Below are positions 1-64,000 of a stretch of DNA of 64,000 nucleotides, in pieces. Location: the NCBI GenBank assembly GCA_038849525.1, contig JAWCMS010000001.1, positions 142,584-206,583 of the forward strand, in the 5' to 3' direction. The DNA is from Candidatus Pacearchaeota archaeon. GTDB lineage: Archaea; Nanobdellota; Nanobdellia; Pacearchaeales; JAHJTO01. Position numbers and translations under genes: made by a program. Below the pieces are notes generated by a model. That model worked only from the letters and a program-made list of their open reading frames with translations. It was not told where the DNA came from and searched no databases. Positions within the stretch are counted from its first letter, which is position 1. Each line of letters starts with the position of its first letter.

Positions 1-53
1 TGTGTTATATGCTCTCTTGAGGCTGACCCATTTGACCGCTCTGGAACTCCCGC
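1..53 (-). tRNA. Partial tRNA (5' half only, runs off the window start). Type II Leu-like with anticodon loop CTCAAGA, so anticodon CAA.
   Basis: Reverse complement of 1-53 reads GCGGGAG-TT-CCA-GAGCGGTCAAA-TGG-G-TCAGC-CTCAAGA. This gives a 7-bp acceptor, a 3-bp D-stem with a long type II D-loop, and U33 with a CAA anticodon. It is truncated by the window edge. Confidence 0.4.
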
Positions 54-262
54 AAGTCTTACTAAATTTTGTGGAGTCCAAGCTCCCAAAGGGAACTCAG
101 TTAACACAAAACACCGAAGTGTTCTAAAGTTATGCTGAAACTTGGACTCCAATTTTAAAAAATTTAAGTAATATTTAAGGTTTTGTATTAAATTTGTTTA
201 TTAGATAGATTTTATTTAAAAATAAGGAAAAACTTTAAAAATCTAAAGAATACAAAGATATT

Positions 263-375
<113 letters not shown>

Positions 376-392
376 ATTGATTTTCTATTGAT

Positions 393-659
393 ATGACAAA
401 AAATAAAGAAAAAATAATTGAAGAAATAAAAGATTTATTTAAAAAAGCAGAAAACAATCCAAAAGATTCACAGAAAATTATAAAAGAAGCAAGAAAAAAG
501 GCTATGAGAGTAAACTTAAAATTACCTCTAGAATTAAGAAGGAAATTTTGCCATTATTGTAATTCCTTGCTAAAAGGAAGGATAAGACTAAAGAAAGGCA
601 AAAAAGTAATTTTTTGTGAAAAATGTAAAAAATTCACTAGAATACCATATAAAAATTAA
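393..659 (+). CDS. RNase P protein subunit Rpr2/Rpp21-like (zinc ribbon)
   Basis: 88 aa, basic. Motif R..C.YC...L.KGR.R.....KVIFCEKCKKF matches the Rpr2 C-x2-C...C-x2-C pattern. Confidence 0.55.
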   Translation: MTKNKEKIIEEIKDLFKKAENNPKDSQKIIKEARKKAMRVNLKLPLELRRKFCHYCNSLLKGRIRLKKGKKVIFCEKCKKFTRIPYKN

Positions 660-666
660 ATATCTT

Positions 667-864
667 TCAGAATTTTTTAAATTTACTAACTAATTCTAAT
701 AAGTCGACATGTCCTAGAAAAACAGCTCTGCAACAATATCTTTTCAATCCTAAATCATCGAGAACTTTTTTTACTTCTTCGCCTGCTGCTGTTCTTTTTT
801 TAAATTCTTCCCATAAATGAGCAATTGGCTTACCGCATGTAAAACATCTTACTGGTATTATCAT
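667..864 (-). CDS. rpoN: DNA-directed RNA polymerase subunit N (Rpo10/RpoN)
   Basis: 65 aa beginning MIIPVRCFTCGK with CC..RYCCR zinc motif. Sits at the conserved position next to uS9. Confidence 0.9.
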   Translation of the reverse strand: MIIPVRCFTCGKPIAHLWEEFKKRTAAGEEVKKVLDDLGLKRYCCRAVFLGHVDLLELVSKFKKF

Positions 865-940
865 TTTTTATTTATTAATATTAAATTTTTTAATCTATTA
901 AGGATTTATTAATGTTTTGATTAAATATTTTATAGTATAT

Positions 941-1396
941 TTATCTATATGATTTTTGTCTTGAAGCTCTTGCTCTCGAATCGTTAGGTTTATACATTTC
1001 TTTTCTTCTCGTATCCGCAACAAGTAATGAACGATCATAAGCAAGATATGCTGATTTTAACTCTTGAGATTTTGTAAATGCGACGAGTGATTTGGCTATA
1101 GCAAGCCTTGAAGCTTCTACTTGTGCTTCTGAACCCCCTCCTTTAACATTAACATTTATATCAAAAGCTAACTTTTGTTTTAATGTATCTTCTGCTATCC
1201 TTATCGGTTCAAGTAATGTAAGTTTTTGAAAATAAGGAAAAATTTCTATTGGTTTTTTATTTACCCTGACTATTCCTGTTCCAGCTTTTATTGTTGCTTT
1301 TGCTATAGCAGTTTTTCTTTTGCCTGAAACAGTAATAGCTATAGGTTTTGCTTCTTTTTCTTCCTTTATTTCTTTTTTTTCTTTTGTTTTTCTCAT
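941..1396 (-). CDS. rps9: 30S ribosomal protein uS9
   Basis: Motif GKRKTAIA. C-terminus ends ...SRQKSYR as is typical for S9. Confidence 0.9.
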   Translation of the reverse strand: MRKTKEKKEIKEEKEAKPIAITVSGKRKTAIAKATIKAGTGIVRVNKKPIEIFPYFQKLTLLEPIRIAEDTLKQKLAFDINVNVKGGGSEAQVEASRLAIAKSLVAFTKSQELKSAYLAYDRSLLVADTRRKEMYKPNDSRARASRQKSYR

Positions 1397-1436
1397 GAAA
1401 AATTCCTCTTTGATTTCTTCTTAATTTAAATTTTCA

Positions 1437-1838
1437 TTATAGTAATTCTTTTAGTATTTCCAGAGTAATGAAAGGAGGATTAGCTTTTGGAAATTTAATT
1501 ATCTTTTCACTTTTAGCATATTGTTCTGGTGATTCATTAAAGCATTTGATAAGCTTAAAAGCTTTTCTTCCCCTTGCAATATTCCATGGAAGCATACCCC
1601 TAATTGTCCTTTTAACAATTTTTTCAGGAATTTTTGAGATATAAGGTCCTTTCTGACTAAAGCCACCTCTTGCTAGCTTTTTTTGATATGCTTCAAGTAC
1701 TGCATGTTTTTTTCCCGTAATAACTGCTTTATTGCAATTTATTATAATTACCTTATTTCCAAGCAATGCCTGCTTCGCTGCAAAAGTTGAAAATCTTCCA
1801 AGAGCAGATCCTGCTGCATCAATTATTATTTCCTTCAT
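1437..1838 (-). CDS. rpl13: 50S ribosomal protein uL13
   Basis: Motifs IIDAAGSALGR, GNKVIIINCNKAVITGKK and RGMLP are L13 signatures. Confidence 0.9.
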   Translation of the reverse strand: MKEIIIDAAGSALGRFSTFAAKQALLGNKVIIINCNKAVITGKKHAVLEAYQKKLARGGFSQKGPYISKIPEKIVKRTIRGMLPWNIARGRKAFKLIKCFNESPEQYAKSEKIIKFPKANPPFITLEILKELL

Positions 1839-1839
1839 T

Positions 1840-2205
1840 TTAAATTAATAACATAATGCCTTCTCCTTTTTTATTTTCTTTTGCAAGTTCCTCTAAACTT
1901 ACAATTTTTGCAGTTTTCAGTTTTTGCCTTGCTTTTTCAGAAAATGAAAAAGCTGCTATTGTAATTGGCTTTGTTAATTCTCCTTCTGAAAGAACTTTTC
2001 CTGGAACTACTATTATTGAATTTGGTTTTGCAACTTTATCTATCTTGCTGATATTTACTTTAATTGATATCCTTTTAGGTTTTGCAAGATATTCAGAAAC
2101 TTTAAGCCAAAAAGGAGATTGTTTTCTAAGAAAATTAATTATTCTTATTTTTTGTGGATTTGATTTTCTCCTTATTTTTTCTTTTAATTTTGTTTGCGAT
2201 ATCAT
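1840..2205 (-). CDS. rpl18e: 50S ribosomal protein eL18 (L18e)
   Basis: 121 aa. Position in the operon and overall sequence fit the archaeal L18e pattern. Confidence 0.8.
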   Translation of the reverse strand: MISQTKLKEKIRRKSNPQKIRIINFLRKQSPFWLKVSEYLAKPKRISIKVNISKIDKVAKPNSIIVVPGKVLSEGELTKPITIAAFSFSEKARQKLKTAKIVSLEELAKENKKGEGIMLLI

Positions 2206-2245
2206 TATAAAAATTTCTTATAAGTTTCTATGAATTTTCAGTTTA

Positions 2246-2368
2246 TGCGGGGAAGAGGATTCGAACCTCTGTAGGCACTAAGCCATATGGTTTCAAAGAA
2301 CTTTGTTCTTTGTAATTCATATAAACATCTCCTTAGCCATACCCGTTTGGCCGCTCCGGCATCCCCGC
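2246..2368 (-). tRNA. tRNA, type II (Leu-like) with an intron of about 38 nt in the anticodon loop
   Basis: Minus strand reads GCGGGGA-TG-CCG-GAGCGGCCAAA-CGG-G-TATGG-CTAAGG[intron]A-CCATA-T-GGC-TTAGT-GCC-TAC-AGAGG-TTCGAAT-CCTCT-TCCCCGC-A. It has a long variable arm and a T-loop. The anticodon is ambiguous: AAG if the intron sits at 37/38. Confidence 0.75.
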
Positions 2369-2383
2369 ATTTTTTGGAAATAT

Positions 2384-3166
2384 TCAAAGTTTGTTAACAT
2401 CTTTATCTAATTCTTTAAGATTTTTTTTCAAGGCTTTAATAGATCCAATAAATATCTCTTTTGGGGTTATTTGCCCCCAGCTTTCTATTTCAAAGATAAA
2501 ATCTTTATCTGAGCCTTTTATTTTAATTTCATTTTTTCCTTTCGCTATGCATGCTTCAACACAAGCATTACATAAATCACAGTTTAAAATATTTTTTACT
2601 AAAATTTTTCCATTGCTTTCAAAAACGTTTTTTGGACACGACTTTATGCACTCTTTGCATAGGTTACAATCTTTTCCAATTTCTATATGCGGATATGCCC
2701 TAAACCAAACTAAGCCAGGAGAATATTTTGCATGTTCGATTCCTTTACCTAACCTTGCCTCTGCAGTCAGTTCAAGCTCTTGATTTTCTTGTAGCAAAAC
2801 AAGAGGAATATCAGGAAAAACAGGCTTTATTGTTTTACTTTTTAAATCGCCAGATTTTACCATACATGGACCTGTAATTTTTAATGTTAAAGTAGCTGTA
2901 CATTTCATGCAACCTTTGCCATTACAAGTACACTCTTCTGGTAAGGTAAAAGTTTTATCTGATTTTAAAGGAATAAGACCTATTCTTAAAGCAAGCATTT
3001 CATCATAAAGTACAGAATCATTTTTTGAAAATTCTATTGTATCAACTGCAAGTATTGGAACTTCTTCTGAAGACCTTCTGATAGCATTTGCATATGTACA
3101 ATTTATATCTTTAATTATAAAATTTAGTTCTTTATCATCACTTTTTAAAATTTCAATCATGCTCAT
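2384..3166 (-). CDS. rpoD: DNA-directed RNA polymerase subunit D (Rpo3) with 4Fe-4S ferredoxin-like Cys clusters
   Basis: 260 aa with CNLCKEC...CPKN and CDLCNACVEAC motifs. Position lies between uS11 and eL18. Confidence 0.85.
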   Translation of the reverse strand: MSMIEILKSDDKELNFIIKDINCTYANAIRRSSEEVPILAVDTIEFSKNDSVLYDEMLALRIGLIPLKSDKTFTLPEECTCNGKGCMKCTATLTLKITGPCMVKSGDLKSKTIKPVFPDIPLVLLQENQELELTAEARLGKGIEHAKYSPGLVWFRAYPHIEIGKDCNLCKECIKSCPKNVFESNGKILVKNILNCDLCNACVEACIAKGKNEIKIKGSDKDFIFEIESWGQITPKEIFIGSIKALKKNLKELDKDVNKL

Positions 3167-3546
3167 ACTCTTCTTCCTCGCTTACCACCTTTCGGCTTTG
3201 GTCCACCACGTGGTATAGGTGTAGTATCAAGTATATTTATTATTTTTAAACCTTCCTTTGCAAGGCTCTTTACTGCTGCATGCGCTCCTGGACCTGGAGC
3301 AGATGCTCCTGGTTTTGAAGAGATTCTTATATAAACAGAATCTATTCCAGCTTCTTTTGCAGCTTCTGCAATTCGTTTTGCACTAAACATTGCAATTGTA
3401 GGAGTAGCTTTTAACCTAGAGTGTTTTGTTATTTTCCCTCCAGAAACTTGCGCTATAGTTGTTCCAGCCATATCTGTTAAATGAAGGATAGTATTATTAA
3501 AAGTTGAATAAATATAAACTATTCCAGGAATTGATTTTTCAGGCAT
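3163..3546 (-). CDS. rps11: 30S ribosomal protein uS11
   Basis: Motifs GIVYIYSTFNNTI, DSVYIRISSKPGASAPGPGAHAA and a C-terminal PRGGPKPKGGKRGRRV tail. Confidence 0.92.
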   Translation of the reverse strand: MPEKSIPGIVYIYSTFNNTILHLTDMAGTTIAQVSGGKITKHSRLKATPTIAMFSAKRIAEAAKEAGIDSVYIRISSKPGASAPGPGAHAAVKSLAKEGLKIINILDTTPIPRGGPKPKGGKRGRRV

Positions 3547-4027
3547 TTTTTTCCTCCGTTTTTTTCTTGATTCTCTGTTCTTTTTTGGTAATTTGATTTT
3601 CTTCTTCTAAATCAACAAAATATGATGGAATATTAACTATTCTATCTTTAACTTTTATATGTTTATGGGTTATCAACTGCCTAGCTTCTTTTGGTGTTCT
3701 GGCGAGTTTTTTTTGGAAAACTATTGTTTGAAGTCTTCTTTCTAGAATCGCTTCTTTTGTTAATGCAAGAATATCATCTATTTGTGAATTTTTTTTCGCA
3801 ATTCCTTTATTTACAAGTCTCGCAATAAATTCCTGTTTTTTTTCTATTGGGGCAGTAATAAGTTTTCTCGCTTGATTTCTCAATCTGCTGAGATAATATT
3901 CTGCTTTCCAGATCTCTTTTTTATTTTTTAAGCCATATTTCTTTATTAATTGATTTTCTTCTTCTATTCTTGCTTTGTCAAATAACTTTTTTGGTTTTGA
4001 ATATTTTTTATGTTGTTTTCGAATCAT
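3539..4027 (-). CDS. rps4: 30S ribosomal protein uS4 (probable start at internal Met, position 4027)
   Basis: From MIRKQHKKYSKPKK... the sequence is S4-like. The upstream extension in the ORF track overlaps S13. An ATGA-type overlap with the rps13 stop is expected. Confidence 0.8.
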   Translation of the reverse strand: MIRKQHKKYSKPKKLFDKARIEEENQLIKKYGLKNKKEIWKAEYYLSRLRNQARKLITAPIEKKQEFIARLVNKGIAKKNSQIDDILALTKEAILERRLQTIVFQKKLARTPKEARQLITHKHIKVKDRIVNIPSYFVDLEEENQITKKEQRIKKKTEEKNA

Positions 4028-4566
4028 TTCTTCTCCTTTGATTGTGCGGCTGCTGTTCCTGGTTTTATTTTTGCTCTCATAACCCCCATTGTTGTACCTT
4101 TTCTGAAATGACTTTTTGTCCTCTGTCCACGCACAGGTTGTCCTAAGGCATGTCTCCATCCTTTATATGACTTTATTTTCTTCATTTTTCTTATATCAGA
4201 TTCTCTTGCAAAATCTAAATCAGTAGTAAGAAGATGCTTTGACTCACCTGTTTCTTCATCTTTTCTTCTATTAAGTAACCATTCTGGAATGCTTGGAGAA
4301 TGAATAAAATTTGTTATTTTCTCGATATCTTTATCGCTCAACTGTGCTATTTTCTTTTGTTTATCAATTTTCAAAGCATTGCAAATCGCATTTGACATCG
4401 CCCATGAAATTCCTTTTATTTTTGTTAAACCGTGATATACTGAAAAATTGCCAGGAATATCTGTAGAAAAAATCCTAACTAGAACTTCTGTTCTTTTTTT
4501 CTCATCTGGTTTTGTCTGAATTTTTGATAATTTTGCTTTATCCGTTATTTTTTCTTTTTCTATCAT
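4024..4566 (-). CDS. rps13: 30S ribosomal protein uS13
   Basis: Motifs RIFSTDIPGN, GISWAMSNAICN and KGWRHALGQPVRGQRTKSHFRKG are S13 signatures. Confidence 0.92.
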   Translation of the reverse strand: MIEKEKITDKAKLSKIQTKPDEKKRTEVLVRIFSTDIPGNFSVYHGLTKIKGISWAMSNAICNALKIDKQKKIAQLSDKDIEKITNFIHSPSIPEWLLNRRKDEETGESKHLLTTDLDFARESDIRKMKKIKSYKGWRHALGQPVRGQRTKSHFRKGTTMGVMRAKIKPGTAAAQSKEKK

Positions 4567-4568
4567 TT

Positions 4569-5108
4569 TTATGCAACAAAAAGTTTGTATTTTACCGTCT
4601 CTGTAAGTTCTTCCAACAAGCGCTTTTCTATTGTTTTTTTAGGATCTGGAATTGCTTTTATTCGCTTTTTTATATCTTCAAATGAAGTAAACGGCTTTTT
4701 TTCTCTTTCTTTCAGAACAGCTTGCATATGTTTTTTGCCAAATCCCGGGAGTAATTCAAATTGATGTACTCTTGTATTAATTGGTTCTGCCTTATTAAAA
4801 AAGTCTACAAATCTTTGTTCCTGTTCAGATACTACCTTTTGGACAAAATCTTGTAGTTCAATTTTTGCAGTTTCTGTAAGCTTTTCTTTTGGCAGTCTGC
4901 CAAGAATGTATGAAATTTTATCCCTCTTGCCAGAGCCTATGTAAATTTCTTCTTTTAGCTGTAAAGTTACACCTCGTCTTGGAACAAGTTGTAAAAGAGT
5001 AAAGTGTTTGGTGCCTATAGCCTGGGCTATCGGAATCATTTTTCCTTCCAATGGATAACCATTTGGTAGGAAGTCTAATACAATCGCGGTTTCTTCTTTT
5101 TCTTCCAT
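4569..5108 (-). CDS. DUF655/COG1491 predicted nucleic-acid-binding protein (OB plus HhH)
   Basis: 179 aa. Its conserved archaeal position is immediately downstream of rpoF and L21e. Confidence 0.55.
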   Translation of the reverse strand: MEEKEETAIVLDFLPNGYPLEGKMIPIAQAIGTKHFTLLQLVPRRGVTLQLKEEIYIGSGKRDKISYILGRLPKEKLTETAKIELQDFVQKVVSEQEQRFVDFFNKAEPINTRVHQFELLPGFGKKHMQAVLKEREKKPFTSFEDIKKRIKAIPDPKKTIEKRLLEELTETVKYKLFVA

Positions 5109-5110
5109 TT

Positions 5111-5443
5111 TTATTTAATTTGTTTAATAACTCCGAGTATTGAATCAATTTCATCTTGTTCAAGTGAAATATCCTCACCAACAAAAATTTTCTTTAAGTC
5201 TTCTGCATCCTCTGGCATTAAATCTATTATTTTGGCTATTATTTTTGGATTTAGTTTTATTATATTAAGGTTCTGAAGGTTATTTTTTAATTTTTTTATT
5301 TGTTCTGGTTTAAGTTTTACAAAATTTTTCAAATAAGTTAAAGTCTCCTTTGCTTTTTGATTCTCTTCTATCTCATTTTTTCCAAGATTTTCAATTATTT
5401 CTTTTACTTCTCCTAACGTCTGAACTTCTGCCGATTTTATCAT
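5111..5443 (-). CDS. rpoF: DNA-directed RNA polymerase subunit F (Rpo4/RpoF)
   Basis: 110 aa. Motifs FVKLKPEQIKKLKNNL and KIIDLMPEDAEDLKKIF resemble Methanocaldococcus RpoF (FAKLKPEQ..., LLPED...). Confidence 0.75.
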   Translation of the reverse strand: MIKSAEVQTLGEVKEIIENLGKNEIEENQKAKETLTYLKNFVKLKPEQIKKLKNNLQNLNIIKLNPKIIAKIIDLMPEDAEDLKKIFVGEDISLEQDEIDSILGVIKQIK

Positions 5444-5459
5444 TTTTATGTAGAAAAAA

Positions 5460-5714
5460 TTATGCTAAGAGCTTTTTTAAATGTATCTTTTGAACAATAA
5501 ATTTTTTGTCTTTCCTGCCATCATTAATACTAACAATAAGAGACTTTCCTTGTTTCCCTATAACTTTTCCAGTTTTTCCCTGAAAACGAATAGGAAAACC
5601 GCAACGATAACTAAGATCTTTTACTAAAGCGACTTTATCCCCTATATTAATTTCTGCAAAAACCCTGCTAAGACCAAGTTTACCTTTTTGCCTAATTTTT
5701 TTGTGGGATAACAT
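5460..5714 (-). CDS. rpl21e: 50S ribosomal protein eL21 (L21e)
   Basis: 84 aa with GDKV...GKTGKV motif. Lies in the conserved L21e-RpoF-DUF655 arrangement. Confidence 0.8.
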   Translation of the reverse strand: MLSHKKIRQKGKLGLSRVFAEINIGDKVALVKDLSYRCGFPIRFQGKTGKVIGKQGKSLIVSINDGRKDKKFIVQKIHLKKLLA

Positions 5715-5715
5715 T

Positions 5716-6081
5716 TTATCTTTGATAGGTCAATTTATCATGTCGTTGCTCTTTTTTTATAAATTTTACAACAGCTGTATAGATTTTTTCGCAAACATCT
5801 GAGACTGCATTGTAAAGATTCCACTTCGTAACACTTGCTGTGAACCTTGTATTTTTATCTATAAAAACAACACCATTGATTTCATGCTTAAAACTTTTGC
5901 CTTTTTGATGTTGTTGTAAGGTTAATTTCAATTCTTCAAAGGAACATACTTCTGAAAGCTTTTTTATGTATGTCATAACTATTTTTTGAATTTTTTCTAG
6001 TTCTACAGGTTCAAGAACTTCAAAGCCTATTAAAGCAACATTTCCTTTAATCTTGATTTCTTTCTGCATAGAGAATAGCAA
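5716..6081 (-). CDS. hypothetical protein
   Basis: 121-aa ORF co-oriented with the r-protein cluster. No recognisable motif. Confidence 0.4.
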   Translation of the reverse strand: MLFSMQKEIKIKGNVALIGFEVLEPVELEKIQKIVMTYIKKLSEVCSFEELKLTLQQHQKGKSFKHEINGVVFIDKNTRFTASVTKWNLYNAVSDVCEKIYTAVVKFIKKEQRHDKLTYQR

Positions 6082-6119
6082 ACCAAAAGCTTTTAAAAAG
6101 TTTTTTATTAGATAAATAG

Positions 6120-6845
6120 ATGAGTATATTAAAAAATCTGCTAAAAGGATTTATTAAAATCTTTTTGGTTCTTACAATAATACTTTTCATTTTGGCATCG
6201 ACAGGAGCTCATTTTACAGAAAAGGAAAATTTAAAGTATTTAATTCAAGAAATAATGGTTGAACAAATCGATAAAAACTATCTTAAAACAATAACCGATG
6301 AATTAAATAATTTATGTTATCAACATGAAAATGAGGTAATTAATAGATACGTTTATGAAATTAATACAACAATAAATATAGACTGCACTAAAATTAGTGA
6401 GGAATACGCAAAAAAGATATTCAAAGATTATGTAGTTGATAAAGAAATTGAAAATCTATATGCTCAAAAATGTACTGGATTTAAGTGTTTTGCAAATTTT
6501 TCAGCTGCTGCAAGCCAATCAGCGCATAGTTTTCTTAGAAAATTAGAAGTTGTTTTTGCAATTTTAGCATTAATTTTTGTAGTTTTGTTATTTTTATTGA
6601 CAAAAAAGGTTTCTAATAAAATGTTTGCAATTGGAATTCCTTTATTTATCTGTGGGGTTCCTTATTTCTTTATTGAAACTATAAAGAAAAAAATTTTTTT
6701 AACTATCTCTAATGCTGTTATAATAAAAATAATTATAGATGCAATTTTTGATTATGCTAGCAATTTATTTTTGGTGATATTAATAATAAGCATTATTCTC
6801 ATTGCTATTGGATTTATTATAAAAATAATTTTTAAAAAAAGCTAA
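6120..6845 (+). CDS. hypothetical membrane protein
   Basis: 241 aa with N-terminal and C-terminal hydrophobic segments. Confidence 0.45.
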   Translation: MSILKNLLKGFIKIFLVLTIILFILASTGAHFTEKENLKYLIQEIMVEQIDKNYLKTITDELNNLCYQHENEVINRYVYEINTTINIDCTKISEEYAKKIFKDYVVDKEIENLYAQKCTGFKCFANFSAAASQSAHSFLRKLEVVFAILALIFVVLLFLLTKKVSNKMFAIGIPLFICGVPYFFIETIKKKIFLTISNAVIIKIIIDAIFDYASNLFLVILIISIILIAIGFIIKIIFKKS

Positions 6846-7648
6846 AGAGAATCAAAAGGAGATTTAATTTTCTTTAACTCATCTGTTGAAACATGTGTAT
6901 ATATTTGGGTTGTATTAAGATTAGAATGACCAAGTAGTTCTTGGATGTAACGAATATCTGTTCCAGCTTCAAGAAGATGTGTAGCAAAGCTGTGTCTTAA
7001 AGTGTGAGGTGTAACTTTTTTTTGTATATTTGCTTTTTTTGTTGCTAATTTTACTATCTTTTGAATATTTCGCGTTGTTAAAGGTTTGTCTTTTGAAAAT
7101 AAGTATTGATAGTTTGGATGTTTATCTATGAATGCTTTTAGTTCTGGAATTATTTTCTCTGGTATAATAAAAATCCTATCCTTATTACCTTTTCCAGATT
7201 TTATTATTCCTGTTCGGTTTTCTAAATTCAAATCTAAAATTTTTAAATTTACCAATTCTGAAACTCTTAGACCAGTAGCATAAATAAAAGAAATTATTAA
7301 CTTCGACTTATTTGTATCTGCACTTTCTATTATTCTTTTAACTTCTTCTTTAGTTAATACCAAAGGTAGTTTTTTTTCCTTTTTTATTGGATGTATGTTA
7401 GCAAAAATTTCCTTTCCTAAAATTTTTTCATAATAAAATTTTAATGAAGCTAATGCAAGGGTGACAGTTGCTGTTGATTTTTTATCTAAAGATGCTATAA
7501 ACTGTTTTATATCATCTAAATTAACTAAATCTGCAGATTTTTTTATAAATTCAAGAAATTTTTTGTTGAAAAAAAGATAATTTTTTATTGTTTTTTCTGA
7601 TTTTCTTTGTAAACGCAATTCTGTTTCTAGTTTTTTTAGATCATCCAT
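6842..7648 (-). CDS. xerA: Tyrosine recombinase XerA/XerC-like
   Basis: C-terminal catalytic motif HTLRHSFATHLLEAGTDIRYIQELLGHSNLNTTQIYTHV (R, H-x-x-R, Y). Size of 268 aa is typical of XerA. Confidence 0.85.
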   Translation of the reverse strand: MDDLKKLETELRLQRKSEKTIKNYLFFNKKFLEFIKKSADLVNLDDIKQFIASLDKKSTATVTLALASLKFYYEKILGKEIFANIHPIKKEKKLPLVLTKEEVKRIIESADTNKSKLIISFIYATGLRVSELVNLKILDLNLENRTGIIKSGKGNKDRIFIIPEKIIPELKAFIDKHPNYQYLFSKDKPLTTRNIQKIVKLATKKANIQKKVTPHTLRHSFATHLLEAGTDIRYIQELLGHSNLNTTQIYTHVSTDELKKIKSPFDSL

Positions 7649-7678
7649 CTTTTTAGAATAAGAATATTAAACGAACTT

Positions 7679-7710
7679 GTTTTATAAATATTGCTATATT
7701 TTATATCTTA
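7679..7710. other. Candidate dif-like imperfect palindrome next to xerA
   Basis: TTTATAAATAT-TGC-TATATTTTATAT forms two imperfect inverted arms around a short spacer. It lies 30 bp upstream of xerA. Confidence 0.25.
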
Positions 7711-7783
7711 TTCAATTAAAGCTCTGTTACTTAGTAAAATATTAAATGTCAATTATTAGTTGTAAGATCCACACTATTCAAAA

Positions 7784-8491
7784 TTATTTTTTCTTTTTTT
7801 GAATTTCTGTTTCTAAATAAACTTGACCAAATAAAGAAAATGATATTACTCCAATAATAAAAGAGTATATTGCTGAGCCTACATAAGGAATCAAGCCCAG
7901 GATTATACTAAATAATATACCAATAAAGGCCATTAAGATCCAAGCAACAAAATATTTTCCAGTAAATGCTTTTTTAAATATTCTTTTAAACTTAAAAGCT
8001 CCTGAAAAATTATTTTCTTGTAAATAAGAAAGAACAGCTATTGGTATGACATAAATTGCAACTAAAAATAACAAAGTTGAAAAAATAATAAAAGGAATAG
8101 CGTTGATTAATAATGGCCTTAAATTATCTATTATGGGTGAGATCAGAGCCATCTTAGCTTCGTCTGTAGCAGCATTAGAGATATCTTCTAAAGACAGTAA
8201 TGTTAATAATTGAACCATTAATGAACCTACTCCCACTATAAAAATAATTATTGCAGGTAAAAAATAAATTATAGAAATGAGAAAATTAAAAAAACCTTTT
8301 ATAAAAAGATTACCAAAGTTTTTCCATTCTGGCATTTTTTTACTCGGCTTTGTTTTTCCTACGCCAGAACATTCTAATATAAAGCCTACAGCAAACCAGT
8401 TTATTATAGGGAGTATAGAAAAGAGTATTCCAATTATTAACTTTTTGATATCTGTAAAAGGCTTTTCAAATGCGCTTGTATAATCTACCAT
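7784..8491 (-). CDS. polytopic membrane protein (DUF4013-like)
   Basis: 235 aa with multiple TM helices. Confidence 0.45.
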   Translation of the reverse strand: MVDYTSAFEKPFTDIKKLIIGILFSILPIINWFAVGFILECSGVGKTKPSKKMPEWKNFGNLFIKGFFNFLISIIYFLPAIIIFIVGVGSLMVQLLTLLSLEDISNAATDEAKMALISPIIDNLRPLLINAIPFIIFSTLLFLVAIYVIPIAVLSYLQENNFSGAFKFKRIFKKAFTGKYFVAWILMAFIGILFSIILGLIPYVGSAIYSFIIGVISFSLFGQVYLETEIQKKKK

Positions 8492-8582
8492 CTTTTTAAA
8501 AAAAGAAAATAGGGTTAATAAAACTTTTGTAAATAATTTTCAGAAAAAACGAGAGCATAGATGTTAGATTGCTTAGGAAAAA

Positions 8583-9533
8583 TTGGCGTTAGCCAAGTCG
8601 AAAAGATTAAAAATAAGCAAGACACTCTATTATAGAGGTGATTCGCCTCAGACGATTTCTGAGATCAAAATGGTATATGAAGATAAAAACAAAAATGAAA
8701 GTTTATTCCATGCTACTTTAATATATTTAAAAATAGTTTCTGCAGGAACAGCTTCTGGAAATAAAAAACTTAAAGAGTTTCTCGAAAAATACGGTTCTTT
8801 TGAAGGAATCTATAATGTGTATAAAGGTTCTATGTCTATTGAAGATTCGTTAAAAAAAATAAAAGGGCTTGAAAACATAATAAACAAACTAAACAACTTG
8901 AATTTTGATTTTAAAGTTATTACAATAAAAGATATTAATTTTCCAGAACATCTTAGAAAAATTGAAAATGCAACTCCAGTATTGTATGCAAGAGGAGATT
9001 TAAATCTATTAAATAAAAAAAGCATTGCTGTTGTCGGCTCAAGGCATATTTATCCAAATAAGGACAGACAAGTTTATGAAGAAGCTTATGATGTCATGAA
9101 AAGGCTTGTTGAAAAAAAGTATGTAATTGTTTCAGGGTTAGCTGAAGGATGTGATACTATAGGACATATACAAACAATTGAAAATGGGGGAAAAACTATT
9201 GCTGTATTAGGAACTCCTTTGGATCAGTACTATCCTTCTTCTAACAAAAATTTGCAAGAGAAGATAGCAAGAGAGCATCTTTTAATCTCACAATATCCTA
9301 TAGGAATCAGAACATTTAAATCTTATTTCACAAACAGAAACCATACAACAGTCTCTTTGGCAACAGAGGGGATTGTTGTGATAAAGGCATCTGACAATTC
9401 AGGAACAATGCATGCTGTAAAATTTTGTTCAGAACAAAAAAAACCAATTTATGTTCTTGCTAATAATTTTTCAAATAACTATAAGTGGCTTGAAATTTAT
9501 AAAAATTTTATAAAAAGAGTTGATAAAAAATGA
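8583..9533 (+). CDS. dprA: DprA/Smf-like DNA-processing protein (Rossmann/SLOG fold)
   Basis: Motifs SIAVVGSRHIYP, VIVSGLAEGCDTIGHIQTIENGGKTIAVLGTPLDQYYP, LLISQYP, YFTNRNHTT and EGIVVIKASDNSGTMHA match the DprA core: VVSGLArGID...GrTiAVLG...YP..N, FP.RNR, SGslITA. Confidence 0.7.
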   Translation: MALAKSKRLKISKTLYYRGDSPQTISEIKMVYEDKNKNESLFHATLIYLKIVSAGTASGNKKLKEFLEKYGSFEGIYNVYKGSMSIEDSLKKIKGLENIINKLNNLNFDFKVITIKDINFPEHLRKIENATPVLYARGDLNLLNKKSIAVVGSRHIYPNKDRQVYEEAYDVMKRLVEKKYVIVSGLAEGCDTIGHIQTIENGGKTIAVLGTPLDQYYPSSNKNLQEKIAREHLLISQYPIGIRTFKSYFTNRNHTTVSLATEGIVVIKASDNSGTMHAVKFCSEQKKPIYVLANNFSNNYKWLEIYKNFIKRVDKK

Positions 9534-10792
9534 AAAAATATCTTTTTGATTTAGACAACACAATTGCAGACACATCAGAAATAAAAATATATAGAAAATC
9601 GGCTGAAGGAATGGAATATTTAGCAGAAAACATTGACAAATTTAATATATACTATAATCCTAAAATAACCAATCTTATAAACAAACTTAATGAAAAAGGA
9701 AAAATCAGCATAATAACAAATGCCCCTCTTAACTATGCAAAAGCTATTCTTAAAAAAGGAGAATTTTCTGAAAGCATTCCAATTTATTCGAACATGAAAA
9801 AACCTATCCCAACAAAAATTTATTTTGAGCTTAAAAGAAAAATAAATCCTAATGAAACAATTGTAATAGGAAATTCTCCAAAAGACATAATTGCTGCTCA
9901 TGGATATATAGAAGATTTTGCAGGATATGAATGGCCAGAAACTTTTAATCTTCCATCAGCAGGAGTTATTTTTAAAAGAGAGAATGAAAAAATAAGACTC
10001 AAAAAAGCCATCAAGTTGAATAAAGCAGAACCTAATAAAATTCTCAAAAATACAGAAGATCTTGAAGAGCTTGTTGATGAATTTGAATCAGGAAAAATAA
10101 CTTATCAAAGAAGGAAATCTATAGATGAGTATTTTTTCATTTCTAAGCAAGAACTTCCTGAAAAAGATATTAAAATTGAAATATTTTATCTTGGAAATTA
10201 TTATCCGAAGGACAAGTTTCCTGATATGAACAAAAAAGATGCTTTTTCCCAACATCTTTTAAGGTTCAAAAGAGCTCAAGATTGCCCTATAGAGAATATA
10301 AATGATAGGATAATTGATAAATATTTTTTCAATGGACAGATAAGAGGAATCTATACATATTGGCATTCAATAAAATTTTTTCTTGAAAAAGCAGAAGACA
10401 GAATAGATGAGATGAATCTTAAAGGAAAAACTGAAGTGATAGCTTCTCCGAATTCATACCCTGAATACTGCTATGATACTGATGTTAATCAAGCATTTGC
10501 AAGAAAACTTAATAATGATTGCTTTAACATTTCTGAAACAAAAAGAATTGTATATAGAGTGTTTCCTAAAGAAAAACATTCGAGAGGCATTGAAAATCAT
10601 CTTAAGACAATAGGTATTGAGAAGACAGCCTTATCACATATTCAGACTCTTAATAATATAATAATATTTGATGATAATATTACTTCAGGTTCTCAGATAA
10701 AAGCAATAGCTTATCTTTTAAGACAAAAATGTAATTTTCAAGGAAATATTTATGGCTTAACATTGGGAAAAACAGTTGGATCTATGCAATAA
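9530..10792 (+). CDS. Fusion of an N-terminal HAD-superfamily hydrolase and a C-terminal PRTase-fold (ComF-like) domain
   Basis: N-terminus has FDLDNTIADT (HAD motif I DxDxT), IITNAP (motif II) and K...GNSPKDIIAAHG (motifs III/IV). C-terminus has IIIFDDNITSGSQIKAIAYLL, a type I PRTase PRPP-binding loop as in ComF/ComFC. The 4-bp overlap with dprA suggests an operon. Confidence 0.6.
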   Translation: MKKYLFDLDNTIADTSEIKIYRKSAEGMEYLAENIDKFNIYYNPKITNLINKLNEKGKISIITNAPLNYAKAILKKGEFSESIPIYSNMKKPIPTKIYFELKRKINPNETIVIGNSPKDIIAAHGYIEDFAGYEWPETFNLPSAGVIFKRENEKIRLKKAIKLNKAEPNKILKNTEDLEELVDEFESGKITYQRRKSIDEYFFISKQELPEKDIKIEIFYLGNYYPKDKFPDMNKKDAFSQHLLRFKRAQDCPIENINDRIIDKYFFNGQIRGIYTYWHSIKFFLEKAEDRIDEMNLKGKTEVIASPNSYPEYCYDTDVNQAFARKLNNDCFNISETKRIVYRVFPKEKHSRGIENHLKTIGIEKTALSHIQTLNNIIIFDDNITSGSQIKAIAYLLRQKCNFQGNIYGLTLGKTVGSMQ

Positions 10793-10831
10793 AAGAGAAA
10801 TGATTAAATACAAAACATACTTACAATCTTT

Positions 10832-11083
10832 ATGAAACTGACGAGAAAAGAATATTCCGTTCTGTATGAAATACATTCAGGAAGAAGCGATATTGAAAGA
10901 TTATCTAAGGTTTTTAGTAAAGAATATGCCTTTAAAACAGTAAAAAAGCTTGAAAAACTTGGATTAATAAAAATAGTTTCTTGGAGAGACAATCCTTTAT
11001 ATGGATTAATGCTAACAGAAAAAGGTGAAAAACTTCTTCAGAGTAAAAAGTATATGAAATGGTTTATTGAAGAAGGAGATTAG
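10832..11083 (+). CDS. small winged-HTH transcription regulator
   Basis: 83 aa with SVLYEIHSG...RLSKVF...VKKLEKLGLIKIV, a MarR/TrmB-like wHTH. Confidence 0.5.
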   Translation: MKLTRKEYSVLYEIHSGRSDIERLSKVFSKEYAFKTVKKLEKLGLIKIVSWRDNPLYGLMLTEKGEKLLQSKKYMKWFIEEGD

Positions 11084-11143
11084 CGTGTGACGGCGCGGCT
11101 CGCTTCTAAAAATACTTAAATATAAGCTCTGCATGGAAAAAAC

Positions 11144-12607
11144 ATGCCAATTTTGACGAAATCAAAATATGTTGACGGCTTGAAATGCCTGAAGTACTTG
11201 TGGCTTCAATATAATAATCCATCAGCCATTCCGGCTCCTGACGAATATGCCTTGTTTGTGATAAATGAAGGCCATAAAGTTGGAGAGTTTGCAAAAACTC
11301 TTTATCCTGATGGAATTGCTGTAAGCACAGAAAGCAATGATGAGAACATAAGAAAAACTCAGCAATTATTGAAATTGAGAAAGCCCCTTTTTGAGGCAGG
11401 AATTTCTATAGATAATTGTTATGCAAGAACAGACATTCTTTTGCCTGTTGAAAAAGATGAATGGGACATTGTTGAAGTGAAAAGTTCAAGTAGAGTGAAA
11501 GAAGATGAGCATATTCCTGATGTTGCTTTCCAGAAATATGTTTATAGCAAAGCAGGATTAAAAATAAGAAAATGCATTATAATGCATGTTGATAGCAAAT
11601 ATGAAAGAAATGGGAATATAGATGCAGAAGCCCTGTTTGTAAGAGAGGATGTAACTGAAAAAGTTGGCAAAGTAATCAAGGAAGTTCCAAAAAACATAAG
11701 GAGATTTTTTACTGTTATAAAAAGCAAAAAATGCCCTGAAATTGATATAGGAAATTATTGTGCTGATGAATTTGGAGTGCATGAAAATGATGCATTCTGG
11801 AAAAAACATCCTGACTGCAATATCCTTCAATTGTATCACTCAAAAGACAAGGAAGAATTATTCAATAAGGGAATATTGAGGATAAAAGATATTCCTTCAA
11901 GTTATAGATTAGATGCAAAGCAGCTTATACAGAAGAAATGTGATGAAAATAACAGCATTCATATTAATAAGAAGGAGATATCAAATTTTCTTTCTAATTT
12001 GCAGTATCCTCTTCATTTCCTTGATTTTGAGACTTATAATACGGCAATTCCATTGTATGACAAGCTTAAGCCATGGGAAAAAGTGGCTTTTCAGTATTCA
12101 TTACATATTGTAAAAGATGAAAATGCAAAGCCATTGCATTATTCTTTTCTTGCAAAAAACAATTCTGATCCAAGAAAAGATTTTATTGAAAGCCTTGAAA
12201 AAAAGATTATGAAAAAAGGGAGTATAGTTGTATGGAATGCGGTATTTGAAAAAAGTATTCTTAAAAGCATTGCAGAGCATATGCCAGAATATGCAGTTTC
12301 TGTAAATGAAATAATTGGAAGGATTGAAGATTTGATGATTCCTTTCAAAGATTTTTCATATTATAATCCTAAACAGAAAGGAAGCAATTCCCTAAAAACA
12401 ATATTTCCTTTGCTTACAGGAAGAAGCTATCAAGGATTAAATATCTCAGAAGGAGGAATTGCAAGTGCAAGATATTATAAAGCGGTTCATGAATCGATAA
12501 AAGAAAGCGAAAAAGAAAAAATTTTTGATGATCTTGAAAAATACTGCTCTTTGGATACAGAGGCGATGATTTTTGTTCTTGACAAGCTTAATGAGATTGC
12601 AAAGTAA
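11144..12607 (+). CDS. Dual nuclease: N-terminal RecB/Cas4-like PD-(D/E)xK domain plus C-terminal DEDD/RNase H-like exonuclease domain (DUF2779-like)
   Basis: N-terminus has KSKYVDGLKCLKYLWLQY then D(ILLP)...WDIVEVKSS, a D/E-x-K triad. C-terminus has YPLHFLDFETYNTAIP, resembling DnaQ Exo I D-x-E. Confidence 0.55.
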   Translation: MPILTKSKYVDGLKCLKYLWLQYNNPSAIPAPDEYALFVINEGHKVGEFAKTLYPDGIAVSTESNDENIRKTQQLLKLRKPLFEAGISIDNCYARTDILLPVEKDEWDIVEVKSSSRVKEDEHIPDVAFQKYVYSKAGLKIRKCIIMHVDSKYERNGNIDAEALFVREDVTEKVGKVIKEVPKNIRRFFTVIKSKKCPEIDIGNYCADEFGVHENDAFWKKHPDCNILQLYHSKDKEELFNKGILRIKDIPSSYRLDAKQLIQKKCDENNSIHINKKEISNFLSNLQYPLHFLDFETYNTAIPLYDKLKPWEKVAFQYSLHIVKDENAKPLHYSFLAKNNSDPRKDFIESLEKKIMKKGSIVVWNAVFEKSILKSIAEHMPEYAVSVNEIIGRIEDLMIPFKDFSYYNPKQKGSNSLKTIFPLLTGRSYQGLNISEGGIASARYYKAVHESIKESEKEKIFDDLEKYCSLDTEAMIFVLDKLNEIAK

Positions 12608-12719
12608 AGGCAAGTGATGTGAAAAGGTTTAATCAAAAAATTTAAATTTCTTAATTTATTTGAAAAAATATCCAGAAAACTTATGTTTTCTGGCTTTACT
12701 CATGTGGAGGCATTCGTAA

Positions 12720-12959
12720 ATGGTAAAAGAGTTGATAAGAATTGACTTGCCTGGTTTTGAGAAGAAGGATGTTGTTGTCAAAGTAAAAGATAATAAAGTA
12801 TTTGTGAATGCAGAAAAAAAGCATCACTTTAAGAAAAAAGGAAAAAACTTTTATCATGAGGAAAGTTCTTATAGAGCAGTAAGTTATATGACAACAATTC
12901 CTAAAGGAAAAAAAGTCAAAACAGAATTTAAAAAAGGCAGGCTAAAGGTTGTTGCATAG
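12720..12959 (+). CDS. Hsp20/alpha-crystallin domain protein (short, ACD core only)
   Basis: Motifs IRIDLPGFEKKDVVVKVKDNKVFV...YRAVSYMTTIPKG...KGRLKVV match the ACD consensus. A stop lies immediately upstream of the ATG. Confidence 0.55.
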   Translation: MVKELIRIDLPGFEKKDVVVKVKDNKVFVNAEKKHHFKKKGKNFYHEESSYRAVSYMTTIPKGKKVKTEFKKGRLKVVA

Positions 12960-12970
12960 AATTGGAAAAG

Positions 12971-13609
12971 TTATTTAAGTTTATCAATGAATTTTTCTAT
13001 TGCTAACTTTATTCTGTAGTCTTTCTCATCTTTCAAAACAGATTTTCCTTCCAATTCAGAAAGAATTATCTCTGTAATCTTGATGTCATCATCAAGCTGC
13101 TTGTAATAAACATCCCATTTGACGCATCCCATGTCTTTGAAATCAGGGCAGTTATAAACAGAATATTCTTTTCCTGGATGAATGATGCATTTAGGATCCA
13201 TAAATTCTGATTCATCCGCATCTTTTGCATATGAACTCATATGACTACAGGCAGGACAGTATGATTTTGAATTTCTCTGCATTTTCACTTTTTTAAGCTC
13301 ATCCTCGAAAAATTCTCTGACTATTCTGCGCTTTATTCCAGGATCTGCTCCTTGTTCAACCAATGCTTCAATTCCTTCAATATTTCTTGCCAGCGCAATA
13401 TCTCCATGCTTCTTTCCATTGTATGCAATTTTATCAATATTTCTTGCAGCCATTTTATAAAATTCATCATTTGATTTCTCTATTTTTTCTTCTAGAATAG
13501 TAGGAGAATCAAGATGTATCTGACTAATAATCGACATTTTTACATTAAATGCAAGTTTCCAGTACAAAAATGCGAGCCTGCTATTTTTCGATTCCATTTT
13601 ATTCCGCAA
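12971..13609 (-). CDS. hypothetical Cys-rich (putative Zn-binding) protein
   Basis: 212 aa. C-terminal half has CPAC...C..HPG...CPDFKDMGC. Confidence 0.4.
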   Translation of the reverse strand: MRNKMESKNSRLAFLYWKLAFNVKMSIISQIHLDSPTILEEKIEKSNDEFYKMAARNIDKIAYNGKKHGDIALARNIEGIEALVEQGADPGIKRRIVREFFEDELKKVKMQRNSKSYCPACSHMSSYAKDADESEFMDPKCIIHPGKEYSVYNCPDFKDMGCVKWDVYYKQLDDDIKITEIILSELEGKSVLKDEKDYRIKLAIEKFIDKLK

Positions 13610-13674
13610 TAAACACAGAAATTTCTTCCATGTTTTTCAGCTTTTCTTTGATATAATTGTTTATTTCAGGACAA

Positions 13675-14280
13675 TTATTGTTTATATAAAAAAGCATTTT
13701 TATGTTTTTCTATAAATCCTTCAATGTTTTTTCCAGCCTTTAATTTTTCAGCATCCTGCAGAACAGCTTGAATGATGTCATCTGCAGTTTTATTGAAATA
13801 GTTCTTTTCTTTTATTCTTATTGGATCTCTTAAAAACATAAATTCTAAGCCATAAAGAACAATAGGCTTCGGCTGATTCTTCATATTATTCTTGACATCT
13901 TTCTTGAAAACTCTATAATCCTGGTTTCTTATTGTTAAATAGTCATTTTTCTCAACAAACTCTGGATTCAGCAAGAGAATGCCATATTTTCCTCTCCCGT
14001 ATCTTGAATCCTCTGGCTTTACTTCGAAATTTAAGCCTTTCATTGAGCATTTGAATGGAGTTGCATATTCCCTTCTTAAAAGATAAGCAGACTTTCCATC
14101 CTTATCTTTATGCTCAAGATTTATATTGTTTTTAAGAATATGACAAAAATCATTGATTATGTCATATTCATTTCCATAAAGAGTAGACTTCTGCTTGAAT
14201 AAATATTCTGATTTTTTGATTGTGTTTTCAACTGCTTTAATTATTTTTTTCTTATATTCTTGAACGTCCTTAGCCATCAT
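13675..14280 (-). CDS. hypothetical protein
   Basis: 201-aa ORF. Confidence 0.4.
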   Translation of the reverse strand: MMAKDVQEYKKKIIKAVENTIKKSEYLFKQKSTLYGNEYDIINDFCHILKNNINLEHKDKDGKSAYLLRREYATPFKCSMKGLNFEVKPEDSRYGRGKYGILLLNPEFVEKNDYLTIRNQDYRVFKKDVKNNMKNQPKPIVLYGLEFMFLRDPIRIKEKNYFNKTADDIIQAVLQDAEKLKAGKNIEGFIEKHKNAFLYKQ

Positions 14281-14341
14281 TTTTTCATTACTTTAGAATT
14301 TATAAAAGTTCGCTTAAACCTAAGATTATATATAAAAATAG

Positions 14342-14587
14342 CTTATATTTTGCATAAGAATAAATAATAGGCCTAAAGAAACAGGAAAATATAAAGTAGT
14401 TCAATTTTCAAAGCAGGATGAGCCTTATTTAAGATTTAGGAGGCAGGAGGAATATCATAATAGCATTGTTGAAAGTTTTGCAAAAGAGATTGAAGTTTCA
14501 TGCAGGAAGGATAGAGGGATTATTGGAGAAAAATTAGTGCTTCCAGAATATTCTTCTTATAAAATAGATGGGATTCTGCTCTTATAA
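14342..14587 (+). pseudogene. Gene remnant: 81-codon in-frame open segment without a start codon
   Basis: Open frame ...RPKETGKYKVVQFSKQDEPYLRFRRQEEYHNSIVESFAKEIEVSCRKDRGIIGEKLVLPEYSSYKIDGILLL* has no ATG/GTG/TTG and an upstream TAG. The GEKLVLPEY..K.DGIL stretch looks like the tail of a PD-(D/E)xK-type enzyme. Confidence 0.3.
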
Positions 14588-14761
14588 TAAAGAAGAAAAA
14601 TCAATGAAATTTTATACTGCCTATAAAAGCAAAAATTATGATATTTGAATAAATAAAAGACATTGAGATTTAGTAAAATTTATGGGAAAAGAAGTAAAAA
14701 TTATCATAGAAGAATAATTTTTGAATTCGCCTAAGGCTTATTAAAAGAACTTTATAGGTAG

Positions 14762-14986
14762 CTAAAAAGCGTTTTTGCCGAAATAGGCCATTGATTTTGA
14801 CCTTTCATCTCTTGTAGTAATATGATGTTTTGGTGGGCCTTTGCATTCATAGACTGAATTGCCAAAAGAGTCATTGCCATGATACTTGAGCTTTTTCTTA
14901 TGTTCTGGGCAATATTTTGATAATTCTGAAAAGCTATCAACTCTTTTTTCAAGATTTCTTAATTTTTTTGCAATATTTTTTTCCAT
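14762..14986 (-). CDS. small hypothetical Cys/His-rich protein
   Basis: 74 aa with YCPEHKKKLKYHG...YECKGPPKHH. Preferred over the overlapping 14752..14952 frame. Confidence 0.35.
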   Translation of the reverse strand: MEKNIAKKLRNLEKRVDSFSELSKYCPEHKKKLKYHGNDSFGNSVYECKGPPKHHITTRDERSKSMAYFGKNAF

Positions 14987-15027
14987 TTTTTTATGTTGTA
15001 AAATATTTTAGGTTTTGCTTAAAAATT

Positions 15028-15306
15028 TTAAGCGCTTAATTTTTCTTCTATTGATCTTGCTTTTTTTGAATTTTTTGGAATTATTTTTAATTTTGGGAAT
15101 GTTTTATAAAATATTTCTAAATTAAATCTTAAGTATCCTTTTTTGTATGCTTTTTTGTAAGGCCATAATCCAAAAAAAGGATAACTTAATAAGAGATTAT
15201 CATTGGAGTTTTCTTTAATTTTATAATAAATATCACTATAATCTGGCCATGAAATTTTAATATAATCACCAGGTTTTGCTGTTTTTAGTTGCTTTAAGGT
15301 TGTCAT
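15028..15306 (-). CDS. hypothetical protein
   Basis: 92-aa ORF. Confidence 0.35.
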   Translation of the reverse strand: MTTLKQLKTAKPGDYIKISWPDYSDIYYKIKENSNDNLLLSYPFFGLWPYKKAYKKGYLRFNLEIFYKTFPKLKIIPKNSKKARSIEEKLSA

Positions 15307-15451
15307 TTTCTTAAATTTTGACTTAGGTTATATAAATATCTTTCTTTAGAAGCTCTTAAAATTCAAAAAAACAATGGTTTTATGACTAAATATGGGTTCG
15401 TATAAGCATTCTTATGCGTACTTTATAGGGAAAAAGAATTTTGCTTAGAAG

Positions 15452-15706
15452 TTATTGTTGTGCTTTTGAAACTATCCAAATCCCAGCGACTGCAATTGCA
15501 GTTACAATTAATGCAGCTAAAACTTTTAGGAGATAAGAAGTTCCTGTCAGGCCCATGCTTGTAATCAAACTGTCAACTCCTGATTTTATTGCATCATTCC
15601 AAGAAAGAGCAATTACAAAAGCAAAGGCAGCTGCAATGGATGTAAGTACTTTTCCCTTGACTTCCTTAATAAAGTTTTTTGGTGTTTCCACCACTTTTTT
15701 TACCAT
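15452..15706 (-). CDS. small membrane protein (two TM helices)
   Basis: 84 aa, hydrophobic. Confidence 0.4.
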   Translation of the reverse strand: MVKKVVETPKNFIKEVKGKVLTSIAAAFAFVIALSWNDAIKSGVDSLITSMGLTGTSYLLKVLAALIVTAIAVAGIWIVSKAQQ

Positions 15707-15963
15707 TTTTTATTAAGTTTTTTCAAGTTTTTATAGTTTTCTTATATAGGCGGAAAGTTTTCAGCATTGCTTAAAACTTTTGATTTTTTTGTTCTTTATA
15801 TCGCTTGTATTTTTTCCAAAGATGTTTTTCTCCAATATAGATACATCATGCTTCAATACCTGTAATAAGTAAAGAGCTGAGAAAATATGCTCCTATCTTT
15901 CTAAGTTTTCAGATTCAAAATTTGCTTGCATACGATGATAATAACTATAAAAAAGTTTAAATA

Positions 15964-16620
15964 TTGAACAGGTGTTTAAATTTTATGATTTTTAATTTCT
16001 GGCCTTTTAAAAAAAGTAATGAGCATGAAACCTTAAAAAATGAGATTAAACAGGCTTTTTCTGCTGTTAAACAAGATATAAATAAAGCAGCAGAGTGGAT
16101 TTCTCACTTACATACTAAAGATAAGCATCATGAAACTAAGTTTGAAGTTATAAATTCACGTTTATCGATGATAGAAAAAGATTTGGAAGAGATAAAAAAT
16201 TTTATTTCTTTCTTTTCTACAAGGACTAATAGAGTATTGTTTAAACAGCTGTCTAAACAAGGACAAACACCTGTTTATAAACAAACAACTGTTGGTGGTG
16301 TTCAAACAGCTGTTCAAACAGCTGTTCAAACAGGTTTTTTAGGTAATTTAAGTGCAAATGAAAGATTAATTGTTTGGACCTTGTTAAATACAGATATGAA
16401 ATTGAGCTGTGAAGATATAGCAGCAATATTAAATAAAGAGAGATCTACTATTAGAGGTCAAATAAATGCAATAAAACAAAAAAGTGAGAATCTTATTAGC
16501 GAAATTTCTGAAAACAATGGTAAAAAAAGATTTTTTATTGATGAAAAAGTGAAAGAAATGTTATTATCAAAAATATCTGAATCTAGGCGCCAGCTAAAGC
16601 TAAAGGCTAAGGAAAAATAA
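15964..16620 (+). CDS. coiled-coil protein with C-terminal HTH (sigma-70 region 4 / LuxR-like). Paralog of 16889..17653.
   Basis: N-terminal heptad-rich region, in-frame (VQTA)n repeat, then LSANERLIVWTLLNTDMKLSCEDIAAILNKERSTIRGQINAIKQK. Confidence 0.5.
   Translation: MNRCLNFMIFNFWPFKKSNEHETLKNEIKQAFSAVKQDINKAAEWISHLHTKDKHHETKFEVINSRLSMIEKDLEEIKNFISFFSTRTNRVLFKQLSKQGQTPVYKQTTVGGVQTAVQTAVQTGFLGNLSANERLIVWTLLNTDMKLSCEDIAAILNKERSTIRGQINAIKQKSENLISEISENNGKKRFFIDEKVKEMLLSKISESRRQLKLKAKEK
16300..16333 (+). repeat. In-frame tandem 12-nt repeat (GTTCAAACAGCT, about 2.8 copies) inside CDS 15964..16620
   Basis: gttcaaacagct gttcaaacagct gttcaaacag, encoding (VQTA)n. Confidence 0.9.
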
Positions 16621-16840
16621 AAAAGTGAGGATTATTTTTTAATTAAAACGAACTTTATAGTTATAATTTAGTATATTAAACGAATCTTTTACTAATAAAA
16701 ATTAAAAAAGTGAGAGTTATAGAGATCTAAAAATTTTTAAAAAATTAAGAAAAATAAATAAAAATTAAATAAAAAAAGAAATTTTTAATAAAAAGTGAGG
16801 ATTAATTAAAAATATTCGGTTAAACGTAAAAAGTGAAAGC
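16621..16840. repeat. Reiterated AAAAAGTGAGGATTA motif, 4 copies (two exact, two degenerate) between the convergent paralogs
   Basis: Copies at 16621-16635, 16705-16720, 16791-16806 and 16828-16840. Spacing is irregular (about 85, 86 and 37 nt). Each copy is followed by A/T-rich tracts. Confidence 0.7.
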
Positions 16841-16888
16841 AAAAACATTTAATTAATTTAAAATTTTTATTAATTATAGCTTATTTCT

Positions 16889-17653
16889 TTAATTTTTTTT
16901 AGAATTGAACTCATTAAGACTGCTATTCGGCATCTGATTTCTTATTCTCAATAAAATGTCTAAAGTCGCTAAGTTCCTAATTTCATCAGGTATTTTTAGT
17001 ATTGTGACCTTATTATTAAGTCTTTCCTTAACTATTGGGATGCCTTTTTTTATTATTTTTTGTACATAATCACGTATACTTGACTCAGAAAGGCCTGTTT
17101 TTTCTGAAAGAGTCTTGTAAGTTATTGATTTTTGACTTTTATCGACGGTAAATAAGATTTGAAAAATATAAAATTCTTGTTTTGTTAATGACCTAAAACG
17201 CATTTTTAAGTCATTTTTTAAATTGTTTACTAGTTCTGTGATGCTTTCTGTTTGTTGTTTAGATGTGTTGAAATATGTATTTGTTTGTTGGATTTCTTTG
17301 TCTATCTGTTGGATATCTGTTGGATTTTGTGTTGGAATATATGTTGGAATTTTATTTTGCAAAGAGAATTTATCGTCGATAATTGTTGAAAATATGTTGG
17401 TTGTTGGTCTGTCTGTCTGTCTGTCTGTTGGAACCCCTTTATTTCCTATGGAAATTTGCTGTATAAAGTTCGTTTTAATTTCTTGTAATTCTTTTTTAAG
17501 TGTAATTATTTGTTCTGTTAGAGAATCTATATCTCTTTTTACTTTTTCAAAGGCTTCTTTTAGTTTTTCTTCATTCATCTTATTTTTAAATCTATGTTTA
17601 ATTAAATAATTTATTATAATAGAATGATTAGGTATAGGTATGATCTCTTTCAT
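16889..17653 (-). CDS. coiled-coil protein with C-terminal HTH. Paralog of 15964..16620. Contains a (GTCT)5 tetranucleotide repeat.
   Basis: N-terminus EKLKEAFEKVKRDIDSLTEQI is similar to the paralog. C-terminus has LTKQEFYIFQILF...YKTLSEKTGLSESSIRDYVQK (HTH). The repeat encodes TDRQTDRP. Confidence 0.5.
   Translation of the reverse strand: MKEIIPIPNHSIIINYLIKHRFKNKMNEEKLKEAFEKVKRDIDSLTEQIITLKKELQEIKTNFIQQISIGNKGVPTDRQTDRPTTNIFSTIIDDKFSLQNKIPTYIPTQNPTDIQQIDKEIQQTNTYFNTSKQQTESITELVNNLKNDLKMRFRSLTKQEFYIFQILFTVDKSQKSITYKTLSEKTGLSESSIRDYVQKIIKKGIPIVKERLNNKVTILKIPDEIRNLATLDILLRIRNQMPNSSLNEFNSKKN
17407..17426. repeat. (GTCT)5 simple sequence repeat within CDS 16889..17653
   Basis: ggtctgtctgtctgtctgtctgtt. 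Flanked by further TGTTGGA-type reiterations at 17280-17350. Confidence 0.9.
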
Positions 17654-17936
17654 TATAATAAATCTTTTGCTTTTCTATAGTGTTATATGCTTCAAATGCT
17701 TTTGACGAAAGTCTCCATCTCAACCTTCTTGAATAAAGAACTCCATTAGGATTTTTATTTATACTTACAACAATCTTTTGACTTTCTAGTTCTTTTAAGA
17801 CTTTTTTTGTAAACTCTTCATCCCGTATTATTTCAGATGCTATTTCTGAAGTAAACATAGGTTTAGGAGAGTTTCTATATAAAACAGCAATAATTACCTC
17901 TTTTATCTTATCTATTTTATCTTTTGAAAGTCTCAT
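17628..17936 (-). CDS. small winged-HTH DNA-binding protein
   Basis: 102 aa with IIAVLYRNSPKPMFTSEIASEI...VLKELESQKIV. Overlaps the 3' end of the preceding gene by 26 bp. Confidence 0.45.
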   Translation of the reverse strand: MRLSKDKIDKIKEVIIAVLYRNSPKPMFTSEIASEIIRDEEFTKKVLKELESQKIVVSINKNPNGVLYSRRLRWRLSSKAFEAYNTIEKQKIYYNERDHTYT

Positions 17937-18040
17937 AAAAATAATTATGTAAACAGGGTTTATTAAATATTCGGTATACGGAAAAAATAATTTTATTTAT
18001 TTTTACTATCAAAAGTTAAGTTTTTAAATAGTTTAATAAA

Positions 18041-20650
18041 TTGATAAAAACCATGGAAATAGCTGTAAGAAAAAGCGAACAAGAATTATTAAATATTCTT
18101 GATCCTTTAGTAAGAGAGTGGTTTTTTTCTCACTTTAAAGAATTTTCAGAACCGCAACTCTATGGAGTAGTGCCTATCTATGAAAGGAAAAATATACTTA
18201 TCTCTGCTCCTACTGGAGGAACTAAAACTTTGACTGCTTTTCTTTCTATAATAAATTATCTTGTTATTTTGGCAAAAAAAAATGAACTTGAAGATAAGGT
18301 TTATTGTATTTATACAAGCCCGCTTAAAGCTTTGGCAAATGACATTCTTGTTAATCTAATTAATCCTCTAAAAGAAATAAATGAAATAGCCAAGAAAAAA
18401 GGGATTATGCTGCAAGAAATAAGAGTTTCTGTAAGAACAGGAGACACAACAATAGATGAAAGACAGAAGATGCTTAAGAAGGTACCACATATTCTTATAA
18501 CAACCCCCGAAACATTAGCAATAATATTAAATTCAATAAAACTTATTGAAAAGCTATCTAATGTTGAGTTTCTTATTGTTGATGAAATTCATGCTCTAGC
18601 AAGTAACAAAAGGGGTGTTCATTTATCACTAAGTATTGAAAGACTTAATGAGTTATCAATGATAAAACCGGTAAGAATAGGATTATCCGCAACTATAGCT
18701 CCTTTGAAAGATATTGCTAGTTATCTTGTAGGGTATGAAAATGGAAAACAAAGAGAGTGTTTAATTGCAGATATACATTCAACAAAAAAAATTGATTTGA
18801 AAGTTATAACCCCTGTTGAAGACTTGATAGATTCGCCAACTATAGAACAACAAAAAGGATTATATGAGCTACTTGATAAATTAATACAAGAACACAAAAC
18901 AACATTGATATTTACAAATACAAGAAGTGCTACTGAAAGGGTTATTAATCATTTAAAAGAGAGGTTTCCATCTAAATATATTGATAATATAGGGGCGCAT
19001 CACTCTTCTTTAAGTAAAGAATTTAGGTTCAAAATTGAAGAAAAGCTTAGAAAAGGAGAATTAAAGGTTGTTGTTACTTCAACAAGTTTAGAGCTAGGAA
19101 TAGACATAGGGTATATTGATTTAGTCATAATGCTTGGAAGCCCTAAAAGTGTAGCAAGAGCATTACAGAGAACGGGAAGAGCAGGACATAGATTACATGA
19201 AGTAAGTAAAGGAAGATTTGTTGTTCTTGATAGAGATGATTTGGTTGAATGTGCAGTAATGTTAAAAGAAGCAAAAGAAAATAAGATTGATAGTGTTCAA
19301 ATTCCAAAAAATTGCCTTGATGTTTTAAGTCAGCAGATTTATGGAATGGCAATATCAAAGGTTTGGCATGTAGGTGATATGTTAAGATTAATAAGACAAA
19401 GTTATTGCTATCATGATCTCAAAACAGAAGACTTCTATTCTGTTATTTCTTATCTCAGTGGAGAGTACGCTTTAAATGCAAGAAATGTATATGCAAAAAT
19501 ATGGTTCGACAGCAAGACCGGTATGATAGGTAAAAAAGGAAAACTTGCAAGAGCAATTTATATGACAAATGTAGGAACTATACCTGAAGAAAGTTTTGTA
19601 AATGTTATAATACAATTGCCTGTTGAAAAAAGAGATATGAAAATAGGGGTAATAGATGAGGGTTTTTTGGAAAGACTGAAAAGAGGAGATGTTTTTGTTC
19701 TTGGAGGGCATAAATACGAGTTTCTTTATGCTAAGGGTATGAACGCTTATGTAAATGCATCTGTATCAAAATCACCAAACATCCCTTCATGGTTCTCTGA
19801 GATGCTACCTTTATCCTTTGATCTTGCAATGGCTGAGCAAAGGTTTAGAAAACTGGTTGCAGAAAAATTTGAAATAAAAAAACCAGCAAATGAAATAATA
19901 AAATTTATTTCTAACTATCTTTATGTTGATGAAAAAACTGCCGAAATAATTTATTCTTATTTTTATGAGCAGTTTAGATATAGCAAGATACCACATCTTG
20001 AAAGATTATTAATAGAGTATTGGAATGATGGGAGGAAAAATTATGCTATATTCCACAGTTTATTTGGGAGGAGAATCAATGATGCTTTATCTAGAGCTTT
20101 GGCTTATGTTGTTGGAAGATTTGGGGGGAGAGATATAGAAATTGGAATAAATGATAATGGCTTTTATCTTGCTTCTCAGACAGAGATGCAGGTTGAAAGA
20201 GCAATCCATGAAATTAATAGTAAAAATCTGCGAGATATATTAGAAGAAGCTATTTCAAAGACAGAAGTCTTTAAGAGAAGATTTAGACATTGTGCCACAA
20301 GAGCACTAATGTTGCTAAGGAATTATAAAGGACATAGAAAAAGTGTTGGAAAACAGCAGATGTCTAGTCACTTTTTACTTACGGCAAGTCAAAAAGCATC
20401 GGCAGATTTTCCTATTTTAAAGGAGACTAAAAGAGAAATAATGAATGATTTAATGGATTTGGAAAATGCAAAATTAGTATTGGATTTGATAAAGGAAGGA
20501 AAGATAAAGATTGAAATATTAAACAAAGAATTGCCTTCTCCTTTTTCTCTTGGGTTAATAATACAAGGACATACAGATTTGATGAGAATAGAAGATAAAA
20601 TAGAATTTTTAAAAAGAATGCATAAAGAAATAATAAAAAAGATAGAGTAA
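18041..20650 (+). CDS. lhr: Lhr-core type superfamily 2 (SF2) ATP-dependent helicase
   Basis: 869 aa. Motif I APTGGTKTL (non-canonical G-T-K), II DEIH, III SAT, VI QRTGRAGHR. The long C-terminal extension is typical of Lhr-core. Followed by MPE. Confidence 0.75.
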   Translation: MIKTMEIAVRKSEQELLNILDPLVREWFFSHFKEFSEPQLYGVVPIYERKNILISAPTGGTKTLTAFLSIINYLVILAKKNELEDKVYCIYTSPLKALANDILVNLINPLKEINEIAKKKGIMLQEIRVSVRTGDTTIDERQKMLKKVPHILITTPETLAIILNSIKLIEKLSNVEFLIVDEIHALASNKRGVHLSLSIERLNELSMIKPVRIGLSATIAPLKDIASYLVGYENGKQRECLIADIHSTKKIDLKVITPVEDLIDSPTIEQQKGLYELLDKLIQEHKTTLIFTNTRSATERVINHLKERFPSKYIDNIGAHHSSLSKEFRFKIEEKLRKGELKVVVTSTSLELGIDIGYIDLVIMLGSPKSVARALQRTGRAGHRLHEVSKGRFVVLDRDDLVECAVMLKEAKENKIDSVQIPKNCLDVLSQQIYGMAISKVWHVGDMLRLIRQSYCYHDLKTEDFYSVISYLSGEYALNARNVYAKIWFDSKTGMIGKKGKLARAIYMTNVGTIPEESFVNVIIQLPVEKRDMKIGVIDEGFLERLKRGDVFVLGGHKYEFLYAKGMNAYVNASVSKSPNIPSWFSEMLPLSFDLAMAEQRFRKLVAEKFEIKKPANEIIKFISNYLYVDEKTAEIIYSYFYEQFRYSKIPHLERLLIEYWNDGRKNYAIFHSLFGRRINDALSRALAYVVGRFGGRDIEIGINDNGFYLASQTEMQVERAIHEINSKNLRDILEEAISKTEVFKRRFRHCATRALMLLRNYKGHRKSVGKQQMSSHFLLTASQKASADFPILKETKREIMNDLMDLENAKLVLDLIKEGKIKIEILNKELPSPFSLGLIIQGHTDLMRIEDKIEFLKRMHKEIIKKIE

Positions 20651-20661
20651 AAAATAAAAAA

Positions 20662-21381
20662 ATGAAAATTTTAAATGATATCGAAATTGTTGATAAGTGT
20701 CTTTTAATAAAGAAAAGAATTCTTGTAATAGCAGATTTACACATTGGTTATGAAGAAGCATTGAATAAACAAGGTATTTTTGTTCCGAGAATGCAATTTA
20801 AAGAAACAAAAAAAGAGATTAATAAAGTATTTAAAAAACTAAATAGAAAAAAAATAGAGAATATAATTATAAATGGTGATTTGAAGCATGAGTTTGGTGA
20901 AATTTCAACACAGGAATGGTTTGAAACATATGAAATTCTTAACATCTTTGAAAAACATTGTAAGAAAATTATTTTGGTAAAAGGAAATCATGATACAATC
21001 TTAAAACCGATAGCAAAGAGGAAGGGATTAAAGATAGAAAAAAAGTATATTATTGATAATGAAATAGCAATAATTCATGGTGATGAAATTATTGAAGATA
21101 AAGAAATTAATAAATGTAAAATATTAATTATTGCTCATGAACATCCTGCAATTTCACTATATGAAGAACCGAAAAGTGAAAAATATAAATGTTTTTTACT
21201 TGGTAATTTCAGAAATAAAAAGTTAGTTGTTATGCCTTCATTTCTTCCAATTATTGAAGGAACTGATGTAAGAAAAGAAGAACTTCTTTCTCCTTACCTT
21301 AAAAGAGATATTGGAAACTTTAAAGTTTTTATTGTAGGAGATAAAACATATAAGTTTGGAAAATTGAAAAATATAGGATAA
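20662..21381 (+). CDS. Metallophosphoesterase (MPE, Mre11/SbcD-related calcineurin-like) partner of Lhr
   Basis: Motifs ADLHIGYEE, INGDLKHE, VKGNHD and IAHEHP are phosphoesterase signatures. The Lhr-MPE gene pair is a known conserved arrangement. Confidence 0.7.
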   Translation: MKILNDIEIVDKCLLIKKRILVIADLHIGYEEALNKQGIFVPRMQFKETKKEINKVFKKLNRKKIENIIINGDLKHEFGEISTQEWFETYEILNIFEKHCKKIILVKGNHDTILKPIAKRKGLKIEKKYIIDNEIAIIHGDEIIEDKEINKCKILIIAHEHPAISLYEEPKSEKYKCFLLGNFRNKKLVVMPSFLPIIEGTDVRKEELLSPYLKRDIGNFKVFIVGDKTYKFGKLKNIG

Positions 21382-21431
21382 ATTTGATGTTTAAACAATA
21401 AGTATTTAATTAATTTTTATTTTATTTTTTA

Positions 21432-21513
21432 GGCAGGTTGCCAGAATGGTAATGGGATGGTCTCGAAAACCATTGTCCGCAAGGACTTACAGGTTCAAAT
21501 CCTGTACCTGCCG
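21432..21513 (+). tRNA. tRNA-Ser (anticodon CGA), type II with long variable arm, no intron
   Basis: GGCAGGT...ACCTGCC acceptor, anticodon loop TCTCGAA, variable arm TGTCCGCAAGGACTTAC, T-arm CAGGTTCAAATCCTG. Confidence 0.8.
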
Positions 21514-21548
21514 CTTAAATTTTTAAATTGTGATATATTAGAAAGAAT

Positions 21549-21980
21549 ATGAAAACAAGAAAAGGAATCGTAGCGATAATTTTTGTGAGGAATAAAGAAA
21601 AGAAATATTTACTTCTAAGAAGAAAAATGTATTGGATTGGTTGGGAGTGGCTTAAAGGTGGAAGAAAAAAAGGGGAAAAAGAAATTGAATGTTTAAAAAG
21701 AGAAATAAAAGAAGAGACTGGAAAAAATGTTGAAGAGTATATTGTTAAAAAAACTAATTATATTTTTTCTTTTAAATATGAAAGACCGTTTGTTCATGAT
21801 AAAGAGTTATGGAGGGGGGCAAAAAACAGAGTATATTTAGTTGAATTTAATAATAAAAAGATAAAACTTGATAAGGATGAGCATTCTTCTTTTAGATGGG
21901 TAACAAGAAAAAAAGCCTTAAAAATGATAACGTGGGATGATCAAAGAAAGGTATTTGAAAAGTTAACAAAAAATCTCTAA
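21549..21980 (+). CDS. Nudix hydrolase
   Basis: Nudix box GGRKKGEKEIECLKREIKEETG (G-x5-E-x7-REUxEExGU). Confidence 0.75.
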   Translation: MKTRKGIVAIIFVRNKEKKYLLLRRKMYWIGWEWLKGGRKKGEKEIECLKREIKEETGKNVEEYIVKKTNYIFSFKYERPFVHDKELWRGAKNRVYLVEFNNKKIKLDKDEHSSFRWVTRKKALKMITWDDQRKVFEKLTKNL

Positions 21981-21987
21981 AATTAAT

Positions 21988-22428
21988 TTAACCTGTATAA
22001 GTTGAGGATTTCGATGTTTTTTCTTCTTCTGGCCTTATTATTGGGAGTCTTAGATGAGGGGGTAAATTGAAGTCTTCTTCTAGTTCAAGAGCTTTAATAT
22101 TGCATTTATGAAAAATAGTATTAAATACACGAAGTTTTATATCAGATTCTAAAATCTTTTTCTTTTTCCATTCTTCAAGAATGCCTTTTGCTTCTTTTGG
22201 TTCGGCCATAACAAGAATAAATCCTCTAAAAAGCAATTCTGCAAGTTCTGGTTCGTAATTTATAGAATATTCAAAATCAAATTTCAGAACATCTTTATTC
22301 TCAACAAGCTTTATTTTTTCTTCTTTGACATCTTTTATATCAATCTTAGAAGAAACCTGAAATTTTCCTTTCATATCGTTTTTTCTATCAATTAAAATCT
22401 TTGTTAATGTAAATCCTACTATTTGCAT
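21988..22428 (-). CDS. hypothetical protein
   Basis: 146-aa ORF. Confidence 0.4.
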   Translation of the reverse strand: MQIVGFTLTKILIDRKNDMKGKFQVSSKIDIKDVKEEKIKLVENKDVLKFDFEYSINYEPELAELLFRGFILVMAEPKEAKGILEEWKKKKILESDIKLRVFNTIFHKCNIKALELEEDFNLPPHLRLPIIRPEEEKTSKSSTYTG

Positions 22429-22493
22429 AAATATAATGATAAAAGAACATTTTTAAATGTTTTTGAAGTTTATAATATAATAAAAATTTAGAA

Positions 22494-22754
22494 TTATGCT
22501 AAATCTTCTTCACTTACAACTACAAAATCACCTATTGCTATAATTGCACTATAAGGAATAAGTAAATCATTATCTTTTGTTTTTTCTAACCCTAAAGAGA
22601 GAGCATAAGCTGTAGGTTGTGTAAGCATTAGATGTATTAATTCACCAGTTTTTATTTCAAAAGTAATATCTTTTACTACACCAAGCCTCCTACCTTCTTT
22701 TGTTACTACGCTTTTAGTAAGAATTTCTTTAAGAGGCTTTTTTTCTAATGCCAT
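22494..22754 (-). CDS. PRC-barrel domain protein
   Basis: 86 aa with VVTKEGRRLGVVKDITFEIKTGELIHLML, a PRC-barrel pattern. A paralog lies at 44483..44758. Confidence 0.55.
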   Translation of the reverse strand: MALEKKPLKEILTKSVVTKEGRRLGVVKDITFEIKTGELIHLMLTQPTAYALSLGLEKTKDNDLLIPYSAIIAIGDFVVVSEEDLA

Positions 22755-22895
22755 ATTCTTTTATAAGTTAATTAATTTATAAATGTTTCTATTTTATAAT
22801 GACTTTTTTATAATAAAGTAGTAAGAGCTTTAAAATTTAAATTTATGTTTAATTTGATATCTAAAATAATTTTAAAAATTCGTTTAATTTTTTAA

Positions 22896-22926
22896 GTGTC
22901 CCCTTCATTGCTTATGGAAATATAAA
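22896..22926. repeat. ORB-like box 1 (G-string plus ATGGAAATATA)
   Basis: gtgtccccttcattgcttATGGAAATATAaa. Its reverse complement, TTCCATAAGCAATGAAGGGGA, resembles the archaeal ORB dyad TTCCAGTGGAAAC...GGGG. Confidence 0.45.
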
Positions 22927-23080
22927 AAAATTTAAAAAGATTGTCAAAAATTTTATTTTCTTTTTTTATTTAATTTATAAATTTTTATATATTTTTATAT
23001 TATATATTATAAATATATTTTTCTAATATATTTTTTAAAAATAAATTATCTTATAAAATAAATAAATATTTTTAAATTTT

Positions 23081-23104
23081 GTTTCCAATGGAAATATAGG
23101 TCTG
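23081..23104. repeat. mini-ORB-like box 2 (TTCCAATGGAAA dyad)
   Basis: gTTTCCAATGGAAATATAgg contains the palindromic core TTCCA-ATGGAA, like the mini-ORB TTCCAGTGGAAA. Confidence 0.5.
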
Positions 23105-23232
23105 TATTATTATTTTTCATTTGAAATATATTTATAAAAGGAGCTTTTTTTAAAAAATAACAAAAAATGTAAAAGGAGGCAAAAGAGGCTAAGGATTTAA
23201 TAAATTTTATAATTTATTTTTAAGATAGCCTT

Positions 23233-24447
23233 TTGTTTTTCATGTCAATAAAATTAGACAAAATTTTTGATTCTTTTACTAAGGAAAGTATATTTAAAAA
23301 TAAATTTATTCTTCAATCAAATTATGTACCAGAAGCAATACAACATAGAGATAAACAAATAAAACAAGTTGCATCAATACTTGCACCTTGTCTTAGATTA
23401 GAAAGGCCTAGTAATCTTTTTATTTATGGTAAAACAGGTACTGGCAAAACAATTTCAATAACTTTTGTTAAAAATGAACTGTTGAAAAGAGCACAAGAGC
23501 AAGATATTCCGTTAACAATAGAGTATATAAATTGTAAACTAAAAAAAGTTGCGGATACAGAATATAGAATTTTAGCAGAACTTATTAAAAAACTCGGTGG
23601 AAATGTTCCATCTACAGGACTCCCTACAGATCAAGTATACCAAAAATTTATTGAAATTGTGGATTCAAAAAAACAATTATTAATTATTATACTTGATGAA
23701 ATAGATCAAGCAGTTAAGAAAATAGATGATAATTTTCTTTATAATCTTACAAGACTAAATTCAGAGCTTACTAAAGCCCAAATGTCAATTATAGGGATAA
23801 GTAATGATGTGAGATTTCTTGATTATATTGATCCAAGAATAAAAAGTAGCTTATCAGAGGAAGAACTTGTTTTTCCACCATATAATGCTTTACAATTAAA
23901 AGATATTTTAAAAGAAAGAGCAATAAAAGCATTTAAAGAAAATGTAATTGGAGAAGGAGTTATAGAAAAATGTGCTGCATATGCTGCACGTGAACATGGT
24001 GATGCAAGAAGGGCATTAGATTTATTAAGAATAGCTGGAGAGCTAGCAGAAAGAGATGGAAAAAATATTGTTTTATTAGAATATATAGACAAGGCAAATG
24101 AAAAAATAGAACGTGATAAAATTTTTGATGTTGTTGCAACACAACCAAAACAATTTCAGCTTGTTCTTATGGCTATTATAATTTCAGAAGAAAAAAAAAT
24201 GGAACAAATTTTTACTGGTGACATCTATAATATTTATCAAGCTTTATGTAATAAAACCTCTACTGAACCACTAACACAAAGAAGAATAGGGGATATTATT
24301 GCAGAATTTGATATGCTTGGGATAATAAACGCAAGAGTAGTAAGCAAAGGCAGATATGGAAGGACAAGGGAAATTAAACTTGCAATTCCATCTACCATTC
24401 TTGACAAAATAAAAGAAATGATAAAAGATTCTTTAGGTTTAAAATGA
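23233..24447 (+). CDS. cdc6: Orc1/Cdc6 replication initiator (AAA+ with C-terminal winged helix)
   Basis: Walker A GKTGTGKT, Walker B LIIILDEID, sensor regions and C-terminal wH. Confidence 0.9.
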   Translation: MFFMSIKLDKIFDSFTKESIFKNKFILQSNYVPEAIQHRDKQIKQVASILAPCLRLERPSNLFIYGKTGTGKTISITFVKNELLKRAQEQDIPLTIEYINCKLKKVADTEYRILAELIKKLGGNVPSTGLPTDQVYQKFIEIVDSKKQLLIIILDEIDQAVKKIDDNFLYNLTRLNSELTKAQMSIIGISNDVRFLDYIDPRIKSSLSEEELVFPPYNALQLKDILKERAIKAFKENVIGEGVIEKCAAYAAREHGDARRALDLLRIAGELAERDGKNIVLLEYIDKANEKIERDKIFDVVATQPKQFQLVLMAIIISEEKKMEQIFTGDIYNIYQALCNKTSTEPLTQRRIGDIIAEFDMLGIINARVVSKGRYGRTREIKLAIPSTILDKIKEMIKDSLGLK

Positions 24448-25961
24448 GTATTATTAAAGCCTTTTTACAAGAAGGAATCCTTATAGAACCATCACTTTTA
24501 GAATTTTTTAAAACAAATCAAATAAGTTATAATCTCATTGATGTTATAAAGAGTCTTAATATAAGTTTTTTATCAAAAGATGTATTATTTCAAAATAATG
24601 AAAAAATAAAATTCTTTTTAGAGAGTATTAAACATGGAAAAAATGATGAAGAAAAAGCGTTGATAGAAAAAACAATTGAGTGTTTGTCTATTTTCAAAAA
24701 AGAAATAAAAAATGAAACAAAAGAAAATAAAATTAAATTTAAAATTCTTGAATCATGGAAAATTCCAAGTAGAAAAATAAATGTTGATGATTTTGTAAAA
24801 TATTTCAAAAATAGACTTGTTATATTAAAAACTGCTCTACAAGAAAGAGCTGAACTTGTAAATTTAACTGCAATAAATAAAATATCAAATCAAAAACAAA
24901 ATAATATAAGTATTATTGGAATCGTATATGAAAAGATAATTACAAAAAATAAAAATATAATTTTAGAGATAGAAGATTTTACTGGAAGAATTTCTGTTCT
25001 TGTAAATTTTAATAAGGAAGATGTTTATAAAAAAGCTGAAAAGGTACTGCTTGATGATGTTATTGGTATAAAAGGAAGTGGAAATTCCGAACTTTTATTT
25101 GCAAACGATATCTTTTTTCCAGATGCATTTATACCAAAGAAAGAGGGTGATAAAGAAGATTTTGCCGCTTTTATTTCAGATATTCATATAGGTTCAAGTA
25201 TGTTTTTGGAGGATGAATTTTTAAGATTTATTAATTGGTTAAACTTAGAAAAAGGGAGCGATGAACAAAAAGAGATAGCTAAAAAGGTAAAATATCTTTT
25301 TATAGTAGGAGACACAGTAGATGGTGTAGGAGTTTATCCAGGTCAAGAAGATTTATTAAAAATTAAAGATGTAAAAGAACAATATATGAAATTAGCAGAG
25401 TTTTTAAATAATATAAGAAAAGATATTACAATTTTTATGATTCCTGGACAACATGATGCTGTAAGAATTGCAGAGCCACAACCTCCAATAGATGAAGATT
25501 ACGCTCCAGAACTTTATAAAATAAATAATCTTGTTTTATTAAGCAACCCTTCTATGGTAGAAGTTTGTGGAAGAAAAATTTTACTTTATCACGGTGCAAG
25601 TTTTCATAATATTATAGATGGCATTGAAGAATTAAGACTTGCAAATGCACATAACAATCCTTCTAAAGTGATTAAAACAATTTTAAACAAAAGACATTTA
25701 GCACCAACACACGCATCAACAGTATATATTCCTACTAAAGATACAGACCCGTTAGCAATAAGAGAAGTACCTGATGTTATTGCAACAGGAGAGCTACATA
25801 AAGTAGATATTGGTTTTTATAACAATATTAGAATAATAGCTTCTTCATGTTGGCAATCTCAAACACCCTTTGAAGAAAAAGTTGGCAATTTATCTGAACC
25901 ATGTAAGGTTCCTATTTTGAATTTAAAAAATAATTCAGTAAAAATAATGGATTTTTCATAA
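24444..25961 (+). CDS. polB: DNA polymerase II (PolD) small subunit DP1 (3'-5' exonuclease, calcineurin-like)
   Basis: Phosphoesterase motifs FISDIHIGS, FIVGDTVDG, IPGQHDA and LYHGASF. 4-bp overlap with cdc6. Confidence 0.85.
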   Translation: MSIIKAFLQEGILIEPSLLEFFKTNQISYNLIDVIKSLNISFLSKDVLFQNNEKIKFFLESIKHGKNDEEKALIEKTIECLSIFKKEIKNETKENKIKFKILESWKIPSRKINVDDFVKYFKNRLVILKTALQERAELVNLTAINKISNQKQNNISIIGIVYEKIITKNKNIILEIEDFTGRISVLVNFNKEDVYKKAEKVLLDDVIGIKGSGNSELLFANDIFFPDAFIPKKEGDKEDFAAFISDIHIGSSMFLEDEFLRFINWLNLEKGSDEQKEIAKKVKYLFIVGDTVDGVGVYPGQEDLLKIKDVKEQYMKLAEFLNNIRKDITIFMIPGQHDAVRIAEPQPPIDEDYAPELYKINNLVLLSNPSMVEVCGRKILLYHGASFHNIIDGIEELRLANAHNNPSKVIKTILNKRHLAPTHASTVYIPTKDTDPLAIREVPDVIATGELHKVDIGFYNNIRIIASSCWQSQTPFEEKVGNLSEPCKVPILNLKNNSVKIMDFS

Positions 25962-25968
25962 TAAAAAC

Positions 25969-28900
25969 ATGCAACAATATTTTAAAGAAATAGAGAATAA
26001 AGTAAAGGTTGCTTATTCGATAGCTGGAGAAGCAAGAGCGAAAGGCTTAGATCCAGTGTCAATAGTAGAAATACCTCTGGCTACAAGTTTGGCTGAAAGA
26101 GTTACAGGATTAATTTCAACAAAATATCCTCAAGTTAGAAATTCTGGAATAGAAAAAAGGATTAAAGAACTAGAAAAACAATATGGTTTTCTTGACTCTG
26201 CTATTTGTTTACAAATTGCAGAAGAAGTTGCTAAAGAACGTTTTTGCAAATTCCAAAATATGGAAGAAGCATTAGATGCAGGAATAAGAATTGCATTTGC
26301 TTATATAACTCTTGGCGTTGTATCATCACCATTAGAAGGATTTACTCATTTTAAAATAAAGAAAACAATAGATGGAAAAGATTATATGGCTGTTTATTAT
26401 TCTGGGCCAATAAGGTCTGCTGGTTCAACTACAGCTGCTTTTTCTCTTTTAATTATAGATCATCTAAGAGAAGTTTTTGGATTCGCAAAATATGATCCTA
26501 CTGAACAAGAAATCAAAAGAATGATTACTGAGATATATGATTATCATGAAAGAGTTGCTAATCTACAATATTTACCTACTGAACAAGAAATATATTTTAT
26601 GTTTAAGAATTTACCTATACAAGTTACAGGGGATCCATCAGAAGAAAGAGAAGTTTCAAATTACAAAGATCTGGCCAGAATTGAAACAAATAAAATTAGG
26701 AATGGACCATGTCTTGTTTTAGGGGAAGGGCTGGCACAAAAATCTTTCAAAATTTTAAAGAGATTGAATCATCTAAGAGAAAAAGGTTTTAAACTAACGG
26801 ATTGGGATTGGTTAAAAGATTTTACTGAATTACAGAAAAAATTAATTGCCGAAAAAAAAGAGAAAGCAACGGGAACTTATATACAGGATATCGTTGCTGG
26901 AAGACCTGTTTTTTCTCACCCCTCTAGATCTGGAGGATTTAGGCTTAGGTACGGAAGGGCAAGAACATCAGGATATAGTGCTATTGCTATTTCTCCTTTA
27001 ACTATGGTTCTATTGAATAATTTTATTGCTATTGGAACACAAATAAAACTAGAAAAACCAACAAAAGCTGCAGCAGTAACTTCTTGTGATACAATAGAAG
27101 GTCCTATAGTAAAATTAAAAGATGGTTCGCTTGTTAAGATTAAAGATTTAAAAGAAGCAAATGAAATAAAACCTTATGTAGAAGAAATAGTTTATTTAGG
27201 AGATATATTAATTTCTTATGGGGATTTTTTGAATAGAAATCATATTCTTCTTCCTGCAGGATATAATGAAGAGTGGTGGTATGCAGAATTATTAGAAAAA
27301 GATAAAATAGAAGCAGAAAAAATAAACCCTTTAGATATAAGTCTTGATAAAGCAATAGAATTAAGTGAAAAATATGAAATTCCTTTACATCCAAAATACA
27401 TTTTTTACTGGTCACAAATAAATTACGAATTATTTTTTGCAATGTTAAAATGGCTTGAAAAAGCAAAAATAATAAACGGAAAATTAATTCTTGATTATAC
27501 TGAAAAAGAAAAAAAAGCAAAACGCGCTCTTGAATTGCTTGGAGTAGAGCATAAAAAAGAAGGAGACAAATTTGTTGTCGATGAAATAATAACAAAAGCA
27601 TTTTTTTTGAATTTGGGTAAACGTATAGAAGAAATCAACGAACTAATAAGACAACCAGAACAAAGAGAAGGAGTTCTTGAATTTATAAATTCTTTTTCTA
27701 AATATAAAATCAAAGATAAAGCAGGGACTTTTATAGGTGCGAGGATGGGTCGACCTGAAAAAGCAAAGTTGAGAAAACTTGTTGGTTCTCCACATGTTTT
27801 GTTTCCTGTAGGCGAAGCAGGAGGAAGAATGAGGAGTGTACAAGAAGCTATGAAATCTTATGTCGAAGCTGATTTTCCTATTTATTTCTGTGATAATTGT
27901 AAACAAGAAACCATTTATTTTATTTGTGAAAAATGTAATAATAAAACAAGGAAACTATGTTACTGTCCATTATGTGAAAGAATTGTAGGTGAAAATTGCC
28001 CTCAACATGGGGGGATACAAGGAGGAAAAGTTAAAACATTTATGCAAAAAAGAATTGATCTTAGTTATTATGTAAATAGTGCTTTAAATTATTTGAATAT
28101 CCAGAAAACTGATATACCAGAATTAATAAAAGGTGTTAGGGGAACAAGTTCTGAGGAACATATACCAGAACATATAGCAAAAGGAATTCTAAGAGCTCAG
28201 TTCTCACTTAATGTAAATAAAGATGGAACAATAAGATATGACGCAAGTGAAGTTCCGATTACACATTTTAAACCAAAAGAAATAGATACTGAAATAAAAA
28301 AATTAAAAGAGCTAGGATATACAAAAGATATTTTTGGAAAAGAACTAGTTGATAAAGAACAAATTTTATGTTTGAAGCCACAAGATATTATTCTCCCTTC
28401 ATGTCCTGAAACTCTTGATGAAAAAGCAGATGATGTTTTTGTAAATATTGCAAAATTTATTGATAATTTGCTTGTGAGATTTTACAAACAAAAACCATTT
28501 TATAATGTTAAATCAAGAGATGATTTAGTAGGACATTTAGTTGTTGGAATTGCTCCACATAACTGTGCGGGGGTAGTTGGAAGAATAATAGGGTTTAGTA
28601 AGACGCAAACTTTTTTGGCAAGCCCATATATGCATGCTGCAATGCGTAGAGATTGCGATGGCGATGAAGCTGCGATAATGTTACTTTTAGATTTACTGCT
28701 TAATTTTTCAAAAAAATTTTTACCTGCACATAGAGGAGGGACACAAGATGCACCTTTAGTTTTAAATGCAAGAATAAGAGCTTCTGAAGTTGATGATATG
28801 ATTCTTGATATGGATATTACAAAAAATTTACCATTAGAACTTTACAAAGCAGCTGAAGAGTTTAAATCTCCAAGTAGTATTAAGATTGAAAACATTGGTA

Positions 28901-29412
28901 CTAGGCTTGGAGAAGAGGAAAAAGATGCAAATGTTTTCGAGGATTTATGGTTTACTCATGATACTTTAGATATCAATAATGGAACTATTTGTTCTTCTTA
29001 TAAAACACTTGAAACAATGCAAGACAAAGTAAAAGCGCAGATGGAACTTGCAGAAAAAATTCGGGCTGTAGATACAACAGATGTTGCAAGGCTTGTTATC
29101 GAAAGACATTTTATTCGTGATATTAGGGGAAATTTGAGAAAATTTTCAGGACAGCAATTTCGCTGTGTTGATTGTAATACGAAATACAGAAGGCCACCTT
29201 TGACTGGCAAATGTTTAAATTGTAATGGAAGAATAATATTCACAATTGCTGAAGGTTCTATTGTTAAGTATCTTGAGCCTGCTCTTCAACTAGCTGAAAA
29301 ATATAATATCTCACCTTATCTTAAACAAAGTTTAGAATTAACAAAGTCTTACATCGAGAGTATTTTCGGTAAAGAATTAGAAAAACAGCAAGACTTAGAA
29401 AGGTGGTTTTAA
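25969..29412 (+). CDS. polC: DNA polymerase II (PolD) large catalytic subunit DP2
   Basis: 1147 aa. Zn fingers CDNCKQET...CEKCNNKT...CPLCE and C-terminal CVDCNTKY...CLNCNG. No intein-sized insertion. Confidence 0.85.
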   Translation: MQQYFKEIENKVKVAYSIAGEARAKGLDPVSIVEIPLATSLAERVTGLISTKYPQVRNSGIEKRIKELEKQYGFLDSAICLQIAEEVAKERFCKFQNMEEALDAGIRIAFAYITLGVVSSPLEGFTHFKIKKTIDGKDYMAVYYSGPIRSAGSTTAAFSLLIIDHLREVFGFAKYDPTEQEIKRMITEIYDYHERVANLQYLPTEQEIYFMFKNLPIQVTGDPSEEREVSNYKDLARIETNKIRNGPCLVLGEGLAQKSFKILKRLNHLREKGFKLTDWDWLKDFTELQKKLIAEKKEKATGTYIQDIVAGRPVFSHPSRSGGFRLRYGRARTSGYSAIAISPLTMVLLNNFIAIGTQIKLEKPTKAAAVTSCDTIEGPIVKLKDGSLVKIKDLKEANEIKPYVEEIVYLGDILISYGDFLNRNHILLPAGYNEEWWYAELLEKDKIEAEKINPLDISLDKAIELSEKYEIPLHPKYIFYWSQINYELFFAMLKWLEKAKIINGKLILDYTEKEKKAKRALELLGVEHKKEGDKFVVDEIITKAFFLNLGKRIEEINELIRQPEQREGVLEFINSFSKYKIKDKAGTFIGARMGRPEKAKLRKLVGSPHVLFPVGEAGGRMRSVQEAMKSYVEADFPIYFCDNCKQETIYFICEKCNNKTRKLCYCPLCERIVGENCPQHGGIQGGKVKTFMQKRIDLSYYVNSALNYLNIQKTDIPELIKGVRGTSSEEHIPEHIAKGILRAQFSLNVNKDGTIRYDASEVPITHFKPKEIDTEIKKLKELGYTKDIFGKELVDKEQILCLKPQDIILPSCPETLDEKADDVFVNIAKFIDNLLVRFYKQKPFYNVKSRDDLVGHLVVGIAPHNCAGVVGRIIGFSKTQTFLASPYMHAAMRRDCDGDEAAIMLLLDLLLNFSKKFLPAHRGGTQDAPLVLNARIRASEVDDMILDMDITKNLPLELYKAAEEFKSPSSIKIENIGTRLGEEEKDANVFEDLWFTHDTLDINNGTICSSYKTLETMQDKVKAQMELAEKIRAVDTTDVARLVIERHFIRDIRGNLRKFSGQQFRCVDCNTKYRRPPLTGKCLNCNGRIIFTIAEGSIVKYLEPALQLAEKYNISPYLKQSLELTKSYIESIFGKELEKQQDLERWF

Positions 29413-29418
29413 TTAAAA

Positions 29419-30618
29419 TTACAATAAAAAATACAAGATAACAGGAACAATTAAACAACCCATAAGATGCATTCTTTTAACACCTGAATTAATCGCAATA
29501 ATGCCAAGAGCAGTTGATATTATCAAGACAAAGAGTGAAAACCATCCTGAAATCAAGACGGACATTATAATTAAAATAATTAAAATTACAAAATTCATTT
29601 TTGTGTAATCTATTTTTGAGACATATTTTATGAATATTTTTACAAAGAAAATTGAAAGAAAAACTGCAATTGAACCTGAAATTAGCATTATAATAAGAAG
29701 AAGTGAGAGATGGGTTAGTGTTATCTCTTCAAGAAATTTTTGTATTATTATCCCTGTTCCACTTCTTGCTTTACCTATTATATACAAAGCAGCAAAATTA
29801 AGCCCTAAAACAAGCGTAGAAATAGAGCCAAGTAAAAACAAGAAGGCCCTTTCATCTTCTGTTTTTTTCATTTGTGAGCCAAGAACTGCTGCTTGCGATG
29901 AACCTAATCCTGGAAGGAATGCACATAAAGAAGATGAAATAACTGATGATGGTAAAATCTTAAAAACCTCTTTTTTATCAAATTTTTCAAATATTATCTT
30001 TTGCTCTGGCAATTTTGTCTTTTGGTTTATACTTGTTAAAATTGTTGAAATCCCAAATAATCCTGTAAGCAATGGAAATAAAGGTTCTTTTATTAAATAA
30101 AAATTCAAAGTAAGAATTCCAAGAATTCCTGCAAATAAAAAAATGGTTAAAGCAAGAAAAGGATTTTTTTCTTTTATTATTAAAAATATAGAAGCAGCAA
30201 TAAGAACAAAGGGAATAAGAAAATTTAATGTTTCATAAATATTTGGAAGAAAGATTATAAATAAAGGAACTAACAAAAAAAGAAGAATTATTCCGATATA
30301 ACAACCGAAGGTTGTGAGCATTATAGCTTCATAACCCTTTCCTTTAAGTAAAAGTTTATGTCCTGGAAGAATAGACAAAGCAGTAGATTCTTCTGGACAA
30401 CCTAAAAATATCGAAGGGATAAAATCAATGAATGTATGCACTATTGCCATTGAAACAATAAAGCATGCAACAACAATTGGTGATGTAATTGAAAGCAATA
30501 ATTCAGAATTTACAAAAAGCAATAATGCAACGAGATTTATATGAATTCCCGGAGCGATGCCTGTAAAAGTGCCTGCAAGAATACCAAGTAAAAGAGCAAG
30601 CAAAATCTCTATTATCAT
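29419..30618 (-). CDS. TctA/DUF112-family polytopic membrane transporter-like protein
   Basis: 399 aa, 10 or more TM helices. N-terminus ILLALLLGILAGTFTGIAPGIH is typical of DUF112. Confidence 0.5.
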   Translation of the reverse strand: MIIEILLALLLGILAGTFTGIAPGIHINLVALLLFVNSELLLSITSPIVVACFIVSMAIVHTFIDFIPSIFLGCPEESTALSILPGHKLLLKGKGYEAIMLTTFGCYIGIILLFLLVPLFIIFLPNIYETLNFLIPFVLIAASIFLIIKEKNPFLALTIFLFAGILGILTLNFYLIKEPLFPLLTGLFGISTILTSINQKTKLPEQKIIFEKFDKKEVFKILPSSVISSSLCAFLPGLGSSQAAVLGSQMKKTEDERAFLFLLGSISTLVLGLNFAALYIIGKARSGTGIIIQKFLEEITLTHLSLLLIIMLISGSIAVFLSIFFVKIFIKYVSKIDYTKMNFVILIILIIMSVLISGWFSLFVLIISTALGIIAINSGVKRMHLMGCLIVPVILYFLL

Positions 30619-30625
30619 TCCTTAT

Positions 30626-31990
30626 TTATACCTTTGTTTTATTGATACTTTGGTTCATTAAATTTTTTAAGAGTTTGTAAAATCCATAAAATATGATAAC
30701 AGATATCCCTAATAATTTTATTTTATAGACTATATCTTTTCTGATTAAAAAATTTATACAATTAATGAGAGAATTTTGATTATTGCCTATAATTGTAAAT
30801 GCATTAACTGTTCCAATTAAAGAAATAATCATTGATAAAACAGCGAGTAAAATAAATAATCCTTTTTTAATCTTTGATTTTTCTATATCTTTTGATATTC
30901 TGCCTAAAGGTAAAAGGCAAAGAAGTATTATTGTTGCAAACCATCGCACTCCAAAAGAATTACCACTATAATTTGTAGTACGAATTATATAAAAAATTAT
31001 AAACATAAGTGAAGATAAAAGGATATACAAATAATATTTTGTATAATAATCTTTTCTTTTAAAATTAATAGCTAAGGCATAGACAGAAAAAAGTAGTATT
31101 GGTGTATAAGAAAAAAACCCTCTATTTCCAAAAATCATATGAAATGCATAAATTAATAAATCTTTAACATTATTATGCATCGCAAGCCCACACATGGTAT
31201 TTTTGTTCATATAACTCCCAACATAATTATGGAGTTCTTCATTTATTGAAGGAGGGATTATACTCCCTGAAGTATAATAGTTGATAAGAAAGAAAATAAT
31301 TGTTAAAGGTATGGCTGCAAGAATGAATGTTATTTTCGATTTAATGTTTTCTTTTCTAAAAACAATAAAAAAAGCAAATGGAATAAATAAGAATGTTACG
31401 GTATCTATGCTTCCTGCAAGAGACATTAAAAAACCAGCAATTATAACGTGTTTTAAATTTTTTAATTTAAGAAGAAAATAAAAACTAATCATTAATAATG
31501 CGCCACTTATTACATGGTTATTATAAACTGTAGAGTAGGGTAATATCAAAGTTCCGGTACCAGCAATAAATGTAAGTATCTTAGACCATTTTTCATCTAC
31601 TTTCATAAGTCTTAATGATTTATAAAAATAAACAAGTCCCAATGCAGATATTACTCCCACTGTAAGTAAAGTTAGCAAATAATACGTCATTGCATAATGC
31701 TTTGAAAAAGTGATACCAAATAATTTTAAACCAAAATAAAGAATTGAAGAGTAAATTGAAAGAAGAGGGGGTTTGTCAGAATAAAAATGACCATTATAAA
31801 AATATTTATCACCAGTACCATTAAATATTGAATTGTCTATTGCAAGAGTATTTCTTTCTACTATCGATTCAATAGTAGCCATTCTTGCTTCATCATTCCA
31901 GCTGGTTACTTTTGTTTCTGTCAATAAAGAGAAAAGAGCTAAAAATAAAATAAAAATTATTAAAACATGTTTTTTTTCTTTTATAGCCAT
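30626..31990 (-). CDS. GT-C fold glycosyltransferase (ArnT/PMT-like, family 39-like) membrane protein
   Basis: 454 aa, polytopic. N-terminal loop WNDEARMATIESIV...GHFYSDKPPLLS resembles the DE..A...KPPL catalytic loop of PMT/ArnT enzymes. Confidence 0.5.
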   Translation of the reverse strand: MAIKEKKHVLIIFILFLALFSLLTETKVTSWNDEARMATIESIVERNTLAIDNSIFNGTGDKYFYNGHFYSDKPPLLSIYSSILYFGLKLFGITFSKHYAMTYYLLTLLTVGVISALGLVYFYKSLRLMKVDEKWSKILTFIAGTGTLILPYSTVYNNHVISGALLMISFYFLLKLKNLKHVIIAGFLMSLAGSIDTVTFLFIPFAFFIVFRKENIKSKITFILAAIPLTIIFFLINYYTSGSIIPPSINEELHNYVGSYMNKNTMCGLAMHNNVKDLLIYAFHMIFGNRGFFSYTPILLFSVYALAINFKRKDYYTKYYLYILLSSLMFIIFYIIRTTNYSGNSFGVRWFATIILLCLLPLGRISKDIEKSKIKKGLFILLAVLSMIISLIGTVNAFTIIGNNQNSLINCINFLIRKDIVYKIKLLGISVIIFYGFYKLLKNLMNQSINKTKV

Positions 31991-32048
31991 ATTCTTAGAG
32001 CTGTATCGAAAGATTTAAATACTACTTATAAAGTGTTATCATTATAAA

Positions 32049-32960
32049 ATGACGACTAATCTTATTAAAAGAACATTTAAAGAAGCATATAAACCATTTA
32101 TTCTCATAACAGGCCTAACTTTCTTGACAAATTTTGCTAATGCAAAAGAAATTAACAAAAGTAGCGATACTATTGTTAGCAAGAGTAACGAAGATGATTT
32201 TAATCCGTATGTCTCTCCAACTGGAAAATACACAATTGATTTTTATTTTGACTTCGAAGGTTTTTCTTCCCAAAGTAATGATTCAAAAGGTAATTTTTTA
32301 GGATTAAATCCTAAAGCAGAATTTTTTGGTAGAATGAATCTACCAAAAGGGCACAATTTATATGCATCCGCAAACATAGCCATCCAAAATAATGGGGGTA
32401 GTATAACTCATGAAAAAACAGAAATAGCAAAACTTGATATTCTAAACAAAGAAATTTCAGCAATTTTAGGATATTTTTCAAGATATGGTATTTATGGAGG
32501 ATTAGGGTACCATATTAAATCAAGAGATGTAGATGTAGGAGGGTGGTTTGGAGATGTAGATCATAATGAACAGATAACTGGTTCTGTCTTAAACTTAGGC
32601 TATAAAAGCAAGAAAGGCGAATTAGCTTTTGATTGTCGTTATAAACATGAAAAAGGGAATATTGAAGATAAACTAAATGATCAAATCAATAAAGAAGATA
32701 TTTCAGGTAGTAATGAAATTTATGGAAAATTTAATTTTGTTGTTGATGAATGCGACTTATTTTTTGAATTAAGTAAAGAAAGTTACAATAATGGAACAAT
32801 AAATACTTCTATAAAAGGAGGTATTTATAAAGAGATTAGTAAAAATTTGAATCTCGGTTTTACTACAGGGCATACAACAACTAAAAAAGACAATTACAAG
32901 GATAATCACATTCATGCTGGGCTTAATGTAAAATATAAAACACAGAAAATAATAAAATGA
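32049..32960 (+). CDS. secreted hypothetical protein (signal peptide)
   Basis: N-terminal hydrophobic segment ILITGLTFLTNFANA. Gly/Tyr-rich beta-rich composition. Confidence 0.45.
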   Translation: MTTNLIKRTFKEAYKPFILITGLTFLTNFANAKEINKSSDTIVSKSNEDDFNPYVSPTGKYTIDFYFDFEGFSSQSNDSKGNFLGLNPKAEFFGRMNLPKGHNLYASANIAIQNNGGSITHEKTEIAKLDILNKEISAILGYFSRYGIYGGLGYHIKSRDVDVGGWFGDVDHNEQITGSVLNLGYKSKKGELAFDCRYKHEKGNIEDKLNDQINKEDISGSNEIYGKFNFVVDECDLFFELSKESYNNGTINTSIKGGIYKEISKNLNLGFTTGHTTTKKDNYKDNHIHAGLNVKYKTQKIIK

Positions 32961-34807
32961 AAAAGTTGATTTTATTTTTGTTTAGTATTACGATCTTAAT
33001 AACTTTGGTTTTAGCAGCTTCAATAACAATAAGTCCCGAGATCGCATATAATAATGATAATTTGATATGTAGTGTAAGTGAACATCCGAATGCTTATATT
33101 TACAAATGGTATGAAATAAACAACTATATAAAAACAGGTTCTGTTTTAGAAAATGAATATACAGCAGTAGGTTCTACTTATGTCTGCAAGGTATTTTTGC
33201 CTCCAACTCCTTGGACAAATGAAATTTATGTTGGAGAGGAAAGCAGATTTATTTCTGCAACAACACAAATACTAAATAATCCTCCAAGTATTCCAAATCT
33301 CAATCTTACTTTAGGACCTTATTATGCCGATTCTATTATTACAGCAAACGCTTTCGGAAGTTTAGACTCTGATGGCCCTCAAAATGTAACTTATGAATAT
33401 AGGTTTGAAGTTAATGGTTTAATTGTAAGCGATAGCAATACTCTTAATTGCTTAGGGGTTTGTACAAAAGGAGATAATGTAACGGTTTATGCAAGAGCTT
33501 ATGATGGCTTAAATTATTCTGATTGGGTTTTTAGGGAAATAACAATCAATAATTCTATTCCAATAATAACTAATGTTTCTTATTCACCGATAGATGTTTA
33601 TGATAATGATACGTTAATTGTTAGTGTAAATGCTACTGACATTGATAATGATCTTTTAAAATATTTCATTGCTTTTGTAGATACAAATAAAGAAATGCTC
33701 TTAAAGCAAAATTATAGTAATTCAAATACCTTAAACTATACATTTAATTCAAGTTTTATTAATGATACAATAGCAATATTTGCAGTAGTAACCGATGATA
33801 TAAATGGCAATATTTACATAAATTCTAGTGGATTTATTGTTTATGAAAATATTTCTTATTTTGATTATGAGTTATTTTTCATTACTATAAAAAATTCTAG
33901 CTTACAAAATCAAACTAAAACTTTTAATTTTTGTAGTATAAATTCCGTTCATTCACCCATTATACTTAAAGATATAATAAATGATAATAAAATAAATGGA
34001 AAAAAATTCAAACCGTTAGATGAAATTGAAATTAAAGTTAAAGTTGAAAATACTGATGATAATGATGAAAAGGATGTTGTTGTTGAAGCTGTTTTAGTTA
34101 AAAATAATATTGAAGTTTCTGATACGAGTGTAGATACAACAATTTCGTTAGAAGATGGTGATACTGAAACAGTTGTTCTCAAAATGACTCTTCCTTTAGA
34201 TATAGATAATGGAAATTATTTACTTTATGTTAGGGCTTATGATGAAGATAATCAGAATAACTGCCAGCAAGCTTCGCTTAACATAACTGTTGCAAGAATT
34301 TCTCATGAAGTTATTATTAGTTCTATAATAATACCTTCATTTGTATACAATGGCAGTTTAATGACTTTGCAAGGAGAAATAGCAAATATTGGAAATGAAG
34401 AAGAAGAAAAAGTAAAGATAGTTTATAGTGATGATATGAGCAATAATTTATATGAAGAGAAAAGAAATTTAGATTCAAAAGAAGCCAGTATGTTTAGTTT
34501 TAATGTAAATATTCCTGGGGATGTATCAATTGGGAATCATAAGATCTTACTTAAGGTATATTATGATTATGATGATGGGGTTTATGGTAAAAGCAATGAA
34601 TTAGAATATAATTTGAATGTCATTGAAAAACCTTCTAAAACAATCAGTAGTCAAAGTATTTCAGTTCAACCACAGACTGTAACAGCTGAGAAAATATCCT
34701 TTTCTGATTTTTTAAATGAAAATTGGAAATCTCTTTTGTTAGGATTAGAAATTATAGTTATTACAGTAATTTTAATAAAAATTCTTTTATTAATTAAAGT
34801 AATTTAA
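32957..34807 (+). CDS. large cell-surface protein with signal peptide, many N-glycosylation sequons and a C-terminal TM anchor
   Basis: 616 aa. C-terminus LLLGLEIIVITVILIKILLLIKVI. Numerous N-x-S/T sites. Confidence 0.5.
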   Translation: MKKLILFLFSITILITLVLAASITISPEIAYNNDNLICSVSEHPNAYIYKWYEINNYIKTGSVLENEYTAVGSTYVCKVFLPPTPWTNEIYVGEESRFISATTQILNNPPSIPNLNLTLGPYYADSIITANAFGSLDSDGPQNVTYEYRFEVNGLIVSDSNTLNCLGVCTKGDNVTVYARAYDGLNYSDWVFREITINNSIPIITNVSYSPIDVYDNDTLIVSVNATDIDNDLLKYFIAFVDTNKEMLLKQNYSNSNTLNYTFNSSFINDTIAIFAVVTDDINGNIYINSSGFIVYENISYFDYELFFITIKNSSLQNQTKTFNFCSINSVHSPIILKDIINDNKINGKKFKPLDEIEIKVKVENTDDNDEKDVVVEAVLVKNNIEVSDTSVDTTISLEDGDTETVVLKMTLPLDIDNGNYLLYVRAYDEDNQNNCQQASLNITVARISHEVIISSIIIPSFVYNGSLMTLQGEIANIGNEEEEKVKIVYSDDMSNNLYEEKRNLDSKEASMFSFNVNIPGDVSIGNHKILLKVYYDYDDGVYGKSNELEYNLNVIEKPSKTISSQSISVQPQTVTAEKISFSDFLNENWKSLLLGLEIIVITVILIKILLLIKVI

Positions 34808-35123
34808 TAATCTTTTCAGCTTCTATTTCTAGTATTCCACGATATTCTTTTACTTTTCCAATTACTTCTATTTTTCCTTTTGTTATATTTGTTTTTGATG
34901 TAATTATATTTATTGTTTCTGTGCTATCGTTAATTGTCATAATTGTCAAAGTATCATAATTTTTTATTTTTATTATATCTCCTTGTATTTTGACATAATT
35001 GTCTAACATTTTTTTATTTATTTCTGAAATCTTTATTAGTTTTGGTTCTAAATTTTGTGAAAGAAAAAATAAAATGATTAATCCTATCAAAAATGTTAGT
35101 AAAGCATATTTTGTCAAATCCAT
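34794..35123 (-). CDS. membrane-anchored OB-fold-like protein
   Basis: 109 aa with an N-terminal TM helix followed by a beta-rich domain. Confidence 0.35.
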   Translation of the reverse strand: MDLTKYALLTFLIGLIILFFLSQNLEPKLIKISEINKKMLDNYVKIQGDIIKIKNYDTLTIMTINDSTETINIITSKTNITKGKIEVIGKVKEYRGILEIEAEKIIKLL

Positions 35124-35175
35124 TTATTATAAAGCATAAAGAAAGGTTTAAATTTTATGTTTTTATTATTTTTAA

Positions 35176-36276
35176 ATGGATATTGAAACAAGAATAAATT
35201 TAATAAAAAGAAATACAGAAGAAATATTAACAGAGGAAGAGTTGAGAAAAAAATTAGAAAATGGAAAAAAATTAAAACATTATATCGGTTTTGAAATATC
35301 TGGTTTTATTCATCTTGGGACAGGCATTGCCAGTGGAATAAAAATTGCCGATTTTCAGAAAGCAAAAGTTGATTGTAGTTATTTTCTTGCAGATTGGCAT
35401 TCTTGGATAAATGAAAAGCTTGGTGGAGATATGGAAACAATAAAAAAAGTAGCCTTAAATTATTTTAAGGAGGGTTTGAAGGCATCTTTAAAATGTTGTA
35501 AAGGCGATGCGGAAGATATAAAATTTATTCTCGGCTCTGATTTGTATCATAACAATGATGATTATTGGAAGACAGTGATTGATATTTCAAAACATTTGAC
35601 TCTTAATAGAGTAGAAAGAAGTATCACTATCATGGGTAGACAGCTTGGTGGAAGCATGCCTTTTGCATGGCTTATTTACCCTCCAATGCAAGCAGCTGAT
35701 ATATTTGCCTTAAATATAAACTTGTGTCATGCGGGCACGGACCAAAGAAGTGCACATGTTATTGCTATAGATGTAGCCCATAAAATAAAAAAAGAAAAAC
35801 CTGTAGCTATTCATCAGCATCTTCTTTTAGGTGCACAAAAACCATATACATGGCCTATTCCAGAAGGAAAGATAAAAGAAATTCTTTCTGAAATGAAAAT
35901 GTCAAAATCGATTCCAAAAACAGCCATATTTATTCATGATTCTGAAGAAGAAATTAGAGAAAAAGTTAAAGAAGCTTTTTGTTTGCCAAAAGACATTAGT
36001 TTTAATCCAATTCTTGATTGGGTAAAGTGGCTTATCTTTCCATTAAAAAATTCTTTTGAAGTAAAAAGAAAAGAAAAATTTGGAGGAAGTATTAATTTTG
36101 AGAGTTATGAAAAATTGGAAAAAGCATATAGCGAAGGAGAATTACATCCTCTTGATTTAAAAAATGCTGTGGCAGAAGTACTGATTGAAATTCTTGAACC
36201 AGCAAGAAAACATTTTATGCAACCAAAAATCAAAAAATTCAAAGAAGAGTTAGAAAAATTACGAATAACAAGATAA
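35176..36276 (+). CDS. tyrS: Tyrosyl-tRNA synthetase (archaeal type)
   Basis: HIGH-region GFEISGFIHLGT and KMSKS motifs. C-terminus ELHPLDLKNAVAEVLIEILEPARKHF is nearly identical in pattern to the M. jannaschii TyrRS C-terminus. Confidence 0.85.
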   Translation: MDIETRINLIKRNTEEILTEEELRKKLENGKKLKHYIGFEISGFIHLGTGIASGIKIADFQKAKVDCSYFLADWHSWINEKLGGDMETIKKVALNYFKEGLKASLKCCKGDAEDIKFILGSDLYHNNDDYWKTVIDISKHLTLNRVERSITIMGRQLGGSMPFAWLIYPPMQAADIFALNINLCHAGTDQRSAHVIAIDVAHKIKKEKPVAIHQHLLLGAQKPYTWPIPEGKIKEILSEMKMSKSIPKTAIFIHDSEEEIREKVKEAFCLPKDISFNPILDWVKWLIFPLKNSFEVKRKEKFGGSINFESYEKLEKAYSEGELHPLDLKNAVAEVLIEILEPARKHFMQPKIKKFKEELEKLRITR

Positions 36277-36328
36277 AATATTTATAAAAAATTCAAAAAT
36301 AAAAATGTTTTTTTGTGTTAGTTTAAGT

Positions 36329-36496
36329 CTATTTCTTTTTATAAGAATAATTTCTTATAAGCTTACCTATACCAATCACAAGAACGCCTATAGGTATAAG
36401 CCACTTGTCTAGCAATTCTCCAAGACTTACTCCAGCAGCTGCAAGAATAAGCAAAATACCTATAATCGTTACAACCCAAGCAGTGAGTTTAGCCAT
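36329..36496 (-). CDS. possible small membrane protein (55 aa, below the ORF-track cutoff)
   Basis: MAKLTAWVVTIIGILLILAAAGVSLGELLDKWLIPIGVLVIGIGKLIRNYSYKKK. Two hydrophobic helices. Preceded by ggaggt. Confidence 0.3.
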   Translation of the reverse strand: MAKLTAWVVTIIGILLILAAAGVSLGELLDKWLIPIGVLVIGIGKLIRNYSYKKK

Positions 36497-36592
36497 TTCA
36501 ACCTCCTTTTGAATAATTATTATTTCTATAAAGAAATTTGAGTTTATAAGATTTTAGTAAAAATTTAATACGAACTTTTATTTAACATAAAA

Positions 36593-37048
36593 TTAAATTT
36601 TAATTCCAAATTGCTCTCTTGGATCTTCTGTTGTTTTTTGGGAGTTCATCTCTTTTCTCCATTTATTAATTAATTCAAAAGCTGTAAAATCTGGAAGCTT
36701 TAGCATATCCCTCATATAAGCAAGTATTCTATGTTCTGGCTCTTCTCCACATTTAAACTTTTTTTCAAGTTCTTCATAGCTAAGAAGGGTTATAGGAACT
36801 TCGGTAGCTTTTTGCCGTTCTGTTTTTGTTCCACATTCAGGACAAAATTTTTCATTTCCTTCAAGTTTTATATTACACTTATTACATCTCAATTCTTCTT
36901 TTTTTCTTTCAATTATTGTTTTATATCCAAACTTACCTCCAGAAACAAGTTTCGAAAAAGCGTCTGCTACTTTTTCATCATTTTCATATTTTCTTAAATC
37001 CCTGCAACCTCCAGCTGTTATTCCCATCTTTATAAATAGTATCAACAA
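36593..37048 (-). CDS. zinc-ribbon protein, function unknown
   Basis: C-x2-C...C-x2-C (CNKCNIKLEGNEKFCPECGTK) ribbon. Confidence 0.4.
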   Translation of the reverse strand: MLILFIKMGITAGGCRDLRKYENDEKVADAFSKLVSGGKFGYKTIIERKKEELRCNKCNIKLEGNEKFCPECGTKTERQKATEVPITLLSYEELEKKFKCGEEPEHRILAYMRDMLKLPDFTAFELINKWRKEMNSQKTTEDPREQFGIKI

Positions 37049-37075
37049 AAATTTAATTTATAAATTTTTATGCTT

Positions 37076-37978
37076 TTATTTAATATATAATTCTACAATG
37101 TCTTTATCTTGAAGAACATGTTCTATCCCTACAATTTGGCCAGGAAATTTTGCAGATTGTCCCCATACTTTTGCTTTTATAAATCGTTCAGGAAAATCTT
37201 TTCTTATTTTTTCCGCCATTTCTTTTATCGTTGAACCAGATTTTATAACAAGTGGTTTATCAAGTTTTGGTTTCTTTCCCGGCTCTTTCGTGTAAATCCT
37301 TATAAGCCCTATTGAATGAAAAATTTTTTGCTTTATGTCCTCAATTCCAATTTTTTCTTTTATTGAAACTTTTAATACATCAAGTTTAGAAAATTTTTTT
37401 AATTCATCTTGCTCTAGCATTTCAACTTTATTTAAAATAAAAATTTTTTTGTTAGTTATATTTTCTTTTTTTAGTATTTCTGAAATACGTATGAGTTCGT
37501 CAAGGGAAGTAATCATAACTAAAATTAAATCAGAGGTTCTTGCAATACTTAATAGTTCTTTATCTTCTATATATGCCGGTAATTCAATTAATTGAATTTT
37601 TATTCCTTCTAAGTCTAAAGTCCCTATTTCTGGCTTTAATGTTATAAAAGGAATTTCAGAAATTTTTGGTTTAGCATTTGTCAATGTTGCAAGTAGCGAT
37701 GATTTGCCTGATTTTGTGTATCCTATGATAACGACTTGAGCATCACCTTCTTTTTTTATTCCTACGCTTTTTCCTTTCTTTTTTGCTTTTTCTTTTTCAA
37801 ATTCTTGTTTTAATTTTGATAATCTTAATCTTAATTGAGCTCTTAAGTTTTCAGCTCCTTTATGAGAAGGAGAAAGCGAAATCATTTTCTTTAATTTTTC
37901 TATTTTTTCTTCTAAAGTACAAGCTGCAAGAAATTCACGCTCTGCTTGCATGTATTCTGGAGATGCATTAATTGACAT
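37076..37978 (-). CDS. Obg/DRG-family GTPase with C-terminal TGS domain
   Basis: G1 GYTKSGKSSLL and G-domain motifs. C-terminus IRIYTKEPG...PLVIKSGSTIKEMAEKI is a TGS domain. Confidence 0.6.
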   Translation of the reverse strand: MSINASPEYMQAEREFLAACTLEEKIEKLKKMISLSPSHKGAENLRAQLRLRLSKLKQEFEKEKAKKKGKSVGIKKEGDAQVVIIGYTKSGKSSLLATLTNAKPKISEIPFITLKPEIGTLDLEGIKIQLIELPAYIEDKELLSIARTSDLILVMITSLDELIRISEILKKENITNKKIFILNKVEMLEQDELKKFSKLDVLKVSIKEKIGIEDIKQKIFHSIGLIRIYTKEPGKKPKLDKPLVIKSGSTIKEMAEKIRKDFPERFIKAKVWGQSAKFPGQIVGIEHVLQDKDIVELYIK

Positions 37979-38029
37979 GCTTATTTTTAGAATAGAAAAT
38001 TTAAAAGATTTCTGCTTGAAAATAATAAA

Positions 38030-38626
38030 TTATAATATAGCCGGCTCTATTAATTTATGTTCTTCTATTTTTGGTTTTAATTGCTGTATTTTATTTCTTA
38101 GATCTTTGTAAAATATCCATTTGCCATGGTGAACTTCGCTTTCTTTTAATAATTTATAGAATATACATGAATAATTATCTGCCCATTCTTTAAAATCTTT
38201 CTCCTTTGAACCTAACCAATTTAAAATAAGATTAATTTGTTCCATATTATAAAATTCTTGAAATGTAGTCTGGTCATTCATTATTGCAAAATATTCAGCA
38301 TTTTTTACCCAATCTTCTATTTCTAAACAATACTCAAGTCCTTTAAGGTCTGGATAGTTATCACGGTTAAATTTGTTTTCTGACCAATTTAAAGCCCCTT
38401 CATAAAATCCCACATTGAAACCATTTTTTTCAGAGATAATATACTTATCATCTTTTATTTCTTTTAACATTCCATATTCTTCATCACGTATCTTTCGATG
38501 AAGAGGGCTTTTTAGGTGCTTTTCAGAAATATAAATAAAAACTCTCCCATCAATCGTGTTTTTGTCAGGATAATCTAAATCTAGCTCTTCTTTAACATAA
38601 CCTGGAAAGCCAATGGTATTATCCAT
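38030..38626 (-). CDS. hypothetical protein
   Basis: 198-aa ORF. Confidence 0.4.
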   Translation of the reverse strand: MDNTIGFPGYVKEELDLDYPDKNTIDGRVFIYISEKHLKSPLHRKIRDEEYGMLKEIKDDKYIISEKNGFNVGFYEGALNWSENKFNRDNYPDLKGLEYCLEIEDWVKNAEYFAIMNDQTTFQEFYNMEQINLILNWLGSKEKDFKEWADNYSCIFYKLLKESEVHHGKWIFYKDLRNKIQQLKPKIEEHKLIEPAIL

Positions 38627-38801
38627 GACTAATTTTCTTAGCCTAGATTTCTATTTTTACTTATCTTTTTAGAAATTATTTAAATATAAAAATCTTTCTT
38701 TTTCTTACTTATTAGTAATTAGAATGAGTATGGTGGAAAAGTTTATATTAAATAAAAAACAATGTTAGTATTAAAATAAAATAAAGAGGATTTATTTCGG
38801 A

Positions 38802-40076
38802 ATGAGAGTAGACAATAATTTCTTTAGACAGGTTTTACCTAACGGTATGACTGTAATCTTCGAAAAAAGACAGTTTCCTTTAGTATCAATTTCAGCAGCT
38901 GTAAAGTTTGGTTCTGCTTATGAAAATGAAAGGTTGAAAGGTATGGCTCATTTTATAGAGCATGCTGTTTTCAAGGGTACAAAAAAAAGAACAAGACAGC
39001 AAATAGTAGAGGAAATAGAAAAAAAAGGTGGAATAATAAATGCATACACAGATGAAGAGATGACTGTTTTCTGGACAAAGCTTAGATCAAAATATTTTGA
39101 AACAGGAATAGACATTCTTGCAGACATAATGCTCAATCCTTTACTTAGTAAGAAAGATATTGATATGGAAAGAAACGTTATTTTAGAAGAGATAAAAATG
39201 TATCACGACTTGCCAAAATACTATGTCGCTGTAAAATTAAAGGAACAACTTTACGAATCTCCTTTTGGTTTATCTTCGTTAGGGACAGACAAAATTATAA
39301 AGAGTATTTCAAGACAAACGCTACAGAAATATCATAACATTCATTATTCTCCTTCTAATATTGTAGTCTCTATTGTTGGTGATGCGGATGTTGATAAAAT
39401 TTGGAATCTTTCAAAAAAAATGTTTTGTAAGGGACAAATTCAGGAACAAATAATAAAACCTTCTTTAACAATAAAGCCAGGAAAGTTTGGTAAAATAATA
39501 GAACCAAGAAAAGGAATTGATCAATTGCATCTTGCCTTAGGGTTTTATATGCCTAGTAAATCTGATAAATTAAGATATGCAGCAGAGATTTTTAATACTG
39601 CTTTTGGAGTAGGAATGTCTTCAAAACTTTGGCAAGAAATGAGAGAAAAGAGAGGGCTTGCTTATGACATAAGTAGTTGGCTTGATCAAGGAAAAAATTT
39701 TGGATATTGTTTTGTTACAGCAGGAATATTAAAAGGAAAACAAGAAATTGCGAAAAAAATAATTCTTGAAGAATTGAATAAATTTAAAGAATGGAATGCA
39801 AAAGAACTCGAAGAGACAAAAGAACAATTGATAGGTCAAAGAGAATCTGAGAATGAAATAAGCGAAAAAGTTGCAGATAATCTATTAAGAGAACAGCTAA
39901 TAGGGGACGCAAAAGAATACTATAAATATGCTGAAAAGATCTCTTCTGTAACGCTCGAGGACATTAAACAAATAATAACTAACATAAAGGATTATGCTTT
40001 TGTTGCTTTAGCTCCAGAGTCTGAAAAAAGTGTAAGAAAAAAAGATACAGTAAAAGAAGTATCTGAATTGAAATGA
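38802..40076 (+). CDS. M16-family (insulinase/pitrilysin-like) zinc peptidase
   Basis: Inverted zinc motif HFIEH (HxxEH) near the N-terminus. 424 aa. Confidence 0.75.
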   Translation: MRVDNNFFRQVLPNGMTVIFEKRQFPLVSISAAVKFGSAYENERLKGMAHFIEHAVFKGTKKRTRQQIVEEIEKKGGIINAYTDEEMTVFWTKLRSKYFETGIDILADIMLNPLLSKKDIDMERNVILEEIKMYHDLPKYYVAVKLKEQLYESPFGLSSLGTDKIIKSISRQTLQKYHNIHYSPSNIVVSIVGDADVDKIWNLSKKMFCKGQIQEQIIKPSLTIKPGKFGKIIEPRKGIDQLHLALGFYMPSKSDKLRYAAEIFNTAFGVGMSSKLWQEMREKRGLAYDISSWLDQGKNFGYCFVTAGILKGKQEIAKKIILEELNKFKEWNAKELEETKEQLIGQRESENEISEKVADNLLREQLIGDAKEYYKYAEKISSVTLEDIKQIITNIKDYAFVALAPESEKSVRKKDTVKEVSELK

Positions 40077-40612
40077 GATGTTTTATAGCGATAGATCTAC
40101 CAAAAGAAGTTAAAAAAGAAATTTCAGAAATACAAACTAAACTACCTGAAGGGAAATTGCTTTTTGTAAAACCTGAAATAGCACATTTAACAATAAAATT
40201 TCTTGGAGAAGTAGATGATTATAAATTAAACAGAATTAAAGAAATATTGAAAAAATTGCATTTTAAAAAATTTAAAGCTAAACTCAGTAATATTGGAGTA
40301 TTCACTCCCCATTTTATTAAGGTGGTATGGGTTAAATTAGAACCTGAAAAAGAATTTGAAGAAATTCATAATTTAATCGATAATTCTCTTTCCCTTGAAA
40401 ATTTTAAAAAAGATAAAAAATGGGAGAGTCATGTAACGCTTGCAAGAGTAAAGCATATTAAAAATAAAAACGAATTCATTAAAAAATTAAATGAAATAAA
40501 AGTAAAGCCAATTGAATTTAATGTTGATAATATTACATTAAAAAAATCAATTCTTACACCAGAAGGACCAATTTATGAAGATATTTTTAGTATAAGTTTA
40601 CTCAATAATTAA
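40073..40612 (+). CDS. thpR: RNA 2',3'-cyclic phosphodiesterase (2H family, LigT/ThpR-like)
   Basis: Two H-x-T/S-x motifs: AHLTIKFLG and SHVTLAR. Confidence 0.75.
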   Translation: MRCFIAIDLPKEVKKEISEIQTKLPEGKLLFVKPEIAHLTIKFLGEVDDYKLNRIKEILKKLHFKKFKAKLSNIGVFTPHFIKVVWVKLEPEKEFEEIHNLIDNSLSLENFKKDKKWESHVTLARVKHIKNKNEFIKKLNEIKVKPIEFNVDNITLKKSILTPEGPIYEDIFSISLLNN

Positions 40613-41249
40613 TTTCGAGAAGTTTTTTTATTATAAGTGCCTTTTTCTTTCCTAATTTTGGAACTTTTTCAAGTTCTTCAAGGGAAGCATTAGAAATATT
40701 TTTAATACTTTTAAAATGTCTTAACATTTCTTTTGCAAGAGAAGGGCCTATTCCAGGAAAACTTTCAACAATCATTTGTTGTTGTTCTTTTATTGAATAA
40801 ACTTTTCTTTTTACTATTAAAGAGATATCCTTTCTTCTTTTTAATTGTTTTTTTGCTAGCAACATTAGATAATTTGCAGTATCTTCGTATCCTTCTGTAA
40901 ATATAAAAGGAATTTGAAATTCTGTTGCTATGCTTAACAGCATCCCTCTAACTGCATTTTCATGAATTCTTGAATGCAAAGAAGGTTTGTATAACGAATG
41001 ATAATCTTCTTTTTCTATTATTAACAAAGGAATTTTAAAATTATTTTTCAAATCATATAACTGTTTAGGAAGTCTTTTATTTATCATCGATGAAATAAAG
41101 TCATTTATTGTTTTTCTTTCTACCGCTATTTCATTGCTAATTAAATAATCTGCCAGAGTAAGATGTTTTAATTCAACTTCAACTCCAAGATTTTTTAATT
41201 CTGCTATTACAAGAGAATTTTTTTCTCTTATATCTGCAATGATTTTCAT
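40602..41249 (-). CDS. xpf: Short XPF/ERCC4-family nuclease with C-terminal HhH2
   Basis: Motifs ADIRE and DYLISNEIAVERKTINDF carry the ERK signature of the ERCC4 nuclease. C-terminus GIGPSLAKEML...LEELEKVPKLGKKKA is a (HhH)2. Confidence 0.75.
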   Translation of the reverse strand: MKIIADIREKNSLVIAELKNLGVEVELKHLTLADYLISNEIAVERKTINDFISSMINKRLPKQLYDLKNNFKIPLLIIEKEDYHSLYKPSLHSRIHENAVRGMLLSIATEFQIPFIFTEGYEDTANYLMLLAKKQLKRRKDISLIVKRKVYSIKEQQQMIVESFPGIGPSLAKEMLRHFKSIKNISNASLEELEKVPKLGKKKALIIKKLLEINY

Positions 41250-41336
41250 TTTTTATGCTTTATTTGTTTATTATCTTTTTAATTATATCTAATAAATTGC
41301 ATCAATATTTTTAATATCTTACTAATCATATATCTC

Positions 41337-41744
41337 ATGATGAGGCTTAATTGGGATAATTATCTTATGGAAATTGCCAAAATAGTAATGAAAAGATCAA
41401 CTTGCTTAAGAAGACAGACAGGAGCTGTTTTAGTAAAAGACAAGAGGATAATATCAATAGGCTATAATGGGGCTCCTACAAAATTGAAGCACTGCAATGA
41501 AATCGGTTGTTTAAGATTAAAGATAAATATTACGCCAGGAGAGAGAATGGAAATATGTAGAGCTGTTTATGCAGAAGAAAATACAATACTCCAAGCAGCA
41601 TTATACGGGGTAAGCACGAAAAATTCTATTTTATACACTGTGCTCTCACCATGTTCGCACTGTGCAAAATCTATAATAAATGCAAAAATTAAAGAAGTTG
41701 TTTGTTTAAAAAATATCCTGATAATCTTAGTATTAAATTGTTAA
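41337..41744 (+). CDS. dCMP/cytidine deaminase-family zinc enzyme
   Basis: AEEN (H/C-A-E) and PCSHC zinc-ligand motifs. Confidence 0.65.
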   Translation: MMRLNWDNYLMEIAKIVMKRSTCLRRQTGAVLVKDKRIISIGYNGAPTKLKHCNEIGCLRLKINITPGERMEICRAVYAEENTILQAALYGVSTKNSILYTVLSPCSHCAKSIINAKIKEVVCLKNILIILVLNC

Positions 41745-41779
41745 AAGAAGCTTGGATAAAATTAGGATTTCTTTAATAG

Positions 41780-43315
41780 TTAAAAAAATTCATTCATATT
41801 TTTTTGTTTTATTTTCTTGCTAAATTTTCTGTTTATGTTGTTAAGGACACCATACATTTTTCTTTCTTTACTAATAGAAGCATAGTGGTATGCTTCATCT
41901 CTTGTCATTTTTGTTATCAGTATAATTAATTTACCAGGTTTTAATCGCGCTGTTCTTCCTGTTCTTTGAATCTTTCTAATTGCAGATGGGATAGGTTCAT
42001 AAAAGACTACGCAATCAACTTCTGGCAAATCCAAACCTTCTTCTCCAATGCTTGTAGCAACGAGAACATTTATTTCACCAATCTTAAACTGATTGATTAT
42101 TTCATTTTGCTCTTTTTGACTAAGTCCTGTTTCTTCTTTACCAATAGTTTTTTTTGTTTGCCCCACAAAAATCTTTGCTTTTATACCTTGAATTTTATTT
42201 AGCCTTTTTGTTATTAAAACAACCGTATCACGATATTGGGAAAATACAATAAATCTTGCTTTAGGATTTTTCGATATTTCTTCTTTTATTATTTCTTCTA
42301 TTTTTTCAAGTTTTGGATGTTCTATATTATTTAATAGTTTTGATAATTCAATATATGCTGATGTAAATTGTTGAGATTTTATTATTTGTGAAACAGCCTT
42401 GCTTTTTTGCTTTTTTGCTTGTTCAAACAAAGAATGAATATATTTATACAAGGAGGATATTCCTTGGGTTTCAAGTAGTTCGAGAGCATGGTCAATTTTT
42501 ATTGCTTGGGCACATACACTTAATCCGCGAAGAATATTAAAATGATTGTTTCCAGAATAGACTTGTTTAGCTAATTTTGATTGAAGCTCTAAAAGATGAG
42601 TTTTTGTTGCGTTGCCGAAGAGAAGTTGTCTATTTTTAAGCTCGTCAATTTTTTTGTCATAAATATCTTTTAATAGTGAACGAATTCTTTTAAAACTATC
42701 TGGAAAATCAACTTTTATTATTTCAGTTTTTAACTCTTGAATATATGGTCTTACATCTTCACTGAATCTGTTTCTTATCTCAACTTTTTCTATCTTTAAA
42801 TTATTACATATTTCTTGTATTATTTTTGGATCTGAACCGGGAGATGCAGTTAGTCCTAAAATCTTACCATTACTTTGTTCACTAAATTTTTTAGCAACAA
42901 AAACATAATCATAGTTTTTAAGGCATCTATGGCATTCGTCCTCTATAAGTAAAGAGACATTTTCAAGAGAGATTTTATTTTTTCTTAAATCATTGGCAAT
43001 ACATTGCGGAGTTGAGAATACTATATCAGCAATCTTCCAAAGACTTTCTCTTTTTGTAGCATTTATTTTTCCAGTAAAAAGTTGCATTTCAGCATAAAGC
43101 TCTGGCAGATTTTCTTTAAAATAATTGAAATGTTGTTGGGTTAAAGGGCGTGTAGGAGCAAGAAACAATATTTTTGATTTTGGATTTTTAGATAGGTGAT
43201 ATTTTGTTAAAAGTAATGCTATCAAAGTTTTACCCATCCCCGTAGGCAAAATAACAAGGGTATTATTGTTTTTTGCTGTTTCAAAAATATTACGTTGATA
43301 TTCTCTAGGTTCCAT
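41780..43315 (-). CDS. hef: Hef/FANCM-like SF2 helicase domain protein (no nuclease domain)
   Basis: N-terminus PREYQRNIFETAK...LVILPTGMGKT, motif II DECH, motif VI QRTGRTAR. 511 aa. Confidence 0.7.
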   Translation of the reverse strand: MEPREYQRNIFETAKNNNTLVILPTGMGKTLIALLLTKYHLSKNPKSKILFLAPTRPLTQQHFNYFKENLPELYAEMQLFTGKINATKRESLWKIADIVFSTPQCIANDLRKNKISLENVSLLIEDECHRCLKNYDYVFVAKKFSEQSNGKILGLTASPGSDPKIIQEICNNLKIEKVEIRNRFSEDVRPYIQELKTEIIKVDFPDSFKRIRSLLKDIYDKKIDELKNRQLLFGNATKTHLLELQSKLAKQVYSGNNHFNILRGLSVCAQAIKIDHALELLETQGISSLYKYIHSLFEQAKKQKSKAVSQIIKSQQFTSAYIELSKLLNNIEHPKLEKIEEIIKEEISKNPKARFIVFSQYRDTVVLITKRLNKIQGIKAKIFVGQTKKTIGKEETGLSQKEQNEIINQFKIGEINVLVATSIGEEGLDLPEVDCVVFYEPIPSAIRKIQRTGRTARLKPGKLIILITKMTRDEAYHYASISKERKMYGVLNNINRKFSKKIKQKNMNEFF

Positions 43316-43368
43316 TTGCTTTCATAACTATTCAATAAATTTTTAAATTTATTTAGAATTTAAAATTA

Positions 43369-43638
43369 ATGATAATGCAGTTTTTAGGTATTATTGATCT
43401 TTTAATAAGCCTAAATATTGGATTAATGATATATGGTATTTATTTAAAATTAATTATTTTAATCGCCGGAATTTATCTTATTATAAAAGGATTGATATTT
43501 TTAAGTTCTTTAGCTAGTGTGATAGACATAATAACCGGGATTTTACTGATCGCAGGATATTTTTTTATTATCCCAAAATTTTTATTGATAATTATAACAT
43601 TAATTTTACTACAAAAAGGAATTTTTAGTCTTTTTTAA
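43369..43638 (+). CDS. small membrane protein
   Basis: 89 aa, three hydrophobic segments. Confidence 0.35.
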   Translation: MIMQFLGIIDLLISLNIGLMIYGIYLKLIILIAGIYLIIKGLIFLSSLASVIDIITGILLIAGYFFIIPKFLLIIITLILLQKGIFSLF

Positions 43639-43676
43639 TATTCAGTCTTATACAAACTGTTCTCTAAAGTTAATTT

Positions 43677-44366
43677 TCAAGTATGCATTGAAATATAAAA
43701 AAGAATTACTGCTATTATTGCGATAAGTACTGCAGAGATTATTGTTGTTATTGGGGAAACTGTACCTAAAAGCAAGATAAGAACTATAGTTAAAACAAGA
43801 GAGAAAATCCAGAGCATTATCGAGCCAAAAAATATTTTTCCACCATCTAATTTTGAAATGGGGATTAGATTAAATAGGATAAAATAGAGATTTAGCATTG
43901 CGAAGTTGTTCCATCCGAATATTTGCGAAATTACTGCAAGTAAGGCATTAAAAAATAATCCTCCTACAGTTATAAGAGCAAGATCCCATTCTGTCAGTTC
44001 AGCATATTTTCTTCTGACACGAGAAGGTAATGGTATTGCTTCAAACGTTGTTAAAGCAAGCCATTTTACAAAACCAAAGGTGAATATTACTAGTAAAACA
44101 GGTAGTACAACCCATAAAGGAAAATTAAATTTGAAATAACTTTTTTTAGCAAGCCAAAATTGTTTTACTGTCCATAAGTTCACTTCTATAGAACAATCGT
44201 AAAATAAAGCTGTAAGCTTTTGGCCTATATGATGCACAAAAAGCACTATTAAAGCAAGCCCTGCAGCTGAAATCCATCCAAGCCATGTTATTGTTTTGAA
44301 TGAAATTGTATAACCTATTACAATTGCCGCAAGTAAAATTGAAATTGCTTCTTTTTTATTAAACAT
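43677..44366 (-). CDS. polytopic membrane protein (possibly a degenerate M50-like metalloprotease)
   Basis: 229 aa. FVHHIGQK near TM2. Confidence 0.35.
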   Translation of the reverse strand: MFNKKEAISILLAAIVIGYTISFKTITWLGWISAAGLALIVLFVHHIGQKLTALFYDCSIEVNLWTVKQFWLAKKSYFKFNFPLWVVLPVLLVIFTFGFVKWLALTTFEAIPLPSRVRRKYAELTEWDLALITVGGLFFNALLAVISQIFGWNNFAMLNLYFILFNLIPISKLDGGKIFFGSIMLWIFSLVLTIVLILLLGTVSPITTIISAVLIAIIAVILFYISMHT

Positions 44367-44482
44367 CTATTTTAAAGAATCTCTTTTTTTAAAAATCTTT
44401 TTATAATAAATCTAAAAATTCTTTTTTTATATTAGAAAAATATATAAAGGATATGTTGCTTTTTAAAAAATAGGAGATTAGA

Positions 44483-44758
44483 ATGCTAAAAACAAAAAGA
44501 CTAAGAGAAGTTATAGGTATAAAAGTTTTTACTGACGGTGGTGACTATTTTGGAGAAGTTGAAGAAGTAAATATTATGGAAAACAAAGTAGACGGATGGA
44601 GAATAAAAATTGCGCGAGATTCTAGTTTGTCAGCCTTTTTAGGTAGCGCAAAGGGGCTTATTATTCCACATCAGTTTGTTAAAGCAATAGGTGATGTGAT
44701 GGTTGTAAGTCGTTCAGCTGTGCCAAGTAAAGAGGAAGAAACAGAAGAGACAGTGTAA
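44483..44758 (+). CDS. PRC-barrel domain protein
   Basis: LREVIGIKVFTDGGDYFGEVEEVNI...GWRIKI. Confidence 0.55.
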   Translation: MLKTKRLREVIGIKVFTDGGDYFGEVEEVNIMENKVDGWRIKIARDSSLSAFLGSAKGLIIPHQFVKAIGDVMVVSRSAVPSKEEETEETV

Positions 44759-44829
44759 TTAAACTAAACTTTTTGAAAGTAAGGTTGGATCAAGTGTAGA
44801 ATATTAATACATTTTAAAAAAGGTGTGAG

Positions 44830-45324
44830 ATGGTTGCTTTAGGAATTTTAGGATCTGAAATTTTTACTAATGTTATTCTCCCATTTTTGTTTATTTTTAC
44901 AGTTATATTCGCAATTTTGGAAAAAACAAAATTTCTTGGAGAAAAGAAAGACATAAGTGCTATAGTTGCTCTTGTTTTTGGTTTAGTAAGTGTAGGTGTC
45001 CCATGGGCAATAGGCGTAGTTTTGAATATTATTCCGATAGTCGCAGTAATAGTTGTGATACTAATATCTTGGCTTATGACTTATGGGTTCATGGGTGGCT
45101 ATGAACCTGGAAAAGGAATTTCTGATGCTTGGAAAAAGACCTTTCAAATCTTATTAGGATTAGCTTTTATAGGAATAATAGTATTTTCAACTGGCATTTA
45201 TAAATTAGTAATGAACAAACCAGATTTAGCACGTCAAATAGGAGAGGCTATATTAATGATTGGAGCAATTATTGCAGTTATTGCTATAGTTATTTCTGGT
45301 GAAAAAGCTACGCCTGGCAGGTAG
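44830..45324 (+). CDS. membrane protein, paralog 1 of a tandem triplet
   Basis: Conserved N-terminal block ILPFLFIFTVIFAILEKTKFLGEKKDI shared with the next two ORFs. Confidence 0.5.
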   Translation: MVALGILGSEIFTNVILPFLFIFTVIFAILEKTKFLGEKKDISAIVALVFGLVSVGVPWAIGVVLNIIPIVAVIVVILISWLMTYGFMGGYEPGKGISDAWKKTFQILLGLAFIGIIVFSTGIYKLVMNKPDLARQIGEAILMIGAIIAVIAIVISGEKATPGR

Positions 45325-45341
45325 AAGTCGAGACTCTTAAA

Positions 45342-45911
45342 ATGGTACACTTTTTTGATTTTAGGTATGCATTAATGCAATGGGAAGCGATAGGTATTTT
45401 TGATGTTATGCTGCCTTTTTTTCTTATATTTACTATTATATTTGCAATTCTTCAGAAAACCAAGATTTTTGGAGCAAGAAAAGGAATCGATGTTATTATC
45501 GCAATGACTATTTCTGCGCTTACGATTTTAAATCCTTTTGTAAATGATATTTTGAAAATAATATTGCAAAATGCAGTTATAGCTATTCTTATTATAATTG
45601 CTTTAATGCTTCTTTTAGGATTAATTTGGGGAGCGAAAAGACCTGAAATATGGACATATATTGGTGGAATGATTGGGCTTGTGATTTTTGTCTGGATTTT
45701 AGGAAGAGTGGCAGATTATTATGAAATGTATTATCCAGGAACTATAATCTTTTCGAGAGTGTGGTGGGAAAATAATTTACCATGGATAATTCCTCTTTTG
45801 ATTATAATTATTTTTGCAATAGTAGTTATAAGCTCTAGCAAAGAAAGACCATCTGGAACCCCTGCAGAGAAAATATGGAATGCATTAATGGAACGAAAAG
45901 AGGAATGGTAA
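45342..45911 (+). CDS. membrane protein, paralog 2
   Basis: MLPFFLIFTIIFAILQKTKIFGARKGID. Confidence 0.5.
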   Translation: MVHFFDFRYALMQWEAIGIFDVMLPFFLIFTIIFAILQKTKIFGARKGIDVIIAMTISALTILNPFVNDILKIILQNAVIAILIIIALMLLLGLIWGAKRPEIWTYIGGMIGLVIFVWILGRVADYYEMYYPGTIIFSRVWWENNLPWIIPLLIIIIFAIVVISSSKERPSGTPAEKIWNALMERKEEW

Positions 45912-46036
45912 ATATTGCATAAAATTTTTGCAGAGTATAGTTAATGTTAATTGATTATGAGATAGCCAACATAAATTATTTTAATTCTTATTGTAACTAT
46001 AACAAATTTTAAATAGTTCTTTAATTTTTTAGAGAA

Positions 46037-46513
46037 ATGACATTATTATTACCAATAATGGCATTTTTGTTCGTATTTTTTGTAACTTATGCCTTACTTG
46101 CGAAAATCAGAATTTTGGGAGAAAACAATTTTATACATCTATTTATTAGCTTTATAATAGCAATAATTTTTGCAATTTCTCCAGGTGCAAAGGAGTTTAC
46201 TGTTATGACAATGCCATGGATCGCTGTTCTTCTTGTAATAATTTTTTCAGTTTTAATTGCATTTGCATTTGTCAAAGGAAGTATAGAAGACATAGTAAAA
46301 AGTTCTGCAGTTGCGATAATTATTGTGACTATTGTACTATTGATTTTTTTTATTTCAGCACTTAACGTCTTTGGACCTTTTTTTAGTCAGTATATGCCGG
46401 GACCAGAACAAAAACCTGGAATAATTAGTTTTTTAATTAACCCTGCTGTACTTGGAGCAATTATCTTATTAATAATTGCGGCTATTACATCATGGATACT
46501 TACAAAGCATTAG
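46037..46513 (+). CDS. membrane protein, paralog 3
   Basis: LLPIMAFLFVFFVTYALLAKIRILGENNFI. Confidence 0.45.
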   Translation: MTLLLPIMAFLFVFFVTYALLAKIRILGENNFIHLFISFIIAIIFAISPGAKEFTVMTMPWIAVLLVIIFSVLIAFAFVKGSIEDIVKSSAVAIIIVTIVLLIFFISALNVFGPFFSQYMPGPEQKPGIISFLINPAVLGAIILLIIAAITSWILTKH

Positions 46514-46541
46514 AATTAAATGTAAAAATTGAGGATTAAAA

Positions 46542-47447
46542 TTATTTTTTCTCTACTGTTTTAGTAATTTTTGTTACTTCTTTTACAACCTTACCATCTT
46601 CTTTTTTATGATGTGCCTGCTTATGTAGATTTTTTAGTTTTGGATGTTTATGGATAGCTATTGTTTTTATTTCTCTTTTGGCGGGCATTTGTTTAGGTTT
46701 TGCTTTTTTATGTATTATTGTTATTTCTTTTTTTATAGGGGGCGATGGTTTTTGAATAGATGGTTTTTTTAACTTTGCAACTTTCAGTTCTTCTGTTATC
46801 CTACTCAATTCTTTCATGTTTTCTACAAATGGAGAAAGAATCTTGCCAAATGCTCCTTCAAGCCCCACCATTTCTGCACTTAGATTTTTTATATCTCTCT
46901 GGTATTCTTGAACTTTTGATAGCAATGCAGCTTGTAATCTATCCATTGAAGACTCTATCCTTTTTATTCTTTCATCAATGCTTGAAATTCTTTTTTCAGC
47001 ATAAATTTTCCATTCTATAACATCTGAGATTTTTCCTTTTATTTCAGACCATTTTTCATTTACTATTTCTTCTGCTATCTCTTCTATTGCTTCTGTTTCT
47101 ATTTTTGGAGCAATTTCTGGTGCAACAGGATATTGATAAGGATAGGCGGGATATTCTGTTGAAGGTGTAGTAGGAGTTATTACGGGAGCTGGAACAATAG
47201 ATGGTTTAGGAATCGGTGTTTCATAAGCTGAAGGTGTTGGAATTTGTGAAGTTTCTTTTGTTAGTATAGATGGCTGCAAACCTTCTACTCCTATAATTTC
47301 TTTTTTTATTTTAGCCTGATTTAAAGCATCTGTAATTTGGACTGGCGAATATCCAGCGTCTGTAAGCCTTTTTATTATATCCATATCAGAAAGGCCTTGT
47401 TGTAACATATTCAAAACTTCAGATACTGGTGTTTCTCTATCAACCAT
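46542..47447 (-). CDS. coiled-coil protein with Pro-rich linker and Lys-rich tail. Possible pilus/archaellum accessory.
   Basis: 301 aa. Lies upstream of the pilus ATPase operon. Confidence 0.35.
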   Translation of the reverse strand: MVDRETPVSEVLNMLQQGLSDMDIIKRLTDAGYSPVQITDALNQAKIKKEIIGVEGLQPSILTKETSQIPTPSAYETPIPKPSIVPAPVITPTTPSTEYPAYPYQYPVAPEIAPKIETEAIEEIAEEIVNEKWSEIKGKISDVIEWKIYAEKRISSIDERIKRIESSMDRLQAALLSKVQEYQRDIKNLSAEMVGLEGAFGKILSPFVENMKELSRITEELKVAKLKKPSIQKPSPPIKKEITIIHKKAKPKQMPAKREIKTIAIHKHPKLKNLHKQAHHKKEDGKVVKEVTKITKTVEKK

Positions 47448-47517
47448 CTTTTTATATTATTTTTAAGAAATCTGATATTTAAAATGTTTGTGATTTCTTT
47501 TATTAGCAAAATATTTA

Positions 47518-47877
47518 TTATTTTTTCAACTTTTCATTAATCATTCTTTTAACATCATCTTCTTTTACAAATTTAAGAGGCTCGAACATTTTTATATATT
47601 TTTCAAGAATTAGCAATTCTTCTCTGCGTACGAAATCAGCGCTGTCTCTAATTAAAGACTGGAGATTTTCTTTAATACGGTCTAAATCTAAACGCATCTC
47701 TTTAACTTCATCTTTTAAAAGTGCAAATTCTTTTGACATTCTTTCTTCTGCTCTAAGAAATGATTGTGAAATAAGAAGAACCCTTTCTTTTAACATTTCA
47801 TGCCTTTCTTCAATATCTTTTATTTTTGTATTCCATTCAGCTAACAGTGCAGAAATTTCACCTATTTCTTCTACCAT
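47518..47877 (-). CDS. small coiled-coil protein
   Basis: 119 aa, heptad-rich. Confidence 0.35.
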   Translation of the reverse strand: MVEEIGEISALLAEWNTKIKDIEERHEMLKERVLLISQSFLRAEERMSKEFALLKDEVKEMRLDLDRIKENLQSLIRDSADFVRREELLILEKYIKMFEPLKFVKEDDVKRMINEKLKK

Positions 47878-47946
47878 CTTTTTTCTATATTCTCATAGAA
47901 AGGTATTTTAATAAACTTTTCTTTCTATAAACATAAAAGAGGAAAA

Positions 47947-50241
47947 ATGATTTTCAGACCAGAAACAAAGTTATATTCTTATGAAGTAGTCAGAGAAGCA
48001 GGGCAGGATGTAATGTATATAAATTATATTGGACATCCAAGTGTACCTTCTATCGCTGATTCTGCAATTGTGATGGCAAGGACAATTGATAATCTAATAG
48101 AATCTCCAAGGGTTAGTAAAATTGTTTTTGTACAACAGAGAAATTATGTTTATGATCTTAATCAAACTTCATTACTCATAGAAATCGCACAGCTTTATAC
48201 TTTTCTCATCGAACAAGAAAAAATTCTTTCTCCAAAGAAATTAATTCCTTTTGGAGAGCAGCAATTTTTGCAGCAAAGGTATAATGCTATGAGGTGGCTG
48301 ATTTTAACTTTGTTAAAGCAAGATCCAATAGGTTGTTATATTGAAGCTAAGAGGTTATTAAGAGAAGAAAAAATAAATGCAGAAAGAATTGCTGCAGAGT
48401 ATGTTCATTCTGAAAATGCTTACATAAGATTACTAAGTAAAATTGTTGAAATGCTTGAAGGAACTAGGTTAATTAGAGAGGCTAGAGATATTGATATTGA
48501 AGCACATAAAATAGGAGACAGAGAAATTTATAGAAAATTTTTTAGACCAGATGTTGTTCCAAATTTCACTTTTACGAGATTAATGGCGAGTTTACCAATC
48601 GGAGCAGATATTTTAGATGAATATAAAGTAGAATCTGGATATGATAAGAGTTTAGTAACTATCTTAAAAATACCTGGAACTGGAAGACCTATTTACCATT
48701 TACAAAGTCCTGAATTTATGTTAGAAGAAAATTTTTACAGCTTAATCGATTTAGCAAGAAGTGTTTTAATTGAGCACAGGCCAAAAGCAGAAGAATTTAT
48801 CGATCCACAAAGAACAAGACAGGTTTTTTTTAATATATCTCGAGATTTATTAAGAGAATTAGCTGAAAGTAGAAAAATTTCTTTGTCTTACAGGCAACTT
48901 AACAAACTTGCAACAATTCTTGTTAGACATACAATCGGATTTGGCTTAATTGAAGTGCTTTTACAAGATGAAAGGTTACAAGATATTGTTGTAAATGCAC
49001 CTGTTTCACAAACGCCAATATTTGTAAGGCATCAGGATTTTGATGAATGTGTTACTAACATTATTCCTGCATATGAAGATGCAGAAGCGTGGGCTGCTCG
49101 TTTTAGATTAATTTCAGGAAGGCCTTTAGACGAAGCAAATCCTGTTCTTGATACTGATTTGGAGATAGAAAATGTAAGGGCAAGAGTAGCAATTATACAA
49201 CAACCATTGTCTCCGTATGGACTTGCTTATGCTTTAAGAAGACATAGAGAAAAGCCATGGACCTTACCTTTGTTCATAAAAAATAGGATGATAAACCCTA
49301 TAACTGCAGGATTATTAAGTTTTTTAATTGATGGTTCAAGAACAATTCTTTTTGCAGGGACAAGAAGTGCAGGAAAAACATCTTTGCTTGCCGCAGCAAT
49401 GCTTGAAATAATACCTAAATATAGAATAATAGTTATAGAAGATACATTAGAGATGCCCGTAAATGCATTTAAAAAACTGGGCTATGACATATTGAGAATG
49501 AAAGTTCGTTCTGCGTTGCTTAGAGAGAGCACTGAAATGGAAGCTGCTGACGGAATAAGAACGAGTTTGAGATTAGGAGATTCTTCTTTAATAGTTGGAG
49601 AAGTAAGAAGTGATGAAGCGAAAGCATTATATGAGGCAATGAGGATTGGAGCGTTAGCTAATGTTGTTGCAGGAACGATACATGGCGGCTCGCCATATGC
49701 TGTTTTTGATAGGGTTGTTAATGATTTAGGAGTGCCAATAACTTCATTTAAAGCAACCGATATCGTATTAGTTGCAAATCCGATAAAGAGTCCAGATGGG
49801 ATACATAGCTGGAGAAGAGTTACACAATTTGCAGAAATAAGGAAGCATTGGCAGAGAGATCCTTTGGAAGAAAAAGGTTTTGTTGACTTGTTAACTTATG
49901 ATGTAAAAAAAGATTCTTTAGAGCCAAGTACAGATTTAATAAACGGCGAGTCAGAAGTGATCAAAACAGTTGCAGGACAAGTAAAAGGATGGGCTGGAGA
50001 TTGGGATGCTGTATGGGATAATATTTTGCTGAGAGCAAATATAAAACAAGAATTAGTTGAAAAAGCAAAAATTACAGGTATAAAAGATCTACTTGAAGCT
50101 CCTTTTGTATTGAAGAGCAATAATATGTTTCATGAATTTTCAGATAAAATTACTAAGGAGATAGGCATTCCTGAAGGTAAAAGAGTATTTAGCGAATGGA
50201 AAGACTGGTTAAATGAAGAAATAAGAAAAAGAACTTTATAA
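47947..50241 (+). CDS. Type II/IV secretion-family ATPase (FlaI/PilB/VirB11-like) with long N-terminal extension
   Basis: Walker A GTRSAGKTS, Asp box RIIVIEDTLE, Walker B LIVGEVRSDEA, His box GTIHGGSP. 764 aa. Confidence 0.75.
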   Translation: MIFRPETKLYSYEVVREAGQDVMYINYIGHPSVPSIADSAIVMARTIDNLIESPRVSKIVFVQQRNYVYDLNQTSLLIEIAQLYTFLIEQEKILSPKKLIPFGEQQFLQQRYNAMRWLILTLLKQDPIGCYIEAKRLLREEKINAERIAAEYVHSENAYIRLLSKIVEMLEGTRLIREARDIDIEAHKIGDREIYRKFFRPDVVPNFTFTRLMASLPIGADILDEYKVESGYDKSLVTILKIPGTGRPIYHLQSPEFMLEENFYSLIDLARSVLIEHRPKAEEFIDPQRTRQVFFNISRDLLRELAESRKISLSYRQLNKLATILVRHTIGFGLIEVLLQDERLQDIVVNAPVSQTPIFVRHQDFDECVTNIIPAYEDAEAWAARFRLISGRPLDEANPVLDTDLEIENVRARVAIIQQPLSPYGLAYALRRHREKPWTLPLFIKNRMINPITAGLLSFLIDGSRTILFAGTRSAGKTSLLAAAMLEIIPKYRIIVIEDTLEMPVNAFKKLGYDILRMKVRSALLRESTEMEAADGIRTSLRLGDSSLIVGEVRSDEAKALYEAMRIGALANVVAGTIHGGSPYAVFDRVVNDLGVPITSFKATDIVLVANPIKSPDGIHSWRRVTQFAEIRKHWQRDPLEEKGFVDLLTYDVKKDSLEPSTDLINGESEVIKTVAGQVKGWAGDWDAVWDNILLRANIKQELVEKAKITGIKDLLEAPFVLKSNNMFHEFSDKITKEIGIPEGKRVFSEWKDWLNEEIRKRTL

Positions 50242-50252
50242 TCTAAATAAAA

Positions 50253-52376
50253 ATGGTAAATAAAAAGGTTGAAGAAATACTAAGGAGATATAGCTCACAG
50301 ATCGAAAGAGCAGTAAGGACTGAAAAGTTTGAGTCTGAATATTCAAAAGAATATCTTAAATTTAAAGAAGAACTTTCTCCAGAACTCTCAAACTATGAAA
50401 AGTTTGCAAAAAATGCTGGCAAAATAATAAAATTAAAAATAAATGAAAAAGATAAAGCAAAAATAAATGAACATTTGGAAAGAGCACATTTGGATGTTAA
50501 AGCAGAAGATGCTGTAGCATTTTCTCTTCTTTCTTTTATTATTTCACTTTTGATTTTTTCACTTTTAATTGCAACACTCTTTCTTTTAGATATTGAAGTT
50601 CCAATATTAATTATTATTCTTGCTTTTTTAATCTCTATTTTTATTTATTTTTATGTTTCTTCACTACCAGAAAAAATAAGCCAACAATGGAAATTAAAAG
50701 CAAGTTCTCAGATGGTTCCTGCAATTTTGTATATTGTTGTTTACATGAAACACACAAGCAATTTAGAGAGAGCAATTAAATTTGCAAGTCAGCATTTACA
50801 ACCTCCACTATCTCTTGATTTCAAAAAGATACTATGGGATGTTGAAACTGGAAAATATACAACAATAAAAGAGTCTTTAGATTCTTATCTTGAAGGCTGG
50901 AGAACATACAGCCCAGAATTTATAGAATCATTTCATCTTATTGAAAGTTCATTGTATGAGCCGAGCGAGGCAAGAAGGATTGCTGTTTTGGAAAAAGCAT
51001 TATCTGTCATTCTCGATGGGGTTTATGACAAAATGTTAAAATATACTCATGATGTTCAAGCACCTTTAACTAATCTTTATATGCTTGGTATTGTACTTCC
51101 AACATTAGCGATAGCCTTGTTACCTCTAGCTTCTACTTTACTTGCAGGTACAATAAAGTGGTGGTATGTTGCGATATTCTTTAATTTGATTATACCTTTT
51201 TTTGTTTATTATCTTACTTCTGGTGTTCTTGTAAAACGACCCGGAGGATATGGAGATACAGAAATGCTTGAGCTTAATCCAGAATATCCTTATTACAAAA
51301 GTAGCATTCATTATTACAAAGCTCTTATTGTTGCAATTCCTTTTTTTATAATTGGTATAATACCTTTGATGGTTTATTTTGGATTTTTCCCAGATTATAG
51401 TTTTAAAGAAATAGGAATGCAGTTTCCTTCTTTAGAAGAAATGAAAATATTTGGTTTTATAGATGGCAAAGGTCCTTTTGGTTTAGGTGCATTGATACTT
51501 AGCTTTTTTATTCCTCTTAGCATTGCATCTTTTTTATGGATTTCTTACTCATCAAAAACAAAAAAAATTTTAAAGATGAAAGAAGAGACCTTAAAGCTTG
51601 AAAGTGAATTTTCAAGTTCTTTATTTCAGCTTGGAAACAGACTGGGGGACAATATTCCAGCTGAAATGGCTTTTGGAAGAGTCGCTGAAAGTTCTAAGGG
51701 AACAGCAACAGAAGGTTTCTTTAGAACAGTCAACAGCAATATTCAGCAATTTGGAATGTCAGTAAAAGAAGCTATTTTTAATTCTAGTAGAGGAGCAATA
51801 ATCTACTATCCATCTGAACTTATCAGAACAAGCATGGAAATTCTTGTTGAATCTGTCAAACAAGGATTACAGGTTGCTGCAAATGCGATGATAAGCATTT
51901 CACAATATGTAAAAAATATCGGAAAAATAAATGAAAGGCTAAAGGATTTACTTGCAGATATAATAAGTAGTATGAAAAGCAATATGTCTTTCCTTGCACC
52001 TCTACTTGCAGGAATAGTTGTTGGCTTAGCAGCAATGATTACCACGATACTAACCAAATTGCAGCAAATGCTATCTCTTCCTGGAGGAGAAAATATCCCT
52101 CTTGCAGGTTCTACCTTAGGAAATTTAACAAAATCTTTTAATCTTGAAGCGATGATCCCTCCTTACTGGCTACAAATAGTAGTAGGAATATACTTAATAG
52201 AAATAATTTATATTTTAAGTATAACTCTTGTTTCAGTAGAGTCAGGAGTAGACAAATTAAAAGAAAAATCAGAAATTGCGAGAAATATGAAAGCCGGAAT
52301 CTTGCTTTATATACTTACTGCTCTTGCAGCATCATTGATATTATCAATGCTTGCAAGTATAGCTATAACTGTATAA
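50253..52376 (+). CDS. FlaJ/TadC/PilC-like polytopic membrane platform protein
   Basis: 707 aa. Two blocks of TM helices separated by cytoplasmic domains. Immediately follows the ATPase. Confidence 0.65.
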   Translation: MVNKKVEEILRRYSSQIERAVRTEKFESEYSKEYLKFKEELSPELSNYEKFAKNAGKIIKLKINEKDKAKINEHLERAHLDVKAEDAVAFSLLSFIISLLIFSLLIATLFLLDIEVPILIIILAFLISIFIYFYVSSLPEKISQQWKLKASSQMVPAILYIVVYMKHTSNLERAIKFASQHLQPPLSLDFKKILWDVETGKYTTIKESLDSYLEGWRTYSPEFIESFHLIESSLYEPSEARRIAVLEKALSVILDGVYDKMLKYTHDVQAPLTNLYMLGIVLPTLAIALLPLASTLLAGTIKWWYVAIFFNLIIPFFVYYLTSGVLVKRPGGYGDTEMLELNPEYPYYKSSIHYYKALIVAIPFFIIGIIPLMVYFGFFPDYSFKEIGMQFPSLEEMKIFGFIDGKGPFGLGALILSFFIPLSIASFLWISYSSKTKKILKMKEETLKLESEFSSSLFQLGNRLGDNIPAEMAFGRVAESSKGTATEGFFRTVNSNIQQFGMSVKEAIFNSSRGAIIYYPSELIRTSMEILVESVKQGLQVAANAMISISQYVKNIGKINERLKDLLADIISSMKSNMSFLAPLLAGIVVGLAAMITTILTKLQQMLSLPGGENIPLAGSTLGNLTKSFNLEAMIPPYWLQIVVGIYLIEIIYILSITLVSVESGVDKLKEKSEIARNMKAGILLYILTALAASLILSMLASIAITV

Positions 52377-52414
52377 ATAAGCAAGTAAAAATAGAATAAA
52401 AATATAAAGATATA

Positions 52415-53341
52415 GTGGATGATAAAAATATGAAAAATAAAAAAGGACTTACTATCACAACAATTGTAATAACTATTGTGATAATTATGTCTTTTATAAT
52501 TCTTTTAGCAGTTGTCAATCAAATAGTTGAACTAATTCCTTCTACTTTTAACAAAGAAGCATGTCGTGATTCTGTAATTGCAAGAGCAGCAATTAAGAAT
52601 CTTCCTGTTGGAGGAGAATTGGCTACAAAAAAAATTCCGTTAAAGTGTAAAACAGAATATATCTGCCTTACAATGGGGGGAGAATGTCCAACTGGTTATA
52701 ATAAAATATCTGTAAGAAATAAAGAAGACATAAACAAAGAGATTGCAAATGCGATACATGACTGTTGGTGGATGTTTGGAGAAGGAAAACTAAATTTTCT
52801 GTCTTCAGAATGGATAACAAAAGAAAAGTGTATTATTTGTTCTATAATTGCATTTGACGACAAAATTCAACAAGAGTATCCTGAAATAGCCGGATTAAAC
52901 AATTATTTATCTTATAACTTAGTTCCTAATAAAAATGTTACCTATTTACAGTATATTTCAAATAATATGGATGTACAACCTTCAATAAGTGAGAATGATA
53001 GATATTCTACTAAAGAGAAATATTCTATAATCTTCGGATATGTTGCCAAAGGAAATCTTGCAAAAAGAGTTGGTTGTATAGTTGGGGGAGGGGCAGGAGC
53101 TACAGTAGGATTTACCTTAGGAAGCGTAGTTCCTATAATTGGAAATATCGCTGGAACAGGGCTTGGTTTTACAATCGGTGCAGCAGGCTGTTACTTTGGT
53201 GCCAAAGGTGGAACAGAAGCAATAAATTTTATAAATAATTTTTTCGGAGATTACAGCAATACGGTATTGTTACAATTCTTACAATTTAACCAAAAAAACA
53301 TTGAACAGTTCGGATGTGATAAAATTGAATCAATTCCTTAA
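52415..53341 (+). CDS. large pilin-like protein with class III (prepilin) signal peptide and Cys/Gly-rich C-terminus
   Basis: N-terminus MKNKKG|LTITTIVITIVII (K-G cleavage motif plus hydrophobic helix). Confidence 0.5.
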   Translation: MDDKNMKNKKGLTITTIVITIVIIMSFIILLAVVNQIVELIPSTFNKEACRDSVIARAAIKNLPVGGELATKKIPLKCKTEYICLTMGGECPTGYNKISVRNKEDINKEIANAIHDCWWMFGEGKLNFLSSEWITKEKCIICSIIAFDDKIQQEYPEIAGLNNYLSYNLVPNKNVTYLQYISNNMDVQPSISENDRYSTKEKYSIIFGYVAKGNLAKRVGCIVGGGAGATVGFTLGSVVPIIGNIAGTGLGFTIGAAGCYFGAKGGTEAINFINNFFGDYSNTVLLQFLQFNQKNIEQFGCDKIESIP

Positions 53342-54147
53342 TTAAGTCTATTCAAATTTGTATAGAACTCTTTTACACTTAAATTATATCCTGGATCTAA
53401 ACCTACATCCATTACTATAATGTTATTTTTTGTTTTTAATATTAAAAGAGGGTAGTTGTCTTCTAATTTATATTTCCATTTCAACCTAGCACCCTTAACA
53501 TACGTCCTGAGTGGTTTTTCACTTTTTGAGACTTTAATATTTTTAATTCGAGACTGCACAGCCCGGCTAAAATTAAATTGATTGGCATTTATATTTTTTA
53601 TTGTATCAACTTCTTCTTGATTGATGTTAACATTAAACTTCTTTAATGACAATACTTTTTCTTCTAAACATGTACCTTTTCCATTTTCTATTTCACTTAT
53701 TTCTTTTTCGGTAAAATCAAATTCAGAAAGAAGATATGGTTTATCTTTAAATCTTCTATAGGTATTAGTTCTTACGTTTTCATAACCGTAAAGCGCATTG
53801 ATCTTTTTTTCAGTAAAATCATTGTCAACAAAAATATTGGCGGTAACATCAACATAGTCCCCCTTTATAAAAATTTTTGGCACTATAAGAAACTCTACTT
53901 TATTGTTATCAGCGAATTTGTTATAAAGAGAAAATAATGATTTCTCTTGAACAATTTCTATAGGTGCAAGAGTCCATCCCCAATATACGCTATCAAGATA
54001 CTCATTACCATTTAAACGTAAATTTGTTATTGTCCTATAATCTATAAAAATTGGAGATTTAAACTTTGAAAATTCTTTTTTTTGGCATCCAGTAATTGTC
54101 AGATAAGCTGCAAGAAAGCCAATCTTAGCAAGTTTAGATATACTCAT
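53338..54147 (-). CDS. putative lipoprotein / secreted protein
   Basis: N-terminus LAAYLTITGCQK is lipobox-like. Confidence 0.35.
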   Translation of the reverse strand: MSISKLAKIGFLAAYLTITGCQKKEFSKFKSPIFIDYRTITNLRLNGNEYLDSVYWGWTLAPIEIVQEKSLFSLYNKFADNNKVEFLIVPKIFIKGDYVDVTANIFVDNDFTEKKINALYGYENVRTNTYRRFKDKPYLLSEFDFTEKEISEIENGKGTCLEEKVLSLKKFNVNINQEEVDTIKNINANQFNFSRAVQSRIKNIKVSKSEKPLRTYVKGARLKWKYKLEDNYPLLILKTKNNIIVMDVGLDPGYNLSVKEFYTNLNRLN

Positions 54148-54299
54148 TTCATAATAAAGATATTTGTTTTATTTAAGGATTTATATAGAAAAAAAATATA
54201 TTTATATAAATTAACATTTGGTTAGCTGATTTTTGATGGTTCATGATAAACACCTCTTTTATTATCTCTTTAAGTTTCTATACCTAAAAGATATACTTT

Positions 54300-55274
54300 T
54301 TAGCATGTAGCAGTTGAAGGAATATGATTTGGCAGCCCTATTCTTGCCCAATCAAAATTACTCGGATCTATTTTTCTATCTCTCATGCCTTGAAGAGTTT
54401 CATAATGGCCAATGATATGTTTATCATCATATTTTATATCAGGCCATCTTTTTATTATATCTTTAATTAAATTATTTAATGATGAGTACTGTGCATCTGT
54501 ATATCCAAAATTTTTGCATCCTGTGCTAACAAGTTCTATACCTATTGAAAAATCATTGTATGGGTATCCAGCATGGATAGCTTTTTGAGTTTCATCAACA
54601 AGATAATATATTTTGCCATCTCTATCTATTATATAATGAACAGAATTTCCAGAATTTTTGAGAAAATTATAAGCCTCTATAAAATTTGTTCCAGCGGTAT
54701 GATGCAAGACGATAGTATTAATTTTTGTATCTTTATCTCTTGGTTTTGATTGAAGGGTATAAGATGTATTGACTTTTATTTCTGGTATAGTTGTTCTTTC
54801 ATATTCTTTTAGTGTTCCTTGTTCTGAAATAACACTTAAAATAGAATATTCTGTAGGGTTATTTTTAATATAAAGTTCCATTATCTTAATTTGCATGGAA
54901 ATGCTTTTACCATCTTTTTTTAATGGTTTTTCTATATTATTACAGTATTTTTCTTCTGATTTAACTGGACAGTCTTTATCTTTGCAGATACATATACAAT
55001 TTTGGCTAGCACATATTATGGGGCTACTTTCTATTTTATCATAAGAAACAAGCCAGTATCCTTGAGGAGCATAAACAATAAAAGAATCGATATTTTCATT
55101 TTTTATATCTCTTAAAAAATTTATTAGATTTGTTAAAGTCTCTTTTGCTTGTTGTTCCTCTTTACTTTTTAAAAAATTACCATAGATGTTAGTGCATGCG
55201 CCTATTACTGCTATTATAAGAAAAACTGTAAGAAGCAGATACATTACTTCTTTTAATAAAGACATTTCGGGCAT
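54300..55274 (-). CDS. Secreted N-acetylmuramoyl-L-alanine amidase (Amidase_2/PGRP-type) with Cys-rich linker
   Basis: C-terminal domain IVLHHTAGTNF...SVHYIIDRDGKIYYLVD...AIHAG...NDFSIGIELV...HYE...RKIDPSNFDW matches the H-H/T-A-G...H-A-G...IGIE pattern of T7-lysozyme/AmiD-type amidases. N-terminal signal/TM plus C-x-C-x-C-x-C region. Confidence 0.7.
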   Translation of the reverse strand: MPEMSLLKEVMYLLLTVFLIIAVIGACTNIYGNFLKSKEEQQAKETLTNLINFLRDIKNENIDSFIVYAPQGYWLVSYDKIESSPIICASQNCICICKDKDCPVKSEEKYCNNIEKPLKKDGKSISMQIKIMELYIKNNPTEYSILSVISEQGTLKEYERTTIPEIKVNTSYTLQSKPRDKDTKINTIVLHHTAGTNFIEAYNFLKNSGNSVHYIIDRDGKIYYLVDETQKAIHAGYPYNDFSIGIELVSTGCKNFGYTDAQYSSLNNLIKDIIKRWPDIKYDDKHIIGHYETLQGMRDRKIDPSNFDWARIGLPNHIPSTATC

Positions 55275-55372
55275 TTTGCTAAAAAGAAAAAGAATTATTT
55301 AAATTTACTTGTTTATCTTATAAACAAATAAGAAAAAATGACTATTGACTAGTTACTAACCCAAATGGCTTT

Positions 55373-55648
55373 TTAGCAACTAGTAATCTCTTTACAATAT
55401 TTTACACCAATATTTCTTATTGTAACAGTTGCATTATCAAATAACTCTTGTTTGCCTACAGCCCTTGCACTCGTGCATATATCATCACATCTTGCTTTTG
55501 CTTGAGACAATTCTATTTCTGTCGTACCCATAATTTTATCCCAAAGATTTTTCATTCCTCCAGAAAAGGCTGCGGCTACTACAACTAAAACAATCAAAGC
55601 CAAGATTATTATTATAATAGTCTCGATTGAAATAGCCCCTCTTTTCAT
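55373..55648 (-). CDS. archaeal type IV pilin (class III signal peptide, DUF361-like)
   Basis: MKRG|AISIETIIIIILALIVLVVVAAAF is the classic archaeal prepilin motif. Confidence 0.65.
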   Translation of the reverse strand: MKRGAISIETIIIIILALIVLVVVAAAFSGGMKNLWDKIMGTTEIELSQAKARCDDICTSARAVGKQELFDNATVTIRNIGVKYCKEITSC

Positions 55649-55715
55649 GTTAGTTAGAATAAAAAAGTATATTTAAATATTTCTAATCCTTCAATTAAAC
55701 TAGGAATATCTAAAC

Positions 55716-57893
55716 ATGTTAGAGAGTATATTATTAAAAACAAAGAAAGCAATTCTTCCTTTAGCCATTTCTTCTACTATTCTTTCATTTTCAAATGCAT
55801 CTACACCATACATCTCAATTGTTAATCTAGATAATAAAAATTATAGAGTCTTATTTGATGAAAATAACAAACCCCATGTTAATGCTGAAAATCTAGAGAT
55901 TGCAAAAAAAGCTGCTTTTAAAGCCCTAATCAATCAAAAGTCAGAGGAGCTTGAGACGCATGTAAAATCTCTGACTTATGAGTCTCTTCAAACAATCTTT
56001 GGACCTATTGAAAGAGGCAAGGAAATTGACAATAAAATCAATACTATTGATAAATATCTTGGTTTAGACGAAGATATTCCTTTCTGGATTTTCTCTGTTC
56101 TTGAATATAGGGAAAAATTCGATAAAAAGCTTCTTGCTGATGTTTTTGAAGCATGGAAATATAGGAATAATGCATTAAAATTTTTGAAAAGCATTGAAGA
56201 AAGAGAAGATTTAGCTAATACCTACAAAAATCTTTGCATAATAGATGAAAATATTCTTGATATGACTGAAAATATAAAAGAAAAAAATGAACTTACAAGT
56301 ATTAAATTTATTCTTGATAAGAAACACATAGATTTTTTTCTTGATAAACTTTTAAGAACATGGAATTTAGAAGAAGCTAAAGAAAAAATTGAAGAAATAA
56401 AAAAAGAACTTGAAAATCCTGCTGTTAGAGAATTAAAAGAAGATTTAGAGAAAACATTAGAAGAAAGTCGAGATTATAGGAAGAATAAAGAAAAATCAAA
56501 AGAAAAAGAGATAGGAAAAATTATAAGAGATCAAGATATTATCTCGGAAACTCCTGAAAAAATTTTCCAAAAAAATTTTATTGTTCCTTTATTTACTCAA
56601 TCAAATCCTTCTTTTCAAACTTTTGAAAATCAAGAAAAAGCATCTTTAGATATTTCAATTGAAAAATATAATTTAAAGGAAGGTTGTATCTTAGAATTAA
56701 TAGTTCTTTCAGATAAAGTATTCAATAAAGCAAAAACAAATATTTTTTGCATACATTTACCAGAAACAAGAATAGGAAAGATAGGCCAAAAAGCATACAC
56801 TTTTAGTACAAGATACAGGCAGTTTAGACAATGGGAGGAAATTCTACCATATGGCCAAGATAAGTATATTCTTCTTGAGATGGATGCAACAAAATGGGCA
56901 TTCAACAAAATGATTTCGATGACAATGAAAGGAAATATAATAAAAACAAAAAATCTTCTGAGATTTATAGGTGAAAATATTTACGGAGTTGAACTTGAAA
57001 GAGATGTGAATAAGCTAAATGATAATGTTATAAAAAAATTAAATGATGCATACTCTGTTCATGGTATAAAAATTAATCCTGTAGGGGCTTTTAGGCAGGC
57101 TCAAGGTTATCTTTTTCTTATTCCGATATATAATTTTCAAAAAGACGTTATTCTCTATATGAACTTAACGATGCAATCTGGTTTGATACCATCAGAAAAA
57201 GGCTTCGGTGTACCTTCGGGATATGAGGAAGCAGAAGGAAGACTTGAAGATTTAGTGATTTCAGTAAATAAAAAAACAGCTTTTCAAGGTTTTATAACAG
57301 CCGAAGAACAGCAACAAGAAAAATATGATAAAAGTCTTATTAATTTCCTAGAGAATAAAAAAAATGAATTTGAAAAAGAAAATCCTTTCGCCACTTATGA
57401 CTATGAAATTACAGCTTATGATAAAAACAAAGCTGAAGTTAAAGTTAACTTGACATTTACGAGAAAAATTGGGCTACAAGAATGGAAAAACGAAGCTCTT
57501 AGTTTGGGGACTAAAATCCTTAATTCAAACCCTGCTGATTTAGGAAGAATTCTTGAACAAAGCAATACTGATTTATTAAACTCTGAAAAAAAAGAATTTC
57601 ATTCTTTAAAACTTTGGCTAGAAAAACAAGGAGAAAGGTGGTATGAAAAATATTCTACAGAAAAAGATATCAAAAGAAGTTTAGAGATAATAAGAAGAAT
57701 GATTAATATTTATTACGAAAATCATAAAAAGTATCCTCAAGCCCTTAAAGATTTAAGAGAAGATTTTAATGAAAAAAGTCCAGAAGTATTAGAATTATGT
57801 GAGATCGGTTCAAGAACTTTTGTAAGAGAAAGTGAACTCATTTATGATAAAAACAATGGAAAAATTTATTATAAACCATTTCTTAAATGGTAG
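55716..57893 (+). CDS. large secreted hypothetical protein
   Basis: 725 aa. N-terminal signal-like segment ILPLAISSTILSFSNAS. Confidence 0.45.
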   Translation: MLESILLKTKKAILPLAISSTILSFSNASTPYISIVNLDNKNYRVLFDENNKPHVNAENLEIAKKAAFKALINQKSEELETHVKSLTYESLQTIFGPIERGKEIDNKINTIDKYLGLDEDIPFWIFSVLEYREKFDKKLLADVFEAWKYRNNALKFLKSIEEREDLANTYKNLCIIDENILDMTENIKEKNELTSIKFILDKKHIDFFLDKLLRTWNLEEAKEKIEEIKKELENPAVRELKEDLEKTLEESRDYRKNKEKSKEKEIGKIIRDQDIISETPEKIFQKNFIVPLFTQSNPSFQTFENQEKASLDISIEKYNLKEGCILELIVLSDKVFNKAKTNIFCIHLPETRIGKIGQKAYTFSTRYRQFRQWEEILPYGQDKYILLEMDATKWAFNKMISMTMKGNIIKTKNLLRFIGENIYGVELERDVNKLNDNVIKKLNDAYSVHGIKINPVGAFRQAQGYLFLIPIYNFQKDVILYMNLTMQSGLIPSEKGFGVPSGYEEAEGRLEDLVISVNKKTAFQGFITAEEQQQEKYDKSLINFLENKKNEFEKENPFATYDYEITAYDKNKAEVKVNLTFTRKIGLQEWKNEALSLGTKILNSNPADLGRILEQSNTDLLNSEKKEFHSLKLWLEKQGERWYEKYSTEKDIKRSLEIIRRMINIYYENHKKYPQALKDLREDFNEKSPEVLELCEIGSRTFVRESELIYDKNNGKIYYKPFLKW

Positions 57894-57899
57894 TAGATT

Positions 57900-58520
57900 T
57901 TAACAAGCCTCTATTTTAGAGAAAAAGGCTTGCTGCTCTTCTTTGCTTTTACCAAAAATAAATAAATTTTCAAATCCTTTTTCTTTATATACAATAAATG
58001 ATAAAGTAGAAGAATTTTTATAAATGTTTGGTGAGATTATTTCATCGCCATTAAATTCTGCTATTTTTTCAAATGTTATCAAATTTTCTATTTCTTCTTT
58101 TATTTCTATTATATTTTCATCTTTGTTTAAAACTCCTGTAATAGACACATTATTCATGGTATAACTTCTAAAAGTTTTATCATTATATTTGAAATTAATA
58201 TTTGCATAACGATTAATTAAAGTACCCCTATTTATTATCTGCATGCTTACTTCTTTAGGAAGATTTACGAAAGCATCTTTACACAAGCAATTGTTTTTTT
58301 GCTTTAATTTGCATTCTTCAAGTTTTGAAATAAAATTATCTACTGCGCTATTGATAGAATATTTGGTAGTTACAGGCAGTGATTGAAAATCTATTTTTGT
58401 TTCTGGTGCTAAGTAAGTATTATAAAAAGAGTAAATCAACAAAAATATTATTGCTACTGCGATTATAACAAGTATAAGATTTATTAATTTTTCAAAAGTT
58501 AGCTCCATTTTATCTTCCAA
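57900..58520 (-). CDS. hypothetical protein with N-terminal TM helix
   Basis: 206 aa with LINLILVIIAVAIIFLLIYSF. Confidence 0.4.
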   Translation of the reverse strand: MEDKMELTFEKLINLILVIIAVAIIFLLIYSFYNTYLAPETKIDFQSLPVTTKYSINSAVDNFISKLEECKLKQKNNCLCKDAFVNLPKEVSMQIINRGTLINRYANINFKYNDKTFRSYTMNNVSITGVLNKDENIIEIKEEIENLITFEKIAEFNGDEIISPNIYKNSSTLSFIVYKEKGFENLFIFGKSKEEQQAFFSKIEAC

Positions 58521-58668
58521 ATCTAAAAATATCTAATATATTCTGAAGGGCTGCAGCTAATCTCCCTGTTGCTAACGAATTTATAAACAAAATAAGTATC
58601 ACAAGCACAGCCAGTCCTATTATCCATTTTCCAATTTCAGCAAATTCGAATCCTTTTTTATTTTTCAT
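58510..58668 (-). CDS. small pilin-like protein (52 aa) with class III signal peptide. Not in the ORF track.
   Basis: Manual translation: MKNKKG|FEFAEIGKWIIGLAVLVILILFINSLATGRLAAALQNILDIFRFGR. Confidence 0.4.
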   Translation of the reverse strand: MKNKKGFEFAEIGKWIIGLAVLVILILFINSLATGRLAAALQNILDIFRFGR

Positions 58669-58830
58669 GTTAGTAACGAAGGAATTATCTTTTTTAAAAT
58701 TACATAATAGGCAAGCATAATAATTATTATATAAAGCAGTATTTTTAGTAACAGTTCTAAACTTAATGAACCTTTTTTCATAATTCTTAATGATAAATAT
58801 TGTTAATAAACTTTATTAATTAGATATTGT

Positions 58831-59169
58831 TTGAAAAATAAGAAAATGAACAGAGGTGGGACTGAAGATTTGTTGTGGAATCTAGGACTTATTCTTATCT
58901 TTCTTTTTGTTGCAGGAATATTATTTGTATGGGAATCAAATCAAGTAACAGGAAAGGCTGTTAAATCAGAAATTATTGCAAAACAGACAGCATTGCTTAT
59001 TGATAGTGGTAAACCAGGAACAATAATATTTGTTGATGCAAATATTACTATAGAAGGAAATAAAATAATTGCATATTATGAAAATAGCAAATTTGAATAT
59101 TCATTTTTTAATAAGAATAAAATTTCATATAAGCAAACAGGAAGAGGAACTGAAATTAAGATAGAATGA
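58831..59169 (+). CDS. pilin-like / secreted small protein
   Basis: N-terminus MKNKKMNRGG|TEDLLWNLGLILIFLFVAGILFV. Atypical class III motif. Confidence 0.4.
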   Translation: MKNKKMNRGGTEDLLWNLGLILIFLFVAGILFVWESNQVTGKAVKSEIIAKQTALLIDSGKPGTIIFVDANITIEGNKIIAYYENSKFEYSFFNKNKISYKQTGRGTEIKIE

Positions 59170-59630
59170 ATCGCAAAGGACAGGTTTTGAGTGAAGGAAT
59201 AATACTAGTATGGAAAATTTTTCTTATCATATTTGTAATATTATTTGTTGTAATTACAATAACACCTGTTTTTACAACGAAATTAGATATAAGGCAGCCA
59301 GAAGGTCTGCTTATTGCAAAGAGTATTCTTGAATGTGTTTCCAATAATGGAATTGTAGAACAAGGTATTGATTTTAAAAATTGCATAATTTTAGATGAAA
59401 ATGAATACTATATTAATACTTCTTTAACCTCATTTGATTCAAATTTGAAAAAAGAAAGTATTTTCGGAATAGATTTAGAGGTCCTATGCTCTTTTCCTGG
59501 AAAATATTTATCATCACCTTCATGTATAAGACAAAAATATTATGTTTTAATTAACAACAATGGGAAAATAGAAAAAGGAACTCTTAATTTACTTATTGGA
59601 ATAAAAAAATTTGCTGAAAATGTCAAATAA
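59166..59630 (+). CDS. pilin-like protein (class III signal peptide)
   Basis: MNRKG|QVLSEGIILVWKIFLIIFVILFVV. 4-bp overlaps suggest an operon. Confidence 0.55.
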   Translation: MNRKGQVLSEGIILVWKIFLIIFVILFVVITITPVFTTKLDIRQPEGLLIAKSILECVSNNGIVEQGIDFKNCIILDENEYYINTSLTSFDSNLKKESIFGIDLEVLCSFPGKYLSSPSCIRQKYYVLINNNGKIEKGTLNLLIGIKKFAENVK

Positions 59631-60078
59631 AAAGGGTCAATTATTAGGAGAAACAGCAGCATTAATTGTAGCAACTATCATAATATTCATTTTGCTAGTT
59701 GTTTTCTTTTTTCTTATAAAAAGTATTTCAATAGCAAAAGGAACTGATTCAGAAACTATTCTATTACAAGAACAAAATATAGTTTCATTAATGGCTTATT
59801 TAAACACTCCTGTTAATATTCAAGAACAAGAGATGAAAATGATTGATTTAATTAGACTTACATCTATTGATAAGAATTATAAACTTTTATTGGAAGAAAA
59901 AACAAAAGAAATTTTTAATAAGGTTTATGGAAATGATTATCAATTTTGGATTATTCAAGATAGTAAGACTATAATTCAAATAAGTCCATTAGAAACTACG
60001 AAATATGGGTGGGTTCAGACTAAAATGGAATTGCCTGGAAAAATAATTGTCTATCTCCAACTAAAAAAACTAAAATGA
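59611..60078 (+). CDS. pilin-like protein (class III signal peptide)
   Basis: MSNKKG|QLLGETAALIVATIIIFILLVVFFF. Confidence 0.55.
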   Translation: MLKMSNKKGQLLGETAALIVATIIIFILLVVFFFLIKSISIAKGTDSETILLQEQNIVSLMAYLNTPVNIQEQEMKMIDLIRLTSIDKNYKLLLEEKTKEIFNKVYGNDYQFWIIQDSKTIIQISPLETTKYGWVQTKMELPGKIIVYLQLKKLK

Positions 60079-60785
60079 ACAGCAAATCACAGATTCCAGA
60101 AGCTGTATTAATTTTGATAGCTCTTGTTGTTTGTGGGACTACTTTATATTATATAGTAACATATGGAACAATAAAAGCAGAAACAATAAATATAAATAAA
60201 TCTATTGATATATTTAATGAAGCAGAAAAATTTGATTATTATATTCGCGATTTCTCTGACATGGCTTTACAAGAAAGCTATGCTGAAGTTACTAAAAAAC
60301 CCTTGGTTTGTCAGGAGCAAATAGGAACAGTAGCTATCTGGAGTGAGAAATGCAAACCTAATAATCAAGAAATTAAAAATAAAATAAAGTTAAAATTTGA
60401 TGAAAAATTATCAAAAATTGGAAAACTTTTTAGTTCTGAGATAAAAGAAAAAATAAATGTAAAATTTGAACCAATTATTTTTAATAATTCTAATAAAAAT
60501 AAGTTTGTTTCTTATAATATAAGTTATACATTATTTCCATCATTTTCTCTTGATTATCCAAAAATTGATTTCGAAGAGATATATTCTGCAATTATAACAA
60601 AAAAAGTAGAATGTGAAAATAAAGACAATCAGCAGGAATGCATGCAGCAATTAAATTTTGAAAATTGGAATTTTAGGCTGGAGTCAAGCACAAATTATTA
60701 TCTCTTTACTCTTTATTCAAAAAAATCATATTTTTATGATAATTCATTCAAACCTGTTGAATTTTCATTTGCCATAAAAAAATAA
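60075..60785 (+). CDS. pilin-like protein (probable class III signal peptide)
   Basis: MNSKS|QIPEAVLILIALVVCGTTLYYIV. Confidence 0.45.
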   Translation: MNSKSQIPEAVLILIALVVCGTTLYYIVTYGTIKAETININKSIDIFNEAEKFDYYIRDFSDMALQESYAEVTKKPLVCQEQIGTVAIWSEKCKPNNQEIKNKIKLKFDEKLSKIGKLFSSEIKEKINVKFEPIIFNNSNKNKFVSYNISYTLFPSFSLDYPKIDFEEIYSAIITKKVECENKDNQQECMQQLNFENWNFRLESSTNYYLFTLYSKKSYFYDNSFKPVEFSFAIKK

Positions 60786-60839
60786 TCGTTATAATTCAAA
60801 CTAAGAAAATTTATAAATAGGTTTTCTTTTAAAAGAAAA

Positions 60840-61796
60840 ATGATTAAGGCAAATTATTCTCAGCTTGTTGAAAGGATTTCTAAGGCTACAGGTTTAGATA
60901 TCGCAGATATAGAAAGAAGAATAGATGCAAAAAAAGCAAAACTTTCTGATTTAATTTCAAGAGAAGGAGCAGCGCAGATAGTTGCTGCAGAACTTGGAGT
61001 TAATTTTGACAATATAAAAGTTAAGATTAATGAATTGCTTGTAGGAATGAGAAAAGTAACTGTCGTCGGAAAAATAATAAAAATCTTTCCTATAAAAACA
61101 TTCAAAACAAAATTTGCAGAAAGTAAGGTATGCTCTTTCTTACTTGCAGATGAAACTGCTAATGTAAGATGTGTTTTATGGGATACCAATCATATAAAGA
61201 TGATTGAAGAAGGAAAAATTAAGGAAAATGATATAGTAGAAATTAAAGATGCTACTGTAAGAGAAGGGACAACCAAAGAGCTACATTTAAGTTCATTATC
61301 AGAATTTAATTTATCTACAGAAATAATTGAAAATCCTGTAATAGAAGAAACTATAGCAATAAAAGATATTTCTGAACTAAAAGAAAATGATAAAGTAGTG
61401 GTAAGGGCTACTGTAGTACAAGCATTTGAACCAAAATTTTTTAACATATGTCCAGAATGTGGTAGAAAAGTAACCTATGAGTCAGATAAATTTTTATGTC
61501 CACAACACGGTTTTGTCATCCCAAAAGAAAGGGCCCTATTTAATTTTGTGCTTGATGATGGGAAAGAAAATATCCGTGCAATAGCTTTTTCTGAAGCAAT
61601 AAAAAAATTTTTTAATATCACTGATGAAGAACTTAAAAATCTTGCTGAAAAAAGACAGAGCTTGCTTGGGAAGGAAGTAATGTGTAATGGAATTGTAAGA
61701 ATGAACAAAGCATTTGGCAATTTGGAGTTAGTTGTTTCTGATTTTGAAGAAGCAGATCCTGAAAAATTGATTCAAGAGCTTACCATAAATAGATAA
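60840..61796 (+). CDS. rpa: Replication protein A (RPA, ssDNA-binding) with OB folds and Zn ribbon
   Basis: N-terminal RPA-like helical region. OB-fold blocks (VTVVGKIIKIFPIKTFK.., VVVRATVVQAFEPKFF). C4 ribbon CPECGRKV...CPQHG. Confidence 0.7.
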   Translation: MIKANYSQLVERISKATGLDIADIERRIDAKKAKLSDLISREGAAQIVAAELGVNFDNIKVKINELLVGMRKVTVVGKIIKIFPIKTFKTKFAESKVCSFLLADETANVRCVLWDTNHIKMIEEGKIKENDIVEIKDATVREGTTKELHLSSLSEFNLSTEIIENPVIEETIAIKDISELKENDKVVVRATVVQAFEPKFFNICPECGRKVTYESDKFLCPQHGFVIPKERALFNFVLDDGKENIRAIAFSEAIKKFFNITDEELKNLAEKRQSLLGKEVMCNGIVRMNKAFGNLELVVSDFEEADPEKLIQELTINR

Positions 61797-61857
61797 ACCT
61801 TTTAATTATTTAAAATATATTATTTATTAGTATAAACCTTATAAACTGCTTTTTATT

Positions 61858-62853
61858 TTGTACTTTATGGCTAAGGTGAAAGAAGAAAAAGAAAAATCTG
61901 AGATTGAAGAATTACCAGGTGTAGGGCCTGCTATTGCTCAAAAATTAAAGGATGCTGGAATAAATGATATCATTTCTGTTGCTGTTATGTCTCCTTCTGA
62001 ATTAGCTGAAAGTGCAGGAATGACAGAAGCAACTGCAAGAAAAACGATTCAAGCAGCAAGAAAAATGGCTAATCTTGATTTTAAAGATGCAACTCAATAT
62101 ATGAAAAACAGAGAAGATATGTTCACTATATCGACAGGAAGTAAGAATCTTGATACTCTACTCGGTGGGAGAGGTTTAGAAACAGGTGCATTAACAGAAG
62201 CTTATGGAGCATATGGTTCTGGAAAATCCCAAATTGCACATTCACTAGCGGTTCATGTCCAATTACCTAAAGAGCTTGGTGGAGCAGATGGGATGGCTGT
62301 TTTTATTGATACAGAAGGAACATTTAGACCAGAAAGAATAAAACAAATTGCAGCTGCATTAGGAATAGAACCTCAAGAAGCATTAAAAAAGATTTATGCT
62401 GCTAGAGCATTTAATTCAGATCACCAAATGCTATTAGTTGAAAAAATCCCAGAACTTATTAATGAGAAAAAATTGCCTATTAAACTTGTTATTATTGATT
62501 CCTTAACATCGCATTTTCGTGCAGAGTTTTCAGGAAGAGGACAACTTGCAGACAGACAACAAAAACTTAATAGACATATACATAATTTAATTAGGCTTGC
62601 TGAACAATATAATCTTGCTGTTTATGTTACTAACCAAGTTATGGCAAATCCTGCTGTGATGTTTGGTGATCCAACAACAGCAATTGGAGGGCATATTGTT
62701 GGACATGCTTCTACTTATAGAATATATTTAAGAAGAGGTAGAGAAGGAAGTAGGGTAGCTAAAATGATCGATGCTCCTAATTTGCCTGAAAACGAAACTG
62801 TTTTTTGGATTACCACTAGGGGATTAAGTGATATTGAGCCTAAAGAAGAATAA
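61858..62853 (+). CDS. radA: DNA repair and recombination protein RadA
   Basis: N-terminal Hh[18 protein letters not shown]. Walker [10 protein letters not shown], Walker B VIIDSL. RecA/Rad51 core. Confidence 0.9.
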
Positions 62854-62932
62854 AATTTTTGTTAATTTAATCTTCTTATATATATTAGGAAAAATTTATT
62901 TATTAAGGATATCTGTTTTATTTAAACAATTT

Positions 62933-63042
62933 GCCCCTGTCGGCTAACGGATAGGCCACGACCTTGCGGTATAAAACTAATGTTTTTATTTCCTTAAAAA
63001 TGCAGAAAGGTTGAAATCGGGGTTCGAATCCTCGTAGGGGCA
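62933..63042 (+). tRNA. tRNA with intron of about 38 nt in anticodon loop. Anticodon GCG (Arg) under the canonical 37/38 intron position.
   Basis: Acceptor GCCCCTG/TAGGGGC (one G-U) with discriminator A. Anticodon stem CGACC...GGTTG, loop TTGCGG[intron]A. T-arm CGGGG-TTCGAAT-CCTCG. Confidence 0.7.
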
Positions 63043-63124
63043 TATTAAATAGTCATTAATTAGTAGTTAAAGCGAAAGTTTTAAATAAGGTTTTTTTCTT
63101 TAAGTATTCTCTTAAAAAATTAAA

Positions 63125-63832
63125 ATGGAAATTATTATAAATAAATTTAAAGAATTATTCAAGATAGATTCTATTGAAACAACTGAGATAGACATTGATA
63201 ACACACCTCTTACCAATAATGTTAAAAAAGAACTTCTTGATAATTGCAAACAAAGCATGGGAAAAATAAAGGCCTACTTTAAGATTCTTAAAAATATGGA
63301 CGATTCCTATACATTTGAGGGAGCTTTAGTATATCGCGACAATGGCAAAAATAAAATACTCTATCTAAATCAAAATTTTCGTCGCCCCCCTGTTCAAGGA
63401 ACTATAATAAGCCATATGATGCCGAATGAAGAATTATCTTGGCATGAATATGCAGACAGTTACAAAGAAATGGCTTTAAAACTAGAAAAGTATCTTTTTC
63501 CAAATGAGTCAAAAAATAATGAAAATGGATATGATCGTATTTTTATAGAAATCAAAAACAGATTTGGGTTGCATGCAAGAGCCGCAGGTTTATTTGTTAA
63601 AGAAGCAACAAAATACAATTCAGAGATTTATGTAAGAAATGGAAGAGAAACTGCATTTGCAAGCAAAGAAATAGATGGAAAAAATTATGTTGATGGTAAA
63701 TCAATAATGAGCCTTTTGACATTAGCAGCTGAAAAAGGAAGCATTCTTGAAATAATTGTAAAAGGTGATGACTCAAAAAAAGCAATAGAAGGCCTTACCA
63801 ACTTAATAAATAATAAATTCTATGAAGACTAA
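63125..63832 (+). CDS. Two-domain protein: N-terminal domain of unknown function plus C-terminal HPr-like phosphocarrier domain
   Basis: C-terminal 90 aa: IKNRFGLHARAAGLFVKEATKYNSEIYVRNGRETA...NGKSIMSLLTLAAEKGSILEIIVKGDDSKKAIEGL. Matches the HPr fold signature (H-A-R-P/A-A, KS-I/L-M, G...G.D...A). Confidence 0.55.
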   Translation: MEIIINKFKELFKIDSIETTEIDIDNTPLTNNVKKELLDNCKQSMGKIKAYFKILKNMDDSYTFEGALVYRDNGKNKILYLNQNFRRPPVQGTIISHMMPNEELSWHEYADSYKEMALKLEKYLFPNESKNNENGYDRIFIEIKNRFGLHARAAGLFVKEATKYNSEIYVRNGRETAFASKEIDGKNYVDGKSIMSLLTLAAEKGSILEIIVKGDDSKKAIEGLTNLINNKFYED

Positions 63833-63865
63833 AGTTTTATATAGTCCTTTATTTTATTGAAAAAA

Positions 63866-64000
63866 TGAAATGTGTGAGTTGCGGCAAAAATTTTGTAAAA
63901 GGGGTTTGTTTTATATGCCCCGAGTGTGGCAAACGAAAAATTGCTAGATGTTTTGAATGCAAGAAACTAAATGTTACTTATAAATGCGAATGTGGTTTTC
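63866..64000 (+). CDS. partial ORF (5' portion), Zn-ribbon (C-x2-C...C-x2-C repeats). Runs off the window.
   Basis: MKCVSCGKNF...CPECGKRK...CFECKK... Confidence 0.3.

Follow-up and report, generated by a model that had tools for sequence, protein, structure and literature searches.

Repeats in the linker-coding segments of two convergent winged-helix genes near a predicted pacearchaeal replication origin: switches or DNA elements?

In a Candidatus Pacearchaeota archaeon, two convergent genes each contain a perfect short tandem repeat in the segment that encodes the middle of the protein. Are such repeats on/off switches, or do they reflect another constraint acting on the DNA? A preliminary description of the locus favored the first possibility and considered a tetranucleotide tract in one of the genes as a substrate for slipped-strand phase variation. 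The comparison with orthologs presented here supports this description in part, for the repeats and the organization of the genes, and leaves the switch itself poorly supported. Considering the codons used in the two linkers and the neighborhood of the locus, we propose that both repeats would be locally perfect parts of DNA elements lodged in linker-coding segments near an origin, rather than on/off switches, a reading that we consider somewhat likelier to be right than wrong. In what follows, the window designates the whole stretch of 64,000 nucleotides that was analyzed (28.7% GC). Coordinates are collected in Table 1.

Table 1. Positions of the genes, repeats and predicted elements in the window
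Feature	Position	Strand	Description	Basis
Gene A	15985-16620	+	211 aa; coiled-coil helix, linker, winged helix; NCBI QW041_01060	ORF, AlphaFold2
Nucleotide-conserved block in gene A linker	16238-16335	+	TGTTYAAACA words in 12-nt phase; includes the TGTTCAAACAGC repeat	
Convergent A-B intergenic region	16621-16888	.	15% GC; AAAAGTGAGAGTT repeats	
Gene B	16889-17578	-	229 aa as annotated; MEM2956151.1; ORF reaches 17653	
TCCAACA-type reiterations (TGTTGGA-type array)	17286-17353	-	Period 11-12 nt (11/12/24); gene B linker, xPTx units	Tandem Repeats Finder
(GTCT)5.5 tract	17407-17428	-	100% matches	Tandem Repeats Finder
Predicted ORB-like element	17433-17455	-	Dyad ATTTCC-ATA-GGAAAT, AAA, G-string GGGGT; translated S-I-G-N-K-G-V	
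AATTAAAACGAACTTTATA, 19 nt	17462-17480	-	Encodes IKTNFI in gene B; exact inverted copy at 16641-16659	
Gene C	17628-17936	-	102 aa; directly upstream of gene B	ORF
Predicted oriC	22760-23232	.	AT-rich and rich in repeats; an inverted box on either side	
oriC box TTTCCATAAGCAATGAAGGGGACAC	about 22898-22920	-		Motif match
oriC box TTTCCAATGGAAATATAGGTCTGT	about 23082-23104	+		Motif match
orc1/cdc6	23233-24447	+		Pfam Cdc6_C 1.9e-26, Cdc6_lid 2.2e-24
PolD DP1	24444-25961		After cdc6	Pfam DNA_pol_E_B
PolD DP2	25969-29412		After cdc6	Pfam PolC_DP2

A conserved cluster of winged-helix genes

The interval 15964-17936 corresponds to three genes, A on the plus strand, B and C on the minus strand. The NCBI annotation starts gene A at ATG 15985, not at TTG 15964; its product is 100% identical to P0121 and has 1672 homologs. 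AlphaFold2 models predict a helix (residues 10-77), a low-confidence stretch (78-120) and a winged helix (124-184) in the gene A product. The gene B product is predicted to contain a coiled-coil helix (3-37), a low-confidence stretch (38-104) and a MarR/Lrs14-like winged helix (133-214), the topology of which is modeled with pLDDT >90. Both linkers are predicted to be disordered. Thus, the architecture attributed to the two proteins, with an N-terminal helix, a middle linker and a C-terminal HTH, is borne out by the models. With Pfam HTH_11, gene B passes the threshold (29.5 bits) and gene A falls short of it (18.8). Foldseek relates the gene B product to MarR-type chains with E about 1e-3, its matches including MarR, Lrs14-like AbfR2 and ST1889 chains, and the gene A profile matches the Lrs14-like chain 6cmv with E = 0.0026. 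The two winged-helix domains align with each other in hhalign (93% probability, E = 2.8e-7), whereas the BLASTP match between the proteins is confined to an N-terminal AFxxVKxDI motif (E = 0.005). These comparisons support the view that genes A and B are distant paralogs, in line with the convergent coiled-coil/HTH pair first described. As compared to MarR/Lrs14-type regulators, with which the C-terminal domains would share their predicted winged-helix fold, A and B have in addition an N-terminal coiled-coil helix and a conserved linker of 40-70 residues, and their scores against curated models are weak.

For the product of gene C, similarity to winged helices was found below threshold only, and a search for a conserved element at the nucleotide level in this gene gave none. 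Against NCBIfam, the three proteins gave only matches far below the cut-offs, and profile searches of the PDB returned only a generic coiled coil (a GCN4 fusion) and weak Lrs14 or winged-helix matches. A kleisin/ScpA-like or CdvA-like interpretation of the helix-linker-winged-helix arrangement was considered and dropped, as neither Pfam nor the PDB supports it. UBP, the Sulfolobus ucm-binding protein, was rejected as a relative of the gene C product because its published description is that of a strand-swapped dimer with the shape of a saddle and not of a winged helix (PMC12141716). An antisense open reading frame of 128 aa (17223-17609) was put down to the paucity of T in the sense strand.

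The order C, B, then convergent A is conserved in Pacearchaeota and Woesearchaeota: gene C lies upstream of gene B in nearly all loci, gene A is the conserved convergent partner of gene B, and convergence is maintained across loci. In the searches made here, members of the A/B family came from DPANN-type archaea only. In six genomes, including that of the window, the cluster is located 1.5-6.5 kb from cdc6; at loci L111 and L117, cdc6 was not found within 10 kb upstream. A gene for a XerA-like integrase is observed 3-5 kb from the C-B-A locus. The host organisms are uncultivated.

Repeat length and reading frame in orthologs

The repeats first described are real. Tandem Repeats Finder locates the in-frame gene A repeat, initially given as 2.8 copies at 16300-16333, at 16299-16333, with 2.9 copies of TGTTCAAACAGC, 100% matches and a score of 70; it encodes VQTAVQTAVQT. 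The (GTCT)5 tract of gene B extends to 5.5 perfect units. It reads (ACAG)n on the coding strand, is in frame, encodes TDRQTDR and belongs to a family-wide (ACAR)n run, with up to 8.5 perfect units in orthologs. The TGTTGGA-type reiterations reported near the tract correspond to an array of period 11-12 nt, and 6 of the 13 minus-strand TCCAACA words of the window are inside gene B. A regular-expression search of the 64 kb found only three perfect tetranucleotide runs of at least 3 units, (GTCT)5 and twice AAAT x3, and only two homopolymers of at least 9 nt. Because simple runs are so few in a window of this composition, (GTCT)5 is a clear outlier; it is the sole non-trivial tetranucleotide repeat.

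In a first model, (GTCT)n would be a slipped-strand contingency locus turning gene B ON or OFF by a frameshift before the HTH. The tract passes the in silico cut-off of PhasomeIt, at least 5 tetranucleotide units, at the threshold only (PMC6321876). As proposed initially, a simulated one-unit change shifts the frame upstream of the HTH and cuts the product to 90 or 70 aa, and changes of one or two units altogether give products of 66-94 aa devoid of the HTH. When the simulated -1-unit product was compared with the protein collection in order to find natural OFF alleles, the index gave a single candidate and no match, an outcome that carries no weight for or against a switch. Like in phase-variable genes of bacteria, the tract keeps its position throughout a deep clade, and within one cluster of at least 90% identity, alleles are set apart by three substitutions grouped in the tract. 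A natural frameshift was also observed. Locus L075 differs from L064/L065 by one mismatch and one 20-nt deletion (5 x 4, in the 4-nt register) in about 1138 nt. This is the only natural out-of-frame variant found at the tract, and it may reflect either a deleterious allele of low frequency or a mistake of the assembly.

In bacteria, it is common for a contingency gene to be OFF in an appreciable share of genomes. In contrast, the N-terminus and the HTH lie within one open reading frame in 64 of the 65 non-redundant gene B sequences, L075 being the exception. Among ten clusters with at least 90% identity, eight have members of equal length, one shows a difference of 1 aa and one of 16 aa; none of these is a repeat-sized difference, and the residual ones are due to start sites. 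Orthologs with 59-69% identity also have equal lengths through the tract, bar one 12-nt insertion. Because length is constant at this distance, the purity of the tract would shift by substitution and not by slippage. Moreover, the tract is short, and gene B is a conserved, single-copy gene of a core neighborhood rather than a surface or restriction-modification gene. The absence of similar tracts elsewhere had been considered beforehand as an argument against switching, and no comparable tract was found in the 64-kb window. As for the 12-nt repeat of gene A, it cannot shift the frame, and (VQTx)3 is a fixed motif across the family. Taken together, these observations leave the phase-variation switch poorly supported at the sequence level, and we consider it highly unlikely.

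Tetranucleotide tracts in the mod and lic genes of Haemophilus influenzae are phase-variable contingency loci based on simple sequence repeats (De Bolle et al., 2000, cited in PMC11868660 and PMC6321876). The gene B tract resembles them as a non-triplet repeat located in an open reading frame upstream of a functional domain, with a unit number at the in silico cut-off and one natural frameshift allele. However, it is short, length-stable and nearly always in frame, it is the single such locus of the window, the gene encodes a cytoplasmic regulator, and switching would be hypothetical. Hence, finding a perfect non-triplet repeat within a gene does not suffice to infer a contingency locus; comparison of orthologs can tell contingency loci from other in-gene repeats.

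An ORB-like element in gene B and its relation to the predicted oriC

The (ACAR)n run begins 4 nt past the G-string of a predicted origin recognition box (ORB). A 22-nt consensus, TTTCCAyAGGAAATnnnGGGGT, is found in 82 of 83 gene B orthologs with a score of at least 12 bits, its invariant core being T-TCC-AyA-GGA-AAT-nnn-GGG-GT. The dyad (17441-17455) has no mismatch to TTCCANNGGAAAT in the window and in L111, L112 and L113, and its per-base frequencies are 0.93-0.98, two central spacer bases excepted. The invariant GGGGT, 3 nt past the dyad, gives the box a polarity. The core shares its register with TCTCCACAGGAAACGGAGGGGT, a 22-mer that we take to be ORB4 of Aeropyrum pernix, and agrees with it at 18 of 22 positions. 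It also agrees at 14 of 16 positions with TTCCAGTGGAAATGAA, ORB1 of Pyrococcus furiosus (PMC1904270).

The use of codons was compared in 65-83 gene B orthologs having 30-70% amino acid identity. In the box, serine is always TCC (64/64), one glycine is always GGA (65/65), the other always GGG (65/65), and valine is GTT in 64 of 65 cases. In the tract of 65 genes, GAC:GAT is 92:2 against 265:442 in the rest of the gene (p = 5e-33), and AAC:AAT is 82:8 against 306:576 (p = 2e-26). On the other hand, residues that are invariant in the HTH domain are encoded by every codon available to them (six for Leu, 32:32 for Phe, 28:28 for Lys). Synonymous-site invariance is thus confined to the linkers, which are the most nucleotide-constrained parts of genes A and B.

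It may be envisaged that the constraint is purely at the protein level, the linkers being conserved short linear motifs or low-complexity segments whose DNA repeats are back-translations remodeled at times by slippage. Indeed, the peptides SxGNxGVPTDRQT and KQTAVxGVQTxVQTxVQ are conserved, both regions are predicted to be disordered, and prokaryotes commonly have conserved low-complexity regions (PMC6821194). But this would leave unexplained why two glycines are fixed on different codons, why a six-fold-degenerate serine is fixed on TCC in an AT-rich clade, and why GAC dominates so strongly over GAT when, in these genes, synonymous sites of the HTH domain are saturated. It would also account neither for the TCCAACA-type word TCCAACAGA, which occurs, by our own inspection by eye, in different reading frames in different orthologs, nor for the match to the oriC boxes described below. 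We therefore regard a constraint acting on the protein only as very unlikely.

A position weight matrix derived from the gene B sites only finds its best match outside gene B in the intergenic region upstream of cdc6 in five of six genomes. As this region represents 0.75-3.6% of each sequence, the joint chance, by our own arithmetic, is about 3e-9. In the window, this match scores 18.9 bits, the maximum in 20 shuffles being 10.1. Canonical archaeal origins of the oriC1 type have inverted ORBs flanking an AT-rich unwinding element beside orc1/cdc6 (PMC4010727, PMC12141716). Exactly this layout is seen at the predicted oriC of the window, beside cdc6-DP1-DP2, and its boxes share the dyad and G-string anatomy of the gene B element. 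Comparison of the motifs indicates that the gene B linker contains an ORB-like element, of the same class as the cdc6-upstream boxes. Unlike these, the gene B box does not adjoin an AT-rich unwinding element. Eight gene B orthologs have a second ORB on the opposite strand, with G-strings facing inward, opposite to the outward arrangement at oriC. No ORB-like site was found in gene A, gene C or the A-B intergenic regions at or above 8-12 bits. The box is solitary in most orthologs and lies 1.5-6.5 kb from oriC, and GC skew, considered as a support for the origin, showed no switch of polarity at 22.9 kb, the cumulative minimum being near 5-6 kb; these points speak against the reading proposed below.

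The element might also act in RNA, as a structure or a binding site controlling how the A and B mRNAs are translated or how stable they are, for instance a hairpin AUUUCC-nnn-GGAAAU, an unstructured CA-rich tract, or pairing between the 3'UTR and the coding region of the convergent transcripts. The dyad could form a 6-bp stem in mRNA, a 19-nt exact inverted copy connects the intergenic region with gene B, and the intergenic motifs are strand-specific and hairpin-capable. However, members of the 22-mer class are found on either strand, and also in non-coding DNA upstream of cdc6. Because ORBs occur on both strands, in the eight orthologs as well as among the oriC copies, a DNA element is favored over an RNA element. 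Rfam, searched with the whole window at the gathering threshold and with 15900-18100 at E up to 1, gave only 5S rRNA, tRNA-Ser and chance-level microRNA matches, thus no family for the element. Covariation is unavailable since the stems are invariant. An RNA element appears quite unlikely.

The best reading of these sequences would be that the linker segments double as protein-binding DNA. In this model, the gene B codons S-x-G-N-x-G-V would spell a canonical archaeal ORB, with dyad and G-string, and Orc1/Cdc6, encoded 5.8 kb away, would bind this intragenic box. The box could be an auxiliary origin site, as in the dp1 gene of Thermococcales, or alternatively a roadblock or a regulator of gene B. 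In part, the peptides would be side effects of the DNA elements, their location in a disordered linker making them tolerable. The tetranucleotide tract would be kept in frame and at constant length, and slippage, as in L075, would be rare and probably selected against.

A precedent for a box within a gene is known. In Pyrococcus and Thermococcus, a cluster of ORBs and mini-ORBs lies inside dp1, encoding the small subunit of PolD (Matsunaga et al., 2007, PMC1904270), and in Pyrococcus Cdc6/Orc1 binds the dp1 boxes in ChIP and EMSA experiments (PMC1904270). This cluster, too, lies within protein-coding sequence at a distance of a few kb from oriC and cdc6, its arrangement is conserved across an order, and its core TTCCAnnGGAAATGAA is nearly identical to that of gene B. 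In the present case, however, the host gene encodes a coiled-coil winged-helix protein and is located at the opposite side of oriC, a single box rather than a cluster is present in most orthologs, and a tetranucleotide run adjoins it. Conservation is seen at single-codon resolution in Pacearchaeota and Woesearchaeota.

The adjoining run also invites an analogy, and only an analogy, with bacterial origins. DnaA-trios, with a period of 3 nt, reportedly lie beside DnaA boxes. Similarly, (ACAR)n is a short unit of fixed periodicity immediately beside an initiator box, on the side where the AAA+ module sits. But the initiator and the domain of life are different, the period is 4 nt, and single-strand binding would be conjectural. 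Furthermore, no (ACAR)n run comes after the canonical oriC boxes in these genomes, so that the tract is not a general feature of ORBs.

If the box is a real Orc1/Cdc6 site, it would offer an entry point, defined by sequence, to the replication origins of DPANN archaea and their accessory factors; our literature search found no study of origins in these organisms. It would also show unusually cleanly how an overlapping DNA element can dictate a protein motif, two glycine codons being fixed differently within one stretch of seven codons. The three uncharacterized winged-helix proteins and the repeat-bearing intergenic region would then be candidate origin-associated or chromosome-maintenance factors.

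Candidate DNA elements in the gene A linker and in the A-B intergenic region

In gene A, the conserved nucleotide consensus covers about 85 nt of the linker, with an array of TGTTTAAACA at 16238-16335 and an upstream copy near 15971. Compared with the rest of the gene, the linker prefers CAA over CAG (162:19 against 48:113, p = 2e-31) and ACA over ACT (136:2 against 61:69). The codons concerned, CAA, ACA, GTT and AAA, are AT-favored, so the bias could be partly compositional. The TGTTYAAACA palindrome is also present upstream of gene A in 20 of 52 loci, 1.8 being expected. Words of this type were searched for at oriC and none was found. The (VQTx)3 codons read as TGTTYAAACA half-palindromes arranged in phase, and the palindrome upstream of gene A is the full version. 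It may be hypothesized that this array is an operator for one of the three winged-helix proteins.

A broader proposal extends DNA elements of this kind to all Pacearchaeota and Woesearchaeota. The linker codons would primarily be DNA, with an Orc1/Cdc6 box and a 4-nt CA-rich run in gene B and a palindrome array in gene A, the peptides being by-products. Binding of the initiator would couple gene expression or origin architecture to replication, and the run would be a periodic initiator-associated element, with a loose resemblance to DnaA-trios, whose slippage sometimes knocks out the gene. In its entirety, this proposal seems rather unlikely.

Finally, the region between the convergent genes is unusually long and AT-rich, typically 250-550 nt. 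Among the 57 intergenic regions of orthologous loci, 50 contain AAAGTGAG, where 2.3 would be expected, and its orientation is invariably the gene A sense; the motif rAAAAGTGAGAGTT is present in 2-5 direct copies in these 50 loci. One may imagine that the C-B-A locus is a chromosome-maintenance site, such as an additional origin or a partition site comparable to a centromere, where A, B, C and Orc1 would bind the intergenic repeats and the intragenic boxes. The direct repeats, the clustering of three winged-helix genes, an ORB within 0.6 kb and the nearby XerA-like integrase gene are in agreement with such a role. In contrast, ORB matches are absent from the intergenic regions, no partition ATPase was seen in the neighborhood, and the ORB is oriented away from the intergenic region. 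A maintenance site therefore carries a small probability, comparable to that of an RNA element, and overlaps in part with the DNA elements favored here, so that its likelihood is not independent of theirs. In the window, direct copies of AAAAGTGAGGATTA follow each other about every 85 nt, at 16621, 16706 and 16791, and the word AAACGAACTT recurs in 21 of the 57 intergenic regions.

Genes and simple repeats of the interval

The repeats flagged in the preliminary description are real: Tandem Repeats Finder confirms both the in-frame tandem repeat of geneA and the (GTCT)5 of geneB with its TGTTGGA-type reiterations (table). On balance, they would belong to dual-use coding DNA that adjoins a predicted replication origin and includes an intragenic site resembling an archaeal origin recognition box (ORB), conserved across a deep clade. 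This reading is better supported than that of a contingency locus.

Coordinates of genes, repeats and predicted origin elements (window positions)
Feature	Position	Strand	Remarks
geneA	15985-16620	+	211 aa
geneB	16889-17578	-	229 aa as annotated
geneC	17628-17936	-	102 aa
TGTTCAAACAGC x2.9	16299-16333		geneA, in frame; perfect
GTCT x5.5	17407-17428		geneB, in frame; perfect
TGTTGGA-type array	17286-17353		11/12-nt
Predicted oriC	22760-23232		AT-rich intergenic region with TA-rich tandem repeats, directly upstream of orc1/cdc6
ORB-like box	about 22898-22920	-	flanks AT-rich region
ORB-like box	about 23082-23104	+	flanks AT-rich region, inverted relative to other box
orc1/cdc6	23233-24447		Pfam Cdc6_C at 1.9e-26
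orc1/cdc6-PolD DP1-PolD DP2	23233-29412		downstream of predicted oriC

Three genes occupy the interval, instead of the two supposed. In AlphaFold2 models, A and B each consist of an N-terminal helix, a low-confidence linker containing the repeat and a C-terminal winged helix. The two winged helices align with a probability of 93% and E = 2.8e-7 (hhalign), the sole BLASTP match being an AFxxVKxDI motif (E = 0.005). Judged from these comparisons, A and B are distant paralogs; the paralogy and shared architecture first described therefore stand. The N-terminal helix of A (residues 38-50, about 16096-16134) carries a conserved W-I-x-H-L-H-x(4,5)-H-H-E pattern, in which W38, H41 and H49 are invariant and which might be a candidate metal-binding site.

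The window has a GC content of 28.7%. In a regex scan of the 64 kb, (GTCT)5 was the sole non-trivial tetranucleotide run, leaving no similar tract elsewhere in the window. There were only two homopolymers of at least 9 nt (at 71% AT), one trinucleotide run of 4 units and no dinucleotide run of at least 5 units. Simple repeats are strongly depleted across the whole window.

The tetranucleotide tract as an improbable switch

The geneB tract had been read as a phase-variation switch, a one-unit slip shifting the frame upstream of the HTH. Simulated one-unit changes in (GTCT)n do truncate B ahead of this domain. The wider claim of a contingency locus is mostly unsupported. The N-terminal motif and the HTH lie in one open reading frame at 73 of 74 loci with the linker motif, that is in 64 of 65 non-redundant genes. 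Ten clusters of at least 90% identity show no repeat-sized length polymorphism (identical lengths in eight, differences of 1 aa in one and 16 aa in another), and 5 tetranucleotide units correspond to an in-silico threshold, no more (PMC6321876). Among orthologs of 59-69% identity, the length spanning the tract is constant except for one 12-nt insertion, and the number of perfect units differs through substitution, not slippage. As for geneA, its repeat cannot shift the frame because the unit is 12 nt, and the copy number of the (VQTx)3 motif is nearly fixed.

The comparison of loci nevertheless yielded one out-of-frame allele. The orthologous locus L075 (Ga0208245_1036090) differs from L064 and L065, on contigs from different samples, by one mismatch and one 20-nt deletion over about 1138 nt. 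This deletion lies inside the geneB tract, in the 4-nt register, and breaks the frame. Thus, unless it is an assembly error, out-of-frame slippage occurs in nature. An in-frame ATG shortly ahead of the C-terminal domain might still let L075 yield an HTH-only product. That the tract evolved as an ON/OFF switch is, all told, quite improbable, although some switching at low frequency may occur.

An ORB-like element inside geneB

The linkers of A and B, described as of low complexity, are conserved in sequence and at synonymous sites. In 65 non-redundant geneB orthologs, the S-x-G-N-x-G-V motif is encoded by nearly fixed codons: TCC (64/64), GGA (65/65), AAT (61/65), GGG (65/65) and GTT (64/65). 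Within these genes, residues that are invariant in the HTH draw on every codon available to them, with six for Leu and splits of 32:32 for Phe, 28:28 for Lys and 24:15 for Asn. A codon-alignment scan of 83 orthologs revealed no further fixed-codon site elsewhere in B and none in C.

The invariant core, T-TCC-AyA-GGA-AAT-nnn-GGG-GT, resembles the archaeal ORB, the target of Orc1/Cdc6, with its TTCCAnnGGAAA dyad and G-string. Without any shift of register, it agrees at 18 of 22 positions with TCTCCACAGGAAACGGAGGGGT. The latter, unlabelled in the paper printing it, is presumably the Aeropyrum pernix ORB4 probe. Against the P. furiosus ORB1 sequence given in PMC1904270, 14 of 16 positions match. 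Outside geneB, a weight matrix made solely from the geneB sites scores highest in the intergenic region upstream of cdc6 in 5 of 6 genomes; the corresponding site of the window reaches 18.9 bits, whereas 20 shuffles gave 10.1 at most. These matches give independent support to the ORB reading. GC skew shows no switch at the predicted oriC, and the origin call is without support from skew.

The ORB-like box is present in 82 of 83 geneB orthologs. Eight of them (L001, L002, L038, L040, L041, L042, L044 and L072) carry a second, inverted box 78 nt downstream, translated NTP(L/P)FPVD, with the G-strings pointing inward and the CA-rich tract between them, the reverse of the oriC arrangement. The box recurs in either orientation and also outside coding sequence, which favours a DNA element over an RNA element. 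A direct precedent for the putative box exists in Pyrococcus, where Cdc6 binds an ORB cluster within the dp1 coding region (Matsunaga et al., PMC1904270). Intragenic ORBs are already known from Thermococcales, and the geneB ORB-like site would be a variant. About 20 nt upstream of it, many orthologs (L049, L053, L061, L013, L058, L020 and others) have a near-perfect palindrome, such as GGAGATAAGCCTTATCTCC or GAATTAAGCCTTAATTC, whose TAAGCCTTA word is met again between A and B.

The tract begins 4 nt past the G-string (GGGGT-TCCA-ACAGACAG...). Family-wide, it is an (ACAR)n run with between 0 and 8.5 perfect units; certain lineages have (ACAA)n, translated TNKQ, and others have mixtures. Its codons are strongly skewed relative to the rest of geneB (GAC:GAT 92:2 vs 265:442; AAC:AAT 82:8 vs 306:576; ACA:ACT 155:3 vs 496:194), so that selection on the peptide only is insufficient as an explanation. 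No (ACAR)n run follows the oriC boxes, so ORBs do not generally include one. In geneB, the tract may be flanking sequence that is under constraint together with the intragenic box. Alternatively, its purity may be kept by turnover through slippage, with selection acting on length and frame; the clustering of allelic differences and the L075 deletion fit this second possibility.

GeneA array, A-B intergenic region and cdc6 neighbourhood

Codon usage in the geneA linker departs from that elsewhere in the gene (CAA:CAG 162:19 vs 48:113; ACA:ACT 136:2 vs 61:69). A final T is found in 108 of 145 instances of the variable fourth codon; in the rest of the gene, codons for these amino acids have it in 1601 of 4145. 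The nucleotide consensus, about 85 nt long, consists of TGTTYAAACA words in a 12-nt phase. With one mismatch allowed, the perfect palindrome TGTTTAAACA is found within 300 nt upstream of geneA at 20 of 52 loci (1.8 expected). Such an arrangement would suit a set of operators, possibly bound by one of the three winged-helix proteins.

At typically 250-550 nt, the intergenic region between the convergent A and B genes (16621-16888; orthologs in L001-L109) is unusually long. Within it, rAAAAGTGAGAGTT is repeated directly 2-5 times, invariably in the geneA sense. AAAGTGAG occurs in 50 of 57 regions (2.3 expected); further recurrent words are TTAAAACGAACTTT, TAAGCCTTA and ACCGAATA. In several regions, a hairpin can form between the first two motifs, and the intergenic region has no Rfam match. 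Iterons and a structured 3′UTR or ncRNA are both possibilities. A 19-nt exact inverted repeat, AATTAAAACGAACTTTATA, links 16641-16659 to 17462-17480 in geneB, where it encodes IKTNFI and includes an ACG codon. If the geneB 3′UTR extended across the intergenic region, it could base-pair with the coding part of its own transcript.

A and B each have more than 1000 homologs. Organism names given by the sources are all Pacearchaeota or Nanoarchaeota, genome records being also titled Woesearchaeota. Across 109 loci drawn from genomes and metagenomes, almost every contig of sufficient length has C followed by B, with A convergent to them, and an Lhr-type helicase gene frequently lies upstream. In loci with 10-kb flanks, orc1/cdc6, followed by PolD DP1 and DP2, lies 1.5-6.5 kb from the cluster; cdc6 was not found within 10 kb upstream in 2 of 8 genomes examined. 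Three genomes show the order DP2-DP1-cdc6, intergenic region, PRC-barrel gene, ~140-aa gene, C, B and convergent A, of which the window is the mirror image. The PRC-barrel and ~140-aa genes adjoin the cdc6-upstream intergenic region in L112-L116; their putative window counterpart is at 21988-22755, the PRC-barrel ORF (about 22480-22755) being recognised by eye only. In L112-L115, a gene for a XerA-like tyrosine recombinase follows 3-5 kb past geneA. Together, these genes form a conserved origin-proximal neighbourhood.

Between the Lhr helicase gene and C-B-A, the locus L117 carries a 634-aa gene (5725-7629, minus strand) in which Pfam recognises Sigma70_r2, r3 and r4 domains of the bacterial type. 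Such a sigma gene is unexpected in an archaeon; the rest of the contig resembles the Pacearchaeota/Woesearchaeota loci examined.

What the first reader, a model, noticed from the sequence alone, without database searches (positions are those of the whole stretch)
46542..60785. Type IV pilus-like locus with at least six pilin-like genes and an oversized secretion ATPase
The locus holds an ATPase (764 aa, with about 400 extra N-terminal residues compared with FlaI/PilB-type enzymes) and a FlaJ/TadC-like platform. It also has one major-pilin-like gene (55373..55648, KRG|AISIE), four consecutive overlapping pilin-like genes (58831-60785), a 52-aa unannotated pilin-like ORF (58510..58668) and a 308-aa pilin-like protein. 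Coiled-coil proteins lie upstream. In a small-genome archaeon such pili may mediate host attachment or DNA uptake (compare the DprA cluster at 8.5-12.6 kb). The N-terminal extension of the ATPase and the pilin diversity are unexplained.
Basis: partly seen in the sequence, partly recalled or inferred. Interest (0 to 1): 0.6.

Follow-up and report, generated by a model that had tools for sequence, protein, structure and literature searches.

The report
Archaeal pilus locus carrying wall-degrading pilin
A tiny-genome archaeon (Pacearchaeota) has a real type IV pilus-like gene cluster, and one of its pilin-like proteins is fused to an enzyme that cuts bacterial cell walls, which suggests these pili attack or grip bacteria.

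Summary
The locus is real and is a type IV filament (T4P-like) system of a Candidatus Pacearchaeota (DPANN) archaeon. It has a GspE/FlaI-superfamily ATPase with intact motifs. Its 707-aa polytopic platform is missed by Pfam T2SSF but has a GspF-like cytoplasmic bundle. Eight to nine genes have pilin-like N-termini. Six of the window's eight class III-like signals lie within 8.4 kb (p = 4e-5).

Two corrections. The ATPase N-terminal extension is about 200 aa, not 400; it is conserved across the family and usually carries 2x CxxC, lost here. Variable N-domains are already known for archaeal pilus ATPases.

The 324-aa Amidase_2 protein (54300-55274, minus strand) is a conserved pilin-like "carrier" module fused to a peptidoglycan amidase. 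In relatives the same locus position holds the carrier fused to glucosaminidase or SLT, or the carrier alone. Among 88 long carrier proteins, every recognised C-terminal domain acts on peptidoglycan. 137 of 150 carriers have class III-like leaders; the window's copy lacks one.

Best reading: a pilus that presents swappable cell-wall hydrolases to bacteria. No prepilin peptidase was found in the sequence available.

The parts
46542..47447 (-). 301-aa cytoplasmic protein: small N-terminal domain, Pro-rich linker, helical region, Lys-rich tail. Larger member of a conserved pair transcribed divergently from the ATPase. Candidate accessory or regulatory subunit.
   Evidence: ORF. No TM segment. Only weak Pfam hits. 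A protein of 217-288 aa sits in the same place, next to a 125-132-aa one and the ATPase, in L006-L010 (in L008 a 48-aa ORF intervenes); L005 shows a truncated ORF in that position, even where the platform and pilins have moved away (L008, L010).
47518..47877 (-). 119-aa helical (coiled-coil-like) cytoplasmic protein, the smaller member of the conserved pair next to the ATPase.
   Evidence: Weak hits to coiled-coil families: FlaC_arch E = 0.011, KxDL, Occludin_ELL. Orthologues of 120-132 aa lie next to the ATPase (directly, except for a 48-aa ORF in L008) in L005-L010.
47947..50241 (+). Assembly ATPase of the GspE/PilB/FlaI/TadA superfamily, 764 aa. The N-terminal extension is about 200 aa (residues 1 to about 215). 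Then come the usual N-domain and the RecA-like core.
   Evidence: Pfam T2SSE E = 6e-13. PDB: afGspE 2oap E = 9e-26 (q218-612), CpaF, FlaI 4ii7 (q325-706). Walker A 471-478, Walker B 494-499, GEVR 551, TIHG 577. More than 100 clusters at 63-90% identity, all about 760 aa, in Pacearchaeota/Nanoarchaeota. AlphaFold model of residues 1-330 has pLDDT 83, with residues 1-200 mostly above 90.
50253..52376 (+). Polytopic membrane platform protein, 707 aa, about 9 TM, with two cytoplasmic helical bundles. It is a divergent PilC/GspF/TadC/FlaJ analogue.
   Evidence: No Pfam hit. Family conserved at 55-77% identity with no Pfam hit on any member. AlphaFold pLDDT 77.7, pTM 0.73. Foldseek domain matches to EpsF (2vmb, 3c1q) and OutF (5nbg) cytoplasmic domains: probability 0.96-0.99, TM-score normalised to the target 0.63-0.73, rmsd about 3 A; also a PilC model, 3jc8_Ca. 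hhalign probability 99.6, E = 6e-24, to the 604-aa 'secretion system protein' next to the related ATPase on Haloterrigena pHTUR04.
52415..53341 (+). 308-aa pilin-like protein (MKNKKG|LTITT) with a Cys-containing globular part and a Gly-rich hydrophobic C-terminal region.
   Evidence: Class III-like N-terminus. Orthologues of 293-323 aa with KKG|/KRG| leaders in L001, L006, L007, L008 and L010; the L001 copy also shares the C-terminal IESIP.
53338..54147 (-). 269-aa protein with a lipobox-like N-terminus (LTITGC). Function unknown; membership of the system is uncertain.
   Evidence: ORF. No Pfam or NCBIfam hit. A 215-aa minus-strand gene lies in a similar position in L005, but its homology was not tested.
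54300..55274 (-). Modular protein. Residues 1 to about 150 are a conserved pilin-like carrier module (TM helix plus a four-Cys globular part). Residues about 180-310 are an Amidase_2 peptidoglycan amidase. This copy lacks the K/R-G cleavage motif (MPEMSLLKEV...).
   Evidence: Amidase_2 E = 6e-29. AmpDh2 4bj4 E = 7e-13, with the conserved catalytic-site motifs of AmpD/AmpDh2 (LHHT, HY, GIE, GH, K-x-DP) aligned. An in-frame stop lies 27 nt upstream of the ATG, so no hidden leader. Orthologues have MKRG|DITLE or MKKG|MMLLE leaders. The carrier alone, or fused to glucosaminidase or SLT, occupies the same locus position in relatives.
55373..55648 (-). Major pilin candidate, 91 aa, MKRG|AISIETIIIIILALIVLVVVA.
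   Evidence: It has the most hydrophobic N-terminal helix among the pilin-like genes of the window. Orthologues KRG|AISYEQ, KKG|AISFEQ and KKG|QLSIET lie directly upstream of the carrier gene in L005-L007; the orthologue in L001 (KRG|AETTIG) occupies the same position. The gene is duplicated in L008 and L010.
55716..57893 (+). 725-aa secreted or surface protein with an N-terminal signal-like sequence. Conserved in the locus; possible adhesin or envelope component.
   Evidence: ORF. No Pfam hit. Proteins of 636-693 aa occupy equivalent positions in L001, L006 and L007; homology is inferred from size and position only.
57900..58520 (-). 206-aa protein with one N-terminal TM helix (MEDKMELTFEKLINLILVII...) and no canonical K/R-G. 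Translationally coupled to the 52-aa gene.
   Evidence: It overlaps the 52-aa gene by 11 nt. The L001 orthologue starts MGDKMEITID. A '50-aa plus 200-360-aa' pair follows the platform in L005, L009 and L010.
58510..58668 (-). 52-aa pilin-like protein, MKNKKG|FEFAE...FRFGR.
   Evidence: Class III-like with Glu at +5. Orthologues in L001 (KKG|IAFET...FRFGR), L006, L007 and L009; L005 and L010 have a 50-aa gene at the same position.
58831..60785 (+). Four consecutive, overlapping minor-pilin-like genes: 112 aa (RG|GTEDL), 154 aa (RKG|QVLSE), 155 aa (KKG|QLLGE) and 236 aa (SKS|QIPE; KKG|Q in orthologues). Candidate tip or priming complex.
   Evidence: The same four-gene block, with class III-like leaders, occurs in L005, L006, L007, L008 and L010, always followed by RPA and RadA; L001 has the same four-gene block (the locus ends inside the fourth gene).

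Best explanation
This is the type IV filament (T4P-like) system of a Pacearchaeota archaeon.

Shown here:
- The ATPase has all catalytic motifs and lies next to a polytopic platform with a GspF-like cytoplasmic bundle.
- Eight to nine proteins have short basic leaders ending in Gly, followed by a hydrophobic helix, often with Glu at +5.
- The whole set is conserved and syntenic across Pacearchaeota.
- One of these proteins is a conserved pilin-like carrier fused here to a peptidoglycan amidase with intact catalytic residues. In relatives it is fused to glucosaminidase, lytic transglycosylase or VanY/M15 peptidase domains.

Inferred mechanism:
1. A class III signal peptidase encoded elsewhere removes the leaders.
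2. The hexameric ATPase, perhaps positioned or regulated through its family-specific N-terminal domain and the two conserved helical partner proteins, drives the platform to extract pilins from the membrane.
3. The four-gene minor-pilin block primes assembly and sits at the tip.
4. The 91-aa pilin forms the shaft.
5. The carrier module places a cell-wall hydrolase on the filament, or at its base, so that contact with a bacterium is followed by local cleavage of its peptidoglycan.

This would serve attachment to, and access to the contents of, bacterial hosts or prey.

In this genome the carrier has lost the K/R-G cleavage motif. Its amidase may stay membrane-anchored rather than riding on the filament.
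For: ATPase:
- Pfam T2SSE, and PDB hits to afGspE, CpaF and FlaI.
- Catalytic motifs are present.

Platform:
- AlphaFold model plus Foldseek domain matches to EpsF and OutF, probability 0.96-0.99, TM 0.63-0.73.
- hhalign E = 6e-24 to the gene adjacent to the closest annotated ATPase, 36.6% identity, on a haloarchaeal plasmid.

Pilins:
- Six of the window's eight class III-like N-termini cluster here, p = 4e-5.
- Orthologues keep the leaders.

Synteny:
- Seen in seven related loci.

Carrier and hydrolases:
- Amidase_2 E = 6e-29, with the catalytic-site motifs shared with AmpDh2/AmpD conserved.
- The same position holds carrier plus glucosaminidase (L007), carrier plus SLT (L008), or the carrier alone (L001, L010).
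- The carrier profile finds 2091 cluster representatives, with the module always N-terminal.
- Of the 88 long ones: 13 SLT, 13 glucosaminidase, 11 Amidase_2, 8 VanY/M15, 1 3D and 1 lysozyme-like. No recognised domain is unrelated to peptidoglycan; the only other hit is one domain of unknown function, DUF5715.
- 137 of 150 carriers have [KR][GAS] leaders, median 6 residues, and 57 have Glu at +5.
- The amidase is also fused to at least one other pilin-like N-module (KKG|IGLEW, KKG|MMFEF).

Literature:
- Modular pilins are an established principle in bacteria (PMC8179133).
- Peptidoglycan hydrolases are known to be enriched in Nanoarchaeota (PMC12352652).
Against: - No prepilin peptidase (Pfam A24) is present in the window or in seven related loci. 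Processing is therefore unproven.
- The window's own carrier lacks the K/R-G motif and has no hidden upstream leader, as do 13 of 150 family members.
- The platform fails Pfam T2SSF and shows no hhalign match to a canonical haloarchaeal T2SSF protein. Global Foldseek E-values are not significant.
The pilin fold of the carrier and of the other small proteins is therefore inferred from N-termini only.
- No filament, expression or enzyme activity data exist for this organism.
Confidence: 0.6

Rival explanations
1. The carrier module is only a membrane anchor. The locus would encode an ordinary adhesion pilus. The peptidoglycan hydrolases would be cell-surface-tethered enzymes that scavenge amino sugars and amino acids from bacterial wall debris, and would not be incorporated into any filament.
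For: The window's copy and 13 of 150 family members lack a K/R-G cleavage motif. Scavenging of peptidoglycan by Pacearchaeota has been proposed (PMC11537232). A signal-less M15 (VanX-like) dipeptidase lies next to the ATPase in L010, which fits use of wall fragments.
Against: 137 of 150 carriers keep a pilin-type leader with Gly or Ala at -1 and frequent Glu at +5. The carrier gene lies directly after the major pilin gene inside the pilin operon in every locus examined. A plain anchor would not need a conserved 100-aa four-Cys module.
Confidence: 0.22
2. The filament is primarily a DNA-uptake (competence-type) pilus. It would capture extracellular DNA, possibly released by the hydrolases, for nucleotide salvage or recombination.
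For: RPA and RadA follow the four minor-pilin genes directly in the window and in L005, L006, L007, L008 and L010, despite rearrangements elsewhere. DprA (PF02481, E = 4e-51) and a DUF2779/Cas4-like nuclease lie in the same window. Type IV filaments take up DNA in bacteria (PMC12153270).
Against: No ComEC-like channel was found among the membrane proteins of the window. DprA is 40 kb away. Synteny among relatives that share 64-90% ATPase identity may be inherited order rather than functional linkage. Nothing in the pilins suggests DNA binding. This rival is compatible with the best explanation and need not exclude it.
Confidence: 0.12
3. The locus is an archaellum (motility) cluster, as the JGI annotations of several homologues ('archaeal flagellar protein FlaI') and some DPANN surveys imply.
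For: JGI names P0081 and P0088 FlaI. The NCBIfam FlaI model gives the best E-value, 5e-34. DPANN genome surveys list FlaI, FlaJ and FlaK as motility genes (PMC8407392, PMC11606122).
Against: The FlaI equivalog score is 117.9 against a cut-off of 550. No archaellin, FlaH or FlaF/G family hit was obtained for any gene of the locus or for the related loci. The ATPase carries a 200-aa N-extension, whereas archaellum ATPases are described as the most minimal (bioRxiv 10.64898/2026.04.22.720090, section 6).
Confidence: 0.03

Closest known systems
Archaeal type IV pilus systems, in particular Makarova subclade 4F (MA1299-like ATPases, arCOG01818) (PMC4858521)
   Same: The ATPase and platform are adjacent. 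The ATPase has an extra N-terminal domain that is Cys-rich in most family members: 2x CxxC in 16 of 22. A small helical cytoplasmic partner and a large secreted protein lie in the locus. That paper also notes that the cysteines are not conserved in some lineages (supplementary figure S1).
   Different: Placement in 4F was not tested phylogenetically. The platform is not recognised by Pfam T2SSF. The paper covered only Nanoarchaeum and Nst1 and could not identify cognate pilins in nanoarchaea; here a full pilin set lies beside the machinery. The helical partners show no similarity to the proteins next to the Haloterrigena homologue.
Modular type IV pilins of bacteria, such as Streptococcus sanguinis PilB (pilin plus vWA) and PilC (pilin plus lectin) (PMC8179133)
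   Same: An N-terminal pilin-like carrier with a class III leader is joined to a C-terminal functional module. Many alternative modules sit on the same carrier. Presentation on the filament is presumed.
   Different: This system is archaeal, and the carrier is a distinct four-Cys module with no Pfam signature. The cargo is enzymatic and, wherever recognisable, always peptidoglycan-degrading. That paper reports adhesive modules and one peptidase module and does not mention archaea. The window's own copy has no cleavable leader.
Methanococcus Epd pili and DUF361-type class III signals (QxSxExxxL, EppA substrates)
   Same: [quoted passage not shown] I recalled the DUF361 motif from established knowledge; it was not tested here.
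   Different: No Pfam Class_IIIsignal hit was obtained. System 1 (Epd) has a two-gene platform according to bioRxiv 10.64898/2026.04.22.720090, whereas here there is one 707-aa platform. No EppA-like peptidase was found.
Archaeal and DPANN peptidoglycan hydrolases (PMC12352652; PMC8204110; PMC9723730)
   Same: Amidase, glucosaminidase and lytic transglycosylase domains occur in archaea that lack peptidoglycan. They are enriched in Nanoarchaeota, Pacearchaeota and Woesearchaeota and are interpreted as acting on bacteria.
   Different: Those reports describe Sec/Tat-secreted modular hydrolases with wall-binding domains, or very large (up to 3000 aa) SLT proteins. The words pilin and pili do not occur in PMC12352652 or PMC8204110. 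Here the hydrolases are 300-400-aa proteins with pilin-type leaders, encoded inside the pilus operon.
Pseudomonas AmpDh2 and AmpD (Amidase_2, N-acetylmuramoyl-L-alanine amidases)
   Same: The catalytic domain aligns over about 150 residues, with the conserved catalytic-site motifs shared with these enzymes.
   Different: It is fused to an archaeal pilin-like module. The host has no peptidoglycan of its own as far as is known, so a role in recycling its own wall is unlikely.

Membership tests
Type IV filament (T4P/TFF) system | Hexameric secretion ATPase of the GspE/PilB/FlaI/TadA family with Walker A/B, Asp/His boxes and arginine fingers | tested here: met
   Pfam T2SSE E = 6e-13 (cut-off passed). 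PDB afGspE E = 9e-26, CpaF, FlaI. Motifs at 471, 494, 551 and 577.
Type IV filament (T4P/TFF) system | Platform protein carrying the T2SSF (PF00482) sequence signature | tested here: not met
   No Pfam hit at E <= 0.1 in the window protein. No precomputed Pfam hit in 120 homologue clusters. hhalign against a canonical haloarchaeal T2SSF protein gives probability 0.3. A profile search against PDB sequences found nothing.
Type IV filament (T4P/TFF) system | Polytopic platform with GspF/PilC-like cytoplasmic helical bundles, encoded next to the ATPase | tested here: met
   About 9 TM. Model pLDDT 77.7. Foldseek matches to EpsF and OutF cytoplasmic domains with probability 0.96-0.99, TM 0.63-0.73, rmsd about 3 A, and to the PilC model 3jc8_Ca. 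The gene is adjacent to the ATPase here, and adjacent or within about 1.5 kb in L001, L005, L006, L007 and L009. Caveat: the global Foldseek E-values are above 0.1.
Type IV filament (T4P/TFF) system | Subunits with class III signal peptides (short basic leader, Gly/Ala at -1, hydrophobic helix, often Glu at +5) | tested here: met
   Six canonical cases lie in the locus, four with Glu at +5, p = 4e-5 for the clustering. The leaders are conserved in orthologues. This is a motif-level test only; no FlaFind or SignalP run and no pilin fold prediction was done.
Type IV filament (T4P/TFF) system | Dedicated prepilin (class III signal) peptidase of family A24 | not testable with these tools
   Not found among the multi-TM proteins of the window, in the gene tables of seven related loci, or by a GxGD scan. 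The remaining roughly 340 kb of the contig and the rest of the genome could not be read. FlaK is annotated in Nanoarchaeota and Woesearchaeota genomes (PMC8407392; Woesearchaeota also in PMC11606122).
Archaellum | FlaI equivalog together with FlaH, FlaF/G and archaellins | tested here: not met
   NCBIfam FlaI score 117.9 against a cut-off of 550. No archaellin, FlaH or FlaF/G family hit in the locus or the related loci.
Makarova subclade 4F archaeal T4P | ATPase with an additional N-terminal Cys-rich domain; phylogenetic placement with MA1299-like ATPases | tested here: inconclusive
   The N-extension of about 200 aa is family-wide. 2x CxxC is present in 16 of 22 relatives but absent in the window. 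No reference 4F sequences were available for a tree. The closest annotated relative is a Haloterrigena plasmid ATPase, 36.6% identity.
Modular type IV pilin (pilin carrier plus effector module) | N-terminal pilin module with a cleavable class III leader | tested here: inconclusive
   Family level: 137 of 150 have [KR][GAS] leaders. Window copy: no K/R-G and an in-frame stop upstream. The pilin fold of the carrier was not modelled.
Modular type IV pilin (pilin carrier plus effector module) | A distinct functional module fused C-terminally, varying between homologues | tested here: met
   Amidase_2, glucosaminidase, SLT, VanY/M15, 3D and lysozyme-like domains occur on the same carrier. Carrier-only versions also exist.
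Amidase_2 (N-acetylmuramoyl-L-alanine amidase, PF01510) | Domain score above the Pfam gathering threshold and conserved Zn-binding and catalytic residues | tested here: met
   101.5 bits against a cut-off of 26. The alignment to AmpDh2 and AmpD conserves LHHT, HY, GIE, GH and K-x-DP. I assigned these residues as Zn ligands and catalytic residues from established knowledge of AmpD. Enzyme activity was not testable.

The most novel reading that the evidence does not exclude
Pacearchaeota, and related DPANN archaea, assemble a 'lytic pilus'. This would be a type IV filament whose tip or shaft carries interchangeable peptidoglycan hydrolases (amidase, glucosaminidase, lytic transglycosylase, DD-peptidase) on a dedicated pilin carrier, and it would be used to breach the walls of bacterial hosts or prey. 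If so, it is the molecular apparatus of a cross-domain (archaeon-on-bacterium) parasitism or predation. It would also mean that much of this very abundant uncultured group depends on bacteria rather than on other archaea.
Probability: 0.35. Interest if true: 0.85.

Novelty: new variant of a known kind. Interest (0 to 1): 0.62.

Why it matters
All cultivated DPANN archaea live on other archaea. The hosts of Pacearchaeota and Woesearchaeota, which are among the most abundant uncultured archaea in groundwater and lakes, are unknown.

A conserved pilus operon whose pilin-like carrier is fused only to peptidoglycan-cleaving enzymes is a concrete, testable lead. It suggests that these archaea contact bacteria, and how they do so.

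It also explains how some archaeal peptidoglycan hydrolases that lack Sec/Tat signals could reach the outside. PMC12352652 found recognised signals in only 32%.

It corrects two habits in the field. One is reading this ATPase as FlaI, and therefore as evidence of motility. The other is assuming that pili on ultra-small cells identify CPR bacteria because type IV pili are 'missing in DPANN genomes' (bioRxiv 10.1101/2020.05.14.094862).

It extends the modular-pilin principle to archaea and to enzymatic cargo.

Tried and rejected
- Foldseek of the ATPase N-terminal model (residues 1-330) gave no credible match: all probabilities were at or below 0.41 and rmsd values were above 8 A. The fold of the extension remains unassigned.
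- A profile search of the platform against PDB sequences found nothing.
- hhalign of the platform against a canonical haloarchaeal T2SSF protein found nothing.
- A test for an internal duplication in the platform by hhalign was negative, with very low alignment diversity.
- The two helical proteins upstream of the ATPase show no similarity to the DUF7311 and DUF7382 proteins next to the Haloterrigena homologue.
- A search for an A24 peptidase by Pfam on all multi-TM ORFs of the window and by GxGD motif in the window and all loci found none.
- I considered whether the three 5-TM paralogues (44830-46513) or the 229-aa M50-like protein could be divergent prepilin peptidases. Neither has the two-Asp/GxGD signature, so this was not pursued.
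- The archaellum reading was rejected.
- I considered that the hydrolases act on the archaeon's own wall. I judged this unlikely because Pacearchaeota are not known to make peptidoglycan and PMC12352652 finds such hydrolases almost never in pseudomurein producers. It was not tested here.
- The listing of cluster members gave almost no taxonomic names for carrier proteins. The taxonomic range of the carrier family beyond Pacearchaeota/Nanoarchaeota is therefore unknown.

Full report
**Organism and context.** The window has about 29% G+C. Its ATPase is 100% identical to a protein annotated 'MAG: type II/IV secretion system ATPase subunit [Candidatus Pacearchaeota archaeon]' on a 400-kb contig. 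This is therefore a DPANN archaeon with a small genome. RPA-like and RadA genes lie directly downstream of the finding. DprA and a DUF2779/Cas4-like gene lie at 8.6-12.6 kb.

**Check of the observation.**
- I wrote a FlaFind-like rule: [KR][GA] within the first 18 residues, followed by a stretch of at least 14 residues with mean hydropathy of 2 or more.
- It hits 8 of the 79 genes in a greedy gene set of the window. Six of these are among the 11 genes between 52415 and 60785 (hypergeometric p = 4.1e-5). Four have Glu at +5.
- The two hits outside the locus are multi-TM proteins, not pilin-like.
- The leaders are kept in the orthologues of each gene in seven related loci. This includes the 52-aa ORF, whose orthologues share the KKG leader; the L001 copy also shares the C-terminal FRFGR.
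- The fourth gene of the block (236 aa) begins SKS|QIPE here but KKG|Q in its orthologues in L005-L007.
- The pilin-like gene set is thus real, conserved, and larger than six.

**The ATPase.**
- Pfam T2SSE matches residues 379-604.
- Against solved structures, the best hits are afGspE (2oap, E = 9e-26, query 218-612 opposite chain 26-399), CpaF, and FlaI (query 325-706 opposite 120-483).
- Walker A (471-478), Walker B (494-499), GEVR (551) and the His box (577) are intact.
- The offset to afGspE and FlaI is 190-205 residues, so the extension is about 200 aa, not 400.
- More than 100 clusters at 63-90% identity share the about 760-aa architecture. Some are interrupted by an intein.
- An AlphaFold model of residues 1-330 is confident (pLDDT 83; residues 1-200 mostly above 90). 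It shows a small beta/alpha unit followed by a helical bundle. Foldseek against the PDB found nothing credible.
- 16 of 22 family members carry CxxC at about 104 and about 152. The window and five others have lost them.
- This matches the description of subclade 4F ATPases in Makarova et al. [quoted passage not shown]
- It also matches a 2026 preprint showing that N-terminal domains of archaeal TFF ATPases are subsystem-specific.
- Haloarchaeal plasmid homologues are 648 and 833 aa. 'Oversized' is therefore normal for archaeal pilus ATPases.
- The NCBIfam FlaI equivalog score (118) is far below its cut-off (550). No archaellum genes are present.

**The platform.**
- The 707-aa protein has about 9 TM segments.
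- It has no Pfam hit, and neither does any of 120 homologue clusters.
- A profile search against PDB sequences found nothing.
- Its AlphaFold model (pLDDT 77.7, pTM 0.73) has two cytoplasmic multi-helix bundles between TM helices.
- Foldseek finds the cytoplasmic domains of EpsF (2vmb, 3c1q) and OutF (5nbg) at probability 0.96-0.99, TM-score normalised to the target 0.63-0.73 and rmsd about 3 A. It also finds SpoIIIAB and the PilC model of 3jc8. Global E-values are not significant.
- tblastn of the ATPase core against plasmids gave as best hit a Haloterrigena turkmenica pHTUR04 ATPase (36.6% identity). Its neighbouring 604-aa 'secretion system protein' matches the Pacearchaeota platform profile at hhalign probability 99.6, E = 6e-24, over 485 columns. 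That protein is also missed by Pfam T2SSF.
- A canonical haloarchaeal T2SSF protein does not match.
- I conclude that this is a divergent lineage of platform proteins. It works like PilC/TadC/FlaJ, but membership of the T2SSF sequence family is not demonstrated.

**Conserved synteny.** Seven related loci were read. These elements recur:
- Two helical proteins are transcribed divergently from the ATPase.
- The ATPase and platform are usually adjacent.
- A '50-aa plus 200-360-aa' pair follows the platform in L005, L009 and L010.
- A large (636-725 aa) secreted protein is present in the window, L001, L006 and L007.
- A short major-pilin candidate is present (G|AISxE or G|QLSIE; G|AETTIG in L001), duplicated in some genomes.
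- The gene discussed in the next paragraph follows the major pilin.
- A pilin-like protein of about 300 aa is present.
- A four-gene minor-pilin block is followed by RPA and RadA.

In the window several of these genes are inverted relative to the collinear arrangement in L001 and L005.

**The key finding: a pilin-like carrier for cell-wall hydrolases.**
- The 324-aa protein at 54300-55274 (minus strand) has an Amidase_2 domain (E = 6e-29). It aligns to AmpDh2 and AmpD, and the catalytic-site motifs LHHT, HY, GIE, GH and K-x-DP are conserved.
- Its first roughly 150 residues are a TM helix plus a module with four invariant cysteines.
- Full-length homologues lie on the same contigs as the ATPase and platform homologues. 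Most start with pilin-type leaders: MKRG|DITLE, MKKG|MMLLE, KKG|QEW, KRG|QGW.
- At the same locus position, L007 has the carrier (KRG|ILLKE) fused to a glucosaminidase (PF01832). L008 has the carrier (NKRG|LLLLK) fused to an SLT lytic transglycosylase. L001 and L010 have the carrier alone, at 167 and 157 aa.
- A profile of the carrier alone, searched against 1.84 billion cluster representatives, finds 2091 proteins at E <= 1e-3 and 993 at E <= 1e-10. In the top 150 the module is always N-terminal. Lengths fall into two groups: 62 proteins of 145-210 aa and 88 of 235-400 aa.
- Pfam on the 88 long ones finds SLT (13), glucosaminidase (13), Amidase_2 (11), VanY/Peptidase_M15 (8), 3D (1), lysozyme-like (1) and DUF5715 (1), with no recognised domain unrelated to peptidoglycan. 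About 41 have no recognised domain.
- 137 of the 150 have a class III-like N-terminus: -1 is Gly in 103, Ala in 31 and Ser in 3; the median leader is 6 residues; +5 is Glu in 57.
- The amidase also occurs on a second, different pilin-like N-module (KKG|IGLEW, KKG|MMFEF). That module has weak pairwise similarity to the 236-aa minor pilin (E = 0.002).
- Caveat for this window: its copy begins MPEMSLLKEV, with no K/R-G. An in-frame stop lies 27 nt upstream, so there is no hidden leader. The same leaderless variant occurs in P0242, P0306 and P0308.

**Mechanism.**
- Shown here: the machinery components, the conserved pilin-like set, the carrier-hydrolase fusions, and the intact catalytic residues.
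- Inferred: leader removal by a class III peptidase encoded elsewhere; filament assembly by the ATPase and platform; the four-gene block acting as a priming or tip complex, by analogy with bacterial minor pilins; and presentation of the hydrolase on the filament, by analogy with bacterial modular pilins (PMC8179133).
- Because the archaeon has no known peptidoglycan, the substrate is most plausibly the wall of bacteria.
- The leaderless window variant may act as a membrane-anchored enzyme at the contact site.

**Rivals.**
- A surface-anchored scavenging enzyme unrelated to the filament. This is supported by the leaderless variants. The 91% that keep pilin-type leaders and the operon position argue against it.
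- A DNA-uptake pilus. This is supported by the persistent RPA/RadA adjacency and by DprA in the window. No ComEC-like channel was found. This rival is compatible with the main reading.
- An archaellum. Rejected.

**Prepilin peptidase.** No A24 peptidase was found in the window or in the seven loci (and the gene tables). FlaK is annotated in Nanoarchaeota and Woesearchaeota genomes. Makarova et al. noted its absence in two nanoarchaea.

**Comparison with the literature.**
- Peptidoglycan hydrolases are known to be prominent in Nanoarchaeota, but only 32% of archaeal ones have recognised Sec/Tat signals. The word pilin does not occur in that paper (PMC12352652).
- Large SLT proteins of Pacearchaeota and Woesearchaeota have been taken as a hint of bacterial hosts (PMC8204110; PMC9723730).
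- The 2026 census of archaeal TFF systems proposes SPIII-bearing substrate-binding proteins as a way to functionalise filaments. It does not mention peptidoglycan or hydrolases.
- One groundwater study assumed that type IV pili are missing in DPANN genomes.
- In the searchable library I found no description of pilin-type carriers for peptidoglycan hydrolases in archaeal pilus operons. This is absence in one library, not proof of novelty.

**Verdict.** The finding is confirmed as a T4P-like locus, with a corrected size for the ATPase extension. The machinery itself is a new member or divergent lineage of a known kind. The carrier-hydrolase family makes the locus a new variant of a known kind, and this is its most interesting aspect.

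Noticed in passing
window 44830-45324, 45342-45911, 46037-46513 (+): Three tandem paralogous 5-TM proteins (164, 189 and 158 aa) with no Pfam hit. They share an N-terminal motif (LPF..F.FT.IFAIL.KT.). The same triplet lies upstream of the helical pair and the ATPase in L006, L007 and L009, but not in L001, L008 or L010. Their function is unknown, and they may or may not belong to the system.
   Followed up: partly
window 43677-44366 (-); L008 12315-13037; L010 13008-13700: A 229-aa 6-TM protein with a weak, partial Peptidase_M50 match (E = 2e-4; NLIPISKLDGG motif, but HHIGQ instead of HExxH). Homologues (tblastn E = 1e-25 and 6e-18) lie next to the ATPase in L008 and L010, even after rearrangement. 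It is a conserved membrane partner of unknown role. It lacks the two-Asp/GxGD signature of A24 peptidases.
   Followed up: partly
window 60840-61796 and 61858-62853 (+): RPA-like (OB-fold) and RadA genes directly follow the four minor-pilin genes here and in L005, L006, L007, L008 and L010, despite other rearrangements. This is either inherited gene order or a hint of a link between the filament and DNA processing.
   Followed up: partly
No ComEC-like channel was seen among the membrane proteins scanned.
   Followed up: partly
P0017, P0018, P0034, P0051, P0055, P0070 (ATPase homologues, 1275-1295 aa): Several Pacearchaeota orthologues of the pilus ATPase are interrupted by an intein (Pfam PF14528 LAGLIDADG_3 and PF14890 Intein_splicing). 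This points to a highly conserved and probably important enzyme.
   Followed up: no
L010 12287-12931 (-); L007 12280-13295 (+): In one relative, a signal-less Peptidase_M15 (VanX-like D-Ala-D-Ala dipeptidase) lies next to the ATPase, which could fit use of peptidoglycan fragments. In another, NUDIX and AAA_18 genes are inserted between the ATPase and the platform.
   Followed up: no
L003 (Haloterrigena turkmenica pHTUR04) 5113-12057: The closest annotated relative of the ATPase-platform pair lies on a haloarchaeal plasmid. It sits between DUF7382 and DUF7311 proteins, an AAA ATPase and a DEAD/DEAH helicase. Its platform is also invisible to Pfam T2SSF. This haloarchaeal system looks uncharacterised.
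   Followed up: partly
P0081, P0088 and others: JGI names orthologues of this ATPase 'archaeal flagellar protein FlaI'. Published DPANN surveys use FlaI/FlaJ/FlaK calls as evidence of motility. For this family that inference is probably wrong, because the FlaI equivalog score is far below its cut-off and no archaellins are present.
   Followed up: partly
window 32957-34807 (+): A 616-aa protein with a signal-like N-terminus, a C-terminal TM segment and a CARDB domain. It is another surface protein, next to a 303-aa secreted protein.
   Followed up: no
window 263-375 (+) and 21432-21514 (+): A 5S rRNA gene and a single tRNA-Ser(CGA) are the only RNA genes detected in the 64 kb.
   Followed up: no

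Follow-up and report, generated by a model that had tools for sequence, protein, structure and literature searches.

The window, by which we mean the whole 64-kb stretch of DNA analysed here, carries a type-IV-filament locus that includes the gene of a predicted peptidoglycan amidase. The host genome is archaeal, as the sequence-only reading had assumed: ribosomal L18e, RpoD with its Fe-S insert, DUF655, Orc1/Cdc6 and PolD DP1/DP2 are all encoded in the window. Elsewhere in it, at 6842-7648, lies a tyrosine recombinase. The filament locus contains the following genes and features (protein positions in aa):

47947-50241, plus strand: type-IV-filament assembly ATPase, 764 aa (Pfam T2SSE; NCBIfam FlaI/TadA; PDB; synteny)
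50253-52376, plus strand: polytopic membrane protein, 707 aa, with about 8-9 hydrophobic segments; putative platform protein (hydropathy, position)
52415-53341, plus strand: pilin-like protein, 308 aa, with a hydrophobic helix after the leader MKNKKG (every syntenic locus has an orthologue)
54300-55274, minus strand: gene of the bimodular protein, 324 aa, pilin-like carrier module plus Amidase_2 domain (ORF, NCBI protein identity, AF2 model)
54303-54782, minus strand: Amidase_2 catalytic domain, aa 165-324, with Zn ligands H191, H290 and D303, catalytic E247 and K301, and Y214 (Pfam, AmpDh2/AmpD alignments, Foldseek, conservation)
54783-54824, minus strand: inter-module linker, aa 151-164, the sole low-confidence stretch in the AF2 model
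54825-55274, minus strand: N-terminal carrier module, aa 1-150, with a helix at aa 3-56 (hydrophobic core aa 10-28) and then a beta-sheet head at aa 62-150
54942-55013, minus strand: Cys cluster C88-x4-C93-x-C95-x-C97-x4-C102-x8-C111 within the beta-sheet head (alignment)
55373-55648, minus strand: small pilin-like protein, 91 aa, starting MKRG/AISIETIIII, directly upstream of the amidase gene in the same orientation
55716-57893, plus strand: protein of 725 aa without any known domain, N-terminus Sec-like, conserved as part of the locus (orthologues: L001, L008)
57900-58668, minus strand: two pilin-like ORFs, 206 aa at 57900-58520 and 52 aa at 58510-58668 (MKNKKG leader)
58831-60785, plus strand: run of four pilin-like ORFs (112, 154, 155 and 236 aa) with leaders RGG, RKG/Q, KKG/Q and KS/Q, then RPA and RadA (orthologues in all syntenic loci)

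The amidase ORF, first proposed from the letters alone, is real: it is a maximal ORF on the minus strand with stop codons immediately 5', and its product is identical to the NCBI entry [quoted passage not shown]. The exact protein is already annotated as a Pacearchaeota amidase; the novelty lies in its N-terminal 150 residues. These had been described as a signal/TM segment of a secreted protein, followed by a Cys-rich linker. The single N-terminal hydrophobic segment (aa 10-28) is indeed present, but anchoring in the membrane or in a filament is more likely than free secretion. The Cys cluster likewise exists, but it belongs to a folded domain and not to the linker. In the AF2 model (mean pLDDT 92.3 for the whole protein, below 50 at aa 152-154), the carrier module is confidently folded as a 54-residue helix with a beta-sheet head containing six conserved Cys. 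As modelled, the N-terminus is a pilin-like module and not a simple signal/TM segment plus linker. The cluster (C88, C93, C95, C97, C102, C111) reads "QNCICICKDKDC...YC" in the window protein, and C88, C93, C95, C97 and C111 are invariant in an alignment of ten carrier modules; these residues may form disulfides or bind a metal. The module has no match to the bacterial pilin signature, and its resemblance to solved pilin structures is weak.

The catalytic half can be assigned with more detail. Pfam Amidase_2 (PF01510) matches aa 183-305 with an E-value of 5.8e-29 and 101.5 bits (cut-off 26), covering profile positions 3-130 of 131. At E ≤ 1 it is the sole Pfam domain in the protein, with no cell-wall-binding domain. 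The zinc amidase signature H-x-A-G / H-A-G / IGIE noticed earlier holds up in full, as all quoted motifs are found: VLHHTAG (H191), AIHAG (H234), SIGIEL (E247), IIGHYE (H290) and RKIDP (K301, D303), together with VHY (Y214). In the AmpD/AmpDh2 alignments, H191, E247, H290, K301 and D303 stand opposite AmpD residues that we take to be H34, E116, H154, K162 and D164, in agreement with the AmpD chain numbering in the alignment. The three zinc ligands are complete (H191, H290 and D303, opposite H34, H154 and D164), and the catalytic Glu (E247), the Lys (K301) and the Tyr of the HY motif (Y214) are in place. Among 53 aligned sequences, H191, H290 and E247 do not vary and D303 reaches a conservation of 90% or more; over the active site as a whole, each residue is either invariant or conserved to at least 90% in the 16-sequence as well as the 53-sequence alignment.

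This is in line with the structural comparison, in which the amidase domain (pLDDT about 90-98) has the alpha/beta fold of PGRPs and T7 lysozyme. The top Foldseek match is AmpD (2y2b; E 8e-10, target-normalised TM-score 0.64-0.68), AmpDh2/3 and AmiD are also found, PGRPs rank lower, and T7 lysozyme and Thermus phage endolysins are among the sequence and structure matches. The best matches are AmpD, AmpDh2/3, AmiD and phage endolysins, and not non-catalytic PGRP-like binding domains. Judged from sequence and model, the domain is a bona fide Amidase_2 zinc amidase with intact active-site residues, and its predicted activity on murein is hydrolysis of the MurNAc-L-Ala amide. With AmpD, AmpDh2, AmpDh3 and AmiD, which are its best sequence and structure matches, it has the fold, the zinc ligands (H, H, D) and the catalytic Glu and Lys in common. 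Unlike these enzymes, the window protein is archaeal, is fused to a pilin-like module and is not a cytoplasmic or periplasmic protein of a murein-containing cell. It also falls below the cut-off of the AmpD equivalog for cytoplasmic anhydro-muramyl-peptide amidases (NF008758, NCBIfam; 68.7 bits against 143), and it has an N-terminal membrane helix and a place in an archaeal pilus locus. The nearest bacterial relatives (Bacillaceae, Myxococcus) have a lipobox or a PG_binding_1 domain, whereas the window protein has neither.

With respect to origin, the closest amidase domains in a search of 185,579 species genomes all come from DPANN archaea, and GC content is flat over the locus (0.28-0.31). 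The horizontal acquisition considered earlier can be refined accordingly: acquisition from bacteria is old, because the composition is native and the gene is conserved across DPANN genomes. A recent transfer or a prophage origin was rejected on the basis of flat composition and synteny.

The amidase gene had been said to sit among pilin genes, and its surroundings agree: it shares a cluster with the ATPase, the polytopic membrane protein and, at 52415-60785, some ten ORFs whose N-termini resemble those of pilins. The ATPase matches FlaI and TadA best in NCBIfam, with the model of the bindosome ATPase BasE matched weakly and far below, and the A. fulgidus GspE-type ATPase (2oap), CpaF and FlaI best in the PDB; across the syntenic loci it is 69-84% identical. 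Directly 3' of it, the polytopic membrane protein keeps 56-77% identity throughout the syntenic loci. Sequence searches of Pfam and the PDB gave no match for it, nor is there any detectable likeness to FlaJ, TadC or PilC, and its position suggests that it is the platform protein. A prepilin peptidase (Peptidase_A24) is located 7-9 kb downstream in six syntenic loci (L001, L002, L003, L006, L007, L008), the equivalent point lying past the end of the window. The ATPase in the window, the putative platform protein and the peptidase of the syntenic loci together make up the ATPase, platform and prepilin peptidase of a pilin-type system. An 84-99-aa orthologue of the 91-aa pilin-like protein precedes the hydrolase gene in L001, L002, L006, L007, L008 and L091. 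Synteny of the amidase gene itself, set between the core genes for the filament ATPase, RPA and RadA, extends to seven or more independent archaeal contigs.

This single conserved type-IV-filament locus, adjacent to RPA and RadA, does not always contain an amidase. In related DPANN genomes the same slot holds Amidase_2, Glucosaminidase (L007), VanY/M15 (L008) or SLT (L089, L090), and all sampled locus contexts of the family (L001-L003, L006-L008, L089-L092) are archaeal. An exhaustive HMMER search for the carrier module returned a family of 2084 representatives. Among 86 long members, Pfam recognised SLT and Glucosaminidase (13 each), Amidase_2 and VanY/M15 (8 each), and 3D and Lysozyme_like (1 each). 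Every C-terminal domain recognised by Pfam in the sampled family is a peptidoglycan hydrolase, a statement limited to the recognisable half, since about half of the long members have C-terminal domains of no recognised type. Carrier and cargo also differ in their relationships: the N-terminal module of the window protein is nearer to VanY-bearing members (46%) than to several amidase-bearing ones (33-35%), and the NJ tree needs 15 changes of the enzymatic "warhead", against a minimum of 3. As judged from these sequences, warheads have been swapped repeatedly while the carrier was retained across related archaea.

A class III leader of the [KR][GAS] type was found in 137 of 157 sampled family members (G in 104, A in 30 and S in 3), mostly with 4-8 residues. 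The window copy has the hydrophobic helix, and its N-terminus MPEMSLLKEV lacks the [KR]G prepilin cleavage motif; stop codons lie 5', and no upstream start codon restores a KKG leader. The closest VanY-bearing relatives, P0056 and P0058, share the start M[PA]EMSLLKEV and also lack the motif. Therefore, the window copy may escape processing as a prepilin. P0007, unlike the window copy, gains an MKRG leader from an alternative start.

Based on the computed domain identity, active-site residues, predicted fold, family architecture, synteny and warhead exchange, the best reading is a surface-displayed murein amidase that is associated with pilus machinery and directed at bacterial walls, to which we give a probability of roughly 0.6. 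This two-module surface protein of a Pacearchaeota (DPANN) archaeon, carrier plus zinc amidase, would be anchored by its long hydrophobic-to-amphipathic helix in the membrane or in the core of a type-IV filament. A small Cys-stabilised beta-sheet head would top the helix, and a short flexible linker would connect it to the catalytically intact N-acetylmuramoyl-L-alanine amidase, facing outward. The protein would be produced and used together with the adjacent machinery, i.e. the FlaI/TadA-type ATPase, the platform-like protein, the minor pilin-like proteins and the downstream prepilin peptidase. As archaea of this group are not known to make murein, bacterial peptidoglycan would be the substrate of the amidase, which would strip stem peptides off the glycan strands at the point of contact and thereby breach or loosen the wall of a bacterial host, prey or debris. 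Across related archaea, the carrier is kept and the warhead exchanged. We infer the bacterial target, as we do the outside-facing topology, the activity on murein and the functional coupling to the filament machine; compared with the sequence-only reading, which had already proposed such a target, it is strengthened by the same carrier, in the same slot, being fused to several unrelated peptidoglycan hydrolase folds in related archaea. Placement at the filament tip or in the filament body is the most speculative step.

In this context, the modular type IV pilins of bacteria offer a close parallel in design. In Streptococcus sanguinis, PilB carries a vWA module and PilC a lectin module, and modular pilin architecture predicts display at the tip (Raynaud et al., 2021; PMC8179133). 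These pilins and the window protein have an N-terminal carrier, a short linker, a C-terminal effector and a gene in a pilus locus in common (PMC8179133). In contrast, the effectors described here are enzymes that cut peptidoglycan and not binding modules, the protein is archaeal, and the window copy has no cleavage motif; peptidoglycan hydrolases go unmentioned in the main text of that study (PMC8179133). The concept of the modular pilin would extend to archaea and to enzymatic cargo. Taken further, Pacearchaeota and Woesearchaeota might have a wall-breaching pilus, in which a conserved minor-pilin-like carrier shows the hydrolase at the filament tip or base and the warhead (amidase, LAS peptidase, lytic transglycosylase, glucosaminidase or 3D) is swapped as a cassette to fit the wall chemistry of the host. 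This is a tentative proposal, and in this full form we hold it to be doubtful.

An alternative reading is modelled on an archaeal precedent. The bindosome of Sulfolobus consists of sugar-binding proteins with class III signal peptides that are assembled by BasEF, i.e. functional non-filament proteins with pilin-type N-termini served by a filament-like pair of ATPase and membrane protein. Along these lines, the pilin-like N-terminus would be merely a membrane anchor or part of a bindosome-like assembly of a scavenging ecto-enzyme at the cell surface, and the amidase would obtain amino acids by harvesting stem peptides from bacterial peptidoglycan that is free or left by dead cells, with neither attack on living cells nor incorporation into a filament. 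The missing prepilin cleavage motif, the weak BasE match and the lack of a wall-binding domain to retain the protein on its target all fit such a role, as does the minimal biosynthesis of Pacearchaeota, for which dead-bacterial peptidoglycan has been proposed as an amino-acid source (PMC11537232). However, bindosome cargo consists of solute-binding proteins for uptake and not of wall hydrolases, and the ATPase in the window matches FlaI/TadA far better than BasE. The fixed slot among the minor-pilin genes of a filament locus conserved in many genomes also speaks against scavenging, and the swapping of glycan-cleaving (SLT, Glucosaminidase) with peptide-cleaving warheads suits the breaching of walls better than peptide harvest. 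We consider scavenging unlikely, although it has most steps in common with the pilus-associated, wall-directed amidase and differs from it in purpose and assembly state alone.

Bacterial machines that cross the envelope have dedicated hydrolases, such as the glucosaminidase FlgJ, the SLT enzymes VirB1, BfpH and PilT of R64, and TagX of the T6SS. As in the loci described here, the hydrolase gene lies within the cluster of the machine, and varied folds do one job, a local hole in the murein. SLT, glucosaminidase, amidase and endopeptidase genes of this kind occur in flagellar, T4SS, T4P and T6SS loci for the producer's own wall, and the mix of hydrolases at a single locus position recalls this pattern. 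By analogy with FlgJ, VirB1 and BfpH, the archaeal hydrolase could open the producer's own envelope, in a layer resembling murein or pseudomurein, so that the filament machine can be assembled. Nevertheless, this is improbable. SLT forms 1,6-anhydro-MurNAc and VanY acts on D-Ala-D-Ala, and neither chemistry suits pseudomurein; there are no mur genes within the 64-kb window. In addition, these archaea are not known to produce murein, and the literature calls its hydrolases "normally absent in Archaea" (PMC8204110). FlgJ- and VirB1-type enzymes open the producer's own wall, whereas here the wall would belong to another cell.

It is even less probable that the domain is a non-catalytic adhesin that only binds peptidoglycan, like many animal PGRPs, and tethers the pilus to bacterial walls. 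Non-catalytic PGRPs do share the Amidase_2 fold and appear lower in the Foldseek list, and binding modules are typical of modular pilins (PMC8179133). Yet the window protein has all three zinc ligands plus the catalytic Glu and Lys, residues that the family conserves, its best matches are to catalytic amidases, and the alternative warheads are enzymes as well; the PGRP-like reading was rejected because of the intact active site. That the gene is left over from the endolysin of a virus or prophage, or came in recently from bacteria as a contaminant or HGT island, unconnected in either case to the pilus genes, could be argued from the frequency of Amidase_2 in phage endolysins, from the T7 lysozyme and Thermus phage matches and from the recombinase, and is scarcely credible, being already largely refuted by synteny in the independent archaeal contigs and opposed by the flat GC content, the DPANN affiliation of the closest domains and the absence of phage genes near the amidase gene.

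The pilus-associated, wall-directed amidase fits into earlier work on DPANN archaea. Large SLT-domain proteins are found in Pacearchaeota and Woesearchaeota (Castelle et al., 2021, PMC8204110; Vigneron et al., 2022, PMC9723730), archaeal peptidoglycan hydrolases have been proposed as anti-bacterial weapons (Strock et al., 2025, PMC12352652), and targeting of bacterial walls by both lineages was previously proposed from other hydrolases (PMC8204110, PMC9723730, PMC12352652). Like these, the window protein is a murein-cleaving type of enzyme in a murein-less archaeon, of a kind that is prominent in Nanoarchaeota/DPANN and read as a tool against bacterial walls. The earlier DPANN reports, however, describe very large GH23 proteins of up to 3000 aa (PMC8204110, PMC9723730), in contrast to the 324 aa found here. 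The survey of Strock et al. was restricted to hydrolases that also carry a Pfam cell-wall-binding domain, and the window protein, with Amidase_2 as its only Pfam domain, falls outside this definition of a modular hydrolase (PMC12352652). Archaeal peptidoglycan hydrolases without wall-binding domains would represent an added class, excluded by design from the survey (PMC12352652). Warhead exchange, a carrier resembling a pilin and a constant position within a type-IV-filament locus are features that neither Strock et al. nor the earlier DPANN reports describe. A pilin-hydrolase fusion is likewise not described in papers on archaeal type-IV filaments and DPANN hydrolases, a literature covered incompletely, so that novelty is not thereby proven.

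Pacearchaeota and Woesearchaeota belong to the most abundant archaea that have not been cultivated. At the level of genomes, a single carrier with interchangeable murein hydrolases argues strongly for an engagement of these archaea with bacterial walls, and it suggests a pilus-linked tool to attack or feed on bacteria. The question of the bacterial wall becomes testable, with the catalytic domains on defined sacculi and the carrier as an epitope for localisation, and the warhead type could help host prediction and attempts at co-culture. If the wall-breaching pilus holds true, these archaea would live across domains, as episymbionts of bacteria or by preying on them, and their host range would be predictable from the warhead type in the genome. 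As to the cargo of no recognised type, a Pfam search at E ≤ 0.1 of ten representatives gave nothing or weak matches under the Pfam cut-offs for nine of them; the single real match was 3D, in P0165.

The open reading frame and the filament genes to which it belongs are the following:

54300-55274, minus strand: amidase gene, 324 aa; no extension is possible, with stop codons directly 5' of the ATG
47947-50241: type-IV-filament ATPase; best models FlaI and TadA, PDB matches to the A. fulgidus GspE-type ATPase, CpaF and FlaI
50253-52376: polytopic membrane protein with about 8-9 hydrophobic segments, the next gene after the ATPase

The frame is exactly the one given in the sequence-only reading, which had seen in it an archaeal peptidoglycan amidase, and the amidase motifs quoted there are all found. 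Pfam places an Amidase_2 domain (PF01510) at aa 183-305 with E 5.8e-29, and its 101.5 bits exceed the gathering score of 26. Among proteins of solved structure AmpDh2 (E 2.5e-12), AmpD and AmpDh3 are the nearest in sequence, and the alignments with them put H191 (IVLHHT) at the position of the first zinc histidine. In the same alignments E247 (SIGIEL), H290 (IGHYE), K301 and D303 correspond to E116, H154, K162 and D164 of AmpD, a numbering that agrees with the chain numbering in the alignment. Over 53 homologues there is no variation at H191, E247 or H290, and K301 and D303 are retained in at least 90%. An AlphaFold2 model based on these homologues (mean pLDDT 92.3) retrieved from the PDB with Foldseek first AmpD (E 8e-10), AmpDh2/3 and AmiD, next phage amidase endolysins and, lower down, non-catalytic PGRPs. 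Since the zinc and catalytic residues are conserved and the best matches are catalytic amidases, neither of the two objections raised beforehand, absent zinc ligands or a closest kinship to non-catalytic PGRP-like proteins, applies, and alignment and model point to a competent-looking zinc amidase. With 68.7 bits, below the equivalog cut-off of 143, it is not an AmpD orthologue. The bare annotation is not new, as the identical protein, encoded on a contig of 400 kb, is entered in NCBI under the name 'MAG: N-acetylmuramoyl-L-alanine amidase [Candidatus Pacearchaeota archaeon]'.

The N-terminal part was only half recognized in the earlier reading: its hydrophobic segment (a single one, aa 10-28) and its Cys cluster (C88, C93, C95, C97, C102, C111) are present, but the supposed Cys-rich linker is not a linker. 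In the AlphaFold2 model a continuous helix (aa 3-56) is followed by a beta-sheet (aa 62-150) which encloses the cysteines, and the sole disordered stretch (aa 152-154) lies before the amidase. The Cys-bearing region is thus predicted to fold into a head domain carried by a long helix, an arrangement that would correspond to the 'lollipop' of type IV pilins. The six cysteines (window 54942-55013, aa 88-111) are kept across the family of this N-terminal carrier module (aa 1-150) in the spacing C-x4-C-x-C-x-C-x4-C-x8-C and may form either disulfides or a metal site. Most full-length homologues start with MKKG or MKRG(Q) before a hydrophobic stretch, and 137 of 157 family members carry [KR][G/A/S] directly ahead of the hydrophobic core, most leaders being 4-8 residues long; by sequence this is the pattern of archaeal class III (prepilin) signal peptides. 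The window copy and its close VanY-bearing relatives P0056 and P0058 start with M[PA]EMSLLKEV (window 55263-55274), without the cleavage motif, and probably represent an uncleaved, 'leaderless' variant. This start looks real rather than an error of sequencing or start calling. The sub-clade spans both Amidase_2 and VanY versions.

The proposed setting in a pilus locus holds as well: besides the ATPase there are ten ORFs with pilin-like N-termini at 52415-60785, the amidase included, seven of them with [KR]G or KS leaders. The membrane protein gave no sequence match to known platform proteins in Pfam or the PDB. The amidase homologues P0003, P0006 and P0007 sit in the same type of locus, in the order ATPase (~764 aa), polytopic membrane protein (~720 aa), 84-97-aa pilin, hydrolase, pilin-like ORFs, RPA and RadA, followed by aS21/EF1-beta/HIT and Peptidase_A24. 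BLASTP confirms orthology with identities of 69-84% for the ATPase, 56-77% for the membrane protein and 64-86% for RadA. The hydrolase slot holds a Glucosaminidase version in locus L007, a VanY/M15 version in L008 and SLT versions in L089 and L090. In L091 (7751-8224) it is filled by a stand-alone 157-aa carrier module without catalytic domain; therefore, the carrier has a role of its own, and catalytic domains ('warheads') are subject to gain or loss. Each of the ten contexts sampled is archaeal.

A profile of the carrier module retrieved 2084 cluster representatives at E <= 1e-3 (998 at E <= 1e-10) from 1.84 billion proteins. We inspected the best 150 of the 2084, among which 61 are stand-alone modules of 145-209 aa and a second size class comprises 86 longer proteins. 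In the latter, Pfam found SLT (13), Glucosaminidase (13), Amidase_2 (8), VanY/Peptidase_M15 (8), 3D (1) and Lysozyme_like (1) domains, all of them peptidoglycan hydrolase domains, and a separate HMM classification reproduced these counts; about half of the cargo domains (44 by HMM classification) have no Pfam match. As the recognized folds are unrelated and have only their substrate in common, murein would be the most economical target for the family. The carrier of the window protein resembles VanY-bearing members (46% and 45.5%) more closely than it does several of those bearing an amidase (33-35%). When 52 carrier modules are placed on a neighbour-joining tree, the four warheads require 15 changes, against a possible minimum of 3 and a mean of 28 (minimum 21) in label shuffles. 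Exchange has thus occurred repeatedly, even though the tree, built from 160 divergent columns, is noisy and its count of changes is probably too high.

The claim of an archaeal host stands, for the window is archaeal chromosome: it contains the S9-L13-L18e-RpoD(Fe-S)-S11-S4 cluster with DUF655, Orc1/Cdc6, both PolD subunits and 5S rRNA. GC varies from 24 to 34% with no anomaly at the amidase locus. In a scan of one genome per species (185,579 species) the closest amidase domains (33-57% identity) all belong to Nanoarchaeia, Woesearchaeota or Pacearchaeota MAGs or to MAGs labelled 'uncultured Methanosarcinales', followed by Bacillaceae lipoproteins (38-42%) and Myxococcus PG_binding_1-amidases. 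This distribution and the native composition fit an ancient uptake from bacteria with later diversification within DPANN. Records titled 'uncultured Methanosarcinales archaeon' (L009, L010, L015, L016, L053) carry DPANN-type amidase proteins, two of them (L009, L016) also an ORF matching the carrier module, and their taxonomic labels look doubtful. The same amidase clade is combined with SLT domains in giant proteins (560-1245 aa) of other DPANN genomes, the one in L019 with a KKG pilin-like leader, and in L010 a VanY gene directly adjoins the amidase gene; therefore, multi-warhead arsenals exist in DPANN genomes. The loci are:

L012, 5016-8753
L024, 4872-8516
L019, 6792-8474
L010, 248-2389

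As to function, the membrane-inserted pilin-like helix would place head domain and amidase outside the cell, where the enzyme would cleave MurNAc-L-Ala bonds. The producer, in 64 kb of whose genome a screen for wall synthesis found no mur genes, would have no murein, and so the substrate would be bacterial. We regard an active murein amidase acting outside the cell as likely. A functional coupling to the filament machinery is suggested in addition by the class III leaders that most family members carry, by the constant position of the gene among those for minor pilins and by modular pilins of bacteria as a precedent, in which models put the bulky C-terminal modules at the tip of the pilus (PMC8179133); the full statement including this coupling has a probability of about 0.6. 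Actual incorporation of the window protein into a tip or filament appears doubtful. The main rival is a surface-anchored scavenging enzyme, bindosome-like or merely membrane-tethered, which takes peptides from dead walls (see PMC11537232). Remodelling of the own wall is unlikely in a cell presumed to be free of murein, and unlikely too are a non-catalytic adhesin, given the retained zinc and catalytic residues, and a prophage remnant, given the even GC and the synteny.

Murein hydrolases of DPANN archaea have been reported before, among them SLT proteins of very large size from Pacearchaeota and Woesearchaeota (PMC8204110; PMC9723730). A survey which found archaeal peptidoglycan hydrolases to be prominent in Nanoarchaeota counted only proteins with a wall-binding domain (PMC12352652), whereas Pfam detects no such domain in the window protein. 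A 2026 preprint classifying archaeal type-IV-filament systems mentions neither peptidoglycan nor hydrolases. We came across no account in which a pilin-like carrier encoded in a conserved filament locus of archaea bears exchangeable peptidoglycan hydrolases as cargo, which is no proof given the incomplete literature coverage. We therefore rate the finding as a variation on known kinds, archaeal peptidoglycan hydrolases and modular pilins, and not as categorically new.

The amidase is flanked by a 725-aa protein with a Sec-like signal (55716-57893), for which L001 and L008 have orthologues, and by one of 269 aa (53338-54147) whose N-terminus resembles a lipobox (LTITGC), both without Pfam match. 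Together with these neighbours it lies in a 6.2-kb block (52427-58671) whose orientation is opposite to that in each of the six syntenic relatives compared (L001, L002, L006, L007, L008, L089). The block ends in an inverted repeat of 21 nt with 20 of 21 positions matching (chance expectation 0.01 matches):

52427-52447 and 58651-58671: arms of the inverted repeat

The repeat is ATGAAAAATAAAAAAGGA, the leader-coding start (MKNKKG) of both boundary pilin-like genes. The inversion could be a simple evolutionary event mediated by the repeat of the leader sequence, or it could act as a switch that changes the pilin-like gene next to the putative platform gene. At 44830-46513, a little upstream of the filament locus, a tandem array of three paralogues encodes small membrane proteins of 164, 189 and 158 aa with 4-5 hydrophobic segments each, syntenic in L001, L002, L007 and L089. 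Elsewhere in the window three genes stand within ~6 kb:

8583-9533: DprA-like protein (DNA_processg_A, E 4e-51)
11144-12607: Cas4/DUF2779 nuclease-like protein
6842-7648: tyrosine recombinase

The presence of DprA in an archaeal genome that also has a type-IV-filament locus prompts one to ask about DNA uptake. The small and large PolD subunits come directly after Orc1/Cdc6 (23233-24447), GC reaches its minimum for the window (0.24) at 22-24 kb, and 22000-29412 is a likely replication origin region.
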